The notes below the pieces were generated by a model. It had not been told where the DNA came from and did not search any database. It saw nothing but the letters and a program-made list of their open reading frames with translations. From a virus, in IMG/VR virus record IMGVR_UViG_3300027763_000037, positions 47,922-111,921 of that record: 64,000 bases of DNA; one strand, given 5' to 3'. Numbering within the stretch: position 1 is the first letter of the stretch; the number at the start of each line of letters is the position of its first letter. The translations under genes and the position numbers were made by a program. This document shows, piece by piece, positions 1-64,000 of the stretch.

Positions 1-2
1 CG

Positions 3-278
3 TTTCATTAATGATGGCATATATTTTTTATGACGATTAACTAAATCAGCAGTCTGCCCTACTGTATATGCTCTTTCTCTTTTATTTTTAAAATCACTAA
101 TTAAACAACTTTCAATTTGATCTTTAGTAATATTATAAACAGACATAATGCCATTAGATTGATTATAATGATGTACCCGAACAAGGCATTTGTTTAAAAA
201 CCATACCTTTTTACTTCCAGGTATTACAGGGAGGAGATTGTACCCTTCGCTCTGAGTTGTTCCTTTTTTAGTAGCCAT
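3..278 (-). CDS. Putative HTH DNA-binding protein, truncated at the window edge
   Basis: Not in the ORF track. Manual translation from ATG 278 gives MATKKGTTQSEGYNLLPVIPGSKKVWFLN...AYTVGQTADLVNRHKKYMPSLMK; YTVGQTADLVN resembles a MerR/excisionase-type HTH start. Confidence 0.55.
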   Translation of the reverse strand, partial: MATKKGTTQSEGYNLLPVIPGSKKVWFLNKCLVRVHHYNQSNGIMSVYNITKDQIESCLISDFKNKRERAYTVGQTADLVNRHKKYMPSLMK

Positions 279-415
279 TGCCCCTCTTTAGAATTTTGTG
301 GAGGATTAAAAAACTTTCTATTACCACATAGAACGCAATATACCTCAAGATGATTAATTGCACTATATATCCTATCAATAAACATTCTTCCAGAACATTT
401 GTTACATTTGATCAT
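224..415 (-). CDS. Small zinc-ribbon protein
   Basis: Two CxxC pairs (CNKC, CVLCG); start overlaps the upstream stop codon. Confidence 0.7.
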   Translation of the reverse strand: MIKCNKCSGRMFIDRIYSAINHLEVYCVLCGNRKFFNPPQNSKEGQWLLKKEQLRAKGTISSL

Positions 416-852
416 TATGACGGAATGCCAACTGCTATTATATTAATTCCAACCGATACTTCTCCTGCTGAGTTAAACTTTACAACACCCTCTACGCCTG
501 TAGTAGTTATTGCTTTAATTACAACCGTAACATTTTTGCCAGCGGTTGTATCTTTAATTGTTACTGGTGTTGCAGTTACAATTGGTGCATAAGCAAAACC
601 AACTCCAAATGGATATGTCCATGACTTTTCTTCGCCTGCAATGATTGAAGTAGAACTAACGATTTCTTTATACCCTCCAACAATACGGGCTTCTGAGGTT
701 TTTCTACTTTGAGGCCCCGCTGTTGTTGTATCTACAGTGACATATTTGTTTGCTGATGTTGAGGCACTTTTTTGCAACTGAATAATTGCCTGAGCCATAT
801 CATAAATATATGCAACGTCTAATGGCTGTCCTTTATCTGGAACTGATATCAT
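415..852 (-). CDS. Minor tail/tip protein with a beta-rich, H-type-lectin-like C-terminus
   Basis: FGVGFAYAPIVTATP...IIAVG resembles phage tail-fibre C-terminal domains; last gene of the tail module. Confidence 0.55.
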   Translation of the reverse strand: MISVPDKGQPLDVAYIYDMAQAIIQLQKSASTSANKYVTVDTTTAGPQSRKTSEARIVGGYKEIVSSTSIIAGEEKSWTYPFGVGFAYAPIVTATPVTIKDTTAGKNVTVVIKAITTTGVEGVVKFNSAGEVSVGINIIAVGIPS

Positions 853-859
853 AATATAA

Positions 860-1336
860 TTATACCAGACTCAAAGGAGTTGTGGACTCAAAGAGAGTTG
901 CTGAAGGATATCTTGTTTTTGGAAAACTTGATGCCTGGATTGCAAGCATTACGCTTGTTTTTCCAGTATCTGGTATTGCTCTAAATTCATTCCCAAAAAC
1001 AGATCTTACAAATTTCCATCCAGTCTCTCCATTATATTTTAAATATATGTCAAATGTTTCAATTCCATTAATATCTTTTGACCAAACTGCAGATATTGTT
1101 TTTTGTTGAACAGGGTCTGATGGAATTTGCGCTGTAAAAGAAACATTAAGACCAATCACTGTATTAGTAATAGGATCTTTTTTTAGATTTACTGGAATAT
1201 TGTATACTGGAGACCAGTGAGAAACTCTATTATTATCATCAGTAATTATTCTATATTTTACTTTGTAGGATCCTGATGCTCCTGCAAAATTTGTTAATTG
1301 GGCTTTTGGAATTATAACTTTTTTAATTTCTGCCAT
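860..1336 (-). CDS. Minor tail protein
   Basis: Position in the tail operon; YRIITDDNNRVSHWSP Ig/FN3-like motif. Confidence 0.5.
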   Translation of the reverse strand: MAEIKKVIIPKAQLTNFAGASGSYKVKYRIITDDNNRVSHWSPVYNIPVNLKKDPITNTVIGLNVSFTAQIPSDPVQQKTISAVWSKDINGIETFDIYLKYNGETGWKFVRSVFGNEFRAIPDTGKTSVMLAIQASSFPKTRYPSATLFESTTPLSLV

Positions 1337-2448
1337 TATTGTATTCCAAGTCCAAATCTAAACTCAATATAATTAGTTGTATTTGGTGATTTTATTATCG
1401 GAAGAGATCCTGCATTTTTAATTACAGAGTACCCTGTCATTCCGTATATAGGATTTGCTGTACTTGTATTTTCAATTCTAACACCATCAAGACAGACATA
1501 ATGGTTTGCGCTCACACTGGTATTTTTAAGAACAGATGCATACACTCTGACAGTATCAGCCATAGACCAAGACCACCCAGCGCTTCTTATTGCTGAGGAA
1601 AGCGAACCAGTAAATACTCTATATCTACTTCCAGAAAAAGAGGCATTGTCTAGAATCTGAACTTGAGCAGATTTACCAGAGTTAACGCCAGTTGTACATA
1701 AAAACTCTACAATTATTTTTACTGATGTAGGATTATCCTCAGTATCATCTCCAACTTTATTTATGACAGAATACGCAACTTTAATAAGATCGGATTGAGA
1801 ATAATTGTCAAGGTTTAGAGATGTATTAGATAGTTTAACATAGTCTGATGTATTAGATGTACCCCATTTTGTTTGAGCAGTAGATATCTCAGAAGAGTCT
1901 CCACGAAGTGCAATAAAAGAATTTAAATATCTACATGTTTCTTTTCTTGCAACACGTTTCTCAGTAACAAACACTTTGTTATCTGCATTTGTTCTAAAAA
2001 CTTTGGAAGTTGTTGATATTATATTGTCTCCATCGTCTCCATCTAAAGGTTCTGGAATGTAAGGAATTGCAGAAGTGTTTCCAGAGTATTCCCAGTTTTC
2101 AGAGAATGTATAGAGAATCTTACTATCGTATGCTCCTGCAGTTGTATTTGCTCCAGCAGAGAATACTCCAACCTCTGTTATTTCATATCTTTCTTCTGTT
2201 GGGAGTTCTGCTGTAAACACAATTTTTGAAACTCCGTTTTCAGAGACATACCCTCTTGACGTTATGGGAACACGAAGCATTTCAAAATCTAGTCTTTCTT
2301 TTGCAGCAAAGGCTGTTGCATAGTCAGACAAATTAGCAGAAGCGCCTAATGGTGTTGGGCCACATCCAATAGCAATGTGTGATGCATAGGCAGAAGCCTG
2401 GCCAATCAAATACTTGGCTATAATGTTTTTACCGTTTGTAGTTATCAT
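1336..2448 (-). CDS. Minor tail/baseplate protein
   Basis: N-terminus MITTNGKNIIAKYL...HIAIGCG...ITEVGVF is typical of tail-fibre attachment domains. Confidence 0.6.
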   Translation of the reverse strand: MITTNGKNIIAKYLIGQASAYASHIAIGCGPTPLGASANLSDYATAFAAKERLDFEMLRVPITSRGYVSENGVSKIVFTAELPTEERYEITEVGVFSAGANTTAGAYDSKILYTFSENWEYSGNTSAIPYIPEPLDGDDGDNIISTTSKVFRTNADNKVFVTEKRVARKETCRYLNSFIALRGDSSEISTAQTKWGTSNTSDYVKLSNTSLNLDNYSQSDLIKVAYSVINKVGDDTEDNPTSVKIIVEFLCTTGVNSGKSAQVQILDNASFSGSRYRVFTGSLSSAIRSAGWSWSMADTVRVYASVLKNTSVSANHYVCLDGVRIENTSTANPIYGMTGYSVIKNAGSLPIIKSPNTTNYIEFRFGLGIQ

Positions 2449-2942
2449 ATTTCATCCACCTTATATATTGTACCATTATACTGACTTCCTTTTGTCTGAA
2501 TATTAACCTGTACTAACTCGTTTGGTTCCATGTTTATTACGTTGATTACCAAGTCTCCTGTTTCTGGATCAAGGTAAACTATTTCTTTATTAGGCCCTGT
2601 TCCCTCAGAAGGAACATGAGCATCTAATTTAATAGGAAAGTTATCAAAAAACTCTTTTGAAGTATCTTGTAGTCCTAAGATTCTTTGTGGACTGTACTGA
2701 TAAGCAAGCATTGTAATATTTTTTATTGGTCTATACAAAACGTCTTGACCATTAATAATGTCAGATCTTGTAATAGTTATTATTTCTTGTCCACCAATGT
2801 CTTCAAAGATTAGGTCTGTCATTATCTCAATTGGAACAAGTTCAGAACTTTGAATAATTAAATTAGGAGTCGCAACCTTGATGTTTTCTTTGGCAGCAAC
2901 AGTAGACACTGATGCTGGTATGGATGCTACTGGATCTACCAT
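2445..2942 (-). CDS. Minor tail protein
   Basis: Translationally coupled within the tail operon. Confidence 0.5.
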   Translation of the reverse strand: MVDPVASIPASVSTVAAKENIKVATPNLIIQSSELVPIEIMTDLIFEDIGGQEIITITRSDIINGQDVLYRPIKNITMLAYQYSPQRILGLQDTSKEFFDNFPIKLDAHVPSEGTGPNKEIVYLDPETGDLVINVINMEPNELVQVNIQTKGSQYNGTIYKVDEI

Positions 2943-5900
2943 TACACTACCTCACTTAGATAAATTTCCATACTCGGTCCTTCTGCAGACTTTGAATATG
3001 AAATACTATATACAACAAATTTTTTACCATTAGTTCCAGAATAATCCAAATCTCCCTCATAATAATCAACCTCAGCAATGTCTCCTAATTGAATTGTAGG
3101 ATTAGCAAAAATCTTTAGACCGATAGACTTTCTTGGTTTAATAATCTTTTGTGTTAACCAAGACATAAGATAGTTTGCTTCATCTTTTGATTGAATATAT
3201 GGAGTGTCAAGGCTAAAATCTTTTTTACCATGAGTCATTCTACTAATCTTAATTTCTTCATACTCTCTTAAAACTTTATTTGGATATGAAACTAGGGTAT
3301 CTCCAGAATATTGTGGCTTAGAAAAATCACTATTCTTTGAATAATATTCATCAACACTTATAGACTCATCTGTTTCTTGGGTAAATGTAACGCCCTGAAT
3401 TCTTAAATAGTTTCCAGATGCCGCATCAAGAGTGATTGCCTTATCTGTTGCATTAAAGATTATAAACTCTGCACCATATGCACCTGCTCTAAACCCAGAT
3501 ACTGCGTATCCCTTTATAGAGTTAAATGTTGGAGATAACTGTGCATAGATTGCTGGATATGCTTTTTCGTATTTAATCTTAAATACTGATGCCTCTCTCA
3601 TTATTGTGCCAAACTCTTCAAAATATAAATTGCTTTGAGGCGGTTCATAAGAACTTATACCAGTTAGATATGTAGACTGTATGATTCCACTCATTGCATA
3701 CTTTCTCATAGACTCGCTGGCATTGACTTCGCTATCTTCATCAAATACCGTCGCTGTTGGAGTGTTTAAGATATACTTACTATTTTGCCCATAGTTAGCA
3801 CCAATAGCATAAATATTTTCAAACATAACACGAGAAGATCCTCTGGTAAAAAGAGCCATATTATTAAACACTGGCAAAGGATCTTTGTCTATTACACTTG
3901 CAACAAATTGATTGTTTAGATAAATATAAAATTTTCTTTCATTTCCAATATTTTCGTATTCTATAGATATGTCATATACTGTTGGAGTTTTTTCTGCTGC
4001 CATGCGGTATTGACCAGTAAACTTGCCATCATCAACAACAATGTTTGCAAGTCCAGCATATAGTTTTTCTGGAATTGCTGCTGAAGATGCTGAGTCTTTC
4101 TTAACCTTATAAAAAATAACATTGTTAACATCTTGAGACTTTGTTTTATCAATTGTAGTTTTTCCAAGTGCTATAAGTTCCAGAAAATATCCATTGTTTG
4201 TTTCTGGATTAACCATTATGCCAAGTCCACCTGATCCACCCACAATATTAACATCTTTGTCTGGAGTTGTTCCAGGAATTAAATAATAAGATGTTGCTCC
4301 AACTGCTGTTTGTCCACGATCAGCATTGTTCTCTATCTTTCCAACTATTCTCATTCTAGTTCCAAAATGCGTAAACTTATTTGTCATTGGCTTATAAACA
4401 TAAGATATGAAATCAAGAGGTGCTTCTGATGTTTTAAATGATGGTCCAGCCATGATCAATGCTGAAGACTGAATTGTTCCAGTGCTTGTTGATTGCATGT
4501 TTGCAACATCTGCTTCTTTGTAATACTGTGTTGAAAGAAAGTTTTTTATTACACCATTTCTTGTTGTATTTTTTGCTAAATCAGGTGTGACACCTGCTGC
4601 GCCTACTTCTGTTTCTGGTGCTGTTAGACCTGATTGAAACAGATACTTGGATTGCATAGTGCATCCTCTTACATTGTTATTATCTGACCAATAAGGAGAT
4701 AGGCCTGCAAAGTGTGAAGTAATTGTTGTATTGAACTGTCCTCTTCCATGCTTTGCTACAGGACCATTTTGTAAATATTCTTTTCCATTTAACTCAATAT
4801 AGTTTGGCTCTGCATATATTCTAACTAATCCTGTTGGGAATATTGATCCACCAAACTTAAGTTTAGAAAAATAATTTTGATATTCCTGAACATTAGTTAT
4901 CCAAACATTTCCATATCCAGATACGGAAAATTCAACAGCATCAAACTTGATGACTTCTCCATTTGAATAAAAATATCCATTATATCTTGCAAGCCAATAT
5001 ATTCCTTCGCCAAAGTTCATTGTGTTATTAACAACTTTATTTCCAGCAACATATGGAATAGCATCTGTTAAATTTGAGTTTAACGGAATTGCGCTTAGAA
5101 CATAATCAGACATTTCTGAAACTTGATTGTTTACAGACTTTGTTGTCTCTGTTCCAGAAACCTCCCAGAGAAGTACTGGTTTATAAACCCAGGTCTTTTC
5201 ATTATCAACAAGGCTTGCTTGTTTAATACTTCCAAATGTTTTTTGAATATATCTAGATGTAAAGTTAATCTTTCCATCATTATAGACCTGATTATCTTCT
5301 GATGTTATCTCAATAATATTTGATAGTGCAGTAGAAGTAGACATATTCTTAATTCCATTATTTTCAATAAGATCATTTGTTCCTAAGAACTTTACATCTG
5401 TTGCTCTTTCATTATTAGAAGGCATAAAATAATTTTTGCTCATCATTACAAAGTTGTTATATTCATCAAAGAACATTGCTGTTTGTGTTGATATTGCTAT
5501 GTCTTGCAAAACTTCTGCAATTGTCTTGTTCGAGTTAGAAAAGAAAAATGGAATAACTGACTCAGTCTCGCCAGGTAGCCTTTTAAATACGTAGTTTGAA
5601 AAACCAGCATAGTCTAATAGCATGCACACGGCAGTGCTGACTGATACATTTGGAAGAAGAAGTTCTGGTGCTGTAACTGATTCAAAATAAAAAAACATAT
5701 CTCTTAACGATAAAGAAACAGTTCTTTCGGAAATATTGTTTGTTGGGAATCCCTCAGAGTACATTGTCTTTAATGGAACAAAATAATCGTATCCATCAAC
5801 ATCAACAGTAATGTCATAAAATTTAATCTGTATATTCCTTGTTATATATTTACTAATAATACTCTTAAGATTGTTTGGGTTAAATGCAGAATCATGGTCA

Positions 5901-7255
5901 AACATATTTAGAGTTCCAGTTGAAGCAAGCAGTTGGCCCACTGGTAAACCACTTATGCCTAAATCTGATGCTGACTTTGCAATAGAAAAATCTAATGTTT
6001 TGTCTGAAAGATTTACACAAAGTCTTGGAGATATTTCAATTAAGTCAAAAGATGCTTGCGGAGTATTCATAGACTCGATGACTATTCTTATTCCTTTAAT
6101 ATAGTCAAACTCACGATACCTATTTCTAAGATTTACTTGATCATAAAATTTTACTGGGTCTGTAAGGTCTGTCACAAAGTTAGTCACACGGTCAATAGTT
6201 TCTTCTTCTAACTGCCAAGCGTACTCTGGTTTGAAGGTTGCATATTGCCCACCATTAAGCCCTCCCTGTTGCCATATATAAAATGTTCCTACTTCTGTAC
6301 TTGATGGCTGGATCAAGTAAGCATATCCATGTATATTTTTTTCTGGTAAAAATGATGCGTCTGAATAAGTCTCTGCAAAGATAAAGGATGATCTGTATGA
6401 GTCTGGAATCTTAAGGCCGTAGGACAGTTCTACATATCCATCATGTTTTATTACTGCTGTTCCATCTCTTCTTGTTGTTCCTTCATTAAATGAATACAAG
6501 TCTGTCCAGGTTCCATTTTGAAGCCCCTGAATTTTCCATCTTTTTGGAGTCTTGCTTTTTGAATCTCCGTAAAATGGATCTGAAAATGTTGAGTCATTTG
6601 AAGAAAAAGTTCCAAGATCAACATTTCCAACATGTGTTTGCATTTTTACTACAACTCTATTTGCTGGCACATCTTCTTTATATACAATAAATGGGCAAGC
6701 ATCTTCAATAGGATAGGCTGAGTCTATTGTAGAAGATGATATTCCATATTCTACACCATCTTCTGTTCTGTATGAAGACCAGTATTTAAATAGGTCATCT
6801 TTGTGGCCCATATAGTATCTTGGTCTTCTTGCCATATCTATATTAGAATGATGTAAATATTTGCCACGAAGAAATAAAGATTTGTTAATTCCAGACCTAG
6901 GTCTAAATTTTGAGAAACAATCTTCTAATGAATAAAGCATTCCAATTTTTTCTTTTTTTGTAGAAAGGGTAAAAGGATTTTCTGAATCATCAAACCCTCC
7001 GTCAATTACAACATCTGCATCAGTTGCATTTGTATAATATTTTACTGCAGAAGAAGAGGTTCCAGAATCGTATGGATCATAAGATCCTGGTAAATTTTTA
7101 TATGGAGAATTTTCTTGCTTTGGTCTATATCGATAATTTCCAATTCTTGAAATATTTTCTGGAATATTCATATTCCATTCAGCAATGATTGCAGACTGTG
7201 TTCTTATTACAGAAGACTCTTGAAGATGTTTCTGCAGTTCTGGATTTTCAAACAT
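2942..7255 (-). CDS. Large tail tip / central hub protein (1437 aa)
   Basis: Second gene after the tape measure; C-terminal NPTIQLGDIAEV...VVYSISY motif typical of hub/Tal proteins. Confidence 0.65.
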   Translation of the reverse strand: MFENPELQKHLQESSVIRTQSAIIAEWNMNIPENISRIGNYRYRPKQENSPYKNLPGSYDPYDSGTSSSAVKYYTNATDADVVIDGGFDDSENPFTLSTKKEKIGMLYSLEDCFSKFRPRSGINKSLFLRGKYLHHSNIDMARRPRYYMGHKDDLFKYWSSYRTEDGVEYGISSSTIDSAYPIEDACPFIVYKEDVPANRVVVKMQTHVGNVDLGTFSSNDSTFSDPFYGDSKSKTPKRWKIQGLQNGTWTDLYSFNEGTTRRDGTAVIKHDGYVELSYGLKIPDSYRSSFIFAETYSDASFLPEKNIHGYAYLIQPSSTEVGTFYIWQQGGLNGGQYATFKPEYAWQLEEETIDRVTNFVTDLTDPVKFYDQVNLRNRYREFDYIKGIRIVIESMNTPQASFDLIEISPRLCVNLSDKTLDFSIAKSASDLGISGLPVGQLLASTGTLNMFDHDSAFNPNNLKSIISKYITRNIQIKFYDITVDVDGYDYFVPLKTMYSEGFPTNNISERTVSLSLRDMFFYFESVTAPELLLPNVSVSTAVCMLLDYAGFSNYVFKRLPGETESVIPFFFSNSNKTIAEVLQDIAISTQTAMFFDEYNNFVMMSKNYFMPSNNERATDVKFLGTNDLIENNGIKNMSTSTALSNIIEITSEDNQVYNDGKINFTSRYIQKTFGSIKQASLVDNEKTWVYKPVLLWEVSGTETTKSVNNQVSEMSDYVLSAIPLNSNLTDAIPYVAGNKVVNNTMNFGEGIYWLARYNGYFYSNGEVIKFDAVEFSVSGYGNVWITNVQEYQNYFSKLKFGGSIFPTGLVRIYAEPNYIELNGKEYLQNGPVAKHGRGQFNTTITSHFAGLSPYWSDNNNVRGCTMQSKYLFQSGLTAPETEVGAAGVTPDLAKNTTRNGVIKNFLSTQYYKEADVANMQSTSTGTIQSSALIMAGPSFKTSEAPLDFISYVYKPMTNKFTHFGTRMRIVGKIENNADRGQTAVGATSYYLIPGTTPDKDVNIVGGSGGLGIMVNPETNNGYFLELIALGKTTIDKTKSQDVNNVIFYKVKKDSASSAAIPEKLYAGLANIVVDDGKFTGQYRMAAEKTPTVYDISIEYENIGNERKFYIYLNNQFVASVIDKDPLPVFNNMALFTRGSSRVMFENIYAIGANYGQNSKYILNTPTATVFDEDSEVNASESMRKYAMSGIIQSTYLTGISSYEPPQSNLYFEEFGTIMREASVFKIKYEKAYPAIYAQLSPTFNSIKGYAVSGFRAGAYGAEFIIFNATDKAITLDAASGNYLRIQGVTFTQETDESISVDEYYSKNSDFSKPQYSGDTLVSYPNKVLREYEEIKISRMTHGKKDFSLDTPYIQSKDEANYLMSWLTQKIIKPRKSIGLKIFANPTIQLGDIAEVDYYEGDLDYSGTNGKKFVVYSISYSKSAEGPSMEIYLSEVV

Positions 7256-7917
7256 TATACTTCTTCCAATGTAACAGATACATTCCAGTAGTCAAAGTTT
7301 TTTCCACGCTTTTCTACTGTGTAAGAAAAATCTGAAAAAAACATTTCAACTAGTTGGCTATATTGTGGTAAGTGTGCATATTTATTTATGCTTGGCTGAC
7401 CAACATTGTTAAAGTTAGAGTACTTGTCATATGCTAAGAATACCCAGAAAGATCCTTTATGGTTATCATACCAATCAAGCATTTCAACTCCACCTGCACC
7501 AGCATCAGTTGTAAACTGTAGTGGCTGATCTTTATTTCCAACTAGATCAGTAGTAGCCAAACCAGTAGTTATATTAAAGTCTGGAGAATCTAAGAATGAT
7601 CTTGAAGGTATCATGTTCCAAGATGTAGATATAGTTAATTTGTCTGCAATATGATAAGACCTTGTTCTTCCATTTATCATTCTTTCTTTCTTTTCAATTC
7701 TTGTTGTTTTAAAATCTATTGGGCCTCTATTATCATCTGTCAATATTAAAAAGTTATCATACTGGCGTGAGTCTGTTACATCTCCATGCAAGGAGTCTAC
7801 CTCTAGGCCATTTGGAATATAAACTCCATTGCTTAGGGTTCCAGAATTCTCTGACCATAGCATAGCCTGTGGTCTGTTGTAGTACTTTCTGCCTAGCATA
7901 TAGGATGATGATGCCAT
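7255..7917 (-). CDS. Distal tail (Dit-like) protein
   Basis: Immediately downstream of the tape measure; ends WNVSVTLEEV. Confidence 0.6.
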   Translation of the reverse strand: MASSSYMLGRKYYNRPQAMLWSENSGTLSNGVYIPNGLEVDSLHGDVTDSRQYDNFLILTDDNRGPIDFKTTRIEKKERMINGRTRSYHIADKLTISTSWNMIPSRSFLDSPDFNITTGLATTDLVGNKDQPLQFTTDAGAGGVEMLDWYDNHKGSFWVFLAYDKYSNFNNVGQPSINKYAHLPQYSQLVEMFFSDFSYTVEKRGKNFDYWNVSVTLEEV

Positions 7918-10900
7918 TATAATCTATTCCCCCGAATTTTCTGTGCATCAATGCCCTTTATCTGAGCAATGACTGTCTTTGCAATTTCATCTGGATTTGA
8001 GTCAGATTTAACATTTACATTGATGCTATAATTATACACTGAATCCCCAATAGAATCTCCATTATTTATTGCCTTCATTCTATCAACTCCATAAGAATCA
8101 ACGGCATATTTACTCATTACAAACTCTCCTGGGGTTAGCATTGCTGGGACAGTGTCTGTTCCTACTGAGAATCCACCATTTAGGAATCTTGCAACATCAA
8201 TAAATCCACCACTTGAGAGTTTTACTGGTCTACCTTTTGGATACTTTGCAGTAATTCTATTCATTGCTGCATTTGCTAGGCCATTATCTCCATCGGCACG
8301 GAGTCTTGCTACTCCTGCCATAAGAGCATCGTAATCCGCTTGGGCTGCTGCAAGAGCATTTGCTGCTGCTTCTGCATTTGCTGCTGAAGTTGCTGCAACT
8401 GCATTTGCTCTCATGTTTGCTTCTGCTGCAGAATCTGTGCTGCCATTTGTGTCTTCCCCAGCATATCCCTTAACCCAACCATTGGTATCGCTCCAGCCAT
8501 AATCTCCTACAGGCTTGGTTGGCTTCTTCCATCCACCTTTACCGTCAGAAATCCATGCTTTGCCAGGCTGTGGTGTTGGCGTGTCAGTTGGTGTTGGTGT
8601 AGGGGCTGTAACAGTTGTTGTAGTAGCCACTGTGTTAACATAAACAGTCTTATATTCTTTTGTAAATATTTCAATAGTTTTCGAAGATGGTAAAAGATTA
8701 ATGTCTCTAAGAATATCTGCCATAGACTTTGCGCCCTTTGCAGTAGACTCTGCAATTGCTGCGATAGCGTCCTTCATTCTCTTTTCCATAGCCTCAGCAG
8801 TTGCTTCTGCTGCTAATTGAATTCTTTCCCAATCATCTGCTGTAAGTCCAGCAAAAGTTTCTACATCATCAAGTTCTGCATTGATGGCAATAAGCGCTGC
8901 TTCTTGTATAGCAAGAGATGCATCTTGTTCTGCCAATGCTGTTACAATTGCTTGCTGTGCATCCATTTCTGCCTGGACTGCTTTAAGTTCCGCTTCTTTT
9001 GCTAACTTTGCTGCTGCGATTGCTGCCTGACGGGCAGGTTCAAGGTCATCTTGCTCTTTTCTTAGTTTGGCAAGTCCATTTTCAAGATCTAATTTTTCTT
9101 TTGCTATTGCCTGTTCTAGTATAAGTCTTTGTGGATTATTTTCTAATGCATAAATTTGTTCTGAAATAACGTATTGCTCTTCAAGAATTTGGCTTCTTGT
9201 TTTTCCATCTTTGTTTGTTAGAGCATTAACATCATTTTCTCTTGACTGATTAAGTCCGTCCATCTGTGCATTACCAAAGTCTGCAGCATTAGCAGAACGA
9301 ATATCTTGAACGGCTGCTGCTGCAGCAGAAATATCTCCAGATGATAAAGCGTCTGCCAAACCTAGTTGTTGTTGCTGCTCTCTTGATATTCTTTCGTTAA
9401 TAGATAATACATTTTGTAATGCTTCTGCTTGAAGGTCGTACTTTTTATTTATGTCTTCTGCTGCTTTATCGATTAAAGATAGGTCATGGCTAAGAACATT
9501 TGACTGATCTTGATATTTTTTAATTGGGTCATCAAAGTCTTTCTTTATTTGATCTTCTTTATCAGAGATAGACTTGTCAGCGTCTTTCTGAAGTTTGTTA
9601 ATTCTGTCTTGCACATCTTTTTCTTTATCATCATATTCTTTATTAACTGCATCAACAGCATCATTCATAGACTTACTAATGTTATCAAACTTTGTTTGGA
9701 TCTGTGCCATATTTGCATTAGCAACATTCATTTGTGAGGCAACTAAAGATCTTTCTTTTCCAACACTTGCCTGTGTTTTATTTCCAAGCAATTTAGTTAA
9801 CGATTCTGATGTATAAGCCTTTTTTGTTGCAGGGTCAATCATCTTTGCTGCTACATTTGCTATAGCCTTTGCTCCAACGTTTTCTCCACCGTATGTAGTT
9901 CCATCTGGCCTTGTACCCTTTTCACTTACGTAGGCTCCAAGTTCTGATCCAGTCATTCGTGATCTTAGTCTTGATTTTATTCCAAGGGCTTCTTGAGCAG
10001 CAGATGCACCACCCATAATAATTTCTGATACTGTTTTTGTAATGTTTACCTTAATATCTGAATTCTTTTTAATTTCATTTAAAGAATCAACTACATCTTG
10101 TAGTGATGCATTTGCACCAGCAGTCTTATTTTTAACTGCATCCATTGCTGCAAGTAGGGTGCTGAGTTGTTCTGGATCTCCAAGGGCATCTGTCATTGCT
10201 CCTTCTGATATTCCACGAGACAAACCAGATGATGCAAGAAATGCCTGAAGTTCTTGTCTTCTTGCCATATCTGCATTTTCTTGTCTTGCTCTTGCTCCTT
10301 GAGAAACTATGTTGTTAATCTTGTCTCTTGTGTCTGCTTGAACAGCAAGAGCATTGTTAATCTTGAGTTCTTCGTCTGTAATTTGACCTGTTGCAATTGC
10401 AGTTGTGTATGCCTCATCACTTAATACTCTTTGGATTTGAGTATTAGTCATTCCCAGTGCCGCTAATTTCTTCATAACAATTGACTGCTGATCAAAGTTT
10501 CTGATTGTCTGAATTTGTGCTACATTGAAGTCACCAATAATTGCTTTGTTAAATCCAGCCGCAACTTCTTTTCCAGCCTTATTTAGGACAAGATCTCCAA
10601 CCTTAGCGCCATCCTTTAATAATTTTTTACCTTTAGGATCGTTTGGATCAATTACTCTGCCTTTATTCTTGCCACTCTTAACCTTTTTAGTTGCAACCTT
10701 GCCATATTTAGCCTGCTCTGTTTTGTCAAGACCAGTAAACCAGTCAATGAACTGTCCATTATAACCTTTAGTAGGATCTGTTGCCTGAGTAGGCTTGCCA
10801 GATTTCATACCCATTAGTTGTTGTTGTATACCGTTAAATTTATTACCAATTTGTCCACCAGACACAGCCTTAAACAAAGCCTTAATTCCACCTTCAGCAT

Positions 10901-13900
10901 CAATTGCTGCAAGTCGAACATTCTTAAGTCTTGTCATCAAGTCATCAATTGGGGTTGCTGCTCGTTCTGCTTTTTCTTTTAGTGGATCAACACCAGGAAT
11001 TTTTGGACCAGCATTTGCTCCCTTAGCATTTCCTACGTTCCAGGCTTGTGCTGCTACGCCATAAGTTTTATTAATAAATTCTCTTGGCATTCCTGCAGTG
11101 TTTATGCCTTTTGCAGCAAGATATGCATCAATAACATTTGAATCTCCAGAAGCAACAAAGTCCATCATCATAGTTGTTGTTATTTGTGTTCCATCTGCTC
11201 CAACAAGCATATTCCATTGAGCAAGAATATCTTTCATTGTTTGATCGCCTGCATCTGCTTTTTGCTGAACCTCAAGTTTTGTTAAAATTGTTTTTGGCTT
11301 TCCATTTGGACCAGTTATTTTATCAAGTGTCTTTTTAAATGCTGCAACTTTTTTAATTTTGTTGATACCATCAACGTTCATATCAACAGTAGTTCCGTAC
11401 TTAGCCTTCATGTTAGAAAGAATATTTATTGCTTCTGTATTTTCTTTAATATTTGCTTTATTTTCTGGAGCAGAAATGTACGCAACAGTTGTTTCTATTG
11501 TCGTATCTGTTGCTCCACCCTTCATAAGCATTTGCATAACAACATTTGCTTCTGCTGAACTTCCAGTAACTCCAACCAATAGTTCAAAATTTGTAACAAA
11601 TGTTTCACTATTTTCAGCAAGATCAGCCAACCTTATAGCAACAAATGGATCTATAGATCCTGCTCCAAGTTCTAGTTGAAGAACACTCTTAAAGGTACTA
11701 TCTTTCATTCCTTCAAGTCTTGTTACAGAGTTATCAGCAAAAGTTTTCATAGCACTTGAAGAGTCTTTATATCTTTCTCCAACAGAAACCTTTACTGCAT
11801 CATTAAAAGCAGTTGCACCTATAACATCTTTTTGTGCAACAAGTGTTTCTAGATTTGTTTTATTTTGAGCAGTTAAAAGTGCAAGATCTCTTGCTCTATC
11901 TTTTTCAATGATTGCTCTTTCTTTATCTGTTTTTGCCATTGATAACTTAATATCGTATTGCTTATTAAGAGCATCAATAGAATTATTTCCACTTTCAAGA
12001 TTTGCGATAGCCATTTGAACTGCTGCTGAATCTAGTTTTGCTTTTTCTTGGCTTGCTTTGTTTGCATCCCACATGCCTTTAGCAAAAAGTCCAATAGATG
12101 CTACTGCTAATCCCCAGCCGACTGGGTTCCAGATATTTGCTGCAGCAAGTGCTGCTATTGATGTTGCTGCGACAACTGGTGCTGCTTTTAGTGCATTATT
12201 TGATGATAACTTTTCAGCAGAAAATCCACCTTTTGTTGCAACTGCGTTATCAAATGCAACCTTTTGCTGATCCATTGCATTTTGTTGCAACTTTGCAATT
12301 ACTATAAGAGGATCTTTAAGCAAATCTTGACCATTAGGACCAAGTAGTTCTGAAAGTTCTCCAGTAATTACTGCTGGAATTGTATAACTTCCCAACTGCT
12401 CTCCAAGTGCTGAAGCAATACTTCTTGCCTGATCCATAGTAATAACGCCTTGAGTTATTGCAACTCCAAGTTGTGTTGCTATATTTTTTCCTATATCTTG
12501 TTGAGATGATCCATTTTTTGCTTGAACATTAATGTCTTCTAGAAGTGCTTTTCCTGGTGCAGAGGTTAAGTAAGTTTGTCCAGACTTTCTTGTTTCTGCA
12601 TCAACACCAGACGCCATGTCTGCTCTTCGTTTATTTGCAGACTCAGTAGCACTTACTGTTTTTGTTATTTTAGAAATTTCTATAAGTTTATCTGTTGTCA
12701 TGGACATAGAGTTACCTAAAGCAACACCTTCTTTTCTTGCATTGTCCATAGATTTTTTATAAAGCCATACTGCTCCAACAACTGCCGTTAGGGCTACTGC
12801 TGCAGCCTGCCAAGGATTCATAAGCATTGGAAGCATTCCTGCTACTGCAGAGGCTGCAAACAATCCTGTTGTAACTTTTGCGTCTGCTCCTCCCATCATC
12901 GCACCCATTGCTACAGCACCAAGAGCACCAGCAGCAGGTCCTGCAACTTTGCCAACTCTTTCTTGTCTTGCTGCTAGATTTAATTTACGGGTTTGCTTAT
13001 TCTCTGCCTTTTGCTTTCTTGCTGCTGCTTCTTCTTCACGCTGTTTAGTTAGTTCAGCACGACGCTCACGATCTGCCCTATTTTTTTCTTCATTGGCTCG
13101 CATCTCTGCAGTTCTTGCTGCTTTTGCTTCTGCTGCTGCTTTGTCTTGTGCTGCTTTAAGACTTGCTGCTCTTGCTTTTTCTTGTAATTTTTCATGGTCA
13201 CGAAGAGCCTGTGCTAACTGTGCTTCTGTTGCACCAGCCTTTTGTAGTGCAACTCTTTTTTCAATCCAAGTATCGCCCTTAGCCTTACCACGAACACGCA
13301 TTGTTTGTCTTGGCATATCTTTTTTAGGAACAACTGTTGTCCCTGCTGGCTGCTTAATAACTCTTGTATCATCTGCTGTTCCTCCAACTCTTTTTACCGT
13401 ACCAGTTTTTGCTTTTCCAGAAGTTGGTTTTATTTCTTTTATTTTACCAGTTTTATTATCTCGAAGTCCTTCTCCAGGAGTAGCAAGAATAAATTCACCA
13501 GTTCTTTTGTTTAAACGTAAATCAATAAGTTGCTTATATTTTTTTATGTCATCGTAAAAAGTCTTGCCTTTTCCAGTTCTTTCATCTAGAATAAACTTTG
13601 CTGCTTCGGCTGCATACTTTGTTTCTGGGTTGATCATTCCAGACAATCCTGGTGGTGCTTTTTTAGTTTCTAGAAGTGCATGGGCTTTTAATTCTAACTC
13701 TGCTGCTTTAGAAACCAGCATTGCTTCTTGTGCTGTAACTGGATGTCTTCCAGTAGCAAGGAATCTTGCAGCAGCGTTATACTCTCCACTATTTGTACCT
13801 AAAAGATTTCCATATTTCTTGTCCCAGGCTATTAAATTTGATGTTCTTTTTTCGGTTAAATAGTTGTTTACTGCACCTAAATCACCAAAAGCGTAACCCT

Positions 13901-16900
13901 TATTCCATTTCTCTGCAGCCCTTGCAATTGAACTTTGTCCCTTTTCTGCTTTTCCTGGTTCTACGTGTGCTGCTTCCATTTGAACAAGTCTTGCTATTTT
14001 TCCAGAATCTAGGTTTGGATACTTCTCTTGCATATAAGCCTTTAACTTAGAAACTTCTCCTTGTGCTCCAAGGGCTTTGTTCTTTGCTTCTGTCTCTGCT
14101 AATACTGCCTTATACTCTTTGTACCCTTCAATATTATTAGATTTAAATCCACCAGCAGCCTTTGTTGGTCCACCAATTGTTAATCGCTCTTTTAATTTAC
14201 TCCAGTTAGCAAACGATCCATCTGATACTCTCTTACCCTTTTGAGAATCAATATCAAAAAGATACCTCATACTTTGTTTTAGATGATCAACAGTTGCGCC
14301 TTTTTCTCCTTTACGACCAGTAAAGATTAGTCCATCTGGGCCTTGAACTGTTTGGGCTGCCAAGTTCTTAAGGAATAGTGGTTTCTTTTTTCTCCAGGCT
14401 TCTCTTGTTTTTTCTGTAATTTCTGGGCTACGAACAAGGTCGTCCATATATCTTTCAATGTCAACAACGTGTGGAGGCATAGCCTTTGCTTGTGTTGGGC
14501 CATCTGGAATAACTCCAGCCATGCGACCACTTACCCAAAAATCTTGATTAGCGTGTCCTGACTGTCTCTTTTTTAATTGTTGCTCTTCAAACTTTTTAAT
14601 AATCTGTGCTGCTGTTGCTTGCTTTGGTGTTGAAGGTTTGACTGCAGAATGAACTGCGTGATATTGTGACCAATCAACCTTTAGACCCTCTTCAAGTCTT
14701 TTGATCATTCCATTGTAGACAACTTTTTCATCTTTATTTAATGAGAACCCCTTTACGGTTTGTCTTAGTTTTGGAAGAACTGTTTCAATCTCTTTTCGCA
14801 TTGCAGTGTTATATTCTGCTGCGGTCATACCCTTTGGAATTGGTAATGTTGATTCAGCAAAGAACCTTCTTGCCCCACCCTTTTCTCCCAACAGATTAAT
14901 ATTGGCCATCTTTTCCATTGAAAGCATATCTTTTGGTTTTGCATAATCTCTTAAACCAGAAGCCATCTTAAATACTCCAGCAGTTCCTACATCTGCAAGT
15001 TTGTTACCAGATAGGTTTCCTCCGTGTAAATCTTTGTCTCCTCTTAGATTTGCTGCTACTAACTGTTTAAAATATTCATCCTTGCTAAACTTACCACCCA
15101 TATTCTTTTCAGCAAATTTAGGATCAAATGGGGATTCAAGAACAATAATTTTTCTTTTTCCAGAAGGATCTAAGGGATCACGCATTGTTCTGACAGTTTG
15201 TACTGGTGTATCAAGACCGTGTGCTTGTCTTGCTATTATGGTTGCTCTTTGTTCTGCAAGGGCAGCCTTTTCGTCCATCATTGGTTTTACAAATACTTTA
15301 TCTCCATTTGGCTTTTGATACATACCGCCAATACCAGGAACTGGGAAACTTCTTCCAGATGAGTCTGCAATTTTTCTACCAAAGTCAGTTGGGGCCATTG
15401 ATCCAAATCTACTATTTTTTGCTGCTTCTGCAACTTGCTTTAGTGTTAACTCTTGCTGCATTCTCTTTGTTACTGCATCAAAAGACTTTGGCATTCCTAA
15501 AAATAGTGGTTGAGAAGAAGATTGAGATTTTCTATATGCATCAATTTGTGGTTTAATCCAAGGGTACCTTGCTAAATTTCTTTCATGTTGTGCTTGGCGT
15601 CTTGCATCTTGTGCTTTTCTCAGTGACTCTAGTTGAGGAGATAGCGGTTTTACTTGAGGCCCTAGTTTTGCTGCTGGCAACTTTCCAGCCATATGTCCTG
15701 GAACACTATCGGTAAATATTGCCTTAAGAAGTCCATGATGCTTTTCAGTTAACTTTGCTGGAATAACTGCTTCACCTGGAGCAAGCATTGCTGGTTGAAT
15801 ATCTCCAGCACCCTTTGGTCCTGGAACTGTTAGAACTCCGTCTTTATACTTTCTTATTTTTAGTCCAGCCTTGGCTGCATTTGCTCCTGCTTTGCCACCT
15901 GTAAAAAGTCCAGGGCTTGATGCTGCAAGAGTTCTTGCTTGGGATGCTGCTGTCTGATAAGCCCTTCCAAGTGATTCTACAGATGCTCTTTCTACTCCAA
16001 ATACCTGAATAAGTTTTTGGTGAGCACCGTGAAGTGCGTTAGACTGTACTGTATTTTCAAGTTGATCTTGAGTTAAATAGTCAAACCCTGAACCAAGTAA
16101 CTTAGTCTGACCATTTAGTTTAGCAATTCCGCCACGAAGCATTGCAAAGAATTTAATAACGTTTGCAACGCCGTTAGCAAGTAAACCAAATGTCATAAGA
16201 ACTACTGGTCCTATTCCACCAAGCACTGCAAGCATGATGGTTACAAACTTCTTTGTTCCATCACTAAGATTATTAAACTTCTCCATTAACCCGCCAAAGA
16301 ATTTAACTACTGGAGTAAGGGCTTCTAGGAATGCCTTTCCTAAAGGCATTATTTCTACTTTAAACTTTTCAATTGCTGCCTGGAATTTTACTCCAACAGC
16401 ATCTTCAACCTTTCCTAATTCTCGCTCAGACAGGATTGCAAGATCTTGAACAGATGCTCCAGCAAGTGCCAATGTTCTGCTTGCTTGTGATCCATCTGCT
16501 GTAATATTCTGGAACAAAGTTGATAGACGGGCAAACTGGAACTTGCCAAACATCTGCTCAATTGCTCTTGCACGGTTAAGAGGATCAAGAGTATCAAGTG
16601 CTTGTGCAAAACCAATAACCGTATTCTTTAAGTTTCCAGCATTTTGCTCAACAATTCCATCTATATTAATGCCCATACCAGCAAGCATTGCTGAGGCTTT
16701 TGCTGTTGGATTAATTAATGCTGCAAGACCAGACTTAAGTGCGTTAGCACCTTCTGATGCATTAATTCCACCTTCCTTCATTGCAGTAAGGAAGAAAGCA
16801 AGATCTTCTACAGAACCACCAAGTTGCTTAACAACTGGTGCTGCTTTAGGGATGGCAATTGTTAAATCTTCAATAGAAAGTACTGTCTGGTTTTCTACTG

Positions 16901-17900
16901 CGTTAAGGAAGTCAATTTTCTTTGCAAGATCTTCTGCTGCAATGCCAAATGAGTTAGTTAATGAAATTGTTGTTTCAAGTGCTTGCTGTTGATCAACTTG
17001 ACCAAGAACTGCTAACTTAGTTGCTGTCTTTACTTGCTCTTCAAGTGCTTTGCCAGAAAAACCTGCAGCAGCAGCCTTGGCTGCCATTGCCATTGTGTCT
17101 TTTACTGATAGACCAAACTTTGTGTACTCAACACCAATTCGTTTAATATTTTCAACTGCTGTATTTGCCTCTGCGTCAGAGGTCATCATGTTTCCATAAA
17201 CACGCCTAAAGTTAACTGTTTCTTTTTCTAGTTCTCTAAAAGCCTTCGATGCTGCACCCATAAACATCATTAATGGTATTGTCAAACCAACCATTAACTG
17301 ACGACCAGCCCACTGCATATTCTTACCGTAGTTTAAAAGGCTAGTAGAGCCTTGCTTTAGTAATTGATTAAGAAGTTGTTGTCTTTGTGCTGCGTACTGT
17401 ATGCGTGTACCAAGTTCTGTAAACTTACCATTAGTCATTGCAAGGGTTCTTGGCATTACCCTGATCGCATCGACAAGCCCTCCGTTAGCCTTTGCCAACT
17501 GAATATACTGAGACTGAATTGCCTTTACTCTGTCACGTCTTGCACGGTTAAAGATTTCACGCTCTGCTGCAAAAGCACGACTAAGAACCTTAGTATTGGC
17601 AGTTGCAGCAGCAGCGGAATATCTGAAGTATTGCTTAAGGCTTAACTGGTTTTTTTCTAGTGCAGAGGTGAAAGCATGTGTACTAGTTTGCGCCCTAATC
17701 TGACTTGCAGAAAACTGCCCAGTCGAATTTATAGACTGGAGCATCGCAGCATTTAAACCCTTTTGGGCATTTGCTGCTGCAACGTTACCTTGTGCTAGGG
17801 ATTGATGAAATTTACTAAGTGCTCCTTGGAGTCTACGCAACTCTGCCAGCGCACCTGCGGTGTCAAAATGTATACCTATGTTAGCATTTACATCAGACAC
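7917..17900 (-). CDS. Tail tape measure protein (3327 aa) with inserted enzymatic domains
   Basis: Ala/Lys-rich helical protein; TP901-like core (NAVENQTVLSIEDL...GGINASEGANALKSGL); follows the tail tube and chaperones; GTG start with upstream SD AAGGGG. Confidence 0.95.
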   Translation of the reverse strand: MSDVNANIGIHFDTAGALAELRRLQGALSKFHQSLAQGNVAAANAQKGLNAAMLQSINSTGQFSASQIRAQTSTHAFTSALEKNQLSLKQYFRYSAAAATANTKVLSRAFAAEREIFNRARRDRVKAIQSQYIQLAKANGGLVDAIRVMPRTLAMTNGKFTELGTRIQYAAQRQQLLNQLLKQGSTSLLNYGKNMQWAGRQLMVGLTIPLMMFMGAASKAFRELEKETVNFRRVYGNMMTSDAEANTAVENIKRIGVEYTKFGLSVKDTMAMAAKAAAAGFSGKALEEQVKTATKLAVLGQVDQQQALETTISLTNSFGIAAEDLAKKIDFLNAVENQTVLSIEDLTIAIPKAAPVVKQLGGSVEDLAFFLTAMKEGGINASEGANALKSGLAALINPTAKASAMLAGMGINIDGIVEQNAGNLKNTVIGFAQALDTLDPLNRARAIEQMFGKFQFARLSTLFQNITADGSQASRTLALAGASVQDLAILSERELGKVEDAVGVKFQAAIEKFKVEIMPLGKAFLEALTPVVKFFGGLMEKFNNLSDGTKKFVTIMLAVLGGIGPVVLMTFGLLANGVANVIKFFAMLRGGIAKLNGQTKLLGSGFDYLTQDQLENTVQSNALHGAHQKLIQVFGVERASVESLGRAYQTAASQARTLAASSPGLFTGGKAGANAAKAGLKIRKYKDGVLTVPGPKGAGDIQPAMLAPGEAVIPAKLTEKHHGLLKAIFTDSVPGHMAGKLPAAKLGPQVKPLSPQLESLRKAQDARRQAQHERNLARYPWIKPQIDAYRKSQSSSQPLFLGMPKSFDAVTKRMQQELTLKQVAEAAKNSRFGSMAPTDFGRKIADSSGRSFPVPGIGGMYQKPNGDKVFVKPMMDEKAALAEQRATIIARQAHGLDTPVQTVRTMRDPLDPSGKRKIIVLESPFDPKFAEKNMGGKFSKDEYFKQLVAANLRGDKDLHGGNLSGNKLADVGTAGVFKMASGLRDYAKPKDMLSMEKMANINLLGEKGGARRFFAESTLPIPKGMTAAEYNTAMRKEIETVLPKLRQTVKGFSLNKDEKVVYNGMIKRLEEGLKVDWSQYHAVHSAVKPSTPKQATAAQIIKKFEEQQLKKRQSGHANQDFWVSGRMAGVIPDGPTQAKAMPPHVVDIERYMDDLVRSPEITEKTREAWRKKKPLFLKNLAAQTVQGPDGLIFTGRKGEKGATVDHLKQSMRYLFDIDSQKGKRVSDGSFANWSKLKERLTIGGPTKAAGGFKSNNIEGYKEYKAVLAETEAKNKALGAQGEVSKLKAYMQEKYPNLDSGKIARLVQMEAAHVEPGKAEKGQSSIARAAEKWNKGYAFGDLGAVNNYLTEKRTSNLIAWDKKYGNLLGTNSGEYNAAARFLATGRHPVTAQEAMLVSKAAELELKAHALLETKKAPPGLSGMINPETKYAAEAAKFILDERTGKGKTFYDDIKKYKQLIDLRLNKRTGEFILATPGEGLRDNKTGKIKEIKPTSGKAKTGTVKRVGGTADDTRVIKQPAGTTVVPKKDMPRQTMRVRGKAKGDTWIEKRVALQKAGATEAQLAQALRDHEKLQEKARAASLKAAQDKAAAEAKAARTAEMRANEEKNRADRERRAELTKQREEEAAARKQKAENKQTRKLNLAARQERVGKVAGPAAGALGAVAMGAMMGGADAKVTTGLFAASAVAGMLPMLMNPWQAAAVALTAVVGAVWLYKKSMDNARKEGVALGNSMSMTTDKLIEISKITKTVSATESANKRRADMASGVDAETRKSGQTYLTSAPGKALLEDINVQAKNGSSQQDIGKNIATQLGVAITQGVITMDQARSIASALGEQLGSYTIPAVITGELSELLGPNGQDLLKDPLIVIAKLQQNAMDQQKVAFDNAVATKGGFSAEKLSSNNALKAAPVVAATSIAALAAANIWNPVGWGLAVASIGLFAKGMWDANKASQEKAKLDSAAVQMAIANLESGNNSIDALNKQYDIKLSMAKTDKERAIIEKDRARDLALLTAQNKTNLETLVAQKDVIGATAFNDAVKVSVGERYKDSSSAMKTFADNSVTRLEGMKDSTFKSVLQLELGAGSIDPFVAIRLADLAENSETFVTNFELLVGVTGSSAEANVVMQMLMKGGATDTTIETTVAYISAPENKANIKENTEAINILSNMKAKYGTTVDMNVDGINKIKKVAAFKKTLDKITGPNGKPKTILTKLEVQQKADAGDQTMKDILAQWNMLVGADGTQITTTMMMDFVASGDSNVIDAYLAAKGINTAGMPREFINKTYGVAAQAWNVGNAKGANAGPKIPGVDPLKEKAERAATPIDDLMTRLKNVRLAAIDAEGGIKALFKAVSGGQIGNKFNGIQQQLMGMKSGKPTQATDPTKGYNGQFIDWFTGLDKTEQAKYGKVATKKVKSGKNKGRVIDPNDPKGKKLLKDGAKVGDLVLNKAGKEVAAGFNKAIIGDFNVAQIQTIRNFDQQSIVMKKLAALGMTNTQIQRVLSDEAYTTAIATGQITDEELKINNALAVQADTRDKINNIVSQGARARQENADMARRQELQAFLASSGLSRGISEGAMTDALGDPEQLSTLLAAMDAVKNKTAGANASLQDVVDSLNEIKKNSDIKVNITKTVSEIIMGGASAAQEALGIKSRLRSRMTGSELGAYVSEKGTRPDGTTYGGENVGAKAIANVAAKMIDPATKKAYTSESLTKLLGNKTQASVGKERSLVASQMNVANANMAQIQTKFDNISKSMNDAVDAVNKEYDDKEKDVQDRINKLQKDADKSISDKEDQIKKDFDDPIKKYQDQSNVLSHDLSLIDKAAEDINKKYDLQAEALQNVLSINERISREQQQQLGLADALSSGDISAAAAAVQDIRSANAADFGNAQMDGLNQSRENDVNALTNKDGKTRSQILEEQYVISEQIYALENNPQRLILEQAIAKEKLDLENGLAKLRKEQDDLEPARQAAIAAAKLAKEAELKAVQAEMDAQQAIVTALAEQDASLAIQEAALIAINAELDDVETFAGLTADDWERIQLAAEATAEAMEKRMKDAIAAIAESTAKGAKSMADILRDINLLPSSKTIEIFTKEYKTVYVNTVATTTTVTAPTPTPTDTPTPQPGKAWISDGKGGWKKPTKPVGDYGWSDTNGWVKGYAGEDTNGSTDSAAEANMRANAVAATSAANAEAAANALAAAQADYDALMAGVARLRADGDNGLANAAMNRITAKYPKGRPVKLSSGGFIDVARFLNGGFSVGTDTVPAMLTPGEFVMSKYAVDSYGVDRMKAINNGDSIGDSVYNYSINVNVKSDSNPDEIAKTVIAQIKGIDAQKIRGNRL
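14650..15400 (-). other. HipA/PI3-PI4-kinase-like domain inside the tape measure protein (about aa 835-1080)
   Basis: Ordered kinase motifs: GIGGMY, VFVK (Lys), ALAE (alphaC Glu), DKDLHGGN (catalytic D-x-H-x-x-N), LADVG (Mg-binding Asp). Confidence 0.7.
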
Positions 17901-17929
17901 TGTTCATAACACCCCTTTTCATTTTTTGT

Positions 17930-18253
17930 CTATCGAATTGAATTTACAATATTTGCTGTATCACCAAGATTGATTCCTGCTGCTACTTCAATAATTTTGT
18001 ATACCGTTGGAAGATCTAAGATTTCTTCTAGGTTTTCTCTATCTTCTGCGATATCTGCCTTGTACTGCTTTAGGGCAATCTGTACGCAATCAACTAATAC
18101 ATCCATTGACTTTTCGTTATCATCTGCCACTGTCGCCAATTCTCCAAAGCGCTTCATGAAAGGCTTAAGAAGAGACAGTTTAAGTGGTCTTACTTCAATC
18201 GTTGTTCCATCAAGAAATGATATTTCATTTTTCTCTTGAGTCTTTGCTGCCAT
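17930..18253 (-). CDS. Tail assembly chaperone, short (gpG-like)
   Basis: Lies between tail tube and tape measure; clear paralog of the N-terminal half of the upstream gene. Confidence 0.75.
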   Translation of the reverse strand: MAAKTQEKNEISFLDGTTIEVRPLKLSLLKPFMKRFGELATVADDNEKSMDVLVDCVQIALKQYKADIAEDRENLEEILDLPTVYKIIEVAAGINLGDTANIVNSIR

Positions 18254-18310
18254 TGTATTTCCCCCTTGTGGTAGTAATTAATTATACCACGCTGAGAGCC
18301 TATTTTTTGA

Positions 18311-18991
18311 CTAAATTGTTTCGTACTCTAGACCCATATTTATACCAAAACCAGCCTGCTTTGCCTTTATTCCTTGATAAGAAAGGATATCATTTGCATC
18401 TTTTGCTTCACCTTTACTAAATACTCTTGACTTCATTTCTTCCCATTCATCTTTTTTGCCAAGACTCTTGTCTAAATCTACACCTTGCATTGCTGCTAAA
18501 AACTTGTTGTGTCGATATTCCTGGTCTCTTTTTGCTGCCAAGGTAGCAGACAGTTCTGGCATTGACAAAGATAGTTCTAGTTCTTCGTAGTCTTTCCATA
18601 TACCAAGAAGAAACACTTCTGATTCTAATGCTGCAAGATCTAAGCCTTCCCAAGATGTACCGCTTTCTTTTGCCTGCTCTACAACTGGCTCTTCTTCTTT
18701 TTCGTTTATTTTAATTCCAGCAGCAATGGCTAGTACTTCATACACAGTTGGCATATCTAAATTATCCTGTACATCTTCTATACTATTAGATATTTTAGGA
18801 TAGTACTGTTTCATAGATATTCTTACGCACTCTGATAATGCTTCCATACCTTCTTCATCATTTTTAGATTCCTTGACAACTTCAAAAGCAATCATAAACT
18901 CTCTTAAGTATTTTATTTTTAATGGAGAAACCTCAACAGGAGTATCATCAATTAAATGAATAGTCAAAGAGTCGTATATTTTTGTTGTCAT
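18311..18991 (-). CDS. Tail assembly chaperone, long (gpGT-like)
   Basis: Start revised to ATG 18991, 6 nt after TGGTATACT; chaperone domain plus a C-terminal extension of about 110 aa. Confidence 0.7.
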   Translation of the reverse strand: MTTKIYDSLTIHLIDDTPVEVSPLKIKYLREFMIAFEVVKESKNDEEGMEALSECVRISMKQYYPKISNSIEDVQDNLDMPTVYEVLAIAAGIKINEKEEEPVVEQAKESGTSWEGLDLAALESEVFLLGIWKDYEELELSLSMPELSATLAAKRDQEYRHNKFLAAMQGVDLDKSLGKKDEWEEMKSRVFSKGEAKDANDILSYQGIKAKQAGFGINMGLEYETI

Positions 18992-19005
18992 AAAACAAGT
19001 ATACC

Positions 19006-19039
19006 AAACAGAAAAGCCCAATCTCGAAAGACTGGGCTA
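19006..19039 (-). terminator. Probable intrinsic terminator after the tail tube gene
   Basis: Hairpin AGCCCAATCT-CGAA-AGACTGGGCT followed by TTTCTGTTT on the minus strand. Confidence 0.6.
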
Positions 19040-19058
19040 TCTGCTTTATTAAGTTGTA

Positions 19059-19676
19059 TTATCGTGTGCGGTCTACGATCTTACCGTATGAACCGTCGTT
19101 GTTTGGTAGCAAACGGAATGAAACTTCAAACATTGAAGCCTCGTCACGCTTTGATGATACAGAAACATTCTCAATTGAGATTGCACGGTATGCTGAGTAA
19201 ATACGCTCAACTTCCTTGTCTGCTCCACCATAACCTGAACCTACTGCAATAAGACCACGCTCAACTGGGACATCGCCCAAGTCTCCTGCAGAAATATCAA
19301 GTTCGACAGCATCTTCATCAGTTGAATCTAGATCTGTTTCTGGACGAGCAATTGCAATGAGCAAGTTTTCTAGAGTTGCCTCTGCGAAAGATGTTGCCAT
19401 TGTTACCTGCATGCCCTGCTTAAATAGTTTTGCTACGTCAAGAACCTGATCCACGTTAACTTCACCGAAGTCTGGTTGGAACTGTAGTTCTAGTCCGTTG
19501 CTTGTATAACCAACATTTGTAAAACCTGTTGGACCTGAAGTTGCTGATAGTGTATCAACATACTTTGTCCCAGGTACGAATGCTGGTGTTGTTGCCATAG
19601 TTCCAGTTGCGTTCTTTACGAACAGTGCTGCTGCACCAACAATAATGTTGCTGGAATTACCTTTTGTATATGCCAT
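19059..19676 (-). CDS. Major tail tube protein
   Basis: NIIVGAA...VGYTSNGLEL...EATLENL is the siphoviral tail tube signature; upstream SD GAGGTGG; gene position. Confidence 0.85.
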   Translation of the reverse strand: MAYTKGNSSNIIVGAAALFVKNATGTMATTPAFVPGTKYVDTLSATSGPTGFTNVGYTSNGLELQFQPDFGEVNVDQVLDVAKLFKQGMQVTMATSFAEATLENLLIAIARPETDLDSTDEDAVELDISAGDLGDVPVERGLIAVGSGYGGADKEVERIYSAYRAISIENVSVSSKRDEASMFEVSFRLLPNNDGSYGKIVDRTR

Positions 19677-19747
19677 GCTTCCACCTCTTTTTCCTTGTTA
19701 GAATTTGAAGCGCTTGTTTCCTCGCTCCTATTATATCACTATTTTTA

Positions 19748-20269
19748 CTAGTCTGATTTGTGCCAGTCGTAGTCGATGATCATCTTATTCCCCGCATATG
19801 TTCTGGCTGTTCCAAAATCAATGATATCTCTTACTTCTTCTAGTTGATAGATCTTAAAATGATGAAAGAATACAGGCTTAGATTCTGCTGACCATAGTCC
19901 TACATTTTCTCTTGCCCAGTTGTTAATTTCTTCTGCAGACTCATCTCCAGAGTCTAGTAGGTCGCTAACATACTGCTGGATGTGAACCATTTGCTCCTGT
20001 GGAAGCATTGTTGCATTACCTGTAGCATAAAAGTAGTATAAGACCTGCTCACACTTTATATGTGGAAATGGGCCTCTACGCATTCTAAACATTCTGTCAT
20101 ATACCGCAAAAAGTCCATTGCTGTTTGGAAAAGTCTGTGTCAAAGAGTCAATGTCTGTTGGAAGAGTTGGAAAGAAATATGTTGCCTCTCCAGTTCCAAA
20201 TCTTTCATCTATCTTTGCTGCAAGATACTTATTGATTATACTTGGTGGATGATGTATTAGTGCTGACAT
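19748..20269 (-). CDS. Tail completion/terminator protein (putative)
   Basis: Synteny: directly upstream of the tail tube gene. Confidence 0.5.
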   Translation of the reverse strand: MSALIHHPPSIINKYLAAKIDERFGTGEATYFFPTLPTDIDSLTQTFPNSNGLFAVYDRMFRMRRGPFPHIKCEQVLYYFYATGNATMLPQEQMVHIQQYVSDLLDSGDESAEEINNWARENVGLWSAESKPVFFHHFKIYQLEEVRDIIDFGTARTYAGNKMIIDYDWHKSD

Positions 20270-20946
20270 TATTTAACTCCTATCAAACTTGCATTAGCAA
20301 TCCAGCGATACCCTGTTTTTATCCCTTGAGATCTTCCAGACTTGCTTCCTGCTGGCAGATCTTTTTTGTATGCTTTTGGATATTTAAACTGTTTAGATAA
20401 ACCACTTGTTTTTAAAAATGATTGACGGAAATATACTCCAAAGAATTCATTGATTACTTTTTCAAACTGACCCTTTGTTTCTCCTCCAGGATTGGTAACT
20501 ACAACTGGGTTTGATGTAAATATTTGCTCTCCGTCAATATCAAAAGACAGAACGTTTGCTTTCTTTGGCTTAATTGTTACGGGAAGACCTGCTTCCATAA
20601 TCTTTGCTTTGTCAGAAAATGGAACGTTAGAACCTTCTTTTATAGATGTTGATTGGCGTAGATTTGATTTAAAAGAAATTCCAAGAGGACTAATTGTATA
20701 GTCTATGTCAAACAATCTTGCTTTTGGACTACCAGTCAGTGTCCATTCATAAACGTGGTGTAAAAGTTCTGGGGTAACTCTAGCATTTGAATCAATATAC
20801 TGTGAAGCAAGTTCAACAATCTGTGGGGCTAAGTCATTAAATAATTGCGTCTTTCCTTTTTGAACTCCATCTAGAAATCCAAAAGAATAAGACATAATGT
20901 TGTCCATTTCTTTTTTAAATCTTTTACTTTCTGTAGTAACTCTCAT
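20269..20946 (-). CDS. Neck / head-tail joining protein (putative)
   Basis: Synteny; TIKPKKANVLSF motif seen in HK97-gp10-like neck proteins. Confidence 0.5.
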   Translation of the reverse strand: MRVTTESKRFKKEMDNIMSYSFGFLDGVQKGKTQLFNDLAPQIVELASQYIDSNARVTPELLHHVYEWTLTGSPKARLFDIDYTISPLGISFKSNLRQSTSIKEGSNVPFSDKAKIMEAGLPVTIKPKKANVLSFDIDGEQIFTSNPVVVTNPGGETKGQFEKVINEFFGVYFRQSFLKTSGLSKQFKYPKAYKKDLPAGSKSGRSQGIKTGYRWIANASLIGVK

Positions 20947-21392
20947 AGGTCACCTGTTTGATTTTCTGATCTACGAATAATTATTCTATAGTATTCAATA
21001 CTGCCAAAGGCTCCAGTTACAGGTTCAAATGTTGCAATTTCAAATAGTGTTGGCTTTCCAACTCTCGGTCCAGATGTTTCAAGAAATATTCTGTTTCCAG
21101 TTTGATCCGAAATATCTGTAAGCAATATGTTTGTCATTGCCTGAGCATCTTCTCTGCTTGAAAAACGAATATCGCTTTTTGTTCTTCCAACCAGAATTGA
21201 GTTTGTTGTTATGTTTACATTAGGCTTAACTTCTTCTTTAAATGCTGATCCGCCAGATGTGAAGTTGCAGGCTACTGTTCTGTCTAATATCCATTGCTTT
21301 TTAATTGCTCCATAATTTCCTTGCTCAACTATTGGGTAGTATAAAGACGCTTGCATTGGAAACATGAAGTCTGGATCTTCGCACACGGCCAT
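20943..21392 (-). CDS. Head closure (stopper) protein (putative)
   Basis: Synteny, size and beta-rich composition. Confidence 0.5.
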   Translation of the reverse strand: MAVCEDPDFMFPMQASLYYPIVEQGNYGAIKKQWILDRTVACNFTSGGSAFKEEVKPNVNITTNSILVGRTKSDIRFSSREDAQAMTNILLTDISDQTGNRIFLETSGPRVGKPTLFEIATFEPVTGAFGSIEYYRIIIRRSENQTGDL

Positions 21393-22285
21393 TATAAAAC
21401 CCCAATTTTTTTAATAGACTTAGCATACTTTGAAAGTATCTTGTCTACAATTATATTTCCTGTTCCCTCAAAAAGACCTTTATCAAATTGTATTTTAAAT
21501 TGGTCTGTATTATATGATGAAATATATCTTTTATAGTAGTCTAATTTTCCACAATCAATATCATGAATTAACATCTCTGTAGCACGTCTTATGTCTGATG
21601 GAACAGTCTCGTATCCGTGCTCAATAACAAATCTATAATCCCAACCTCTTGCAAACCCACGATAAATAAATGTTGTATCAATTGTATCTGATTGTCCAGC
21701 AGGAATAATAATTGGAGCGCCTTCCATTCTGTCAATTAAGTCTGAAGAAGACTCGACAATTGCAGACTTGTCTGGAGTTACAGAATAAGATCTGTCTTCA
21801 ACAAGAACATTATTTTCATATACTGATAAAATTTTCTTTACATTATCCCAGACTGGGACATAGTCAGAACCATTTCCAGATACCTCTAAAACCTTTTTTT
21901 CATAGTAAAATCCATCTTGGATCACTGAATCAATTACTGCTCTTGCAATTTCTTCTTTTAGGGCATACTCAGCAATTTCGGATGCAGTTGTTCCGTTGTC
22001 TTCTGGGTTTGAGTATGGTCTAATTATTTCATAAAACTCTTCGTAAACTAAATTTGTAGCATCAGAACTATCATTGGCAAAAACTTCTACTTTATAGTCA
22101 TTATCATATCTTCCTGAAACTGATGAGGATAGTCTTACTCCTGTTTGAGGATTTGAATATGTTGTTTCTGTTACTGAAAGATCCGCCATATCTATTACTT
22201 TTACAACAAAGTCGTCAGACCCAATTGGCACCAAATAGTGCTCTATAAAAATAACATCATATGGCGGAACTCTCAATATTTCCAT
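21392..22285 (-). CDS. Head-tail adaptor protein
   Basis: EHGYETVPSDIRRATEML and GTGNIIVDKILSKY motifs typical of gp6/gp15-like adaptors. Confidence 0.7.
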   Translation of the reverse strand: MEILRVPPYDVIFIEHYLVPIGSDDFVVKVIDMADLSVTETTYSNPQTGVRLSSSVSGRYDNDYKVEVFANDSSDATNLVYEEFYEIIRPYSNPEDNGTTASEIAEYALKEEIARAVIDSVIQDGFYYEKKVLEVSGNGSDYVPVWDNVKKILSVYENNVLVEDRSYSVTPDKSAIVESSSDLIDRMEGAPIIIPAGQSDTIDTTFIYRGFARGWDYRFVIEHGYETVPSDIRRATEMLIHDIDCGKLDYYKRYISSYNTDQFKIQFDKGLFEGTGNIIVDKILSKYAKSIKKIGVL

Positions 22286-22286
22286 A

Positions 22287-22724
22287 TTAGTTTTCCAATG
22301 CTGCTTTTAGTTCATCTGGTGTTGCAAGTCTAATATGATCACGAGACAACCACTTATCAGCAGCAGCCTTAGTAACAATATTAAATCCACGATAAACCTT
22401 GCCAGCCTCTGGCCATGAAACATTTCTTGTAGAATGAATTGCGACCTTGTCAGAATTATCAGCCTTTGGAGCGTCTGATGGCTTTGGACCATCTGCTGCC
22501 ATTGAACCAATAGCACCACTCTTTAGAAAGCCTAGGGCCTGATCAGGAGCCTTTGGGGCCTCTGCTACAACTGGTGTTGGATCTTCAACAGGAAGAGTTC
22601 TTGGCTCTACCGCAATTTCTACAACTGGTGTTTCTACAACCTCTGGTGCTGGAGTTTCTACAACTTCTTCTACTGGAAGAACTGTTGAATCTTCTGTTAC
22701 GTTTTCATTAAAATTATTTTCCAT
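22287..22724 (-). CDS. Hypothetical virion-associated protein with acidic, Pro-rich N-terminus
   Basis: ORF with SD AGGAGG and its own extended -10. Confidence 0.6.
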   Translation of the reverse strand: MENNFNENVTEDSTVLPVEEVVETPAPEVVETPVVEIAVEPRTLPVEDPTPVVAEAPKAPDQALGFLKSGAIGSMAADGPKPSDAPKADNSDKVAIHSTRNVSWPEAGKVYRGFNIVTKAAADKWLSRDHIRLATPDELKAALEN

Positions 22725-22762
22725 TATATCCTCCTTGTTTGTATTATATCATTAAAGTATTA

Positions 22763-22793
22763 AGGGGGACAGGAGAGTGAACTCCCGCCCCCC
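22763..22793 (-). terminator. GC-rich hairpin after the major capsid gene
   Basis: GGGGGACAGGAGAGTGAACTCCCGCCCCCC inverted repeat. Confidence 0.5.
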
Positions 22794-22814
22794 ATTAAAG
22801 GTACTGTTTACAGA

Positions 22815-23945
22815 TTACTCTGCTGCAGCGTCAGCGAATGCGATTGCATCCTCTTCTTCCCACTGAATACCAAAGCGGACGAATACTGTGTACTCAATTG
22901 TGTCCTTCTTTGCTACGTATTCACGGTTTACAGTGATGTCACGCTGGAATCCCCATACACGGTTTGCAGGGAATGTCAAGTCGATATAGCCTGCTGGGTA
23001 GTAAGGAACTTCCTGAACTTCAATTCCGAGAACACGTGTTGTACGTGCTCCACCGAATGTCTGTCCGATACCATCAAGGTATGACTGGCGGTTTGCCTGG
23101 GTTGATCCTGGCATCTGGCCTGCAAATGCTTCTGCAACTGCATCAGCAAGGGTACCGTTATTCTTAACGATTCCTCCGAATGCATCTGTACCTGCGTAGA
23201 ACTTAAGATTGTTCTTAAGTGCACGGTACTTACGTGGCATTGCATTGATGATGCCCTGCATTACATCAGGTGTCCAAGCATTATCTGCTACGGTTACTAC
23301 TGACTCATGTGCATCTCCGTTTGTCTTTACCTTCTTGATAAAGCCTGGCATGATTGACAAGAATGCTCCTGTTGCACCATCACCATTGATAGCGAGATCT
23401 TCGATATCATTTGCGAATGCGTTGGTCATCAAGCGTACTAAGTGATCTTCTAGAGCGTCACCTTCTACACCATCTTCCAATGATTCTGCTGTTACTTCCC
23501 AATCAAGACGAATCTTCTTGGTAGTAAGTTCGACCTTAGAGAATGTTGCACCTGTGTTTGTGTAGTTACCAACTGCTTGCGCTGCTGCTCTGATTACACG
23601 CTCACCGACGTTTACCTTCTCAAGTTCCATAGAATTAGCCTTCATTGTTACACGACGGCCATCCTTTGCTAATACTGTTGCATCCCAAACATAGTCGATA
23701 AAACGACGTGCCTGCTCGGGGCGCAAAATTCCAGAAGCCGCTGAACCACTAGGGTTAACAGCATTTGCTCCGCTTGTTGATCCAAGAGTTGCTGTTGGAA
23801 TATTACCAAGTGTCGATGCACCTGGATCTGTTACTCCACCAACACCACCTGATGCGAAAGCACCTTGACCCTGGTAAAGTCCTGGTGCTGTTGCACCTAG
23901 ATCTCCTGCAGCGCCTGGCTGGTTTTTGATTATTTCTTCTGACAT
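22815..23945 (-). CDS. Major capsid protein (HK97 fold)
   Basis: GILRPEQARRFID, NDIEDLAINGD and GFQRDITV motifs; start revised to ATG 23945 (SD GGAGG). Confidence 0.9.
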   Translation of the reverse strand: MSEEIIKNQPGAAGDLGATAPGLYQGQGAFASGGVGGVTDPGASTLGNIPTATLGSTSGANAVNPSGSAASGILRPEQARRFIDYVWDATVLAKDGRRVTMKANSMELEKVNVGERVIRAAAQAVGNYTNTGATFSKVELTTKKIRLDWEVTAESLEDGVEGDALEDHLVRLMTNAFANDIEDLAINGDGATGAFLSIMPGFIKKVKTNGDAHESVVTVADNAWTPDVMQGIINAMPRKYRALKNNLKFYAGTDAFGGIVKNNGTLADAVAEAFAGQMPGSTQANRQSYLDGIGQTFGGARTTRVLGIEVQEVPYYPAGYIDLTFPANRVWGFQRDITVNREYVAKKDTIEYTVFVRFGIQWEEEDAIAFADAAAE

Positions 23946-23968
23946 ATTGTCACCTCCTAGTGATTTGT

Positions 23969-25309
23969 TCATTTGAATAGATCGGCTGTTTTGAGGAAAC
24001 TACCGCCCCATAGGGATTTTTCAACCATTTCAGGTTGAGACTGAAAGATATCGCCGATATCTCCAGACTTTCGGAATGCGGTTTCTGCTTCCACAGCGTC
24101 TACTCGTTTTCCAAATTCATTAAATTCACCTGAAACTGCTGCAATATCTTTTGCAACTGCTTCAAACGAACTCTTTACTGTATCAACATCTACCTTTGAA
24201 GACTTAAGAAGTTCTACTTCTGCTTGCAAAGACTTAACTGTTGACAATAGATCGCTAAAGGCTGATGTTAGATTATTCTTGATTTCGGTAATTGCTTCAG
24301 CAACTACGTCATCTGACTTAGATACATCTGCGTCTGCGTCTGCTACTTCTTCAACTGTTTCTGCAACTGGTGCTTCTTCAGTCTCTGCTGCTGGTGCTTC
24401 ATCTGATTTAACAACATCTGTTGTTTCAATCTCTTCTGCTTTTGCAACCTCTTCTGTAACTTCTTCAACCACGGCATCTGCCTCTGGAGCGACCACAACA
24501 TCTTCAACTACATCAGTCTTTTCAACTTTTGCTTTTGCTTTTGTCATAGGACTTACCTCCTTGTTAATCTTAGAAGTATTAATGCCTTTAGCACTATCAA
24601 CTAAGAATTTTATCATTTCTATTTTTTCATTATCCGTTTTTTCAACGAACCCTATATTTTCCATTGCTTCTCCAGAAGTTGGGCTGACTTCGGATTCATT
24701 TTCTGAAACCATAACGATACCAGATTCTTTATCATAAAAAACATTTTCTAATACTGTTTCATCTGCTTTAATAACATCTACGCCATCAACTTTTTCAACA
24801 GAAACAATATTTGCAAATTGATTTGCTGGTGAATCTACAAGACTTAACTCTACCAAATCATATTGCTTAATAATTCTAATTTGTGTGTCTGACTTTTCAT
24901 CATATCCGTCATCCCACTTATTCATTCTTCCGCCAATAGAAAAACCAGCAAGAGTTCCATCTAGAACTTTTTCCCAAGTATCTTGTGCACCCTTTGAAAC
25001 ATATGCAGATACAAATACTCCATTATAGAATTTCTTTGTTTCTGGATCAAAGTATTTTTCTGCTTTGAAGTCTACCATCTTGCCTACTGCTAATGGCTGA
25101 TGCATTTCTCTAATGTTCCCACGGAATTTTGCAAATGCTTCCATAGATGCTTCTGCTGTTACAATATCATTTTGCTTATCAATGTTATCAAGGGACGCAA
25201 AACCAGATACGGTACGTCGCTCTTTGTCTACCTTGCTAAAAGGCATTGAAAGACGCAGATTGTCCCCATCTGAATTCCAATGGGCCTTGGATATATTGCT
25301 CACCATCAT
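23969..25309 (-). CDS. Prohead protease (HK97 type) fused to an acidic coiled-coil scaffold
   Basis: REMHQ (His), GFSIGG (Ser) and ELSLVDSPAN motifs; Glu/Ala-rich C-terminus. Start is uncertain (25309, 25306 or 25303). Confidence 0.9.
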   Translation of the reverse strand: MMVSNISKAHWNSDGDNLRLSMPFSKVDKERRTVSGFASLDNIDKQNDIVTAEASMEAFAKFRGNIREMHQPLAVGKMVDFKAEKYFDPETKKFYNGVFVSAYVSKGAQDTWEKVLDGTLAGFSIGGRMNKWDDGYDEKSDTQIRIIKQYDLVELSLVDSPANQFANIVSVEKVDGVDVIKADETVLENVFYDKESGIVMVSENESEVSPTSGEAMENIGFVEKTDNEKIEMIKFLVDSAKGINTSKINKEVSPMTKAKAKVEKTDVVEDVVVAPEADAVVEEVTEEVAKAEEIETTDVVKSDEAPAAETEEAPVAETVEEVADADADVSKSDDVVAEAITEIKNNLTSAFSDLLSTVKSLQAEVELLKSSKVDVDTVKSSFEAVAKDIAAVSGEFNEFGKRVDAVEAETAFRKSGDIGDIFQSQPEMVEKSLWGGSFLKTADLFK

Positions 25310-25358
25310 ATTATAAACCCCTTTTAACAATTATATCACAATGTGGACAAATCGGGCA

Positions 25359-26954
25359 TTAGGGAGTTTTTCTTCCCTCTCCCTTTGGGCCTCTTCCAGC
25401 AACTGTTGATGTGCTGTCTGAATTATTATTTGTTCGTTCCGAATCTCTTGCTCTTGTTGTATTTGCCTCTGCTGCTGCAGCAGGCTTGAGTTCAAGAACT
25501 TCATCTCCACCCTCACGCTGTGGCATATCAAGAACAACACGTGCCTCATTTGGAGTAATGATTTGATTTTTGACATAGCGTTCAAGAATTTGAGACTGAG
25601 CAATTTCATCTGTAAGGGTGAGTTCATTAAATGCAAACTCAAGAATATCTGTCTTTTCTCTAATGACTTTATTGATCATTTTCTCAAGTTGTCGCTGGGC
25701 TGGTCTTGCTACCTGCTCCTTAAAGGTGCGATCCTGTGCAAGTGCTGCTGCAATAGATCCAGAATCGCCACCTCCAAGTTTAGATAGTGGCACTTGATGT
25801 GCTACCAGGATATCATCACGGTTTTGTTTACGATACTCTTTAAATGAGCCGTCTTGTATACCGTCTTCGATGGGATCCATCTTGAATTCAACTTTATTTG
25901 TATCGCTATCTCCTGGTAGTGGAATATATAGCGTTCTGTGTGATTGACCTTTTAGACTTGTCTGTAAGAATCTAAACATCTTATCTTCTGCGTCACTTGA
26001 TAGTTTAGCACCCTTTAAAGTAATAACATATCTTGGCACTGCCTTGTTAGCAAAATAATCAATATTGTACTGAGACGCAAGAGAATCTCCATGTAGAGAA
26101 TTTATTGCAGACATAATATCTGGCACACCATAAAATGTATTTAGTGGTGAGTATTGTTTAAAATGAATAATCTCATTTGGTCTTGCATCTGTAGTTAATG
26201 GATTCTGATTCTTTGCACCAAAGTTACGGAAGTAAACAATCTTATTTCCAATAATCTGAACATATCCATCTTTAATTCTTCTAACTCTCATAGTTGTGGA
26301 AGGAATATGTCCTACATATCCAATCTCTCCACGAATAGTTCTGCCAATTTCTAGATATCCGTTACCTGTAGACTGTAGATCTGTGTAAACCTTTTCCATT
26401 GTTGCAGTAAAAGAATCGTCATCATTTAATGACTCTAGCCAGTCTCTTACTTCAATCTTTGCTCTTTCAATTCTCTTACGTGCTTTTTGTGTAGCACTGT
26501 TATCTTCTGAAGATTCAAGCCTTAACATTGTTCTTGGAGAAACCTTGAACTCATATCCAAGTCCAACAATGTTTTCTACCTTGGCATCGATTGCTGCGTG
26601 GTTTGCAAATGATGTGTCATAGTAGTTTGCCAATTCATAAAGGTTCCATGGTGGTGTGATAACATCAAACATTCCGTAGCCGTTTACATATACTAGGCCT
26701 GGGTTTATTTCTTTTGACTGTGCTCCGTCAATACCGCTTTTTCCAGCAAGTGCTGCAGTTGTATATTGCGTTGTTGGCTCAACCATCTTTGTTGAAGATC
26801 TGCTTATGCGTCTTTTAAAATTTGCCTCTAGTCCGTCAAGGCCTTTTAGAGTATCCCAGTTTCCGTTAAAAGGATCTGATTTTGAAAACAAGTCTTCTGT
26901 TCTATTTGATTCATCAATACTTGCTCCGATGATGTATTCGTTATCTTCTGACAT
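25359..26954 (-). CDS. Portal protein
   Basis: GNGYLEIGR, EIIHFK...FYGVPD, YFANKAVP and TPNEAR motifs. Confidence 0.9.
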   Translation of the reverse strand: MSEDNEYIIGASIDESNRTEDLFSKSDPFNGNWDTLKGLDGLEANFKRRISRSSTKMVEPTTQYTTAALAGKSGIDGAQSKEINPGLVYVNGYGMFDVITPPWNLYELANYYDTSFANHAAIDAKVENIVGLGYEFKVSPRTMLRLESSEDNSATQKARKRIERAKIEVRDWLESLNDDDSFTATMEKVYTDLQSTGNGYLEIGRTIRGEIGYVGHIPSTTMRVRRIKDGYVQIIGNKIVYFRNFGAKNQNPLTTDARPNEIIHFKQYSPLNTFYGVPDIMSAINSLHGDSLASQYNIDYFANKAVPRYVITLKGAKLSSDAEDKMFRFLQTSLKGQSHRTLYIPLPGDSDTNKVEFKMDPIEDGIQDGSFKEYRKQNRDDILVAHQVPLSKLGGGDSGSIAAALAQDRTFKEQVARPAQRQLEKMINKVIREKTDILEFAFNELTLTDEIAQSQILERYVKNQIITPNEARVVLDMPQREGGDEVLELKPAAAAEANTTRARDSERTNNNSDSTSTVAGRGPKGEGRKTP

Positions 26955-27340
26955 TAGTCTTCCTCTCCATAAAGAGCGATTGTGTCTTTGGCTGCTTGAA
27001 CAGCACCAAGATCGTTTAGGTTTGGAAGAAGTCCAGACTTCATACGATCTACTTGTTCAGAATATTCTTCTTCTGAAACCCTTGTTAACCCTGGAACAAA
27101 TACGCAAGTTCCGTCTCCTGGATCTCCGTAATGCATTGCAGTCTTTTTTAGTTCTGCCATTCTAGATATATCATTCTTATCTGAAGGAATGTTAAGCACA
27201 GAGCCATTCCCGTCTGTAAACCATTTTCCATTTGCCTTTTTGTATACATATAAACCCCAGTCATAGTTCTTTTCAATGACTTGGCGTCTTACATTCTTTA
27301 CAATTGGTTGACCAGTTTTTGGGTCTATTAGTGAATCCAT
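26954..27340 (-). CDS. Hypothetical protein upstream of the portal gene
   Basis: Start revised to ATG 27340, 7 nt after TGGTATACT; stop coupled to the portal start. Confidence 0.65.
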   Translation of the reverse strand: MDSLIDPKTGQPIVKNVRRQVIEKNYDWGLYVYKKANGKWFTDGNGSVLNIPSDKNDISRMAELKKTAMHYGDPGDGTCVFVPGLTRVSEEEYSEQVDRMKSGLLPNLNDLGAVQAAKDTIALYGEED

Positions 27341-27358
27341 AACCACAAGTATACCATA

Positions 27359-30300
27359 CTAGATTGCACTTAGGGTTTGCGCTGACCAGCCTACATCCGT
27401 AGAAATGAAATAATCATAATCTTTTAACGTAAACATGGAATCTGAATCAATAATAACCTTATTTGTTCCAACATAACTCTTATAAATATCAGAAGGGTCT
27501 ACTCCGTAGTAAGATTTTGAAGAAAGGACAAGAACTCCGTTCCATAATGCTGGGTACCAGAAAGTCCATGGGTACTCTCCTTGGGGAGAATATCTAACTC
27601 TAAACCAAAGTCTTTTATTAGTCTTTTGAACTTCCTGTAAGTTTGTTGACTGATAATAAGAAATTGTATTCATCATTAGTGGACCGTTAATATGAAGATA
27701 TCCAGTTGTACCATAAAAGTATAGTAACTCTGGAAACGATATGCCAAGGAAAGACCATTCATCTATTGATATGACTGGATTTGATACAAGTGCTCCATTA
27801 AGGTAAAAACCAACTCCATTTTCAAGCGCTCCAGTTTTTGCATTTATAGCGTAGATCTTTGCACGTGTACCATCAGGGTTGTTTGCAACAAGGTAAAACT
27901 TAATATGCTTATTTGAAGATTTTATCTCAAATATCTCAACTTCAGAAAATGGGAATGTGTCGTCTGAATATTTGATGCATGCCTGTAAAACCATTAAGTT
28001 ATAATCTAAAGATTTTGTCTGATTAAGTGGTATAGATATGCCACGGTTGATACTTGGGTTGTTTTGCCCTCTTAGTTCTATTCCGCTTCTTTTTGTCAAA
28101 TAAAGATATGGCGAACTTCCTTTGTAAATAGAAAATGGATTATTAGACTTATAATCATAATAACTTCCAGTCTTTGTATAAGGATACATGGGTATTCCAA
28201 ATCTTGTTCCTACAGCGTTAGGAGATGTATCATTTAATGCTTGAGAAGAATACTGCAAAAACTTAATCATTGGCTTTTTTATTTTTGCATCTTTAATAAA
28301 AAAATCAATATGAGTAACAATGGACACATCATTGACATTAGATGATTTTGGAGGATAAATAATTGAATTATTTACAACTTCATATTTTGTATTTATCCAA
28401 TTTGTTTCTGGATAAACTATTCCATCTTTAGGGACTGACTGTGTATTTTCAAAAAATAAGTCAGGCTGATTATAAGAAGATGCTGAAAACTTAAAAGAAA
28501 TATAAGACTTGACTATAGATTTGCTAGTATCATAAGTATATGTTTTTACTGAGTTATTCTTTAAATCATCGTAGTCATCATAGCCAGTATAAAGATGATT
28601 ATCTAAAGAAGAATATTTTTGTGATGTTGGAATTGAGTATTTTTCATATAAAGATTTTATTGTTTTTGTTGTTCCTTCTATAAAAACTGTATCACCATAT
28701 TTCCACGATCCTCCTGAAGTATCGCTTTCTTTTAATTTTTGAGGTGAGTCATAGTCTAAATTAAACTGAATAAAGTCAAGATTATAATACTCATCTCCTT
28801 TTGCGTCTTTTACATATGTTGCTAAATTAGACAAAGGAACTGAATCTTCCCAGTATGAATTTATATCTAGTCCAAGCCTTAAAATGCCAAAATCTTCTTT
28901 TGGAAGCAAGGTGCAACTTGCCATGTGAGTTAAAAGACTATCGTTAATAAATGATGAAGCATTTCCTCCATCGTTAATATAGTCAAAATATCCAGACTGG
29001 CTACCAAAGTATTTGTCTCCTCCATCTAGTTCTACACTAGAAGGAAATGTTGCAAAAACATCTTCATAGTCTATTGGAAGTCCAGTTTCATTAAACAAAT
29101 GCTTAATTTTTAAAGCATTTCTTGCATTGCAAAATCCAACAGTATATATGTTTCCAGAGAATGTTTGATCAAATGACTTTGTTCCACCTATATAAATTGA
29201 AAGAGATCCAATATTGCCAAAAAATGAAGAAACATTTTGTGCATAGTAGTCAGATAAAACTCTGAGATCTATCCCTGCTGAAAAGATATCATTTACTAAT
29301 ATGTTTTTTGGTGATAGATAAATTATATCTTCCTGCCCACCATAAAACAAAGTATATTTTAATTTAAGATCAACTATGTCTATTGAAAAATAATTTCCAG
29401 AAATTTCATCAACAATTCTAATTAATGACTGAGTTCCTTCTAAAGACTTTGCCTTAAATACTCCATAGATTATGCTGACTTCCTCATTTAAAAAACTTAA
29501 GTTGTTGTATCTTAAATATCCATTTTCTGAAGACCAACTTGTTATAGGCCTAAATGTGATAAAATTTTCAAATTCATTTTGAATTGCCAAGCAAGCAGAA
29601 AAAAGATCAGACTCTGTTTTACTTGACAAAATAATTTCTGGTAAAGGATATTCTGGAACAGTCAACTTATTTTTATCAATAGAAACATTATTGCCAATTC
29701 CTTGCGACCAAGTACCAAGAGAGGGGTACGAATAGTTATTAGCATAATTAGCAAAAGCATAATCTATGTAAACAGAAGAACCGCTATAGGCTGTATTGAT
29801 ATTTTCTGGAAACTCTACGCCTTGACCATAGATAAATCGTATCTTGCCTAGTTGATCAGAGATTTCATATGGATAGAGTCCAACGCAGTCAATTGATATA
29901 TTTGGGATATCTTGGTGTGCATAAAAGCCAATCCAATCTTGATCTTTTGAGTTTGAGTCAAGTTTATTTTGTGGTACGTAGTTATTTTCTGTTAATTGAA
30001 AATCTATAACTTTTTCTCCATTTAGAGATAATGTCGTTCTGCTCTTACTAACATATAAATGAAATAGCATAGGTCTTCCCCACTCAGCAACATAGTGTGT
30101 TTGATAGTTATCCCCAACCTTAAGACCTACAAAGTTTCCATCAACATATATTCCGTCTTCTGAGTTTAACGGGCCTACTATTCTTTTCCTATCATAAGTT
30201 TTTGAGTTTACATTAGCCCAAAATTCTAAAGTATATTGTTTATTTTTACCAGACTGATTTAAAAATCCATTTCCTGGCAATATCAAAGATGGATTTTCAT

Positions 30301-31090
30301 TATTATAATAAATTTGAGTTGAGTTCTGGGATCCATATACAATAGGAACTCCAAAGTTTTTTGCCTTAAGATTCATTAATCCATTAAGAAGATAGTATCC
30401 CTTTTGGTCAGATCTTGAGTATGCAAAAGCCTCAATTCCTTTTGTTGCTGTTGTAGAAATTGTTTCTGGTATATTAACAATAGAACTTCCCAAAGACCCT
30501 GAATGAAATTCTTCACACCATTGCCCAAAAGAAAAACCATTAAGAAGTACAACTATCTCGCTATTTTCTGCATCACCAAAATAATCAATTTCAAAAACTA
30601 GACGCATTGTTACATCGTCTTCTGGTATCCTAAACGTATCACCAATAAATATCCAGGAATCAGTTATTGAAGTATCAAAAGACTTTAACTTTGTAATAAC
30701 AGTTCCTGAAGATTCATCAAAGTATTCATATCCTACTGAAAATCTAGAAGCGTTTTGACTAAAAGATTTAAAGTATGCTCCTATTGCCATAGTCTTTAGA
30801 GACTGGTCAAGATCTTTGAAATTTTTAATATCGTCACTCAAATATCTTGTGACGCTTTTAATATTAACTGGAGAAGGATTGGCTGTTATTTTTGTTACGA
30901 TGCTGTTTTCAAATGGAGCATCATCTGTTATGAATAACTCTTTTTGCCCATTATTTACTTTCCAAAAACTTAAGCCTCTTTGCTCTTCTGATATTTGAGA
31001 AACATAGTCTGCTTTATCATCTAAAGACCATAGGACAGTAGGGTGCTGTGCAAACACTTTTTCTGCATATAAATTTGAAGCAATAGACAT
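27359..31090 (-). CDS. Large virion protein with LamG/concanavalin A-like domains (1243 aa)
   Basis: YTLEFW...LSLNGEKV and IYIGG...FSGNIY motifs; SD AGGAGG. Confidence 0.6.
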   Translation of the reverse strand: MSIASNLYAEKVFAQHPTVLWSLDDKADYVSQISEEQRGLSFWKVNNGQKELFITDDAPFENSIVTKITANPSPVNIKSVTRYLSDDIKNFKDLDQSLKTMAIGAYFKSFSQNASRFSVGYEYFDESSGTVITKLKSFDTSITDSWIFIGDTFRIPEDDVTMRLVFEIDYFGDAENSEIVVLLNGFSFGQWCEEFHSGSLGSSIVNIPETISTTATKGIEAFAYSRSDQKGYYLLNGLMNLKAKNFGVPIVYGSQNSTQIYYNNENPSLILPGNGFLNQSGKNKQYTLEFWANVNSKTYDRKRIVGPLNSEDGIYVDGNFVGLKVGDNYQTHYVAEWGRPMLFHLYVSKSRTTLSLNGEKVIDFQLTENNYVPQNKLDSNSKDQDWIGFYAHQDIPNISIDCVGLYPYEISDQLGKIRFIYGQGVEFPENINTAYSGSSVYIDYAFANYANNYSYPSLGTWSQGIGNNVSIDKNKLTVPEYPLPEIILSSKTESDLFSACLAIQNEFENFITFRPITSWSSENGYLRYNNLSFLNEEVSIIYGVFKAKSLEGTQSLIRIVDEISGNYFSIDIVDLKLKYTLFYGGQEDIIYLSPKNILVNDIFSAGIDLRVLSDYYAQNVSSFFGNIGSLSIYIGGTKSFDQTFSGNIYTVGFCNARNALKIKHLFNETGLPIDYEDVFATFPSSVELDGGDKYFGSQSGYFDYINDGGNASSFINDSLLTHMASCTLLPKEDFGILRLGLDINSYWEDSVPLSNLATYVKDAKGDEYYNLDFIQFNLDYDSPQKLKESDTSGGSWKYGDTVFIEGTTKTIKSLYEKYSIPTSQKYSSLDNHLYTGYDDYDDLKNNSVKTYTYDTSKSIVKSYISFKFSASSYNQPDLFFENTQSVPKDGIVYPETNWINTKYEVVNNSIIYPPKSSNVNDVSIVTHIDFFIKDAKIKKPMIKFLQYSSQALNDTSPNAVGTRFGIPMYPYTKTGSYYDYKSNNPFSIYKGSSPYLYLTKRSGIELRGQNNPSINRGISIPLNQTKSLDYNLMVLQACIKYSDDTFPFSEVEIFEIKSSNKHIKFYLVANNPDGTRAKIYAINAKTGALENGVGFYLNGALVSNPVISIDEWSFLGISFPELLYFYGTTGYLHINGPLMMNTISYYQSTNLQEVQKTNKRLWFRVRYSPQGEYPWTFWYPALWNGVLVLSSKSYYGVDPSDIYKSYVGTNKVIIDSDSMFTLKDYDYFISTDVGWSAQTLSAI

Positions 31091-31111
31091 AGGTCCTCCT
31101 AGTCTATTTTA

Positions 31112-31642
31112 TCACACAATCCGTGTAAACCAACGTGGTGTTGTATAGCGGATTCCATCTTCAATCCCTCTAACTCCGTGAACGTAGTCTGGATTATCTG
31201 GGAAACAAAGAAGATCTCCTGGTTCTGGCTTATGGGATATTCCTAATGCTGGGAAATAAATATCTCCACCAACATAATCATTATTTAGATACAGGATAGT
31301 TGCAATGTCGTTAGGTCTATTCATATCATAGTGTTCGTGCATACCCTCGCCTGGAGTAAACTTTGCAATATGAGTTTTTTCATCTAAGAATGATTGAAAA
31401 GGACCTTCGTAACTACCAACAACAAAATCATAAACTTTTTTAGCATATTCCTGCATAATGTCTAAAATAGACTGATCATTTCTTTGTATTTCGTGATAAG
31501 TATGAACTGTAAATTCTTTTTCTCCATTACCATATTCTGTAAAAAGAAGTGTGTGAGATTTAGAATATTCTGCAATAGATAAAGCCAATTCTTTTGGCAT
31601 AAACTCTTTTACATATATTACTTTTGATTTTAAGTCTTCCAT
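31112..31642 (-). CDS. Prolyl-4-hydroxylase-like 2OG-Fe(II) oxygenase
   Basis: H-x-D (HYD), ILYLNNDYVGG, distal HGV and RYT motifs. Confidence 0.9.
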   Translation of the reverse strand: MEDLKSKVIYVKEFMPKELALSIAEYSKSHTLLFTEYGNGEKEFTVHTYHEIQRNDQSILDIMQEYAKKVYDFVVGSYEGPFQSFLDEKTHIAKFTPGEGMHEHYDMNRPNDIATILYLNNDYVGGDIYFPALGISHKPEPGDLLCFPDNPDYVHGVRGIEDGIRYTTPRWFTRIV

Positions 31643-33672
31643 TATTTCACCTTAATTTCGCAATAGTCTGTTGTGCAATATGCTTCACCTTGAGCCTCAA
31701 GATTATCTACACCGTCGTAAATTGCTCCAAAGTCAATGTGCTTCAATTTGCCAATATAACCATTATACTCCTCTTCGGTAATCTGAGTATAGGGTTGTTG
31801 TGGATATGTATGGTTTCCCATTGGAAGGAACGAGACTGCCTTTAGTTGTCCCTCATACATATTAAGCGCTGGGGCAACATGCTTAGATTCTGTTTCTTTA
31901 TCAAATGAAAGTGTTACAGAAACTCCATTATCTGACCAGTATTTTTGAGCAGTTGCAGCAAGTGCAATCTTTTCAAATAATGTTACATCTTTTTCAGAAC
32001 GTTTTTGTCCTGATTTGATTGGGAAATAAACTACTGATGTATTTGCTGATACTACGTCATCTTCAATTGTGTACCCTGCTGCTTTGAACAAATGAATCAT
32101 TGGATCTGTGTTTCCAAAACGAACGGCACGAAGGAAGAACTCTCCTCCAGGACCCCAGTGAACTCCAGGAGTTGCACCAGAAAGAATTGAAACTGATCCT
32201 GATGGCTTAACTGTTGTTACACGAATTGATTCACGAACACACAGCCATTCTGAATATTGGTGATCATAATGACGAATCTTGTTGTATCCTTCGTCCATCC
32301 ATTCACGAACTGTTGGCAAACCTTTTTGATCTGCAAATGATGCAATACCAGTAAGAGATGTCCCAATACGACGATTACGTTGCATGATACCGTTTGTTTG
32401 TGGCCAGTGTGTTGGAAGAAGAGTAACAGTTTTACCATACAGGTAAGCAAACTTTAATGTCTTGAGGAAGTCCTCCTTAGATTCATGACGATTTAAGTGC
32501 ACTTCTACAAGCGTACATAATTCGTATGACTCCAATGGCTGCTCCGCACAAGGATTAAAGCCCATAACTCGATAGTCTTTTCCATCTGCTGGATCTGCAA
32601 GACGACCATAGTTACGAGCAACATCAAGCCAAATAAAACCTGGCTCTCCGTTATTAACAATTAGATCAGTATACTTTTCGTATTCCATTCCAACTGTTGC
32701 AGAAATTGAATTGTTTGACATCCATGCCCATCCTGGATTTTCTGGGTCAAAAGAGTTCCGCTCTGGAAATACTTCTGAGTTCTTAAGATTAATAAAATCT
32801 TCGTCTCCTGCTGCGCCTAAAGCAAGTGTTGCTGAACGACGAACATTTCCTGATACTACGCAGGTACCAATAAGATTAATGATATCTGTAATAGCACGAG
32901 AATCTAAGGTTTCTCCTACTCTACCGCCAATTACACGGTCTATCTGTGTATGTAGTTGAATAAGTGGTGCTGGACCGCTGGCGACCCCTCCAAAGCCTTT
33001 AATTGGTGCTCCTAGAGGTCTGATAAGGTCGTAGTTAAACTTCTGAATAGACTGATTTGGTCTTAGGTAAGAGTTAAGAAGAATTCTTACTGACTCAACC
33101 CATCCTTCACGAGTGTCTGGAATTTCGAACACCTGTTCTGGCTCTGTTGGAGCAGAGATTAAGAAATTCTTTTCCTGTCCCACAGTGTCAAACCCTACAC
33201 CGATTCCAAGCATAAGAGCATCCATAACCCAAGCAAATAGGGCTCCTGGATCATTTTTATCAAGGTCTTTTGTAGATACCATTGCACAATTTTGAAGTGC
33301 TGCTGAGTTCTTCTTCTCCATTGTCATATGAGTTCCAAAAGTCCACATACCTCTTCCTGGTGGCGTCCACTTTAATTCAAACATTCTCTGGAAGGCTTCT
33401 TGAGCAGACTTCTGAGCCTTGTAATCATTCCATGGAAGACGGTTTTCTTTAGCATGATTCTTTTGTACTGAATACATGCCCTCGATTACACGACGACAAA
33501 CATCATGCCATCTTTCCTTAGTTCCATCTTCCTTCATGCGAGAATATGTACGAATAAAAGTAATCTCTCCAAGTGAATTTTCTGCTGCATCCTTAAACCC
33601 AAATGGGCTTTCTTGGCTCTTGTACTTTTCTACGAAGTCTTCTGGAAGTTTAAAACTAAAAAAATCTGACAT
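31642..33672 (-). CDS. nrdJ: Class II (B12-dependent) monomeric ribonucleoside-triphosphate reductase
   Basis: PPGRG, NCA, GNVRRSA, NPCAEQ (thiyl-radical Cys), TTVKPSG and C-terminal CTTDYC motifs. Confidence 0.95.
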   Translation of the reverse strand: MSDFFSFKLPEDFVEKYKSQESPFGFKDAAENSLGEITFIRTYSRMKEDGTKERWHDVCRRVIEGMYSVQKNHAKENRLPWNDYKAQKSAQEAFQRMFELKWTPPGRGMWTFGTHMTMEKKNSAALQNCAMVSTKDLDKNDPGALFAWVMDALMLGIGVGFDTVGQEKNFLISAPTEPEQVFEIPDTREGWVESVRILLNSYLRPNQSIQKFNYDLIRPLGAPIKGFGGVASGPAPLIQLHTQIDRVIGGRVGETLDSRAITDIINLIGTCVVSGNVRRSATLALGAAGDEDFINLKNSEVFPERNSFDPENPGWAWMSNNSISATVGMEYEKYTDLIVNNGEPGFIWLDVARNYGRLADPADGKDYRVMGFNPCAEQPLESYELCTLVEVHLNRHESKEDFLKTLKFAYLYGKTVTLLPTHWPQTNGIMQRNRRIGTSLTGIASFADQKGLPTVREWMDEGYNKIRHYDHQYSEWLCVRESIRVTTVKPSGSVSILSGATPGVHWGPGGEFFLRAVRFGNTDPMIHLFKAAGYTIEDDVVSANTSVVYFPIKSGQKRSEKDVTLFEKIALAATAQKYWSDNGVSVTLSFDKETESKHVAPALNMYEGQLKAVSFLPMGNHTYPQQPYTQITEEEYNGYIGKLKHIDFGAIYDGVDNLEAQGEAYCTTDYCEIKVK

Positions 33673-33761
33673 AATATGTATCGTCCTTTCAAAAACGGAA
33701 TAGCCTAAGTATAGCAGAGTTTTTAAAAAAGTAAAACTCTACCTTAATCTATAGTTTAGAG

Positions 33762-33911
33762 TTAAGAGAAACTCATACCTCTATCATGAGAAATAGGAAA
33801 ACATCTTTCACAATAAGATCTTGATGCACTTGTAACTGGACAAGACTTAGTAACAACCTTGTGACCAAAAACAAAACACAAAATCTTTTTAGATATTAAA
33901 GTTCTACCCAT
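33762..33911 (-). CDS. Small Cys/His zinc-binding protein (49 aa, DUF1660-like)
   Basis: Not in the ORF track. MGRTLISKKILCFVFGHKVVTKSCPVTSASRSYCERCFPISHDRGMSFS has a C-x3-GH...CxRC pattern. Confidence 0.6.
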   Translation of the reverse strand: MGRTLISKKILCFVFGHKVVTKSCPVTSASRSYCERCFPISHDRGMSFS

Positions 33912-34567
33912 AGTGAATCTACGCCAAGACCTCTTGGACAAATATCATATGCAATAGTAATTCTGCTCTTTTCACTCCACCATAAATCTCTTGTATGAGG
34001 GTGACCAGTTTCTGAAACAATTGCTCTATTGTTAATATTAACATTGTCAAAATCTTTAACTCTATCAATTTGATAAAAAGTTACAGAAGGCTCTGCATTT
34101 ACACAATAATAACCATGAAATACTGGAGCGCCTTGACCTCCCATATGGTCGTGCAAGTTCATTTTTACAGAAGATTCATCTGGATTAGCAGCAAGCCATT
34201 GCTCTCTTGTTCCAGGTAGCATCTTCTTGTCTAAGTTATACCAGCCTTTAATTGCATATTCTTGCTCATTAAAATCAATACCATAATAAGCAGATGCTTC
34301 AAAAACTAAGTCTCTCAGGGTGTCTTTTAGTTTATCTAATCCTGGGTGACTATATGTGTTTTTGTCAAATATGTTATAGTGATGAGCCAGTTGTGTCGAA
34401 GGCCCATGATCTTCATTTACTCCAATTAGTTCTTCTTTTGGAATAAAATCTCTTTGTCCTGCAACCATCTTTTTTTGATCATCAACAAGGTAATCAAATA
34501 AAGAGTCTAAATCATTATCAATAATCTTATCAAAAAACTTATGTGGTGGTTTAGACATCGCTATCAT
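33896..34567 (-). CDS. Putative 2OG-Fe(II) oxygenase, paralog 2
   Basis: HDH...FHGYYCV...HPH...RITIAYD; start revised to the ATGA overlap at 34567. Confidence 0.75.
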   Translation of the reverse strand: MIAMSKPPHKFFDKIIDNDLDSLFDYLVDDQKKMVAGQRDFIPKEELIGVNEDHGPSTQLAHHYNIFDKNTYSHPGLDKLKDTLRDLVFEASAYYGIDFNEQEYAIKGWYNLDKKMLPGTREQWLAANPDESSVKMNLHDHMGGQGAPVFHGYYCVNAEPSVTFYQIDRVKDFDNVNINNRAIVSETGHPHTRDLWWSEKSRITIAYDICPRGLGVDSLWVEL

Positions 34568-35226
34568 GATAATGGGATCCAATGCTGTTCTTGACCCATG
34601 CCGTGAGTAATTAGGTCTCTTAATGGAATAACATCGTATGCAACAGTAATTCTTGGACCTTCCCAGTCCCAGTCAGCCATGGCGTGTGGATGTCCCATTT
34701 CAGAAAGAATTGCTCTATTATCAATATTAACATTCTCAACATTTTTATTGAATACACGATAATGTGTTGTTGATGGAGCAGCCTTTACACAATAGTATCC
34801 ATGGAAGTTTGGGGCGCCTTCTGGACCATGATCATGCCAATCTAGTTTGCCTTTGCCTTTATTGGTAATGTTAAACCATCCCTGAAGCATATATTGGTTT
34901 GCATTAAAATCAACACCATAATAGTCACATGCTTCTTTTGTCATATCTCCAATTGCCTTGTATAGGCTATAAAGTTCTTTACTGTGAAATTGGAAAACAT
35001 TATATTGTCTCCACTTCATTGTTGAAACACTGTTTGACTGCTTCCATATTTCATTTTCTCCAACTGGAGTTACGCCAATAATTTCTGCGTTTTGAATTTT
35101 AGTATATCGATCTTGAAGATCTGCTGACAACTTGTTTAAATCATTACCAAGAAATCTCTCAAAAAACCTATGAGGTTGTGGAGACCTGCTTGTACTTTCC
35201 ACCATCGGTGGGTAGTTTGAATTCAT
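34564..35226 (-). CDS. Putative 2OG-Fe(II) oxygenase, paralog 1
   Basis: GWFN...HDH...FHGYYCV...HPH...RITVAYD double-stranded beta-helix pattern (TIGR02466-like). Confidence 0.75.
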   Translation of the reverse strand: MNSNYPPMVESTSRSPQPHRFFERFLGNDLNKLSADLQDRYTKIQNAEIIGVTPVGENEIWKQSNSVSTMKWRQYNVFQFHSKELYSLYKAIGDMTKEACDYYGVDFNANQYMLQGWFNITNKGKGKLDWHDHGPEGAPNFHGYYCVKAAPSTTHYRVFNKNVENVNIDNRAILSEMGHPHAMADWDWEGPRITVAYDVIPLRDLITHGMGQEQHWIPLS

Positions 35227-35267
35227 ATTTTTCCCCTATTCAACTAGTAAATAAAGTATATCACATG

Positions 35268-36830
35268 CTACGCTTGTGGTGTTTGAGTCTGATCGTAGAA
35301 GTCTTTACCATCATGAGTAAGTGAATGCTCAGTGAAGAATATGTCATAAGGCTCACAGTTAATTGTGATAACATTTGTTGTTCCCTCAAGAACTTCAAGT
35401 TCAGTAATAGGTGACCACGCTGATAAAGAGTAATCCCATACCAAGTCTGTTTGAACTATATCTTTAGCCCATTCAAATGTTGATACTCCTGCTCTTTGTA
35501 CAAGAATTAGGTGGTTTGGAGAGAATGCGTCTCCATTTAGTCTAACTGTTGAGTCTACAGGGTGTGTGCTTATTCTATTAATTGTTGTTACAACATTTTC
35601 TGCTGTAGTTAAGTCTGCTGATGCTGACCAATCATAGATTGTTGCTGACTCTGTATTTTCAAGTCCTGGAAGAGACAATGACTTTAATTCATCGCCAACA
35701 TTAAGATCTTGAGCCTCTTTAAGGCTTCCATCAGACATTCTAACCTTAGTCTTAGGTCCAAGAGAGTAGTATCCTGACCATGGTGAGAATCCGAATACAC
35801 CGAATGGTGAGAATCCGAATACACCGAATGGTGAGAATCCGAATACACCGAATGGTGAGAATCCAAACACTGAGAATGGTGAGAATGGTGAGAATCCGAA
35901 TACACTGAATGGTGAGAATCCAAACACGTAGAAAGGAGTAAATGAAAACACTGAAAATGGTGTTACAGGTGCAAACGAAAATACGCTAAATGGAATAAAT
36001 GAGAACACTCCGAATGGGGCAAACGAGAACACTCCAAATGGAGTAAACGAGAATATAGGTGTGAATGAAAACACTCCGAATGGTGTAAACGAGAATACGC
36101 CAAATGGTGCAAATGAGAACACTCCAAACGGTGCAAATGAGAACACTGGTGTAAACGAGAATACTCCAAATGGAGCAAACGAGAATACACCAAACGGTGT
36201 AAATGAGAATGTTGTTACGGATGCAGAGGCACTAGATAGTTCTGACCATCCCTTTGAGTTATAGGCACGAACACGATATGTCTGTGATGTTCCTGCTTCT
36301 TGGTTTACATTTATAGATGTTCCAGAAGTATAAACTGTCTTTCCATCTGATGATGTAATTTCATAGTTTGTTATTGCTGCTCCGCCATTATCTGCAGGTG
36401 CTTGCCAAGATACGCTATCGTAGCCTGCTCCAGTTGGTGAAGAGGCTGTAACTGATGTTGGTGCATCAGGAACTGTAATAGATGCTACTGATCCAGCATT
36501 ATATTCGCTTGAATCTCCATATGATGTGTTAACTGCTTTAATTGTCCATGTGTAGTTTGCTCCGCCACGAAGACCTGTGGCTACGTAAGGTGAAGAAGTT
36601 ACACCAGGGAAAGTCTTATTTCCATAATTTGGGTTATATGCTGTAAGGGTATAGGATGTTGGTGCTGCTCCGTATGTTGGGGCTGTAAATGTAATTGTAA
36701 ACTGTCCACTTAAGTATGTAAAACCAGAGTTAACTACAGAAACAATCGTTGGTTCTGTTGGGCTAATCGCCTGATATCTTGGAACAGTCTTTGACTGCTT
36801 TCCTGCTTTACCACCTTTACGAATTGGCAT
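35268..36830 (-). CDS. FN3 + Phe-rich FxFxP repeat + C-terminal Hint domain protein
   Basis: FN3 motifs (VPDAPTSV...SWQAPADNGGAAITNY...YRVRAYNSKGWS); 18 F-x-F-x-P units; Hint blocks SLGPKTKVRMSDG...DLNVGD, SPNH and C-terminal LTHD. Confidence 0.85.
   Translation of the reverse strand: MPIRKGGKAGKQSKTVPRYQAISPTEPTIVSVVNSGFTYLSGQFTITFTAPTYGAAPTSYTLTAYNPNYGNKTFPGVTSSPYVATGLRGGANYTWTIKAVNTSYGDSSEYNAGSVASITVPDAPTSVTASSPTGAGYDSVSWQAPADNGGAAITNYEITSSDGKTVYTSGTSINVNQEAGTSQTYRVRAYNSKGWSELSSASASVTTFSFTPFGVFSFAPFGVFSFTPVFSFAPFGVFSFAPFGVFSFTPFGVFSFTPIFSFTPFGVFSFAPFGVFSFIPFSVFSFAPVTPFSVFSFTPFYVFGFSPFSVFGFSPFSPFSVFGFSPFGVFGFSPFGVFGFSPFGVFGFSPWSGYYSLGPKTKVRMSDGSLKEAQDLNVGDELKSLSLPGLENTESATIYDWSASADLTTAENVVTTINRISTHPVDSTVRLNGDAFSPNHLILVQRAGVSTFEWAKDIVQTDLVWDYSLSAWSPITELEVLEGTTNVITINCEPYDIFFTEHSLTHDGKDFYDQTQTPQA
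35778..36209 (-). repeat. Degenerate 24-nt tandem repeat encoding F[SG]F[TSA]PF[GS]V octapeptides
   Basis: Three identical copies of TGGTGAGAATCCGAATACACCGAA at 35781-35852 on the plus strand, followed by diverged copies. Confidence 0.95.
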
Positions 36831-36860
36831 TTTATTCCCCTTTTCTTATTTGTATTTTAA

Positions 36861-38810
36861 TTATGCTGTTAGATCGCCTGAAAGGATCCAGATATTGGTA
36901 TCACGCTTTGTTAGCGTTCCACCTGAGTACTGAGCACGAAGTTTTAGTCCTGGAGTATAATAAATTGTTACTCCTGATGCTGCAGCAATTGTTGTTTGTC
37001 CAGTTCCCTTTTGGAAAACGTCAACAGATGTTCCTATTGGAAATGCTACTGTAGCATTAGTTGGAACAGTTATAGTTGTTGCGCTTGAAGAGTTTGTTTC
37101 AACCATATTTGTTGCATCAGATAGAGCAAGTGTATAACTTGTTGTCTGTGTATTAAATGATGACAGTGTTGCTGAATCAAGTTCAGTTTTACTTGCCTTA
37201 AGAGCAAGAGCATTTGTCATTGTAGTTGAGAAGTTTGCATCGCTACCCAGTGCTGTTGCCAACTCATTTAATGTATTAAGAGTTCCAGGTGCTGAAGCAA
37301 CTAACGCTGCAATTGCTGAGTCAGCATATGCTGTTGTTGCTATCTGAGTATTATTTGTTCCTGCTGTTGCTGTAGGAGCAGTTGGTGTACCAGTAAATGC
37401 TGGTGATGCAACTGATGCCTTCAAAGCATCTGCAGTATCTACATATGTCTTAGTAGCCAAGGCTGCTGTATCAGCAATTCCGTGGATATCTGTAGTGTCT
37501 GTAGCATGTGATGACAATGCTGAATCAGAGTATGTCTTAGTAGCAAGTGCTGCTGTATCAGCAATACCATGAACGTTTGTTGTTGCTGAATTATGTGTTG
37601 TAAGTGCTGTTCCTGCTGCTGTTGCAGCATCTGCAATTGCTTCTGTTTTAGCAGTTGCTACGTTTGCTGTAGTTGCTAGAAGGGCTGTATTAGCAATTCC
37701 ATGAACGTCAGTTGTGTCTGCTTGGTGAGATCCTACTGCTGAATCAGCGTATGTCTTTGTGGCAAGTGCTGAAGTATCAGCAATACCATGAACATCAGTT
37801 GTATCTGATCCGTGAGCAAGAACTGCTGCATCTGCCTTAGCCTGTGCTCCAGAAGATGTTTCAAGAACTGAAGTATCTGCAATTCCGTGAACAGAAGTTG
37901 TATCTGATGAGTGTGTTCCAAGAGCAGTAGTTGCAGCGGTATCTGCTGCTGCAATAGCCTCTGACTTTGCAGTTGCTACATTTGCTGTAGTTGCAAGAAG
38001 TGCTGTGTCAGCAATTCCATGAACGTTTGTTGTATCTGTTCCATGTGTTCCAATTGCTGTATCTGTATAAGATGCTGCTGTCTGTGTTGCTGCTGTCTCT
38101 GCTGCATCTGCTGCTGCATCTGCATATGCCTTTGTAGAAAGAAGGGCTGTGTCAGCAATTCCATGAACATTTGTGGTATCTGCAGTATGGGTATTAATTG
38201 CTGTCTCTATTTCAGTTGCAACATATGTATTTCTTGCAGTTGTCATACTTGTTTCTGATGCATCAATTTCAGACTCAACAAATGCTTTTGTTGCAAGCAA
38301 TGTTGTATCTGCAATACCATGAATGTTTGTTGAGTCGTTGCTAAACTCTGTGATAGCAGTTGAAATTGCTGTAGCAACTGTTGCATTTGTAGCAAGAACA
38401 GTTGTATCTGTAATTCCATGGACATTTGTTGTATCCGCATTGTGTGTATTAACTGCACCATTAACTACGGATCCAATCATGTCTACTGCACTGGCTAATT
38501 CTCCAAGAGTGTCGAGTGCTGCTGGGGCATTTGTTATAAGAGACCCTAGTTGTGAGATAGGAACTTGGCCTTGGCTATTAAGTGTGGCAACACCACCAGG
38601 TACAGCCATTTGTGAATCTAAAATAAAACCTGAAGTATCAAGGTCTCCAAAATCTTTAAAATACGACAGGGCAGACCATTGGTTGGTACCGTCACCCATC
38701 TTAAACATACCTGAATCAGTTTCAAAACCAATTTCACCTGCTGCTAATACTGGGTTTGCTGCAGTCCATTGTGACGCAGTACCTCTACGCTGTTGCATTC
38801 TAGTTGCCAT
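36861..38810 (-). CDS. Tail fibre-like protein with Mtd_N-like N-terminus, nine DTT-x-VHGIADT repeats and a C-terminal GDLTA domain
   Basis: QQRRGTASQWTAANPVLAAGEIGFETD...GDG...W (Mtd_N); APGTLNTLNELATALG and SPAFTGTPTAPT fibre motifs. Confidence 0.85.
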   Translation of the reverse strand: MATRMQQRRGTASQWTAANPVLAAGEIGFETDSGMFKMGDGTNQWSALSYFKDFGDLDTSGFILDSQMAVPGGVATLNSQGQVPISQLGSLITNAPAALDTLGELASAVDMIGSVVNGAVNTHNADTTNVHGITDTTVLATNATVATAISTAITEFSNDSTNIHGIADTTLLATKAFVESEIDASETSMTTARNTYVATEIETAINTHTADTTNVHGIADTALLSTKAYADAAADAAETAATQTAASYTDTAIGTHGTDTTNVHGIADTALLATTANVATAKSEAIAAADTAATTALGTHSSDTTSVHGIADTSVLETSSGAQAKADAAVLAHGSDTTDVHGIADTSALATKTYADSAVGSHQADTTDVHGIANTALLATTANVATAKTEAIADAATAAGTALTTHNSATTNVHGIADTAALATKTYSDSALSSHATDTTDIHGIADTAALATKTYVDTADALKASVASPAFTGTPTAPTATAGTNNTQIATTAYADSAIAALVASAPGTLNTLNELATALGSDANFSTTMTNALALKASKTELDSATLSSFNTQTTSYTLALSDATNMVETNSSSATTITVPTNATVAFPIGTSVDVFQKGTGQTTIAAASGVTIYYTPGLKLRAQYSGGTLTKRDTNIWILSGDLTA

Positions 38811-38863
38811 TTATCTCTCCTTATGGGGGCTGCCCATTATTCTCTTATTATAACATCAATTTA

Positions 38864-39313
38864 TTAATTGAAATTATCTACTGCACTACCGCCATCGAAT
38901 ACTACTGTCCAAGTTGTATCACTTGGTCCACCAGCATCCAAACCTACACCCAATGGGCTATTAAAAGTTCCAGCATTATAGAACTGCGAAACAATGAAAC
39001 CTGTTCCATCAATTGCAGTATCGTGAATGTGCTCTGGAAGTGTGTTTGTATCATCAATAGTTGCTTGGGTATACCAAGAACCGTTGTAATAAAAATTAAT
39101 TCTACTTGTTAAAGTGTCTAACCATTGTGTTCCATTAGTTGGTGAAGAAGGAGCAGTTGTGCCTACAGCCATTGAACGACTATCGACATACTCCTTAGTT
39201 GCTGCATGTGAAGCAAGAGTTGGATCTCCCACTGTTACTGCATCTCCGAATGTACCGCCGTTTGATACGACTAATCCATTCTTGACTCTGAAGTCTTTAT
39301 CGACTGTTGTCAT
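38864..39313 (-). CDS. Small fibre/decoration protein
   Basis: N-terminus MTTVDKDFRVKNGLVV is paralogous to the upstream gene; HAATKEYVD and APSSPTNGTQWLD fibre motifs. Confidence 0.65.
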   Translation of the reverse strand: MTTVDKDFRVKNGLVVSNGGTFGDAVTVGDPTLASHAATKEYVDSRSMAVGTTAPSSPTNGTQWLDTLTSRINFYYNGSWYTQATIDDTNTLPEHIHDTAIDGTGFIVSQFYNAGTFNSPLGVGLDAGGPSDTTWTVVFDGGSAVDNFN

Positions 39314-39348
39314 TTACTACTCCCTCTTCCAACTATTTTTATTTTTTA

Positions 39349-41142
39349 TTACGCTACTAGTGTTCCGACAACAGTCACTGTTGAGGTGTTGTTGGCAGTT
39401 GTTACTAGAAGTTGTACATCTGTTCCTGAAATACCTGCTGAAATTGTTGATGCTGAACCATTAGTTCCAACAATTCCGTACTCAGTAATTGCAATATTGT
39501 CTGAAGTATCAAGTGTTAAAAGTACCTTTGAGATTTCAGTGTGTGTTCCGTAGGCAACCTTTACAAGGTATTCTGCTGAACGGTAGTCAGCCTTTGCAAA
39601 AGCATGTGCTACCTGAATTCCTGCTGTTGGTGCTGACAGTGTTGCTGCAACTTGCTTAGCAACCGAGTTTAACGCAACCGCTGTAAATGAACGAGTTGTT
39701 CCATCTACTGCAGCACGAGCACGAGCATCTGTAAAGTACTTGTTTGTACCTTCTGCAAGATCAGTTGTTGTAGAATCTGCTACACCATTTTCTGCTGATA
39801 TTACAAGACCGTTTTCATCACCTGTTATTGTAATGTTTGTCTTTGTAGCACCAACGATAAGTGCTGCTGCTGCAGTCTTAGCACGAGTTGTTGTAAAGTA
39901 TTGAGAAGTTCCTTCTGCAACATCAGATGTTGTAAGTGCATCAGCATAAGCCTTTGCATCTACTTCAGCCTGATCTGCATATGTCTGATAAGCAGTTGTA
40001 ATTGCTGTCTCACGAGTGTCTGTGTATGCCTTTGCATCTACTTCAGCCTGATCTGCATAGTTCTGGTAAGCAGTTGTGATTAAGCCTTCACGAGTGTCTG
40101 TGTATGCTTTAGCATCTGTCTCTGCGCCATCTGCATAACCTTGTGCTGCTGTATCAAGAGTTGAAATTTCTCCATCTACATAACCCTTTGTTGCTGCATG
40201 TAGATTTAATGTTGGTGCTCCTGACAATGTCAAGGCTCCAGTCATTGTATCTCCAGCCTTTGCTACTCTTCCAGCAACTGCGTTAGCAGCGTCAGTAGCA
40301 TAAGATGGGTTGTTAGCAATTGCTGCAGACAACTCATTCAATGTGTCAAGTAGTGCTGGTGCTGCTCCAACAAGATCAGAAACTTCCTGATCTGTGTAAG
40401 CCTTAGAATCTACAAGTGCCTGTGCTGCTGCACCCTTTGCATCATATGTTGTTGCAAGGTTAAGACCTGTTATTGCTGTATCTGTGTAAGTTTCTGATGT
40501 TGAAATTGCATCTGCTTCTGCTTGATCTGCGTAAGCCTGAGTTGCAAGAACATCTGCACCCCACTTAACAGAAGAACCTGCTGCTGGAGTAAGAACGATA
40601 TGAGAATCAGAATTGATTGTCATTGATCCTGCGCCAGTGAAGTTAAGTGTATCTCCAATAGTCTTATTTGTTAATGTTTGTGTGTCTGATGTTCCTACTA
40701 CGTTACCAGTTACACCGTGTGCAGAAGTATCAGATTCGTGATCTGCAAGATCTCCTGCTACAAGTCCTGCTTCTGTTGCTGCAGTTCCTGCTGCATCGTA
40801 TGCTGCTGCTGTAGCATCAAGTGCTCTTTGGTTTGTAAAGTACTTATTTGTTGCATTTTCTGCAAGGTCTGCAGTATCGTGGTTTGAAAGGCTTGATACT
40901 GTTCCTGTTACGTTACCAGTTAAATCTGCTGTAATTGTTCCTGCAGCAAAGTTACCATTAGCATCACGCTTTACAACCTTGTTTGCTTCGTTAGCAGATG
41001 TGGCTGTTCCGCCAATAAGACTAACAATGTAGTCTTGATCTGCTTGCTTCTTTGTAAGAACGTCAAAATTGTTAACTGTCGCTGTTGTACCTTCAACAAT
41101 GAGACCACTCTTAATTTTAAAATCTTTATTTACTGTTGCCAT
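39349..41142 (-). CDS. Fibre-like structural protein with internal repeats
   Basis: Three T-x-D-[LV]-AE-x-x-x-x-YFT repeats; APALLDTLNEL; duplicated ADQAEVDAKAY segment (DNA direct repeat near 39950 and 40028). Confidence 0.75.
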   Translation of the reverse strand: MATVNKDFKIKSGLIVEGTTATVNNFDVLTKKQADQDYIVSLIGGTATSANEANKVVKRDANGNFAAGTITADLTGNVTGTVSSLSNHDTADLAENATNKYFTNQRALDATAAAYDAAGTAATEAGLVAGDLADHESDTSAHGVTGNVVGTSDTQTLTNKTIGDTLNFTGAGSMTINSDSHIVLTPAAGSSVKWGADVLATQAYADQAEADAISTSETYTDTAITGLNLATTYDAKGAAAQALVDSKAYTDQEVSDLVGAAPALLDTLNELSAAIANNPSYATDAANAVAGRVAKAGDTMTGALTLSGAPTLNLHAATKGYVDGEISTLDTAAQGYADGAETDAKAYTDTREGLITTAYQNYADQAEVDAKAYTDTRETAITTAYQTYADQAEVDAKAYADALTTSDVAEGTSQYFTTTRAKTAAAALIVGATKTNITITGDENGLVISAENGVADSTTTDLAEGTNKYFTDARARAAVDGTTRSFTAVALNSVAKQVAATLSAPTAGIQVAHAFAKADYRSAEYLVKVAYGTHTEISKVLLTLDTSDNIAITEYGIVGTNGSASTISAGISGTDVQLLVTTANNTSTVTVVGTLVA

Positions 41143-41160
41143 TTTTTATATCTCCTTTTA

Positions 41161-41607
41161 TTATGCCTTAAGTCCCATACGAGCATATCGTACAGTGACT
41201 GGCTTGATCGCAGGATCTGGAGTGACTGTTAAGGCCACGGTATTTCCAGTGCGAGAGACATTAATGGTGCCAATATTCCCATCATTGTCGATTGTTCCAT
41301 ACTCGCTGACTGATACATTTGCACCGTCAACAAGAATACTTAGTTCAGTTGCGTAGAACTTATTGTCCCCTGCGGAGGTCTTTGATATTGAAACAATATA
41401 CTTAACCAAACGCCAAACTGTTGCATCAAAGTTATCAATAACAGTTACGTTCTCAATTCCATTGACTGTGTTTTCATTGTTACCCGCTGATCCCAAATCT
41501 GTTGACTGAGAAACAAGGGTATCGATTAAATCTACGTAATTTTCTTGAGTAGGTCTATCACCTGTTTGAAATAGACTCTTTACTCCTGGGACTGATATCT
41601 TTGCCAT
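41161..41607 (-). CDS. Structural protein paralogous to the C-terminal domain of 39349-41142
   Basis: RLVKYIVSI...VSEYGTI versus RSAEYLVKV...ITEYGIV. Confidence 0.6.
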   Translation of the reverse strand: MAKISVPGVKSLFQTGDRPTQENYVDLIDTLVSQSTDLGSAGNNENTVNGIENVTVIDNFDATVWRLVKYIVSISKTSAGDNKFYATELSILVDGANVSVSEYGTIDNDGNIGTINVSRTGNTVALTVTPDPAIKPVTVRYARMGLKA

Positions 41608-41628
41608 AGTGAGATTATAGCATGTATT

Positions 41629-41853
41629 TTAAAGTATATAGTTATTCAAACCAATTACAGCAATGCCAATTGGTGCTGGAGATGATGCGGAATAGCCTGG
41701 AATCTGAATGTTTGTTATACGTATTCTAAATGGTAATACTTCGTTAATCTTAACTATAGGGGAAGGCTTTGAAATCTTTATAGCCCCGTAAGTTACAGCA
41801 TTAATTGCTGAAACTTTTCTCTTAGTATTATTATTGATTATTGAAGTAGCCAT
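41629..41853 (-). CDS. Hypothetical protein
   Basis: Start coupled to the upstream stop; ends APIGIAVIGLNNYIL. Confidence 0.55.
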   Translation of the reverse strand: MATSIINNNTKRKVSAINAVTYGAIKISKPSPIVKINEVLPFRIRITNIQIPGYSASSPAPIGIAVIGLNNYIL

Positions 41854-42260
41854 TAATCAGTTACATCTTCAATAACAATTACGCTACCCTGGCAAACTGT
41901 CCAAACAGTCTCATTCCCTGGGGCAGACAACTGAATATCAAATATGTCTCCAGTCTGCAATGTTAAAGATTGTGTTGCTGATAAAAATACTGTAAATTCT
42001 CCTGGAAGGTCGTCTGGATCTGCAGCGGGACTTAGAGTCATAACAACCGAAGCATCGTCACTAATAAGTGCTGGAGTGGTATTGGGTCTTTTAATTTTCA
42101 TAGCAATTGCCCAGTCTGGAACATTTAAAGGTGCTTCCAAATCATCCGTTACATAAACTTTAAATGAGGCAGTGTCCCCACGGACAAATGTCCAAGTAAC
42201 CTGTGGTGGCTTTGAGCCAACATCGTACTGAGATTTTTGAGAATTTCTGCTTGTTGCCAT
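41853..42260 (-). CDS. Ig-like/BppU-like structural protein, paralog A
   Basis: VRGDT...FDIQL...G-x-V-x-V-x-EDVT pattern shared with 49388-49798 and 50658-51035. Confidence 0.6.
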   Translation of the reverse strand: MATSRNSQKSQYDVGSKPPQVTWTFVRGDTASFKVYVTDDLEAPLNVPDWAIAMKIKRPNTTPALISDDASVVMTLSPAADPDDLPGEFTVFLSATQSLTLQTGDIFDIQLSAPGNETVWTVCQGSVIVIEDVTD

Positions 42261-42287
42261 TTTTAAATTATACCACGAATCTTTAGT

Positions 42288-43238
42288 TTATACCCAGTCT
42301 TTTGGAAACTCTGTGAAGTCATCATAGCCTATAAATCTAAAAGCATCTGACTTTTTAGAACAAAACATCTCTCTTTGAATATAGGCAGTAAAAGTGCTTC
42401 TAGGGGTTCCAATAAAATCCTTTGACTGACACATTACTAATAATCCAATCAGACCAAAAACAATTTCTGACTGACTAGGTAAAGCCAAAAACTCATTTGA
42501 AAAATTATCTACAATGTAGTCATCTAAAAATACAATATCTTTATTTTTAAATATTTCATTGTTTACATCATCTGTTAATACTACAGTTTTTAAATCATTA
42601 TTTTTAAGCGCTTTATCAAAATCTTTCTCTGAAAAACTAAATGTTCTTTCTGCATGATCTGTAAGCCTTACGTGCATGCCACGAAATTCTCCAAGACTCT
42701 TAGCAACCTTGTTTGCTAAATCAACATACTCCTCTTTAAAAGTCACCTTTATCTTATTTAAAAATTCATCATCTTGATTGGCAAAAAAAGTTTCACGGTT
42801 GGCCAGGTTTGGACCAGACATATTATACGACTTGCCTTCTTCAAAAATTAATTCTTTTTTATTAAAATGCTCAGCCCCTACTTGAATTTCTTTATTAACA
42901 TTTGCATAATCTAAAAATAAGTTATCAGATATTTTAATTTCATCTTTAGAAAACTGATCTATTTTTCCAAAAGCAATATACTCCCAAACCAAAGATTTAT
43001 CAAAATCTATTAACTCAAAAAAGTTTACCATTTCTCTTTTAACAATTGAATCTCTTTTTCCAAAAACAACATTATCACTAATTGGAAAACTATCAAGCCA
43101 ATTTTGTTGCTTATCAAGTAAATTATAGATAACAAGTTTTTTCTTTGTTATACAAGAAAGACCAAGTCCTACTTCTAAACTAAACAGTCTGTTTGTTAGT
43201 CCTGCATGGTGCAATCTGTAAAATAAAAAGTTATCCAT
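42288..43238 (-). CDS. O-fucosyltransferase-like GT-B glycosyltransferase
   Basis: GLTNR, GMHVRLTD (H-x-R-x-x-D), LTDD and FIGTPRSTFT motifs, as in POFUT/GT23-type enzymes. Confidence 0.75.
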   Translation of the reverse strand: MDNFLFYRLHHAGLTNRLFSLEVGLGLSCITKKKLVIYNLLDKQQNWLDSFPISDNVVFGKRDSIVKREMVNFFELIDFDKSLVWEYIAFGKIDQFSKDEIKISDNLFLDYANVNKEIQVGAEHFNKKELIFEEGKSYNMSGPNLANRETFFANQDDEFLNKIKVTFKEEYVDLANKVAKSLGEFRGMHVRLTDHAERTFSFSEKDFDKALKNNDLKTVVLTDDVNNEIFKNKDIVFLDDYIVDNFSNEFLALPSQSEIVFGLIGLLVMCQSKDFIGTPRSTFTAYIQREMFCSKKSDAFRFIGYDDFTEFPKDWV

Positions 43239-44256
43239 TTTGTTTTTTTATCCATTCATATGTTTGTTTGATTCCATCTTTAAGAGACATTGAGTAATCC
43301 CAATCTAACTTTTCTCTAACTAAATCATTGTTAGAGTTTCTTCCTCTAACTCCAAGTGGGCCAGGAATATGCATTTTACTAAGAGTTTTACCTTCAATGC
43401 TACAAGCAATATCTACCAGTTGATTTATAGTAACCATTTCTTCAGAACCTATATTGACAGGACCAGTAAAATCTGACTCCATAAGTCTTCTTGTTGCTTC
43501 TATACATTCATCTATGTATAGGAATGATCGAGTTTGTTCTCCATCCCCCCAAATTTCTATAAATCCATCTGCTTGTATAACTTTTCGACACATTGCTGCA
43601 GGAGCCTTTTCTTTTCCACCATCCCAAGTTCCTTCTGGTCCATAAATATTATGATATCTTGCAATGGCTACTGGGATTTTATTATTTCTATTAAAGGCTA
43701 AAAACATTCTTTCGCTAAACAATTTTTCCCAGCCATACTCACTGTCAGGATCTGCAGGGTATGCATCAGACTCCTTAAGTCCAGGATTATTAACATCTAA
43801 CTGCTTATAGTCAGGATACATACATGCAGAACTTGAATAAAATATTTTAGTTTTATTTATATTATATTTTTCATTAAGCCTGGACTGTGCTCTTAACAAA
43901 TTAAGGTTTATCAGAGCAGAGTTTTCCATAATCTGAGAATCATTTAAACCAGTAAATATATATCCAGCCCCACCCATATCGGCAGCAAATTGATATACCT
44001 CATCAAAAGAAGTTATAGAGCGATAAGGAACTTCGTGATAAAAGTTTCCTTGATATCCTTTAAACTGAATAACTTTTTCAACATTTTCATATACGGATAA
44101 ATCTCTTTCAATAAACTCGTCTGCTTCTGTTTCTGAAAAGTCTGGATGTTTTAAATCAACACCACGAACCCAGTATCCTTCTGATTTTAATCTTTTAACC
44201 ATGTGGCTTCCAATGAAGCCTCCTGCACCAAAAACAAGTGCTGTTTTTTGTGTCAT
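43231..44256 (-). CDS. GDP-mannose 3',5'-epimerase-like NAD-dependent epimerase
   Basis: GAGGFIG, AADMGG, SSACMYP, YGWEK, EKAPAA and GVRGRNS motifs; start revised to the coupled ATG at 44256. Confidence 0.9.
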   Translation of the reverse strand: MTQKTALVFGAGGFIGSHMVKRLKSEGYWVRGVDLKHPDFSETEADEFIERDLSVYENVEKVIQFKGYQGNFYHEVPYRSITSFDEVYQFAADMGGAGYIFTGLNDSQIMENSALINLNLLRAQSRLNEKYNINKTKIFYSSSACMYPDYKQLDVNNPGLKESDAYPADPDSEYGWEKLFSERMFLAFNRNNKIPVAIARYHNIYGPEGTWDGGKEKAPAAMCRKVIQADGFIEIWGDGEQTRSFLYIDECIEATRRLMESDFTGPVNIGSEEMVTINQLVDIACSIEGKTLSKMHIPGPLGVRGRNSNNDLVREKLDWDYSMSLKDGIKQTYEWIKKQNG

Positions 44257-44798
44257 TATGCTAAACCGTTTTTCAGTGCTCCCCAAGTGCCATTTCCTTT
44301 TGCTTGAACAATAACTATTCCAGGATTTCCTTGGTGTGCAACAATACCTACTGCAACTCCAGAGTTTGCTGGTTTTGCTCCTGATGAGTCATTGGCCCCA
44401 GCAACTAATCCACCAGTTTGTCCAACGTAGAGAATAGACCCACTTGCAAATGTTGAAGTATTTAAACCTTCAAGAACTCCACCAACTACAACAACCCCGT
44501 TTGAATTATTTGCTATTGTTGTTTTTGATAAACCTAATAATGTTTGTGATGATGTTCCAGTTAGTCTTGTTATTAATGTTCTTTCTGATCCAGAACTATA
44601 GCCAGAAGCATATACTGGATCCCCCGCTAAAATAGAAGATCCAGTTTCATTTCTTACACTAATTTGAAAATATGAAAGTCCTAATGGAGGAAGAATCTCT
44701 TCTAATTTAGTTACTAAATCTTCAATATCTCCGTGTACATTAACGTTATCGCTTGCTAAAGGATAAGGTAAGCCGAGACCGTTTAATTTTGTTGCCAT
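44256..44798 (-). CDS. Structural/decoration-like protein
   Basis: LPYP...NVHGDIEDL anchor-like N-terminus; VRNETG...GDPVY...G-x-V-x-V-x-G capsid-cement-like pattern. Confidence 0.5.
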   Translation of the reverse strand: MATKLNGLGLPYPLASDNVNVHGDIEDLVTKLEEILPPLGLSYFQISVRNETGSSILAGDPVYASGYSSGSERTLITRLTGTSSQTLLGLSKTTIANNSNGVVVVGGVLEGLNTSTFASGSILYVGQTGGLVAGANDSSGAKPANSGVAVGIVAHQGNPGIVIVQAKGNGTWGALKNGLA

Positions 44799-44826
44799 AG
44801 TACTTTTATTATACCATTGTTCAGAG

Positions 44827-44856
44827 TTGACTTTTAGAGAAATATCATGATATACT
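44827..44856 (+). promoter_or_regulatory. Sigma70-type promoter for the transglycosylase gene
   Basis: TTGACT-N18-TATACT with extended TG; leader hairpin at 44862-44885. Confidence 0.65.
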
Positions 44857-44903
44857 AGGTAGTAACACCTACCAAGGTGTTATTGTTTTCTAAGGAGGAA
44901 ACT

Positions 44904-45467
44904 ATGATTAAATTTATCGAAAGAAACAAAGAGATCATTAGCACACTCAGTATCGTAGTACTAGTAACGGTTTTGTCAAACTCTGCTAATGCTATTTCAG
45001 ATCTTGATACAAAGAACAATCTTAGCCTGGAACAGGCTCAGACATCGGAAACCGCCTCGAAAGAGGTTTTTTTGGTTTCTAAGGCAAAAAAACTAGAGAG
45101 TTTTGAGAATAAGACATCTCTGACCGATATTGAACTAAAGGAACTTCTTTCTCTAGTAGGATTTAAGGGTAAAGACCTTGTGGTTGCTTGGGCGGTTGCT
45201 AAAAAAGAATCTAATGGACGACCATTGGCTTTTAATGGCAATCATAAGACTGGAGACTCATCTTATGGCATGTTTCAAATTAATATGATCGATTCCCTTG
45301 GTCCTGACCGTAGAGACAAGTTTGATCTTGATTCAAATGCAGAACTATTTAATCCCGTCAAGAATGCAGAGATTGCATACTACATGACAAATGGTGGAGA
45401 CGACTGGTCTTCTTGGAAAGGCATTACGCCAAAGACCAGAATGTGGATGAAGAAATTTCCTAAGTAG
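44904..45467 (+). CDS. Secreted or membrane-anchored lysozyme-like lytic transglycosylase
   Basis: AVAKKES (catalytic Glu), SYGMFQIN, LFNPVKNA and DWSSW motifs; N-terminal hydrophobic segment; SD AAGGAGG before ATG 44904. Confidence 0.85.
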   Translation: MIKFIERNKEIISTLSIVVLVTVLSNSANAISDLDTKNNLSLEQAQTSETASKEVFLVSKAKKLESFENKTSLTDIELKELLSLVGFKGKDLVVAWAVAKKESNGRPLAFNGNHKTGDSSYGMFQINMIDSLGPDRRDKFDLDSNAELFNPVKNAEIAYYMTNGGDDWSSWKGITPKTRMWMKKFPK

Positions 45468-45702
45468 GCCATTTGTTTGCTGGGCAGGTTGCATGCAAAA
45501 GTTTTGATTTAGCAGCCATAAAACATCCACACAACTTGCATTGCTTGGTTGGCAAAAGGTTTGGACAAGACTTGCATATCTCATATCTTTGGTCTGCAAC
45601 ATTTTTATGAGCATATTCCGTATTTGGTTTAATAAAATCCCACGGTCTTGTTTCTCCTAAGTTTTGTTTATATTTTTCCCAGGCTGAAAGTTCTTCACTC
45701 AT
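45460..45702 (-). CDS. Cys-rich small protein (DUF6171-like)
   Basis: R-x-x-ICKSC...CKLCGCFM...CP-x-x-KW pattern. Confidence 0.7.
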   Translation of the reverse strand: MSEELSAWEKYKQNLGETRPWDFIKPNTEYAHKNVADQRYEICKSCPNLLPTKQCKLCGCFMAAKSKLLHATCPANKWPT

Positions 45703-45934
45703 TTACCCATTCCGTTCTATATTCATTTAGTATAGACTCTGCAATAATATCATTAATAATAACAGAATATGAATTTCCTTCAAAAAAATATTTTAGTATA
45801 TGTGTTGCTTCTTTTTTTATATTTGGTTCAATTGTATATGTTGTATTTTCTCTATTTTTAAAAAAAGAAACTAAAACATTTTCTCCAGGTAGAGAAAGAA
45901 TTAAATTTTCTTTTTTATAAATATTTATTGTCAT
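45695..45934 (-). CDS. Hypothetical protein
   Basis: Co-oriented ORF whose stop overlaps the next gene. Confidence 0.45.
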   Translation of the reverse strand: MTINIYKKENLILSLPGENVLVSFFKNRENTTYTIEPNIKKEATHILKYFFEGNSYSVIINDIIAESILNEYRTEWVNE

Positions 45935-45964
45935 AGTACCAATTCTATCATATTACCGCAATCT

Positions 45965-47695
45965 TCAAGCCATACCTGGACAACACTCATTATTGTCAGG
46001 ATTAAATGCACCTGGGCATTGCTCTTCATTTGAAGCATAGTAACATCCTGGGCCATAACCTGATGGGGCAGGAGTAAACGAGAATGCTGGTGTAAATGTA
46101 AATGTAGCAGTAGGAGTAAATGTAAACACACCAAATGGTGAGAATCCAAATACATAGAAAGGTGTAAATGTAAATACTGAAAATGCTGGGACGGGTGTAA
46201 ATGTAAATACTGTAAATGCATCAATTAAATCTCCACAGCATTGCATTCCAACTCCTATTTGATAGTCATTAGGCCCTCCAAGATATTCTCTTCCTAATTC
46301 TGCACAAGTATAATTACTTGCCCTAGTGGTCATTCCAGGACATTGAGGTTTGGCTACTGGAGTAAATGTAAACACACTAAATGGTACAAATGAAAAAACT
46401 CCAAATGGTGTAAAAGTAAATGCTGGAGTACAGGCTTCATTTTCTTCCCAAGGTCCAGACCTTCCTGCTATATAAAATGCTTGACTATAACTTGAAGTAG
46501 TGCAGTCTGCATTAGTAGTGGTTACTGTTCTTGTTGTAGCATATCTTCTTCTTGAGTCTACGTTACAGTTTCCCCAATCGCCCCAATCATAGGTATAGGT
46601 AGTAGAAGAATTGCAGGTCACTAAACAATCTCTTTGCTCTCTCCAAGGACCTGAATTTCCTACTGTATAAAAATATTGAGTTCCAGTGCTGACAGAACAG
46701 TCTGCATTAACTGTAGAATAATCTCTATATGTTGCCCATCTAGACTGTGTTCCATTAGAGCATGTCTCCCATTCTCCCCAACCGTAAGTATATGTTGTTG
46801 CTACTGTACATCCTGCAGCAACGTAATTCCACATAGTTAAATTTACACTTGTTCCTGAAGCAACTGCAGTTCCTGATGATGGTGATTGGCTTTGTACTTT
46901 GCCACTATTAGCAGCAGTGCTTGTAGTTGTTCCTGTTGCAAAACTTCCAGTAACTAATCCTGCTGCTGTGATTGCACTTTGTGCTGCTGCAGATGTCATT
47001 CCTACAACATTTGGAACTGTTTTATCCAATATTGGTGGTGTGTCTGCATTTGTTTTTACCGTTCCTTGACCCAAAACAGATTGACCAGTTCTTCCTGGTC
47101 CAGGGTATACAAAAAGAGTTATATCATGGACATTATCTGGCGTAAGGCCAGTTGCAGTAACAGTTGTTGCGGTGGTGCCTTCTACAGAAAAGCCTGGTTC
47201 ATCATCTGAGAATCTTGGAACTACCATCAAGAAAAAAGAACCTTGTCCTGTTGACGTCCAACTAATTGTTGCTGTAGTTGTTCCAGTTGCAGTTCCTGAT
47301 ACGGTGCCAACTGTTGTACCTACTGGGGCAGGAGTAAATGTAAAAACAGTAAATGGAGTAAAAGAAAACACTGAAAATGGTACAAATGAAAACGTAACTG
47401 GTGTAAATGTAAATGGTGTAACTGGTGTAAATGTAAATACACTAAACGGAGTAAAAGAAAATATTCTATATGTAAAATCTATTGGGCTTTCATAATCAAT
47501 TAAAACTCCTGGAGTTTTTGCTTGAGTTGCTACAGTATTTGTTTTTGTATTATCTTCTTGTGTTATTGTAGATGCAACACCTACAGTCAAACCGTTGGTT
47601 TGAATTAGTGCTTCTGCTGCTTCTTTTGATATCTCAAGAATGTTTGGTACTGATACCATTCCTTTTGAAGCAGACCATTTGCTAATCCAACCCAT
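45965..47695 (-). CDS. PASTA + FN3-like + TSP1-like protein with FxFxP repeats
   Basis: Two PASTA domains (VPNIL...; VPNVVGMTSAAAQSAITAAGL...QSPSSGTAV); two WG[ED]WxxC repeats; 15 F-x-F-x-P units in three blocks; Cys-rich C-terminus. Confidence 0.8.
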   Translation of the reverse strand: MGWISKWSASKGMVSVPNILEISKEAAEALIQTNGLTVGVASTITQEDNTKTNTVATQAKTPGVLIDYESPIDFTYRIFSFTPFSVFTFTPVTPFTFTPVTFSFVPFSVFSFTPFTVFTFTPAPVGTTVGTVSGTATGTTTATISWTSTGQGSFFLMVVPRFSDDEPGFSVEGTTATTVTATGLTPDNVHDITLFVYPGPGRTGQSVLGQGTVKTNADTPPILDKTVPNVVGMTSAAAQSAITAAGLVTGSFATGTTTSTAANSGKVQSQSPSSGTAVASGTSVNLTMWNYVAAGCTVATTYTYGWGEWETCSNGTQSRWATYRDYSTVNADCSVSTGTQYFYTVGNSGPWREQRDCLVTCNSSTTYTYDWGDWGNCNVDSRRRYATTRTVTTTNADCTTSSYSQAFYIAGRSGPWEENEACTPAFTFTPFGVFSFVPFSVFTFTPVAKPQCPGMTTRASNYTCAELGREYLGGPNDYQIGVGMQCCGDLIDAFTVFTFTPVPAFSVFTFTPFYVFGFSPFGVFTFTPTATFTFTPAFSFTPAPSGYGPGCYYASNEEQCPGAFNPDNNECCPGMA

Positions 47696-47703
47696 AATTA
47701 GCC

Positions 47704-48333
47704 CTACGCTGTCAAATCGCCAATAAGAATCCAGGTATCGTTTTCAGTCTTTACTAGCGAACCACCAGAATATCTTGCAGCAATTTTCTTATTCATATTT
47801 TTACTTAAAATAGTAACACCGCTTGCTTCGCTAATTAAGACCCCACCGCTTCCATATCTAACTAAATCTACACGCTGACCAACTACAATAGGAACCGATG
47901 CATTGGTTGGTACTGTTATAACAACATCGTTATTTGATGTAATTTTTAAGGTTTTTCCAACATCTGCCAAACTTAATGTTTTGCTTGCAGTTACTGCAGT
48001 TAAATAAACAGAGTCAGAATATTCTCTCCAAGATCCATTATAATAATATTGAATCTGATTTATAATGTCTCCATTATCAGTTTGCTGAATAAAGCAAACA
48101 AGACCATTAACTGGATTTGTAATAATGTCATTTCGTGATGATGGATTTAAAAAGTTATTTACTCCACCTTTTGCACGTACAACAGTTTCATAAGTTGCTG
48201 AGTTCAAATATTTATGTGTTCCACTCCAAACATAGTTTGCAGTTGTGTTTGTACTTCCAGTTACTGGATACCATGTATCTAGTTCTGAATCGTATAGGTA
48301 TGCTAACTTACCTTCATCGCTAACTATTGACAT
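47704..48333 (-). CDS. Fibre adaptor-like protein with a C-terminal GDLTA domain
   Basis: C-terminal ~95 aa paralogous to 36861-38810 (ITVPTNA...YSGG...WIL-x-GDLTA); likely start at the coupled ATG 48333. Confidence 0.7.
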   Translation of the reverse strand: MSIVSDEGKLAYLYDSELDTWYPVTGSTNTTANYVWSGTHKYLNSATYETVVRAKGGVNNFLNPSSRNDIITNPVNGLVCFIQQTDNGDIINQIQYYYNGSWREYSDSVYLTAVTASKTLSLADVGKTLKITSNNDVVITVPTNASVPIVVGQRVDLVRYGSGGVLISEASGVTILSKNMNKKIAARYSGGSLVKTENDTWILIGDLTA

Positions 48334-48779
48334 TATACTCCTATCGGCTTCCATGCATTTGTTAATGAATCAAAAATATACATTGTTAGTGGAACTGAGT
48401 CTCTATCAACCCAAAGTGCTCCGTCTGTTACTGTATTTGATGCTGGTGGAGTATTTGTAAAAATTGCACTTGGAAAAACAACAGAATTGGAAGCAGATGA
48501 ATTTTTCTTCATCCAGACATATCCTTCTATTGGAGTTACTGGAGCATCATTTGTTACAGAAGATCCAATTCCTCTACTATTAATTGCTGATATATCGTTT
48601 TTCATCAATTGTAAATGATGAGCAATTGATTTTTCTTGAATTTCTGAAGTTGATGTTGGAGGGGTTGTTGTTCCATATAAAAAAAGCCTTAATGCTGCGA
48701 CAATATCTGCAGCGTCACCGTATTCTGGTATCTGAGTATTAAAAGGTCCGTTTAAGTTCGGATTTATATCTTGAGCCAT
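48333..48779 (-). CDS. Structural/fibre-like protein
   Basis: AP-x-x-P-x-x-G-x-x-W and DGALWVD fibre motifs; SD GAGGTGG. Confidence 0.55.
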   Translation of the reverse strand: MAQDINPNLNGPFNTQIPEYGDAADIVAALRLFLYGTTTPPTSTSEIQEKSIAHHLQLMKNDISAINSRGIGSSVTNDAPVTPIEGYVWMKKNSSASNSVVFPSAIFTNTPPASNTVTDGALWVDRDSVPLTMYIFDSLTNAWKPIGV

Positions 48780-48799
48780 TGTTAACCACCTCTAAAAAA

Positions 48800-49384
48800 T
48801 TATACCATACTAATAAAGAGATGAACAACTAAGTTTCCAGACAAATCTGACCAGATTCCAGACTGAAGGCTTGCGCCATTGACGGTTATTGGAAGTCCAC
48901 GGGATGTGCCATTGGTTACTATATCTCCTATTAGAATAGAACTTGCTATTGGATTTTGACTTCCAGAAATATTATGCATCACAGCAAAATCTGAAGACTG
49001 AACGGTAGTTATCATGTCTTCTGGGACTATATCTAGAAGGTTTACAATTATGTCAACTTTTCCAGCAACAAAAGTTCTTGATTCTGTTTCTGAATATTGA
49101 TTTGTTGTCATTTTAAAGATTTTTTCCCAAATTTCTTCATTCCCAGAATTACTTATTCTTTGATATAAAAATTGATAGTCTGGATCTGATGGGTTAACAT
49201 TTATACATAAATCAAAAATCTTAAATGTTTGATTTCCACCTATAGATACTATGTTTGGATCTCCAACAGAAGTAAAAATTCTACTTCCTCTTTCTCCGCT
49301 TGGACCAACATCTAGGTCTACGTCTATTGAGTCTGGTCCTCCAAGAACAGTAATGTCTTCTGTATCAACTAAAACATCTACCAT
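48800..49384 (-). CDS. Hypothetical structural protein
   Basis: GPSGERGS short collagen-like motif; operon context. Confidence 0.55.
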   Translation of the reverse strand: MVDVLVDTEDITVLGGPDSIDVDLDVGPSGERGSRIFTSVGDPNIVSIGGNQTFKIFDLCINVNPSDPDYQFLYQRISNSGNEEIWEKIFKMTTNQYSETESRTFVAGKVDIIVNLLDIVPEDMITTVQSSDFAVMHNISGSQNPIASSILIGDIVTNGTSRGLPITVNGASLQSGIWSDLSGNLVVHLFISMV

Positions 49385-49387
49385 TTA

Positions 49388-49798
49388 TCAAACTATCCAT
49401 TCTTGAGGAGTAACATCTTCAACTACTGTTATAATTCCAGTTAAAACTGTAATAACTTTATCATATGGTTGCAAATCAGAAACTCCCAAAGCAGGGTCTA
49501 CTATCTGAATATCATAAACATATTGAACAACAGAACTTAGTCTTTCACCATCTCCTGGACGAATTGCACATGTTAGATATGTGTTATCTGGAGATATAGA
49601 AACATATGCTTTAATTTGAGCACTTTCAACTGCTCCTCTAACTGGGGCAATTGTAAATTTTGGTCCTTTTAGTGCGGTTGGATCATGTTCAAATTGCTGA
49701 AGGTTATATGCTGTTCCATCAGACTTTTTTGGGTATACCCGAAATTCATAGGTATCACCTTTATAGTATGTAATGTTCATTGTGCCTGGGAATGCCAT
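49388..49798 (-). CDS. Ig-like/BppU-like structural protein, paralog B
   Basis: YKGDT...YDIQI...GIITVVEDVT. Confidence 0.6.
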   Translation of the reverse strand: MAFPGTMNITYYKGDTYEFRVYPKKSDGTAYNLQQFEHDPTALKGPKFTIAPVRGAVESAQIKAYVSISPDNTYLTCAIRPGDGERLSSVVQYVYDIQIVDPALGVSDLQPYDKVITVLTGIITVVEDVTPQEWIV

Positions 49799-49815
49799 GA
49801 TTTTATTATACCATG

Positions 49816-50541
49816 TTACCTGACTGAAACTGCTATACTTTTTAACAAGACTATGGCGTCCATATCGGTTCTAACTTGTGGACTGATACCAGAAATCTTG
49901 TCTGCATCTGAATTTAAAAATAGGTTTTGAGTGACAGAAAGTTCATAGGAATACTGATATTTTAAAGATGCTACAAAAGATATAACTTCAGACTTGCTTT
50001 CAGGAAAAAATGATCTAACCCATACTTCTGTATTTGAAGAATATGTAGTGATTTCAAAATCATAAGTTATTTGTAGTTGGGTGCCAAGTTCTAATCCTTT
50101 AAGATTAATTCTTTTTGTTTCTTTTCCATATAGACCCTGAGAATTTGATGGAAGATATTTTTCAACTGTTTCACGTGAAACATTTCCAAGAGTTAAGGAT
50201 ACCCATCCGTCTTCTCCCTGAGACGCTCCAGTTTTTGTTGGTATCAGGTTATCAGATACGTACTTTGCCCAACCTGCTGGCTGATTGTAGTTTGGTAAAG
50301 AACTTTTTCCATCCTGTCCTTTTTGTCCAGTATCTCCCTTTTGTCCTTTTTGTCCATCTTGTCCAGGTTCACCTTTAGGGCCTTGCTGTCCAGTTTCTCC
50401 TTGAAGACCTCTTGGTCCTTGAGGGCCTGGAACTGGAATATATCCAACAGAACTATCTGTAATTATACTTTGCTGGTTTTCAACTTGAGATGCGTATGCT
50501 GCCTTCTTGCTTATTGGAAAATCCATATTTTTAGAAACCAT
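49816..50541 (-). CDS. Collagen-like protein
   Basis: About 14 consecutive Gly-X-Y triplets (GPQGPRGLQGETGQQGPKGEP...); SD GGAGG. Confidence 0.85.
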   Translation of the reverse strand: MVSKNMDFPISKKAAYASQVENQQSIITDSSVGYIPVPGPQGPRGLQGETGQQGPKGEPGQDGQKGQKGDTGQKGQDGKSSLPNYNQPAGWAKYVSDNLIPTKTGASQGEDGWVSLTLGNVSRETVEKYLPSNSQGLYGKETKRINLKGLELGTQLQITYDFEITTYSSNTEVWVRSFFPESKSEVISFVASLKYQYSYELSVTQNLFLNSDADKISGISPQVRTDMDAIVLLKSIAVSVR

Positions 50542-50556
50542 AAACCCTCCAGTAAA

Positions 50557-50658
50557 TTATTTTTTAACTTTAAAAACTTTTACATTTCCATTTGTTGAAA
50601 CTTTTATTGCTGACGGCAATTGGATGGGAGTTATATGGGATACTTTTATAATTGGCAT
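50557..50658 (-). CDS. 33-aa basic microprotein
   Basis: Not in the ORF track. MPIIKVSHITPIQLPSAIKVSTNGNVKVFKVKK; the start overlaps the upstream stop and it fills the gap between genes. Confidence 0.5.
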   Translation of the reverse strand: MPIIKVSHITPIQLPSAIKVSTNGNVKVFKVKK

Positions 50659-51035
50659 TAGATGGTACCTGTAATATCGCCAATCACATTTATTGTTCCA
50701 ATAACTGGAGTCCAGACAGTATCGTCAATTTTAACTTGAAGATCAAAAATTAATTCAGAAACTATGCTTTTATAGGTTGTTCCCCAATAAGATGTTATAT
50801 CTGGAGAAGCGGTAACAACTACATATCCAGGATGTGAAGAAACTACTAAATCATCAATTATCTGAGTTTTTGGATCATAGGAACTTGCTTTAAAAATCCA
50901 GCCAGTAGTATCAAATAATGAGACTTCATCATTTTCTAAAAAGTCGATTCTTATAGTTGCAGTATCACCACGAACTACAGACCACTTGATATTTATCGGG
51001 TCATAGCCAAAAACTTCAGGTCCACAGATAGTCAT
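50658..51035 (-). CDS. Ig-like/BppU-like structural protein, paralog C
   Basis: VRGDT...FDLQV...GTINVIGDIT. Confidence 0.6.
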   Translation of the reverse strand: MTICGPEVFGYDPINIKWSVVRGDTATIRIDFLENDEVSLFDTTGWIFKASSYDPKTQIIDDLVVSSHPGYVVVTASPDITSYWGTTYKSIVSELIFDLQVKIDDTVWTPVIGTINVIGDITGTI

Positions 51036-51303
51036 AATACTAGATTATACCATGAAAAATGACTAATACCATGATCGGTGGGTATAGGACAAACCATGGT
51101 ATTAGACTATAAAATTGTACCACAAAAAGGGACAATATAGACATGATATTAAAGTTTACCAAACTGTTATAATTGGATATGTCCGTTTTATTACCATAAG
51201 TCTTTTATGCCAGGATTGCGATAGTGTATACTTAAATATATATAAGAGAAAAGAACTATCTTTATAGTTTTAAAAGATATCTTTATATATAGTATATAGC
51301 AAA

Positions 51304-51570
51304 TTATTTATTGTTAGCAGCAATGTGCTTAATTAAAATTTCATACATTTCGTCGAGTTTCTTTTCCTGGCGATCTCTAGATTTAATAGAGTCAATTCTT
51401 TGGTCATCAACGGCGGTTTCTAATCTCGAAATTTGATCTTTCATCGATGATCCAGAATTCGGCTTAAGTTCGCTGAGATAATGTTTTACCATCCACTTGA
51501 TTGCGAAGGCGATTGATGATACAATTGTAAGTATCGCTACGATTAAGGAAGCCCAGTCTTGCACAGTCAT
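51304..51570 (-). CDS. Single-TM membrane protein with coiled coil (holin-like)
   Basis: TM segment WASLIVAILTIVSSIAFAI followed by ELKPNSGSSMKD; start revised to ATG 51570. Confidence 0.55.
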   Translation of the reverse strand: MTVQDWASLIVAILTIVSSIAFAIKWMVKHYLSELKPNSGSSMKDQISRLETAVDDQRIDSIKSRDRQEKKLDEMYEILIKHIAANNK

Positions 51571-51599
51571 AACATTATTATAAAGGACGTTTATACTAA

Positions 51600-52370
51600 A
51601 TGAAAACACAGATACTTAATACACTGGAGCATTCTAAGAATTTAATTATATCCCCTGACATGGATGGTTTTATGTCCGCAAAATTATTAGAGCGTTTTAA
51701 CGGTTCAAAAATAGTGGGTTCGTACGATAAAAATCTTTTATGTCTCGCCGACGGGATCTCCCCAGAGGAATGCTTATTTGTAGACTGTGACATGAATCGA
51801 GAAGGTTTTGTTTCACTCGGAAATCATATGCGCTTGATAGAGGATGCTATGTCTTCTAAGTCGTTCAATCCGAATGTACACTTCGGCGTCACGACATATA
51901 GCGACAAGTTTCCTTACGCAACTGCGTTTTTAATTTCGTTCGCAACAGAGGTTCAAACCTCCGAATCTGACCTTATACGCATGGCCTTTGCTGATTCAAC
52001 TCTACGCAATATGGAAAAGTACAGCAATAACATGCGAAACTGGTCAACACGGATGGAACATCCTGCAACAAAGTACATAACAGACAATTCGGACATTGCA
52101 CGGGATAACGATAAGCAAGCAAGATTTGAATATGTTGATCAATCATTTACATCTAAGAGATACGGTAAGGAACGTTATCTCAATACCCTTAATACGGCCC
52201 TAGAAGCCCAAGAGATGAGTTTTGAGCCATTAGTCCAGGGTGTTAAGTATATGGCTGACAAAGTAGGCCGAAACACCTTGGTAAGGTATCAAAAAGATAT
52301 AATCTCATATGCTGAAATATTTACAGATGAATATAGCGTGACATATGACCAGGAAATAGAGTGGAAATAA
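51600..52370 (+). CDS. Divergent DHH-superfamily phosphoesterase-like protein
   Basis: SPDMDGFMSA (D-x-D-G), FVDCD, GNH in place of DHH, and ADS motifs. Confidence 0.5.
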   Translation: MKTQILNTLEHSKNLIISPDMDGFMSAKLLERFNGSKIVGSYDKNLLCLADGISPEECLFVDCDMNREGFVSLGNHMRLIEDAMSSKSFNPNVHFGVTTYSDKFPYATAFLISFATEVQTSESDLIRMAFADSTLRNMEKYSNNMRNWSTRMEHPATKYITDNSDIARDNDKQARFEYVDQSFTSKRYGKERYLNTLNTALEAQEMSFEPLVQGVKYMADKVGRNTLVRYQKDIISYAEIFTDEYSVTYDQEIEWK

Positions 52371-52452
52371 GGTTTGACGGATATTTGCCAATACGCTATA
52401 ATAGTTATACAACCGTTTTCGGTTTAACATGTTAACACCAGAGGAGAATACA

Positions 52453-52638
52453 ATGAAGGATACAGCAGTAGAAATTATGTCTGAAACTGTTGAACAGTTT
52501 AATAGACAAATGGCAGCACAGCAAAATATGGATCCCGCCGAAATTGAAAAAATCATTAACGAGCAGTCTTATCAACTTCGTTATATGAATGGCATTATTT
52601 ACGATGCATTAAAAGATAACGGTCATATTACAGAATAA
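52453..52638 (+). CDS. Hypothetical protein
   Basis: SD GAGGAG before ATG 52453; stop coupled to the HIT gene. Confidence 0.6.
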   Translation: MKDTAVEIMSETVEQFNRQMAAQQNMDPAEIEKIINEQSYQLRYMNGIIYDALKDNGHITE

Positions 52639-53144
52639 TGACTGATGCCAAAAGTGGAGAAGACTTTTGTTTTCTATGCCCCGAAAATTCTAAAGAATAT
52701 AAAATTTGGAACCACGTAGGGGTCACTTTTGGACAAAATGATACCAGATATCTATCTGTGTATATAGATCATGATTTTAAAGAATATCAAACCTTAAACC
52801 TTGACAATGAACATAATCCCATATACCAAAATGAAAAATACTTTGTGCATGAAGAGTTGTTTCCAAATACACCTTTTGAATTAGTTTTTATTCCAAATAA
52901 ACATTATCGACAAACCAACGATATGTTAAATAGCCAAGAAGGACTTAGTACCTTTGCAGATATAGTTCAAACCATAAATGACCTTAGAGTGTACTTGGAT
53001 ATAGATGAGATATCTATTCATTTTAATGATCGATCCCCGAATTTTATTGGACTTATGGAGCATCCTCATATTCATATAGCCACTCATAGCAAATCTGAAA
53101 ATTTATATCAGAGAGCGAGAGACTTTTTTAATGAAAAACCATGA
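52638..53144 (+). CDS. HIT-family nucleotide hydrolase
   Basis: N-terminal CFLC, VFIPNKH and histidine triad HPHIHI. Confidence 0.75.
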   Translation: MTDAKSGEDFCFLCPENSKEYKIWNHVGVTFGQNDTRYLSVYIDHDFKEYQTLNLDNEHNPIYQNEKYFVHEELFPNTPFELVFIPNKHYRQTNDMLNSQEGLSTFADIVQTINDLRVYLDIDEISIHFNDRSPNFIGLMEHPHIHIATHSKSENLYQRARDFFNEKP

Positions 53145-53304
53145 AAATAAAGAATGGTTAGAGATCCAATATGTAGACCAGGAAAAGTCTATTGATACAT
53201 TAGCCAAGATGTGTAATGTGGATAGAAAAGTTATTATAAATGCTTTAAATAACTTTCAGATCTATAGAAAGTATAATACGGACAAACATCCTAAGCGTTG
53301 GTAG
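53131..53304 (+). CDS. Small HTH DNA-binding protein (57 aa)
   Basis: Not in the ORF track. MKNHENKEWLEIQYVDQEKSIDTLAKMCNVDRKVIINALNNFQI... has a typical HTH pattern. Confidence 0.6.
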   Translation: MKNHENKEWLEIQYVDQEKSIDTLAKMCNVDRKVIINALNNFQIYRKYNTDKHPKRW

Positions 53305-53497
53305 GTCTTCCTAAGTCTTCCCAGAAAATTTCTCTACCCATGTTATCTGTTACTGGCATAGACTTTGATTCACATTCTGAACAAACAGTTTCTGAAAATA
53401 TTTTTACAGCAAGACTATCCATTTCTGGCTTATATAGTGAACTTTCAAAATTAAATTCATCATCCCAGGCATTTTCTAAATTATCTAAAATTCCCAT
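53291..53497 (-). CDS. Hypothetical acidic protein
   Basis: ORF preceded by TGGTAAAAT, an extended -10-like element. Confidence 0.5.
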   Translation of the reverse strand: MGILDNLENAWDDEFNFESSLYKPEMDSLAVKIFSETVCSECESKSMPVTDNMGREIFWEDLGRPTNA

Positions 53498-53565
53498 AGT
53501 TCATTTTACCATAAATCTGAAAATATTGTTCAGATGTATGATACGTGTTTATAAAAATAAAATGA

Positions 53566-53598
53566 CAAAAAAATAGTGCGCCCATAATAGACGCACTA
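53566..53598 (-). terminator. Intrinsic terminator for the leftward small-gene operon
   Basis: TAGTGCG...CGCACTA stem followed by a T-tract on the minus strand. Confidence 0.6.
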
Positions 53599-53613
53599 AG
53601 ATTTATTTACTTG

Positions 53614-53802
53614 TCAAACTTTTTTAGCCTTACCTTGTATCCAACCTGAGTGGATACCAGCAAGTGGTGCGTCTATGTTGATAGCCGTACCTATTGGTAG
53701 CACTTCCGCATAGCGGTCAATGAAGGATAGTACATTCTCCTTGTTAGGAAATTGCATCTTCTTAGTAGTACCTGTAACGCTTGTTAGTGTTGCTGTTATC
53801 AT
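53614..53802 (-). CDS. Hypothetical protein, paralog of 54405-54581
   Basis: MITATLTSVTGTTKKMQF versus MITLTLTSYNGNTKKMPF. Confidence 0.65.
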   Translation of the reverse strand: MITATLTSVTGTTKKMQFPNKENVLSFIDRYAEVLPIGTAINIDAPLAGIHSGWIQGKAKKV

Positions 53803-53925
53803 TTAATTACCCCCAAATATAAAGCATAGCGCTATTGCTATACCTACGCCAATAAAGGCTCCTATTGGTGCGCCGAAGTCACCATTCTCGTCTATCCAAT
53901 CGATTACTGCTGTAAATGGGTTCAT
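53803..53925 (-). CDS. 40-aa membrane microprotein
   Basis: MNPFTAVIDWIDENGDFGAPIGAFIGVGIAIALCFIFGGN; SD AAAGGA; downstream of a TGTCAG-N10-TATACT promoter. Confidence 0.55.
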   Translation of the reverse strand: MNPFTAVIDWIDENGDFGAPIGAFIGVGIAIALCFIFGGN

Positions 53926-53955
53926 TTTCTGTCCTTTGTTAGTTTGTATAATGGA

Positions 53956-54165
53956 AGTATAGCAGGATAGACTGACAAAAGCAACTCGACACGCCGTATA
54001 TAGAGCCTATGTCTATGTGATATACACCACATCGATCCCCTAGAAAAAAGTTATCCACAGGGTGATGTGTATAAGTAATGTGATGTACCTCATATGTGAC
54101 TAATCTCACAATGTCCGATTTACACCATTTATACCCCTCAAAATGTCAGACCCCCCTGCTACAAT
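53956..54165. promoter_or_regulatory. Divergent promoter region with CRP boxes, DnaA boxes and CGACACGC
   Basis: Minus-strand promoter 53977-53956; plus-strand promoter 54144-54165; TTATCCACA at 54051; TGTGTATAA at 54066; TGTGA-N6-TCACA at 54095. Confidence 0.75.
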
Positions 54166-54222
54166 TACAGTATAAAGAAAAACAAGCGGTAAAGAAATCC
54201 GCTAAAGAAAGGTGGTCATAAA

Positions 54223-55240
54223 ATGACTACATTAGAAAAAATGACAGTATGCGTTGAGCATAACCCTATGAAATCCGCTATCTCTGAGGTAATGGATACA
54301 CAATACACTTTCTGCCAAGATTGTGAAAATAACATTGAGCGTTGGTATAACGATACCGACCCTGAGCGTCTGCCTATGTGGACAGATTGGAAGGTGTCTA
54401 AGTAATGATTACTCTTACACTTACATCTTACAATGGCAACACTAAAAAAATGCCTTTCGTTACCGAAAAAAAATTGCGTGAGTTTATTTCTGCGCTACCT
54501 TTACAATTAAATAAATCAACAACTCTAAAAGTAGAGTGCGACCTGTTAGCAATTAACGGAATTATTAGAGGAGAAAAATAAATGAGTATTTGGACTAAGT
54601 TTGCTACTGTAAACGACTACCCTACGGGCTTAATGAACTTATGCCCTTGCGGTCAAGTGGTATTAGCACCCGCTAAGTATCACGAAGGATTTGCTTGGTG
54701 GGATAATCCTAACAAGTGTAAAGAATTATTTGAGGGAGTAACTAAATGAGTACCTATGTACCTATCAAGTCAGTATGCGGTGCGGTTAGCACTACCATTG
54801 ACATCTATGACTATGACCTAAACCCTAATGGGGTTGTGTGTTGTGATAATTGCGAAAGCATACTGTTATGCCGTAAGGCTTGGGATTTCTTGTATAAGGT
54901 AGGCAAGTAATGATAAAAGATGAATTGCGTGATGAAGCAGTTAAATTAGCAAAAGAAAAATACGGTAATAACTGGTTAGCGGGTCTATGGGGTTGCGCTG
55001 GTGTATTGCTAACAGAAAAAGATTTTAAAGTTATAATTAGTGTAATGGAGAAATAAAAATGAAAACACTTCAAGAAAAATTAGATGAAAGCGCATTAGCG
55101 TTAGAGCCAATACTTTGGGAATTACTAAATGAAATTGAGGAAAATAAATGAGTAACTTTTTTGTAAGTGGCAACGCATTGTTTTGGTTTTCTTTTATTTG
55201 TTTATTCTATGGATCTTATTTATTCGTGAAAGGCGAATAA
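54223..55240 (+). CDS. Operon of seven coupled small early genes (54223-54405, 54405-54581, 54582-54749, 54746-54910, 54910-55056, 55059-55148, 55148-55240)
   Basis: TAATG/ATGA overlaps and SD motifs; several are Cys-rich and the last is a TM peptide. Most are below the ORF-track cutoff. Confidence 0.6.
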
Positions 55241-55258
55241 AAAAATCCTAGCAAAAAG

Positions 55259-55471
55259 TTATCCACAGGGGTGTGTATAACCAATGTGAGATTAATCACA
55301 TACGACACGCCGTGTTTAGATTTGACTTTTTGACATTTCTTTGCTATACTTACATAGTAAGAACAATTAAATAAAGACATTAGCCAATGAGCCTAAGCAA
55401 ATAAGTGTGAGATAAATCACAATGCGCCTTAGCAAATAAGTGGCAAAAATGTCAGCCCCCCCTGATAAGAT
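55259..55471 (+). promoter_or_regulatory. Tandem promoters with DnaA boxes, two CRP boxes and a 22-nt direct repeat
   Basis: TTGACT-N17-TATACT (55322-55350); TGTCAG-N10-TAAGAT (55450-55471); AATGMGCCTWAGCAAATAAGTG at 55386 and 55421. Confidence 0.75.
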
Positions 55472-55500
55472 AGTCTTATCACTTAAAGAAAGGTCAAATA

Positions 55501-56473
55501 ATGACACTTGATGAATACAAGCAAATGGTAGAGGCTCAACGCCTTGCCTCATTAGGTAAAGGCTTAGAAGCCCTAATGAAATCAAAAGCAATACAAGACA
55601 AAATGAAAGAAGGAAAATAATGTCAGCAAATGTTTACACAATCGAAAACCTACTTGTAGGAAAAACTTATCACTCAAAAACTTTGACAGGTGAAATCGTA
55701 TCTGCTCAAATCCACCCTAAAGCGGTTTGGTATGAAGGCGCAGAGGCTTATCTTGTAGAAGTACGCAAGCCTTATGGCGGTTATACTTATCGCACTCTTG
55801 CCGTAAAGGTTGGTGACTAAATGATAAACTCAGTTATGTCGATACCCTGCGAGGAATGCCACTCAACAGGTTTAATCTTTTTTGGCGATAATGATAATTT
55901 CGATGTCGAAACTTGCGTATGCGATTTCGGTATGGAACAAGACTTAAACTTATTTAACACCCCCGAAGTAAACTAAAGAATAGGAAATAAAATAAATGAC
56001 TAAAGTAGAACACACACTAAAGTTCGTAACCGAATTTGATGAAACTCATCCAATTGCGATGGAAGCACTTGCTATCCCTCACTCAGAATTAATTGCTATG
56101 CTTGAAAGAATGCTAAAAGATTTACTTGTGCCTGCTATTATACCTGTACTTGATGAAATCAATGCTAACGGGTCCTACGCAATTCTAAAGGTGGCCGAAT
56201 AATGAGCGACTATTTAGACTACATTGATGAAATCTATGAAGAATTAGTAGATGAATTTGGACACGAATCAGAAAGCGAGTGTACTCACAAATGATGACAC
56301 GAAAAGACTATATCGCAACTGCTGATATTCTTAGCAATTATTCTTTTGGTATGGACTCTTTACTATTTGCAAATATCGTAAATGATTTTGTTGATATGTT
56401 TGAAAAAGATAACGAAAGATTTAATGCTGATAAATTTATTGAAGCATCAATGACAATTGGTGGCAACGATTAA
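55501..56473 (+). CDS. Operon of six small early genes (55501-55620, 55620-55820, 55821-55976, 55996-56202, 56202-56294, 56291-56473)
   Basis: Coupled start/stop codons and SD motifs; functions unknown. Confidence 0.6.
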
Positions 56474-56483
56474 ATAAAATAAA

Positions 56484-56510
56484 ATCCTGAGCAAGATCTA
56501 AAACTGCTCA
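56484..56510 (+). ncRNA. Compact H-type pseudoknot motif, copy 1
   Basis: ATC-CTGAGCAA-GAT-CTAAAAC-TGCTCA. Confidence 0.7.
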
Positions 56511-56705
56511 AAGATTTTCCTAGCGTGTCGTCCACAGGTTATCCACAAGTCATTTAAGAAGTTATTTACGACACGCCCGAAATTTTGTGAATTTTATCAC
56601 ATAGATTGAGCGTCTTACTATTTGGAATTACTCAGCAGTAGGTAGATAAATGTCAGCCCAAAATGATAGGATTACATAGTAATAAGATAAAGAAAGAAGG
56701 CAGAA

Positions 56706-58377
56706 ATGACCGCAGAAACAATAGACCAAAATGAGTTTTATTTTATCAAAGATGAAATGAGATTTTGTTGTGATGAGTCACAATTTAAGTATGTCTGTAA
56801 AGCCCACGGCGAGGCTATGGGTTGCTACTACCACGAGTTTGATTACACAGAGGATTGCGAGGAACAACACTAATGGGATACATTGAGATTTTTAGAATTG
56901 ACAACGAAGGCGCAGGTTGGATAGACTTGGAGCAAGCAACACCAGATGAGTTATTTAACTTAGAGGTTGGATTGCTTAATGAAGGCGCACTATTTACCAC
57001 TAAGGAGAACGACTAATGGAATACCTATACGCAGTAACAGTATCGTATGATAGCAAGCCCGTACATTGGACAGGGCGTTACTCAGACGCACTATCCGCAG
57101 TTAATACTTTTAATACTTTTGAGGATTGGGGATTTGCTGATGAGTACGCAACAGTTAATCTTTCAGAGCCTTCAGGTAAATTACACACTAAGACTTTCTA
57201 TCGTGAAGGCAGAAGGGTTGTGACTAAGTAATGCCATTATACGAATTTACTACTTTCATAACTATCGAGGCAGACAACGAAGAAGATGCCGTCCGTTGGT
57301 TTGACTATAAAACCGAAGATTTAGAAACCTATGTCGCAGAAATTGAGGAGAAATAATAATGGGAAGCGTAACAGCAATTGGATTAGCAGATAGCGTATTA
57401 GATTTAGAAACGCAGTTAGCCTATCACTTACAAGGTAATCACTACCCACCCGTACCACTTTCTATGGTACAACCTTGTATTGATGCTATTGACGCATACT
57501 ATGATGAGGACTATGACCGATTTATTGCTATGCCCGAAGGCGTATTCTATAAGGGTATGAGTCACGCACCTGCCCACGCTATTGTAGATCAACACCACCT
57601 ATCTTGGTTCATTGACCCAGTAGATGAATACGAGGATAACGAATAATGTCTAAGGGCTATAAAGTAAGCATGTATCATGAGTTTTATCTTGAAACTACCG
57701 ACATTGAAGAGGTAATGAAAAATTACCAATTCCCTGATTTTTGCGACTGCGAGTCTATCATTGGCGAGCCTGAATTTCTAATCAACAGTAACTCATGGGT
57801 AGAAATGTCAGACTCAGAATTAGATGCGGAGTTCGCATGATGACAATAAATAAATGCCCTTGTGATGAACACGACTGCCTTAATCAAGATGACTACACGA
57901 AGGACGGGGACACTTGCGAAGAGTGTTTTATGGATTGCGTAGAAATAGATGAGGATGAGTAAATGCCGTCTAAAGCACCAACCGCACTTTCTTCAAAACA
58001 CTTAGGTCAAAGTAGGTATCAAGGACAAAGTAAAATGTCAGAACTTAAAATGCTTTACTCAAAAGGCAATGGCTATGAAGGTCGCTATGACTTTCCAGTA
58101 ACAGTAACGAAAATTGAAGATAAGGATAATAATGCCTGATACAATGAAAACTATGAAATTGATCCACGCAGATAACTTAACACCAGACCAAGTAATGCTT
58201 GGTGATTTAATTAAAGTTGATGAGGACATTGTTGAAGTAATTTTTATTGAAAGTGATTCTACTGGAGATAACTATGACATACAAACTCAAAACGAATTTG
58301 GTGAAAAAGAAGTTAATCAGTATAGTTACACTGATACAATTCCTCTCTATGTTTTTGTAGATGAGCATGACGAGTAA
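56706..58377 (+). CDS. Operon of small early genes (including 56706-56873, 56873-57016, 57016-57231, 57231-57356, 57359-57646, 57646-57840, 58132-58377)
   Basis: Coupled ORFs with SD motifs; 57359-57646 carries LQGNHYPPVP; followed by a hairpin at 58386-58413. Confidence 0.6.
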
Positions 58378-58490
58378 TAAGAATTAATTTTGTGTGCTTC
58401 CCCGCACAAAATTTTCCTAGCGTGTCGATGTGAGATTGATCACAGATTTAAGATTTGACATTTTAAGACGATGTATGCTAAGATTAGTTT

Positions 58491-64000: not shown

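Follow-up and report, generated by a model that had tools for sequence, protein, structure and literature searches.

The window analysed here, a 64-kb stretch of DNA (64,000 nucleotides) from an uncultured lake phage, carries two repeat-protein genes, P0001 and P0002, which adjoin fibre genes; the fibre, repeat-protein, oxygenase-like, 49-aa and sugar-enzyme genes described below lie on the minus strand. P0001 (type A; 35268..36830, 520 aa) is composed of a basic N-terminus, two FN3 domains, a Phe/Pro repeat and a C-terminal Hint domain. The FN3 pair (aa 25-205; 36216..36758) matches PF00041 (E 1.5e-9), is modelled by AF2 with pLDDT ~90 and resembles FN3 tandems in structure (Z ~15), and is followed by the repeat tract (aa 208-350; 35781..36209), in which 18 FxFxP cores are arranged mostly as octamers F-x-V-F-[SG]-F-x-P with a Phe content of ~37%. 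In the family-wide octamer logo, F-x-V-F-G-F-S-P, position 2 alone is free. The AF2 monomer gives the heads and the Hint domain pLDDT ~90 and the tract only 30-38, with neither secondary structure nor strands; since the model leaves the tract unstructured, its probable role is that of a sticky, extended stalk or anchor.

P0002 (type B; 45965..47695, 576 aa) is built of PASTA and Cys-rich modules joined by repeat blocks that were delimited by regex count. From its N-terminus it runs from a PASTA domain through repeat block 1 (aa 79-122; 47330..47461), an FN3-like domain and a further PASTA domain to two Cys/Trp modules, after which come repeat block 2 (aa 426-446; 46358..46420), a Cys module, repeat block 3 (aa 497-542; 46070..46207), which contains the stretch common to P0001, and a 34-aa Cys-rich tail. 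P0002 has no Hint domain and is a Hint-less variant of the P0001 design; two of its relatives, P0044 and L028, combine the same body with a Ser-type Hint domain.

The initial annotation of this DNA had singled out these repeats, and its observation is confirmed, with its interpretation partly supported. Our regex count finds F[STG]F[TSAVI]P 18 times in P0001 and 15 times in P0002, as it reported, and the motif was found in no other frame of the window. The charge-free run claimed for P0001 is longer than the 144 residues given, extending over 162 (aa 198-359), and the stretch said to be common to both proteins is identical over 12 residues, with 45/51 nt identical across a 17-residue motif. 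Tandem Repeats Finder (TRF) reports period-24 arrays of 70-93% identity. The reported synonymous divergence was likewise recovered, in that 80-88% of identical-peptide unit pairs have at least one synonymous difference, and peptide-level selection on the repeat is supported.

Hint domain and neighbouring fibre genes

The C-terminal domain of P0001 (aa 356-510; 35301..35765) is a true Hint domain, as had been proposed, and this is borne out by profile, fold and residue conservation. Ser356 is the nucleophile, S437-x-x-H440 forms block B and the domain ends in His506-Asp507 rather than His-Asn, with Gly as the +1 residue and 13 residues to the end of the protein. No Pfam model reaches its cut-off on this domain; a profile built from 32 Hint tails of the family matches inteins and a BIL (E 2.4e-6, 3.2e-6). 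The closest structures are 6y75_A (BIL2; Z 18.7), 6fre (an Ssp DnaB mini-intein variant; Z 17.4), hedgehog 1at0 (Z 16.6) and 2lwy (a C. thermocellum BIL; Z 16.4). All 32 tails have Cys or Ser as nucleophile, and 31/32 have Ser or Thr in block B; in place of the block B His, half of the Hint domains in the family carry Glu or Gln. The domain is terminal in 143 of the 150 top clusters, with a median of 2 aa after it. Where enough upstream sequence was available (125 top clusters), the domain is preceded by FxFxP/PFxFx repeats in 49 and by otherwise Phe-rich sequence in 18, and among the examples listed for the remaining 58 the upstream segment mostly consists of Pro-rich repeats. Hint-less relatives end 2-7 residues past the last repeat (in WG or FGFR), which matches the predicted cleavage product.

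Both repeat genes come after a fibre gene. Fibre protein 1 (36861..38810, 649 aa) has an Mtd_N-type N-terminus (PF18454), matches PHROG tail-fibre families and has homologues at 95/116 related loci. Its C-terminal domain of ~95 aa, ending in GDLTA, is common to fibre protein 2 (47704..48354, 216 aa; 45% identity, E 1e-19), which has C-terminal matches to PHROG tail and minor-tail families, lies directly upstream of P0002 and has homologues adjoining the repeat gene in 83/116 loci. Since the repeat genes follow fibre genes that share this domain, the mature repeat proteins probably ride on those fibres; it is from gene order alone that we infer a virion location for P0001 and P0002.

Oxygenase-like genes and their coupling to the repeat genes

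P0001 is followed by oxygenase-like protein 1 (34564..35226, 220 aa) and oxygenase-like protein 2 (33896..34582, 228 aa; homologues at 61/116 loci), together termed A2-type. The two are paralogous (36% identity, E 2e-44), as had been stated. Their reading as 2OG-Fe(II) oxygenases stands as far as the double-stranded β-helix (DSBH) fold of the AF2 model is concerned and fails at the level of sequence profiles: neither Pfam, NCBIfam nor PDB profiles match the pair, so that the label "oxygenase" comes from the model. This confident model (pLDDT 88.6) aligns with Z 16 to 3bvc and 2rg4 and with Z 12.4-13.8 to PHD2, P4H and the PBCV-1 prolyl hydroxylase, its best neighbours being two uncharacterised proteins and then prolyl hydroxylases. 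The conserved residues of protein 1 are His131, His133, His142, His179, His181 and Arg192; the A2-type motif is H-x-H, not H-x-D, and no profile similarity was found between A2-type proteins and PF13640-type genes. A 49-aa protein (33762..33911; phrog_2670), labelled a putative Zn protein in the initial annotation, occupies the same position after the oxygenase pair in the 36 loci where it is conserved. The P4H-like oxygenase proposed at 31112 holds up well: this prolyl-4-hydroxylase-type gene (31112..31642, 176 aa) scores above the PF13640 cut-off (E 5.4e-7) and has an intact HxD...H triad in which H104, D106 and H155 are invariant. It lies 4.1 kb downstream of P0001, beyond an RNR gene.

The association between the repeat genes and oxygenase-like genes is supported. 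A2-type genes lie downstream of type A on the same strand in 14/14 near-complete genomes, directly adjoining it in 8 and 1.3-4.4 kb away in 6, and the coupling persists where the RNR gene has moved upstream; one PF13640 gene is found 1-8 kb downstream of type A in 14/14 complete genomes. Viewed from the oxygenase side, a type A gene with at least 4 repeats lies directly upstream in 74/80 loci, and 3 of the remaining 6 had type A genes with 2-3 units or lacked the upstream flank. One fragment (33% complete) carries type A and then RNR without an A2-type gene. A sister lineage with PFFPP repeats has 3-8 tandem PF13640 prolyl-hydroxylase-type genes in place of the A2 genes, one starting within 1.5 kb of the repeat gene in 35/37 loci, and this replacement of DSBH genes by PF13640 arrays supports the link between repeat and oxygenase. 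The genomes that carry the repeat all come from a single broad group of phages in which gene order is conserved, and part of the co-location may therefore be inherited synteny. Because the family almost always adjoins hydroxylase-like genes, it provides orphan phage oxygenases with a candidate substrate that can be tested.

Distribution of the family

P0001 and P0002 are members of a large, undescribed family of putative fibre-partner proteins from uncultured aquatic phages, the nearest relatives of which in culture are phages of Streptomyces. All phages in which the family was seen are uncultured and related to the Streptomyces BE-cluster phages, and it is present on no fewer than 180 viral contigs (116 or more, plus a further 64); its Hint subfamily comprises 984 clusters, and at least 473 relatives have FN3 or PASTA heads. 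Copy number ranges from 2 to 24 across the family, and the repeat exists in FxVFGFSP, PFGFT, PFFPP and PT-rich lineage variants. Neither the repeat proteins nor the A2 family occur among 50,697 phage genomes on deposit, which suggests that each arose as a novelty within this uncultured lineage. The repeats, A2-type genes and PF13640 genes are all missing from Streptomyces phage Daubenski, and our literature search found no publication describing this repeat-protein family.

Proposed function and alternatives

The reading that we favour, and hold to be somewhat better than an even bet, is that P0001 and P0002 are fibre-partner proteins, that P0001 is processed by its Hint domain and that the tract is modified by the neighbouring oxygenases. 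N-terminal binding heads, two FN3 domains in type A and PASTA with small Cys modules in type B, would be joined to the uncharged Phe/Pro tract. In P0001 an N-to-O acyl shift at Ser356, followed by resolution of the ester, would free an 18-kDa Hint fragment and leave a mature FN3-FN3-tract product (aa 1-355) with the tract at its C-terminus. The DSBH paralogues after P0001, together with the PF13640 enzyme beyond RNR, would be the most likely tract modifiers, with prolyl hydroxylation as the default guess for the chemistry.

It would be odd for cleavage to leave the stalk with nothing attached at its far end, which favours a reading to which we give roughly one chance in five: a hedgehog- or BUBL-like ligation in which the (thio)ester is resolved by a nucleophile on another molecule, such as a Lys on the C-terminal domain of the upstream fibre, another virion protein or an envelope lipid or sugar, so that the head becomes covalently tethered through the repeat stalk. 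BIL2 and hedgehog both transfer an N-terminal fragment to a nucleophile, and the best Hint match is the Tetrahymena BUBL-locus BIL2, with hedgehog also among the close structures. Linkers normally join two things, and the legible upstream segments among the listed top clusters are mostly linker-like Pro- or aromatic-rich repeats; moreover, every repeat gene has as its partner a fibre gene whose product carries a conserved C-terminal domain. Against this, close relatives that lack the Hint domain but share heads and context stop right after the repeat, so covalent transfer cannot be essential, and P0001 has no sterol-recognition-like extension past its Hint domain (13 aa; family median 2 aa), nor was an acceptor identified.

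We rate no differently the possibility that the tract is a low-complexity spacer that can be swapped with PT linkers, the oxygenases being auxiliary enzymes whose position reflects inherited order and whose targets are host proteins, nucleotides or the collagen-like protein encoded in the window (49816-50541). Tract sequence is indeed free to vary between lineages, one relative (L004) having PTPTPT linkers where P0002-type proteins have FSFTP; 2-6 PF13640 genes are scattered around these genomes, and the PASTA-type (type B) genes never have an adjacent A2-type oxygenase despite carrying the same repeat. A simple spacer, however, would not need all octamer positions but one to be conserved, and the adjacency outlasts a change of oxygenase family, expansion to 8 copies and relocation of RNR. 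That deposited phage genomes contain neither the repeat proteins nor the A2 family also speaks against it.

The initial annotation envisaged a tract that is hydroxylated and then O-glycosylated through nearby genes (42288..44286), forming a glycosylated filament or shield, a scheme that now seems improbable. Its epimerase call is sound: one of these genes, a GDP-sugar epimerase/reductase-like gene (PF01370, PF16363), has a below-cut-off NCBIfam match to GDP-fucose synthase. The POFUT-like call survives only as a weak O-FucT-like assignment, with a sub-threshold PF10250 match (E 0.031). The GT60 family (PF11397) adds GlcNAc to the hydroxyproline of Skp1, and a bona fide member (56 bits) is encoded in this genome; in one relative (L274) a GT60-like gene stands in the enzyme block right after the type A gene. 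The sugar pair is, however, an accessory insert present in 2/43 loci with both flanking genes, and PF11397 occurs in 6/13 complete relatives and lies ~77 kb away here, so glycosylation is no conserved part of the module. Should the sugar pair act on a protein, the Cys/Trp modules of P0002 would be no less plausible a target than the repeat.

Less probable still is a trimeric beta-helical shaft with the Hint domain as an auto-cleaving C-terminal chaperone. Read as V-F-G-F-S-P-F-x, the octamer fits the register of the T4 gp5 triple beta-helix repeat motif VxGxxxxx (PMC4576200), it is strictly conserved by position with one free, and trimeric-type fibre genes adjoin. Orthologues with PFGFT pentamers, PFFPP or PT-rich tracts cannot hold this register, copy number varies from 2 to 24, and the AF2 monomer lacks strands, which would still be compatible with trimerisation-dependent folding. 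The RiPP-like multi-core precursor also suggested, with repeat units released as peptides after Hint cleavage, is very improbable, having nothing in its favour beyond repetitive core-like units near modifying-enzyme-like genes; folded FN3/PASTA heads occupy the leader position, no protease, cyclase or exporter is found among the annotated neighbours, cleavage sites between units are absent, the genes lie within the fibre block and Hint-less relatives end after the repeat.

Comparison with known systems

Like type A BIL domains (2lwy, 6y75), the P0001 domain has a Hint fold of ~150 aa without an endonuclease insert, Cys or Ser at position 1, a T/SxxH block B and no nucleophile past the domain; the host protein is likewise a non-essential, variable, surface-type protein rather than a conserved enzyme, and cleavage is expected over splicing (PMC4031507). 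Unlike BIL domains, the phage Hint domains are terminal with 0-13 residues after them, half have Glu or Gln for the block B His, and they are always preceded by a Pro/aromatic repeat and phage-encoded beside fibre genes, with P0001 starting in Ser and ending in His-Asp. The hedgehog Hog domain (1at0) is also a C-terminal Hint domain that frees the N-terminal part through a first-residue acyl shift, as is predicted for P0001, whereas the P0001 domain lacks a sterol-recognition region and uses a Ser nucleophile, and it shows no sign of an adduct.

With viral and cytoplasmic P4H systems (PBCV-1 vCPH, 5c5t; Dictyostelium PhyA/Skp1) the phages share PF13640 genes, in the window and in the tandem arrays beside orthologous repeat genes, and the PF11397 gene recalls the Dictyostelium Skp1/Gnt1 system. 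PBCV-1 P4H acts on Pro-rich repeats. In contrast to these systems, the A2-type proteins have neither sequence similarity nor HxD, the phage substrate is putative, its motif is FxFxP rather than X-Pro-Gly or PAPK, and half of the relatives lack GT60. Peptidase S74-type domains are auto-cleaving C-terminal intramolecular chaperones of phage tailspikes and fibres with a Ser-Lys dyad protease; P0001 similarly carries a predicted self-removing C-terminal domain after a repetitive segment of a putative phage appendage, but fold and chemistry are unrelated (Hint acyl shift versus Ser-Lys dyad) and P0001 shows no sign of trimerisation. Finally, the tract resembles PT-rich linkers and extensin-like hydroxyproline-rich repeats in its periodic Pro, lack of charge, variable copy number and co-encoded P4H-type enzymes, and it is interchangeable with PT linkers in relatives, but differs from them in its high Phe content, its strict octamer and its frequent position at the protein end rather than between domains.

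Phe/Pro repeat tracts on two proteins encoded next to fiber genes

The analysis of the source record, a 111.9-kb IMG/VR phage of which the window covers bases 47922-111921, places the repeat genes within a late region of siphovirus type. This region runs on the minus strand and also encodes the portal, the protease, the major capsid protein and a tape measure of 3275 aa. GC content ranges from 31 to 43% in 2-kb windows (mostly 33-40%). By portal protein, the closest cultured relatives are the BE-cluster phages of Streptomyces (Daubenski, for example, is 47% identical), so the host is probably an actinobacterium; these relatives, too, have an RNR gene immediately upstream of the portal. Both repeat genes, type A (P0001, 35268-36830, minus strand) and type B (P0002, 45965-47695, minus strand), come directly after a fiber gene (36861-38810 and 47704-48354, respectively). 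This pairing recurs across loci, and the two fibers have in common a C-terminal domain of ~95 aa (45% identity, E 1e-19).

A recount of the F[STG]F[TSAVI]P units gave the same figures as the initial annotation, namely 18 in P0001 (aa 208-350) and 15 in P0002, split over three blocks, and the motif is absent from every other frame of the window. The charge-free run in P0001, put at 144 residues in that annotation, is present and extends over 162 residues without any D, E, K, R or H. The stretch it reported as common to both proteins is real (45/51 nt identical), and the synonymous divergence it described among units holds as well, with synonymous-site differences in 80-88% of unit pairs with identical peptides, the units forming period-24 arrays at 70-93% identity (TRF). 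The octamer logo reads F-x-V-F-G-F-S-P, with position 2 as the sole free position, and copy number across the family ranges from 2 to 24. No structure is predicted for P0001 aa 214-353 (AF2 with a 42-sequence alignment, pLDDT 30-38).

Two known folds or phases were weighed for the tract. The octamer could form a trimeric triple beta-helix of the T4 gp5 type, whose VxGxxxxx octapeptide motif (PMC4576200) it matches in one register, but this was demoted to a minor rival when ortholog tracts appeared that consist of 5-mers (PFGFT), of PFFPP or of PT-rich sequence; the AF2 monomer model of the tract is also without strands. Cohesive repeats of the FG-nucleoporin kind were rejected, since these place hydrophilic spacers of ~10-20 residues between FG or FxFG cores, whereas the phage units abut without spacers and Phe makes up ~37% of the tract. 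The related locus L004 has PTPTPT at places where P0002-type proteins have FSFTP. A fiber-type protein in it (L004:6923-8731) joins small Cys-rich modules by long PTPTPT linkers and also has a few units of FSVFGFSP, which shows that PT and FxFxP tracts can replace one another as connectors. Because of this replacement, and because the repeats preceding the Hint domain vary, the tract behaves less like a fixed fold than like a Pro/aromatic linker or stalk whose flavor is specific to the lineage.

Oxygenase-like genes accompany the type A tract

The two genes directly after P0001 (34564-35226 and 33896-34582, minus strand; A2-type) had been described as paralogous 2OG-Fe(II) oxygenases. They are indeed paralogs of each other, and the AF2 model (pLDDT 88.6, pTM 0.88) gives them the predicted DSBH fold of this superfamily, its closest structures being two uncharacterized proteins at Z ~16 (3bvc, 16.2), followed by the prolyl hydroxylases PHD2 (3ouj, Z 13.8), P. 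putida P4H (13.0) and PBCV-1 vCPH (12.4). At the sequence level, however, the assignment found no match, as profile searches against PDB and Pfam were empty and the proteins are without a family. Their conserved residues are H131-D-H133, H142, H179-P-H181 and R192; 2OG-Fe(II) oxygenases carry a His-x-Asp/Glu...His triad and a 2OG-binding Arg/Lys, whereas the A2-type carries H-x-H, not H-x-D. The A2 family comprises 1331 unnamed metagenomic members and none in 50,697 deposited phage records. By comparison, the P4H-like oxygenase proposed at 31112 was confirmed: the P4H-type gene at 31112-31642, which follows the RNR gene, scores 30.9 bits against the PF13640 cutoff of 27 and keeps an intact HxD...H triad with H104, D106 and H155 invariant. 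A2-type and PF13640-type genes have no profile similarity to each other (hhalign probability 0.7%).

A type A gene with at least four repeats lies directly upstream in 74 of the 80 loci centered on A2-type genes. Two of the six exceptions (L165 and L173) have a type A gene with just 2-3 units, L135 and L166 have an upstream flank of ~1 kb or less, L174 was not read, and L191, with 3.3 kb of upstream flank, has no explanation. In 13 near-complete relatives and in this genome, A2-type genes are always found on the strand of the type A tract and downstream of it, adjacent in 8 and at 1.3-4.4 kb in 6, and one PF13640 gene follows after another 1-8 kb; Daubenski has no repeats, no A2 family and no PF13640. 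In the PFGFT phages, which are more divergent (portal ~47% identical), the RNR gene is relocated upstream and the A2 genes are still downstream of type A. In the PFFPP lineage A2 genes are absent and a tandem run of 3-8 PF13640 genes, each scoring above the Pfam cutoff, takes their place; a PF13640 gene likewise follows in a PTAPVAA-type relative.

The co-occurrence of repeats and oxygenases that the initial annotation proposed to check is thus found with A2-type DSBH genes downstream of type A in 14/14 near-complete genomes, and with PF13640 genes starting <1.5 kb from the type A gene in 35/37 PFFPP loci. Since the adjacency survives a swap of oxygenase family, copy-number expansion and local rearrangement, it is better evidence of repeat-oxygenase coupling than synteny alone. 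Against this stand the relatedness of all the phages concerned, type B genes without an adjacent A2 gene and a fragment (L026) with a type A gene and no A2. As a separate observation, tandem arrays of 7-8 PF13640 paralogs follow an FN3-(PFFPP)n-Hint gene directly in sister phages (L337:11324-17853, and also L338, L341, L344, L357 and others), the array of L337 counting seven genes (9995-17853 with the repeat gene), and one paralog in such arrays has an N-terminal match to a CDGSH-type iron-binding zinc finger.

A terminal Hint domain caps the type A protein

FN3 is detected in P0001 by Pfam, and AF2 with the 42-sequence alignment models aa 25-205 as two confident FN3 domains. The C-terminal domain is modeled with confidence over aa 355-510 (pLDDT ~90 for aa 352-512). 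It superposes best on Tetrahymena BIL2 (6y75_A), with Z 18.7 and an rmsd of 1.9 Å across 138 residues, followed by a variant of the Ssp DnaB mini-intein (6fre; Z 17.4), the hedgehog autoprocessing domain (1at0; Z 16.6) and the C. thermocellum BIL (2lwy; Z 16.4). This is further strengthened by a profile of 32 tails, which matches 4e2u at 2.4e-6 and 2lwy at 3.2e-6 (inteins and a BIL), while Pfam models on the tails fall below their cutoffs. Judged by its modeled fold, the domain is a member of the Hint superfamily of inteins, BIL and Hedgehog domains.

Position 1 in P0001 is Ser356 and block B reads S437-P-N-H440. In the set of 32 tails the first position is only ever Cys (23) or Ser (9), block B has its Ser or Thr in 31, and its His position is occupied by His in 14 tails, by Glu in another 14 and by Gln in 4. 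Domain endings are HN (11), YN (7), HD (7) and others (7: FD, YH, YS, HP); in relatives, A, L, K, R, G or M stands at +1 unless the Hint is itself the end of the protein, and a median of 2 residues follows the Hint across the family. BILs are defined by the lack of a +1 nucleophile and of a homing endonuclease (PMC4031507), and P0001 agrees, with +1 = Gly508, no endonuclease and a domain of ~155 aa. Other comparisons set it apart: BILs of type A end in His-Asn, as some relatives do, whereas P0001 ends in His506-Asp507; an intein interrupts a host protein and is followed by a C-extein that begins with Cys, Ser or Thr, whereas only 13 residues, starting with Gly, follow here; and the sterol-recognition region that follows the Hint in the Hedgehog Hog domain has no counterpart in this short extension.

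Searched in full with HMMER, the Hint profile returned 984 clusters at 50% identity (E <= 1e-10), and the domain is terminal in 143 of the best 150. Among 125 top clusters with enough upstream sequence to score, FxFxP or PFxFx repeats stand just before the Hint in 49 and otherwise Phe-rich sequence in 18; the listed examples of the other 58 are mostly other Pro-rich repeats (FFxPP, YFPP, WFPP, PTAPVAA, poly-Pro). The heads that recur are FN3 on type A and PASTA on type B, and the tails are of four types: Cys-start Hint, Ser-start Hint, no tail and a 45-aa Cys-rich tail. Tail-less members end in WG, FGFR or SRG, 2-7 residues past the last unit. Terminal position, a conserved first-residue nucleophile and Hint-less variants that stop at the would-be cleavage site together point to self-removal of the Hint domain, and the mature form would then be head plus tract. 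The same tail type tends to recur on the A and B proteins of one genome (L006, L019, L072/L074, L027/L082), both ending in WG, both in FGFR, or both in the same Hint subtype ending YHLYPID, a pattern suggesting that 3' ends are exchanged between the two genes.

Type B modules, sugar genes and RiPP-like readings

P0002 combines a pair of PASTA domains with a weak FN3-like segment, two Cys/Trp modules and further small Cys-rich ones, connected by the three repeat blocks, and has no Hint domain; its relatives P0044 and L028 are the same protein but end in P0001's Ser-type Hint. The Cys/Trp modules (46421-46828, aa 290-425; also in L009, L082 and L091) have an invariant W-x-x-W...C...R...R...C pattern, reading WSEWSAW...RTRTRTR in relatives, a form that resembles the thrombospondin type-1 repeat (TSR) with its layered WxxW...C...RxR motif. 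The W, W, C, R, R and C columns are invariant, but the best PDB matches are below significance (pleiotrophin, E 0.33; MIC2 TSR, E 0.81) and Pfam TSP1 models reach only E 0.26-1.8. TSRs are POFUT2 substrates in eukaryotes. A weak O-FucT-like gene and a GDP-sugar epimerase/reductase lie 3 kb downstream of the modules.

This epimerase and O-FucT-like pair (42288-44286) had been linked to glycosylation of the repeats. It sits between two conserved genes that are directly adjacent in 36/43 loci, is itself present in only 2/43, and was rejected as part of the module. The genome (G000) also carries, outside the window, a PF11397 gene (G000:C1:5749-6450, 56 bits), as well as two further PF13640 prolyl-hydroxylase-type genes (G000 22225-22476 and 11183-11437). 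PF11397 is GT60, the Skp1 Hyp-GlcNAc-transferase family; in Dictyostelium, cytoplasmic Hyp glycosylation depends on this pair of enzyme types. The enzyme block of the related locus L274 holds a weak GT60-like gene. Because the sugar pair is so rare and PF11397 occurs in only 6/13 complete relatives, the proposed co-occurrence with glycosylation genes is not supported, and glycosylation is at best optional, with the named sugar genes outside the module. The RiPP-like precursor reading, for which a leader plus core and a dedicated protease or exporter nearby were sought, was discarded, as folded FN3 and PASTA domains take the leader's place and no peptidase or transporter is found among annotated neighbors in the window and L274.

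Distribution of the family

Genomic contexts were gathered by degenerate DNA patterns and related-locus searches. The pattern for FxFxPFxVFxFxPF matched at least 116 IMG/VR contigs and that for (PFGFT)3 another 64, while a tract-only search returned at least 473 clusters at 90% identity with FN3 or PASTA heads, none with an informative name. Neither megablast nor tblastn found a match among the 50,697 phage records for the region, for P0001 or its Hint domain, or for an A2-type protein; a related-locus search with the single protein P0020 was equally empty, and the ESM Atlas gave no usable match. Literature searches covering Hint domains in phage fibers, BIL domains in phages, Phe-rich bacteriophage repeats and the motif itself found no description of the family; a phiCbK 'Hint' mention was rejected as precedent, ordinary inteins being meant.

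Scanning 185,579 species genomes yielded 70 matches, of which four loci on three MAG contigs are real members, one Lake Mendota 'Flavobacterium' MAG scaffold carrying both types A and B. Matches in Bathyarchaeota were rejected as short T-rich pseudo-ORFs, and a cellular origin of the family was dropped on both counts. Many Bathyarchaeota MAG contigs (L201-L264) share a conserved T-rich element translating as LPFFFFPFFVFAFFPF in pseudo-ORFs of 30-60 codons, which is probably non-coding and unrelated to the phage family.

Possible roles and neighboring genes

Among the genes of aquatic phages that have no explained role, those for 2OG-Fe(II) oxygenases and for prolyl-hydroxylase-like proteins are some of the most frequent. 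The pairing of oxygenase-like genes, across lineages and oxygenase families, with one product class, a Pro/Phe tract on a probable fiber-partner protein, supplies a concrete candidate substrate for them. The terminal Hint cap would likewise represent widespread intein-like chemistry in phage appendage proteins. By analogy with Hedgehog, the Hint might hand the FN3/PASTA head to a virion nucleophile via an activated ester, decorating the fibers with a covalently tethered adhesin that is hydroxylated after translation, a scheme that we consider improbable. It would have the terminal Hint turn the end of the hydroxylated Phe/Pro stalk into the activated ester, the acceptor would most likely be the C-terminal domain common to the fibers, on the fiber encoded just upstream, and modifying the stalk would be the purpose of the P4H arrays in sister phages. 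If the Hint did ligate rather than merely cleave, this would be a new virion-building route and a possible protein-engineering tool.

Three further genes were recorded. Immediately upstream of the portal gene, 27359-31090 encodes a protein of 1243 aa that matches nothing in Pfam, PHROG or NCBIfam yet is conserved across 39 related loci, and an SLT/lysozyme-like gene (44904-45467) lies on the plus strand amid the minus-strand structural block and is conserved in 47 loci. The same late block encodes a collagen-repeat protein (PF01391, 49816-50541), possibly another prolyl-hydroxylase substrate.
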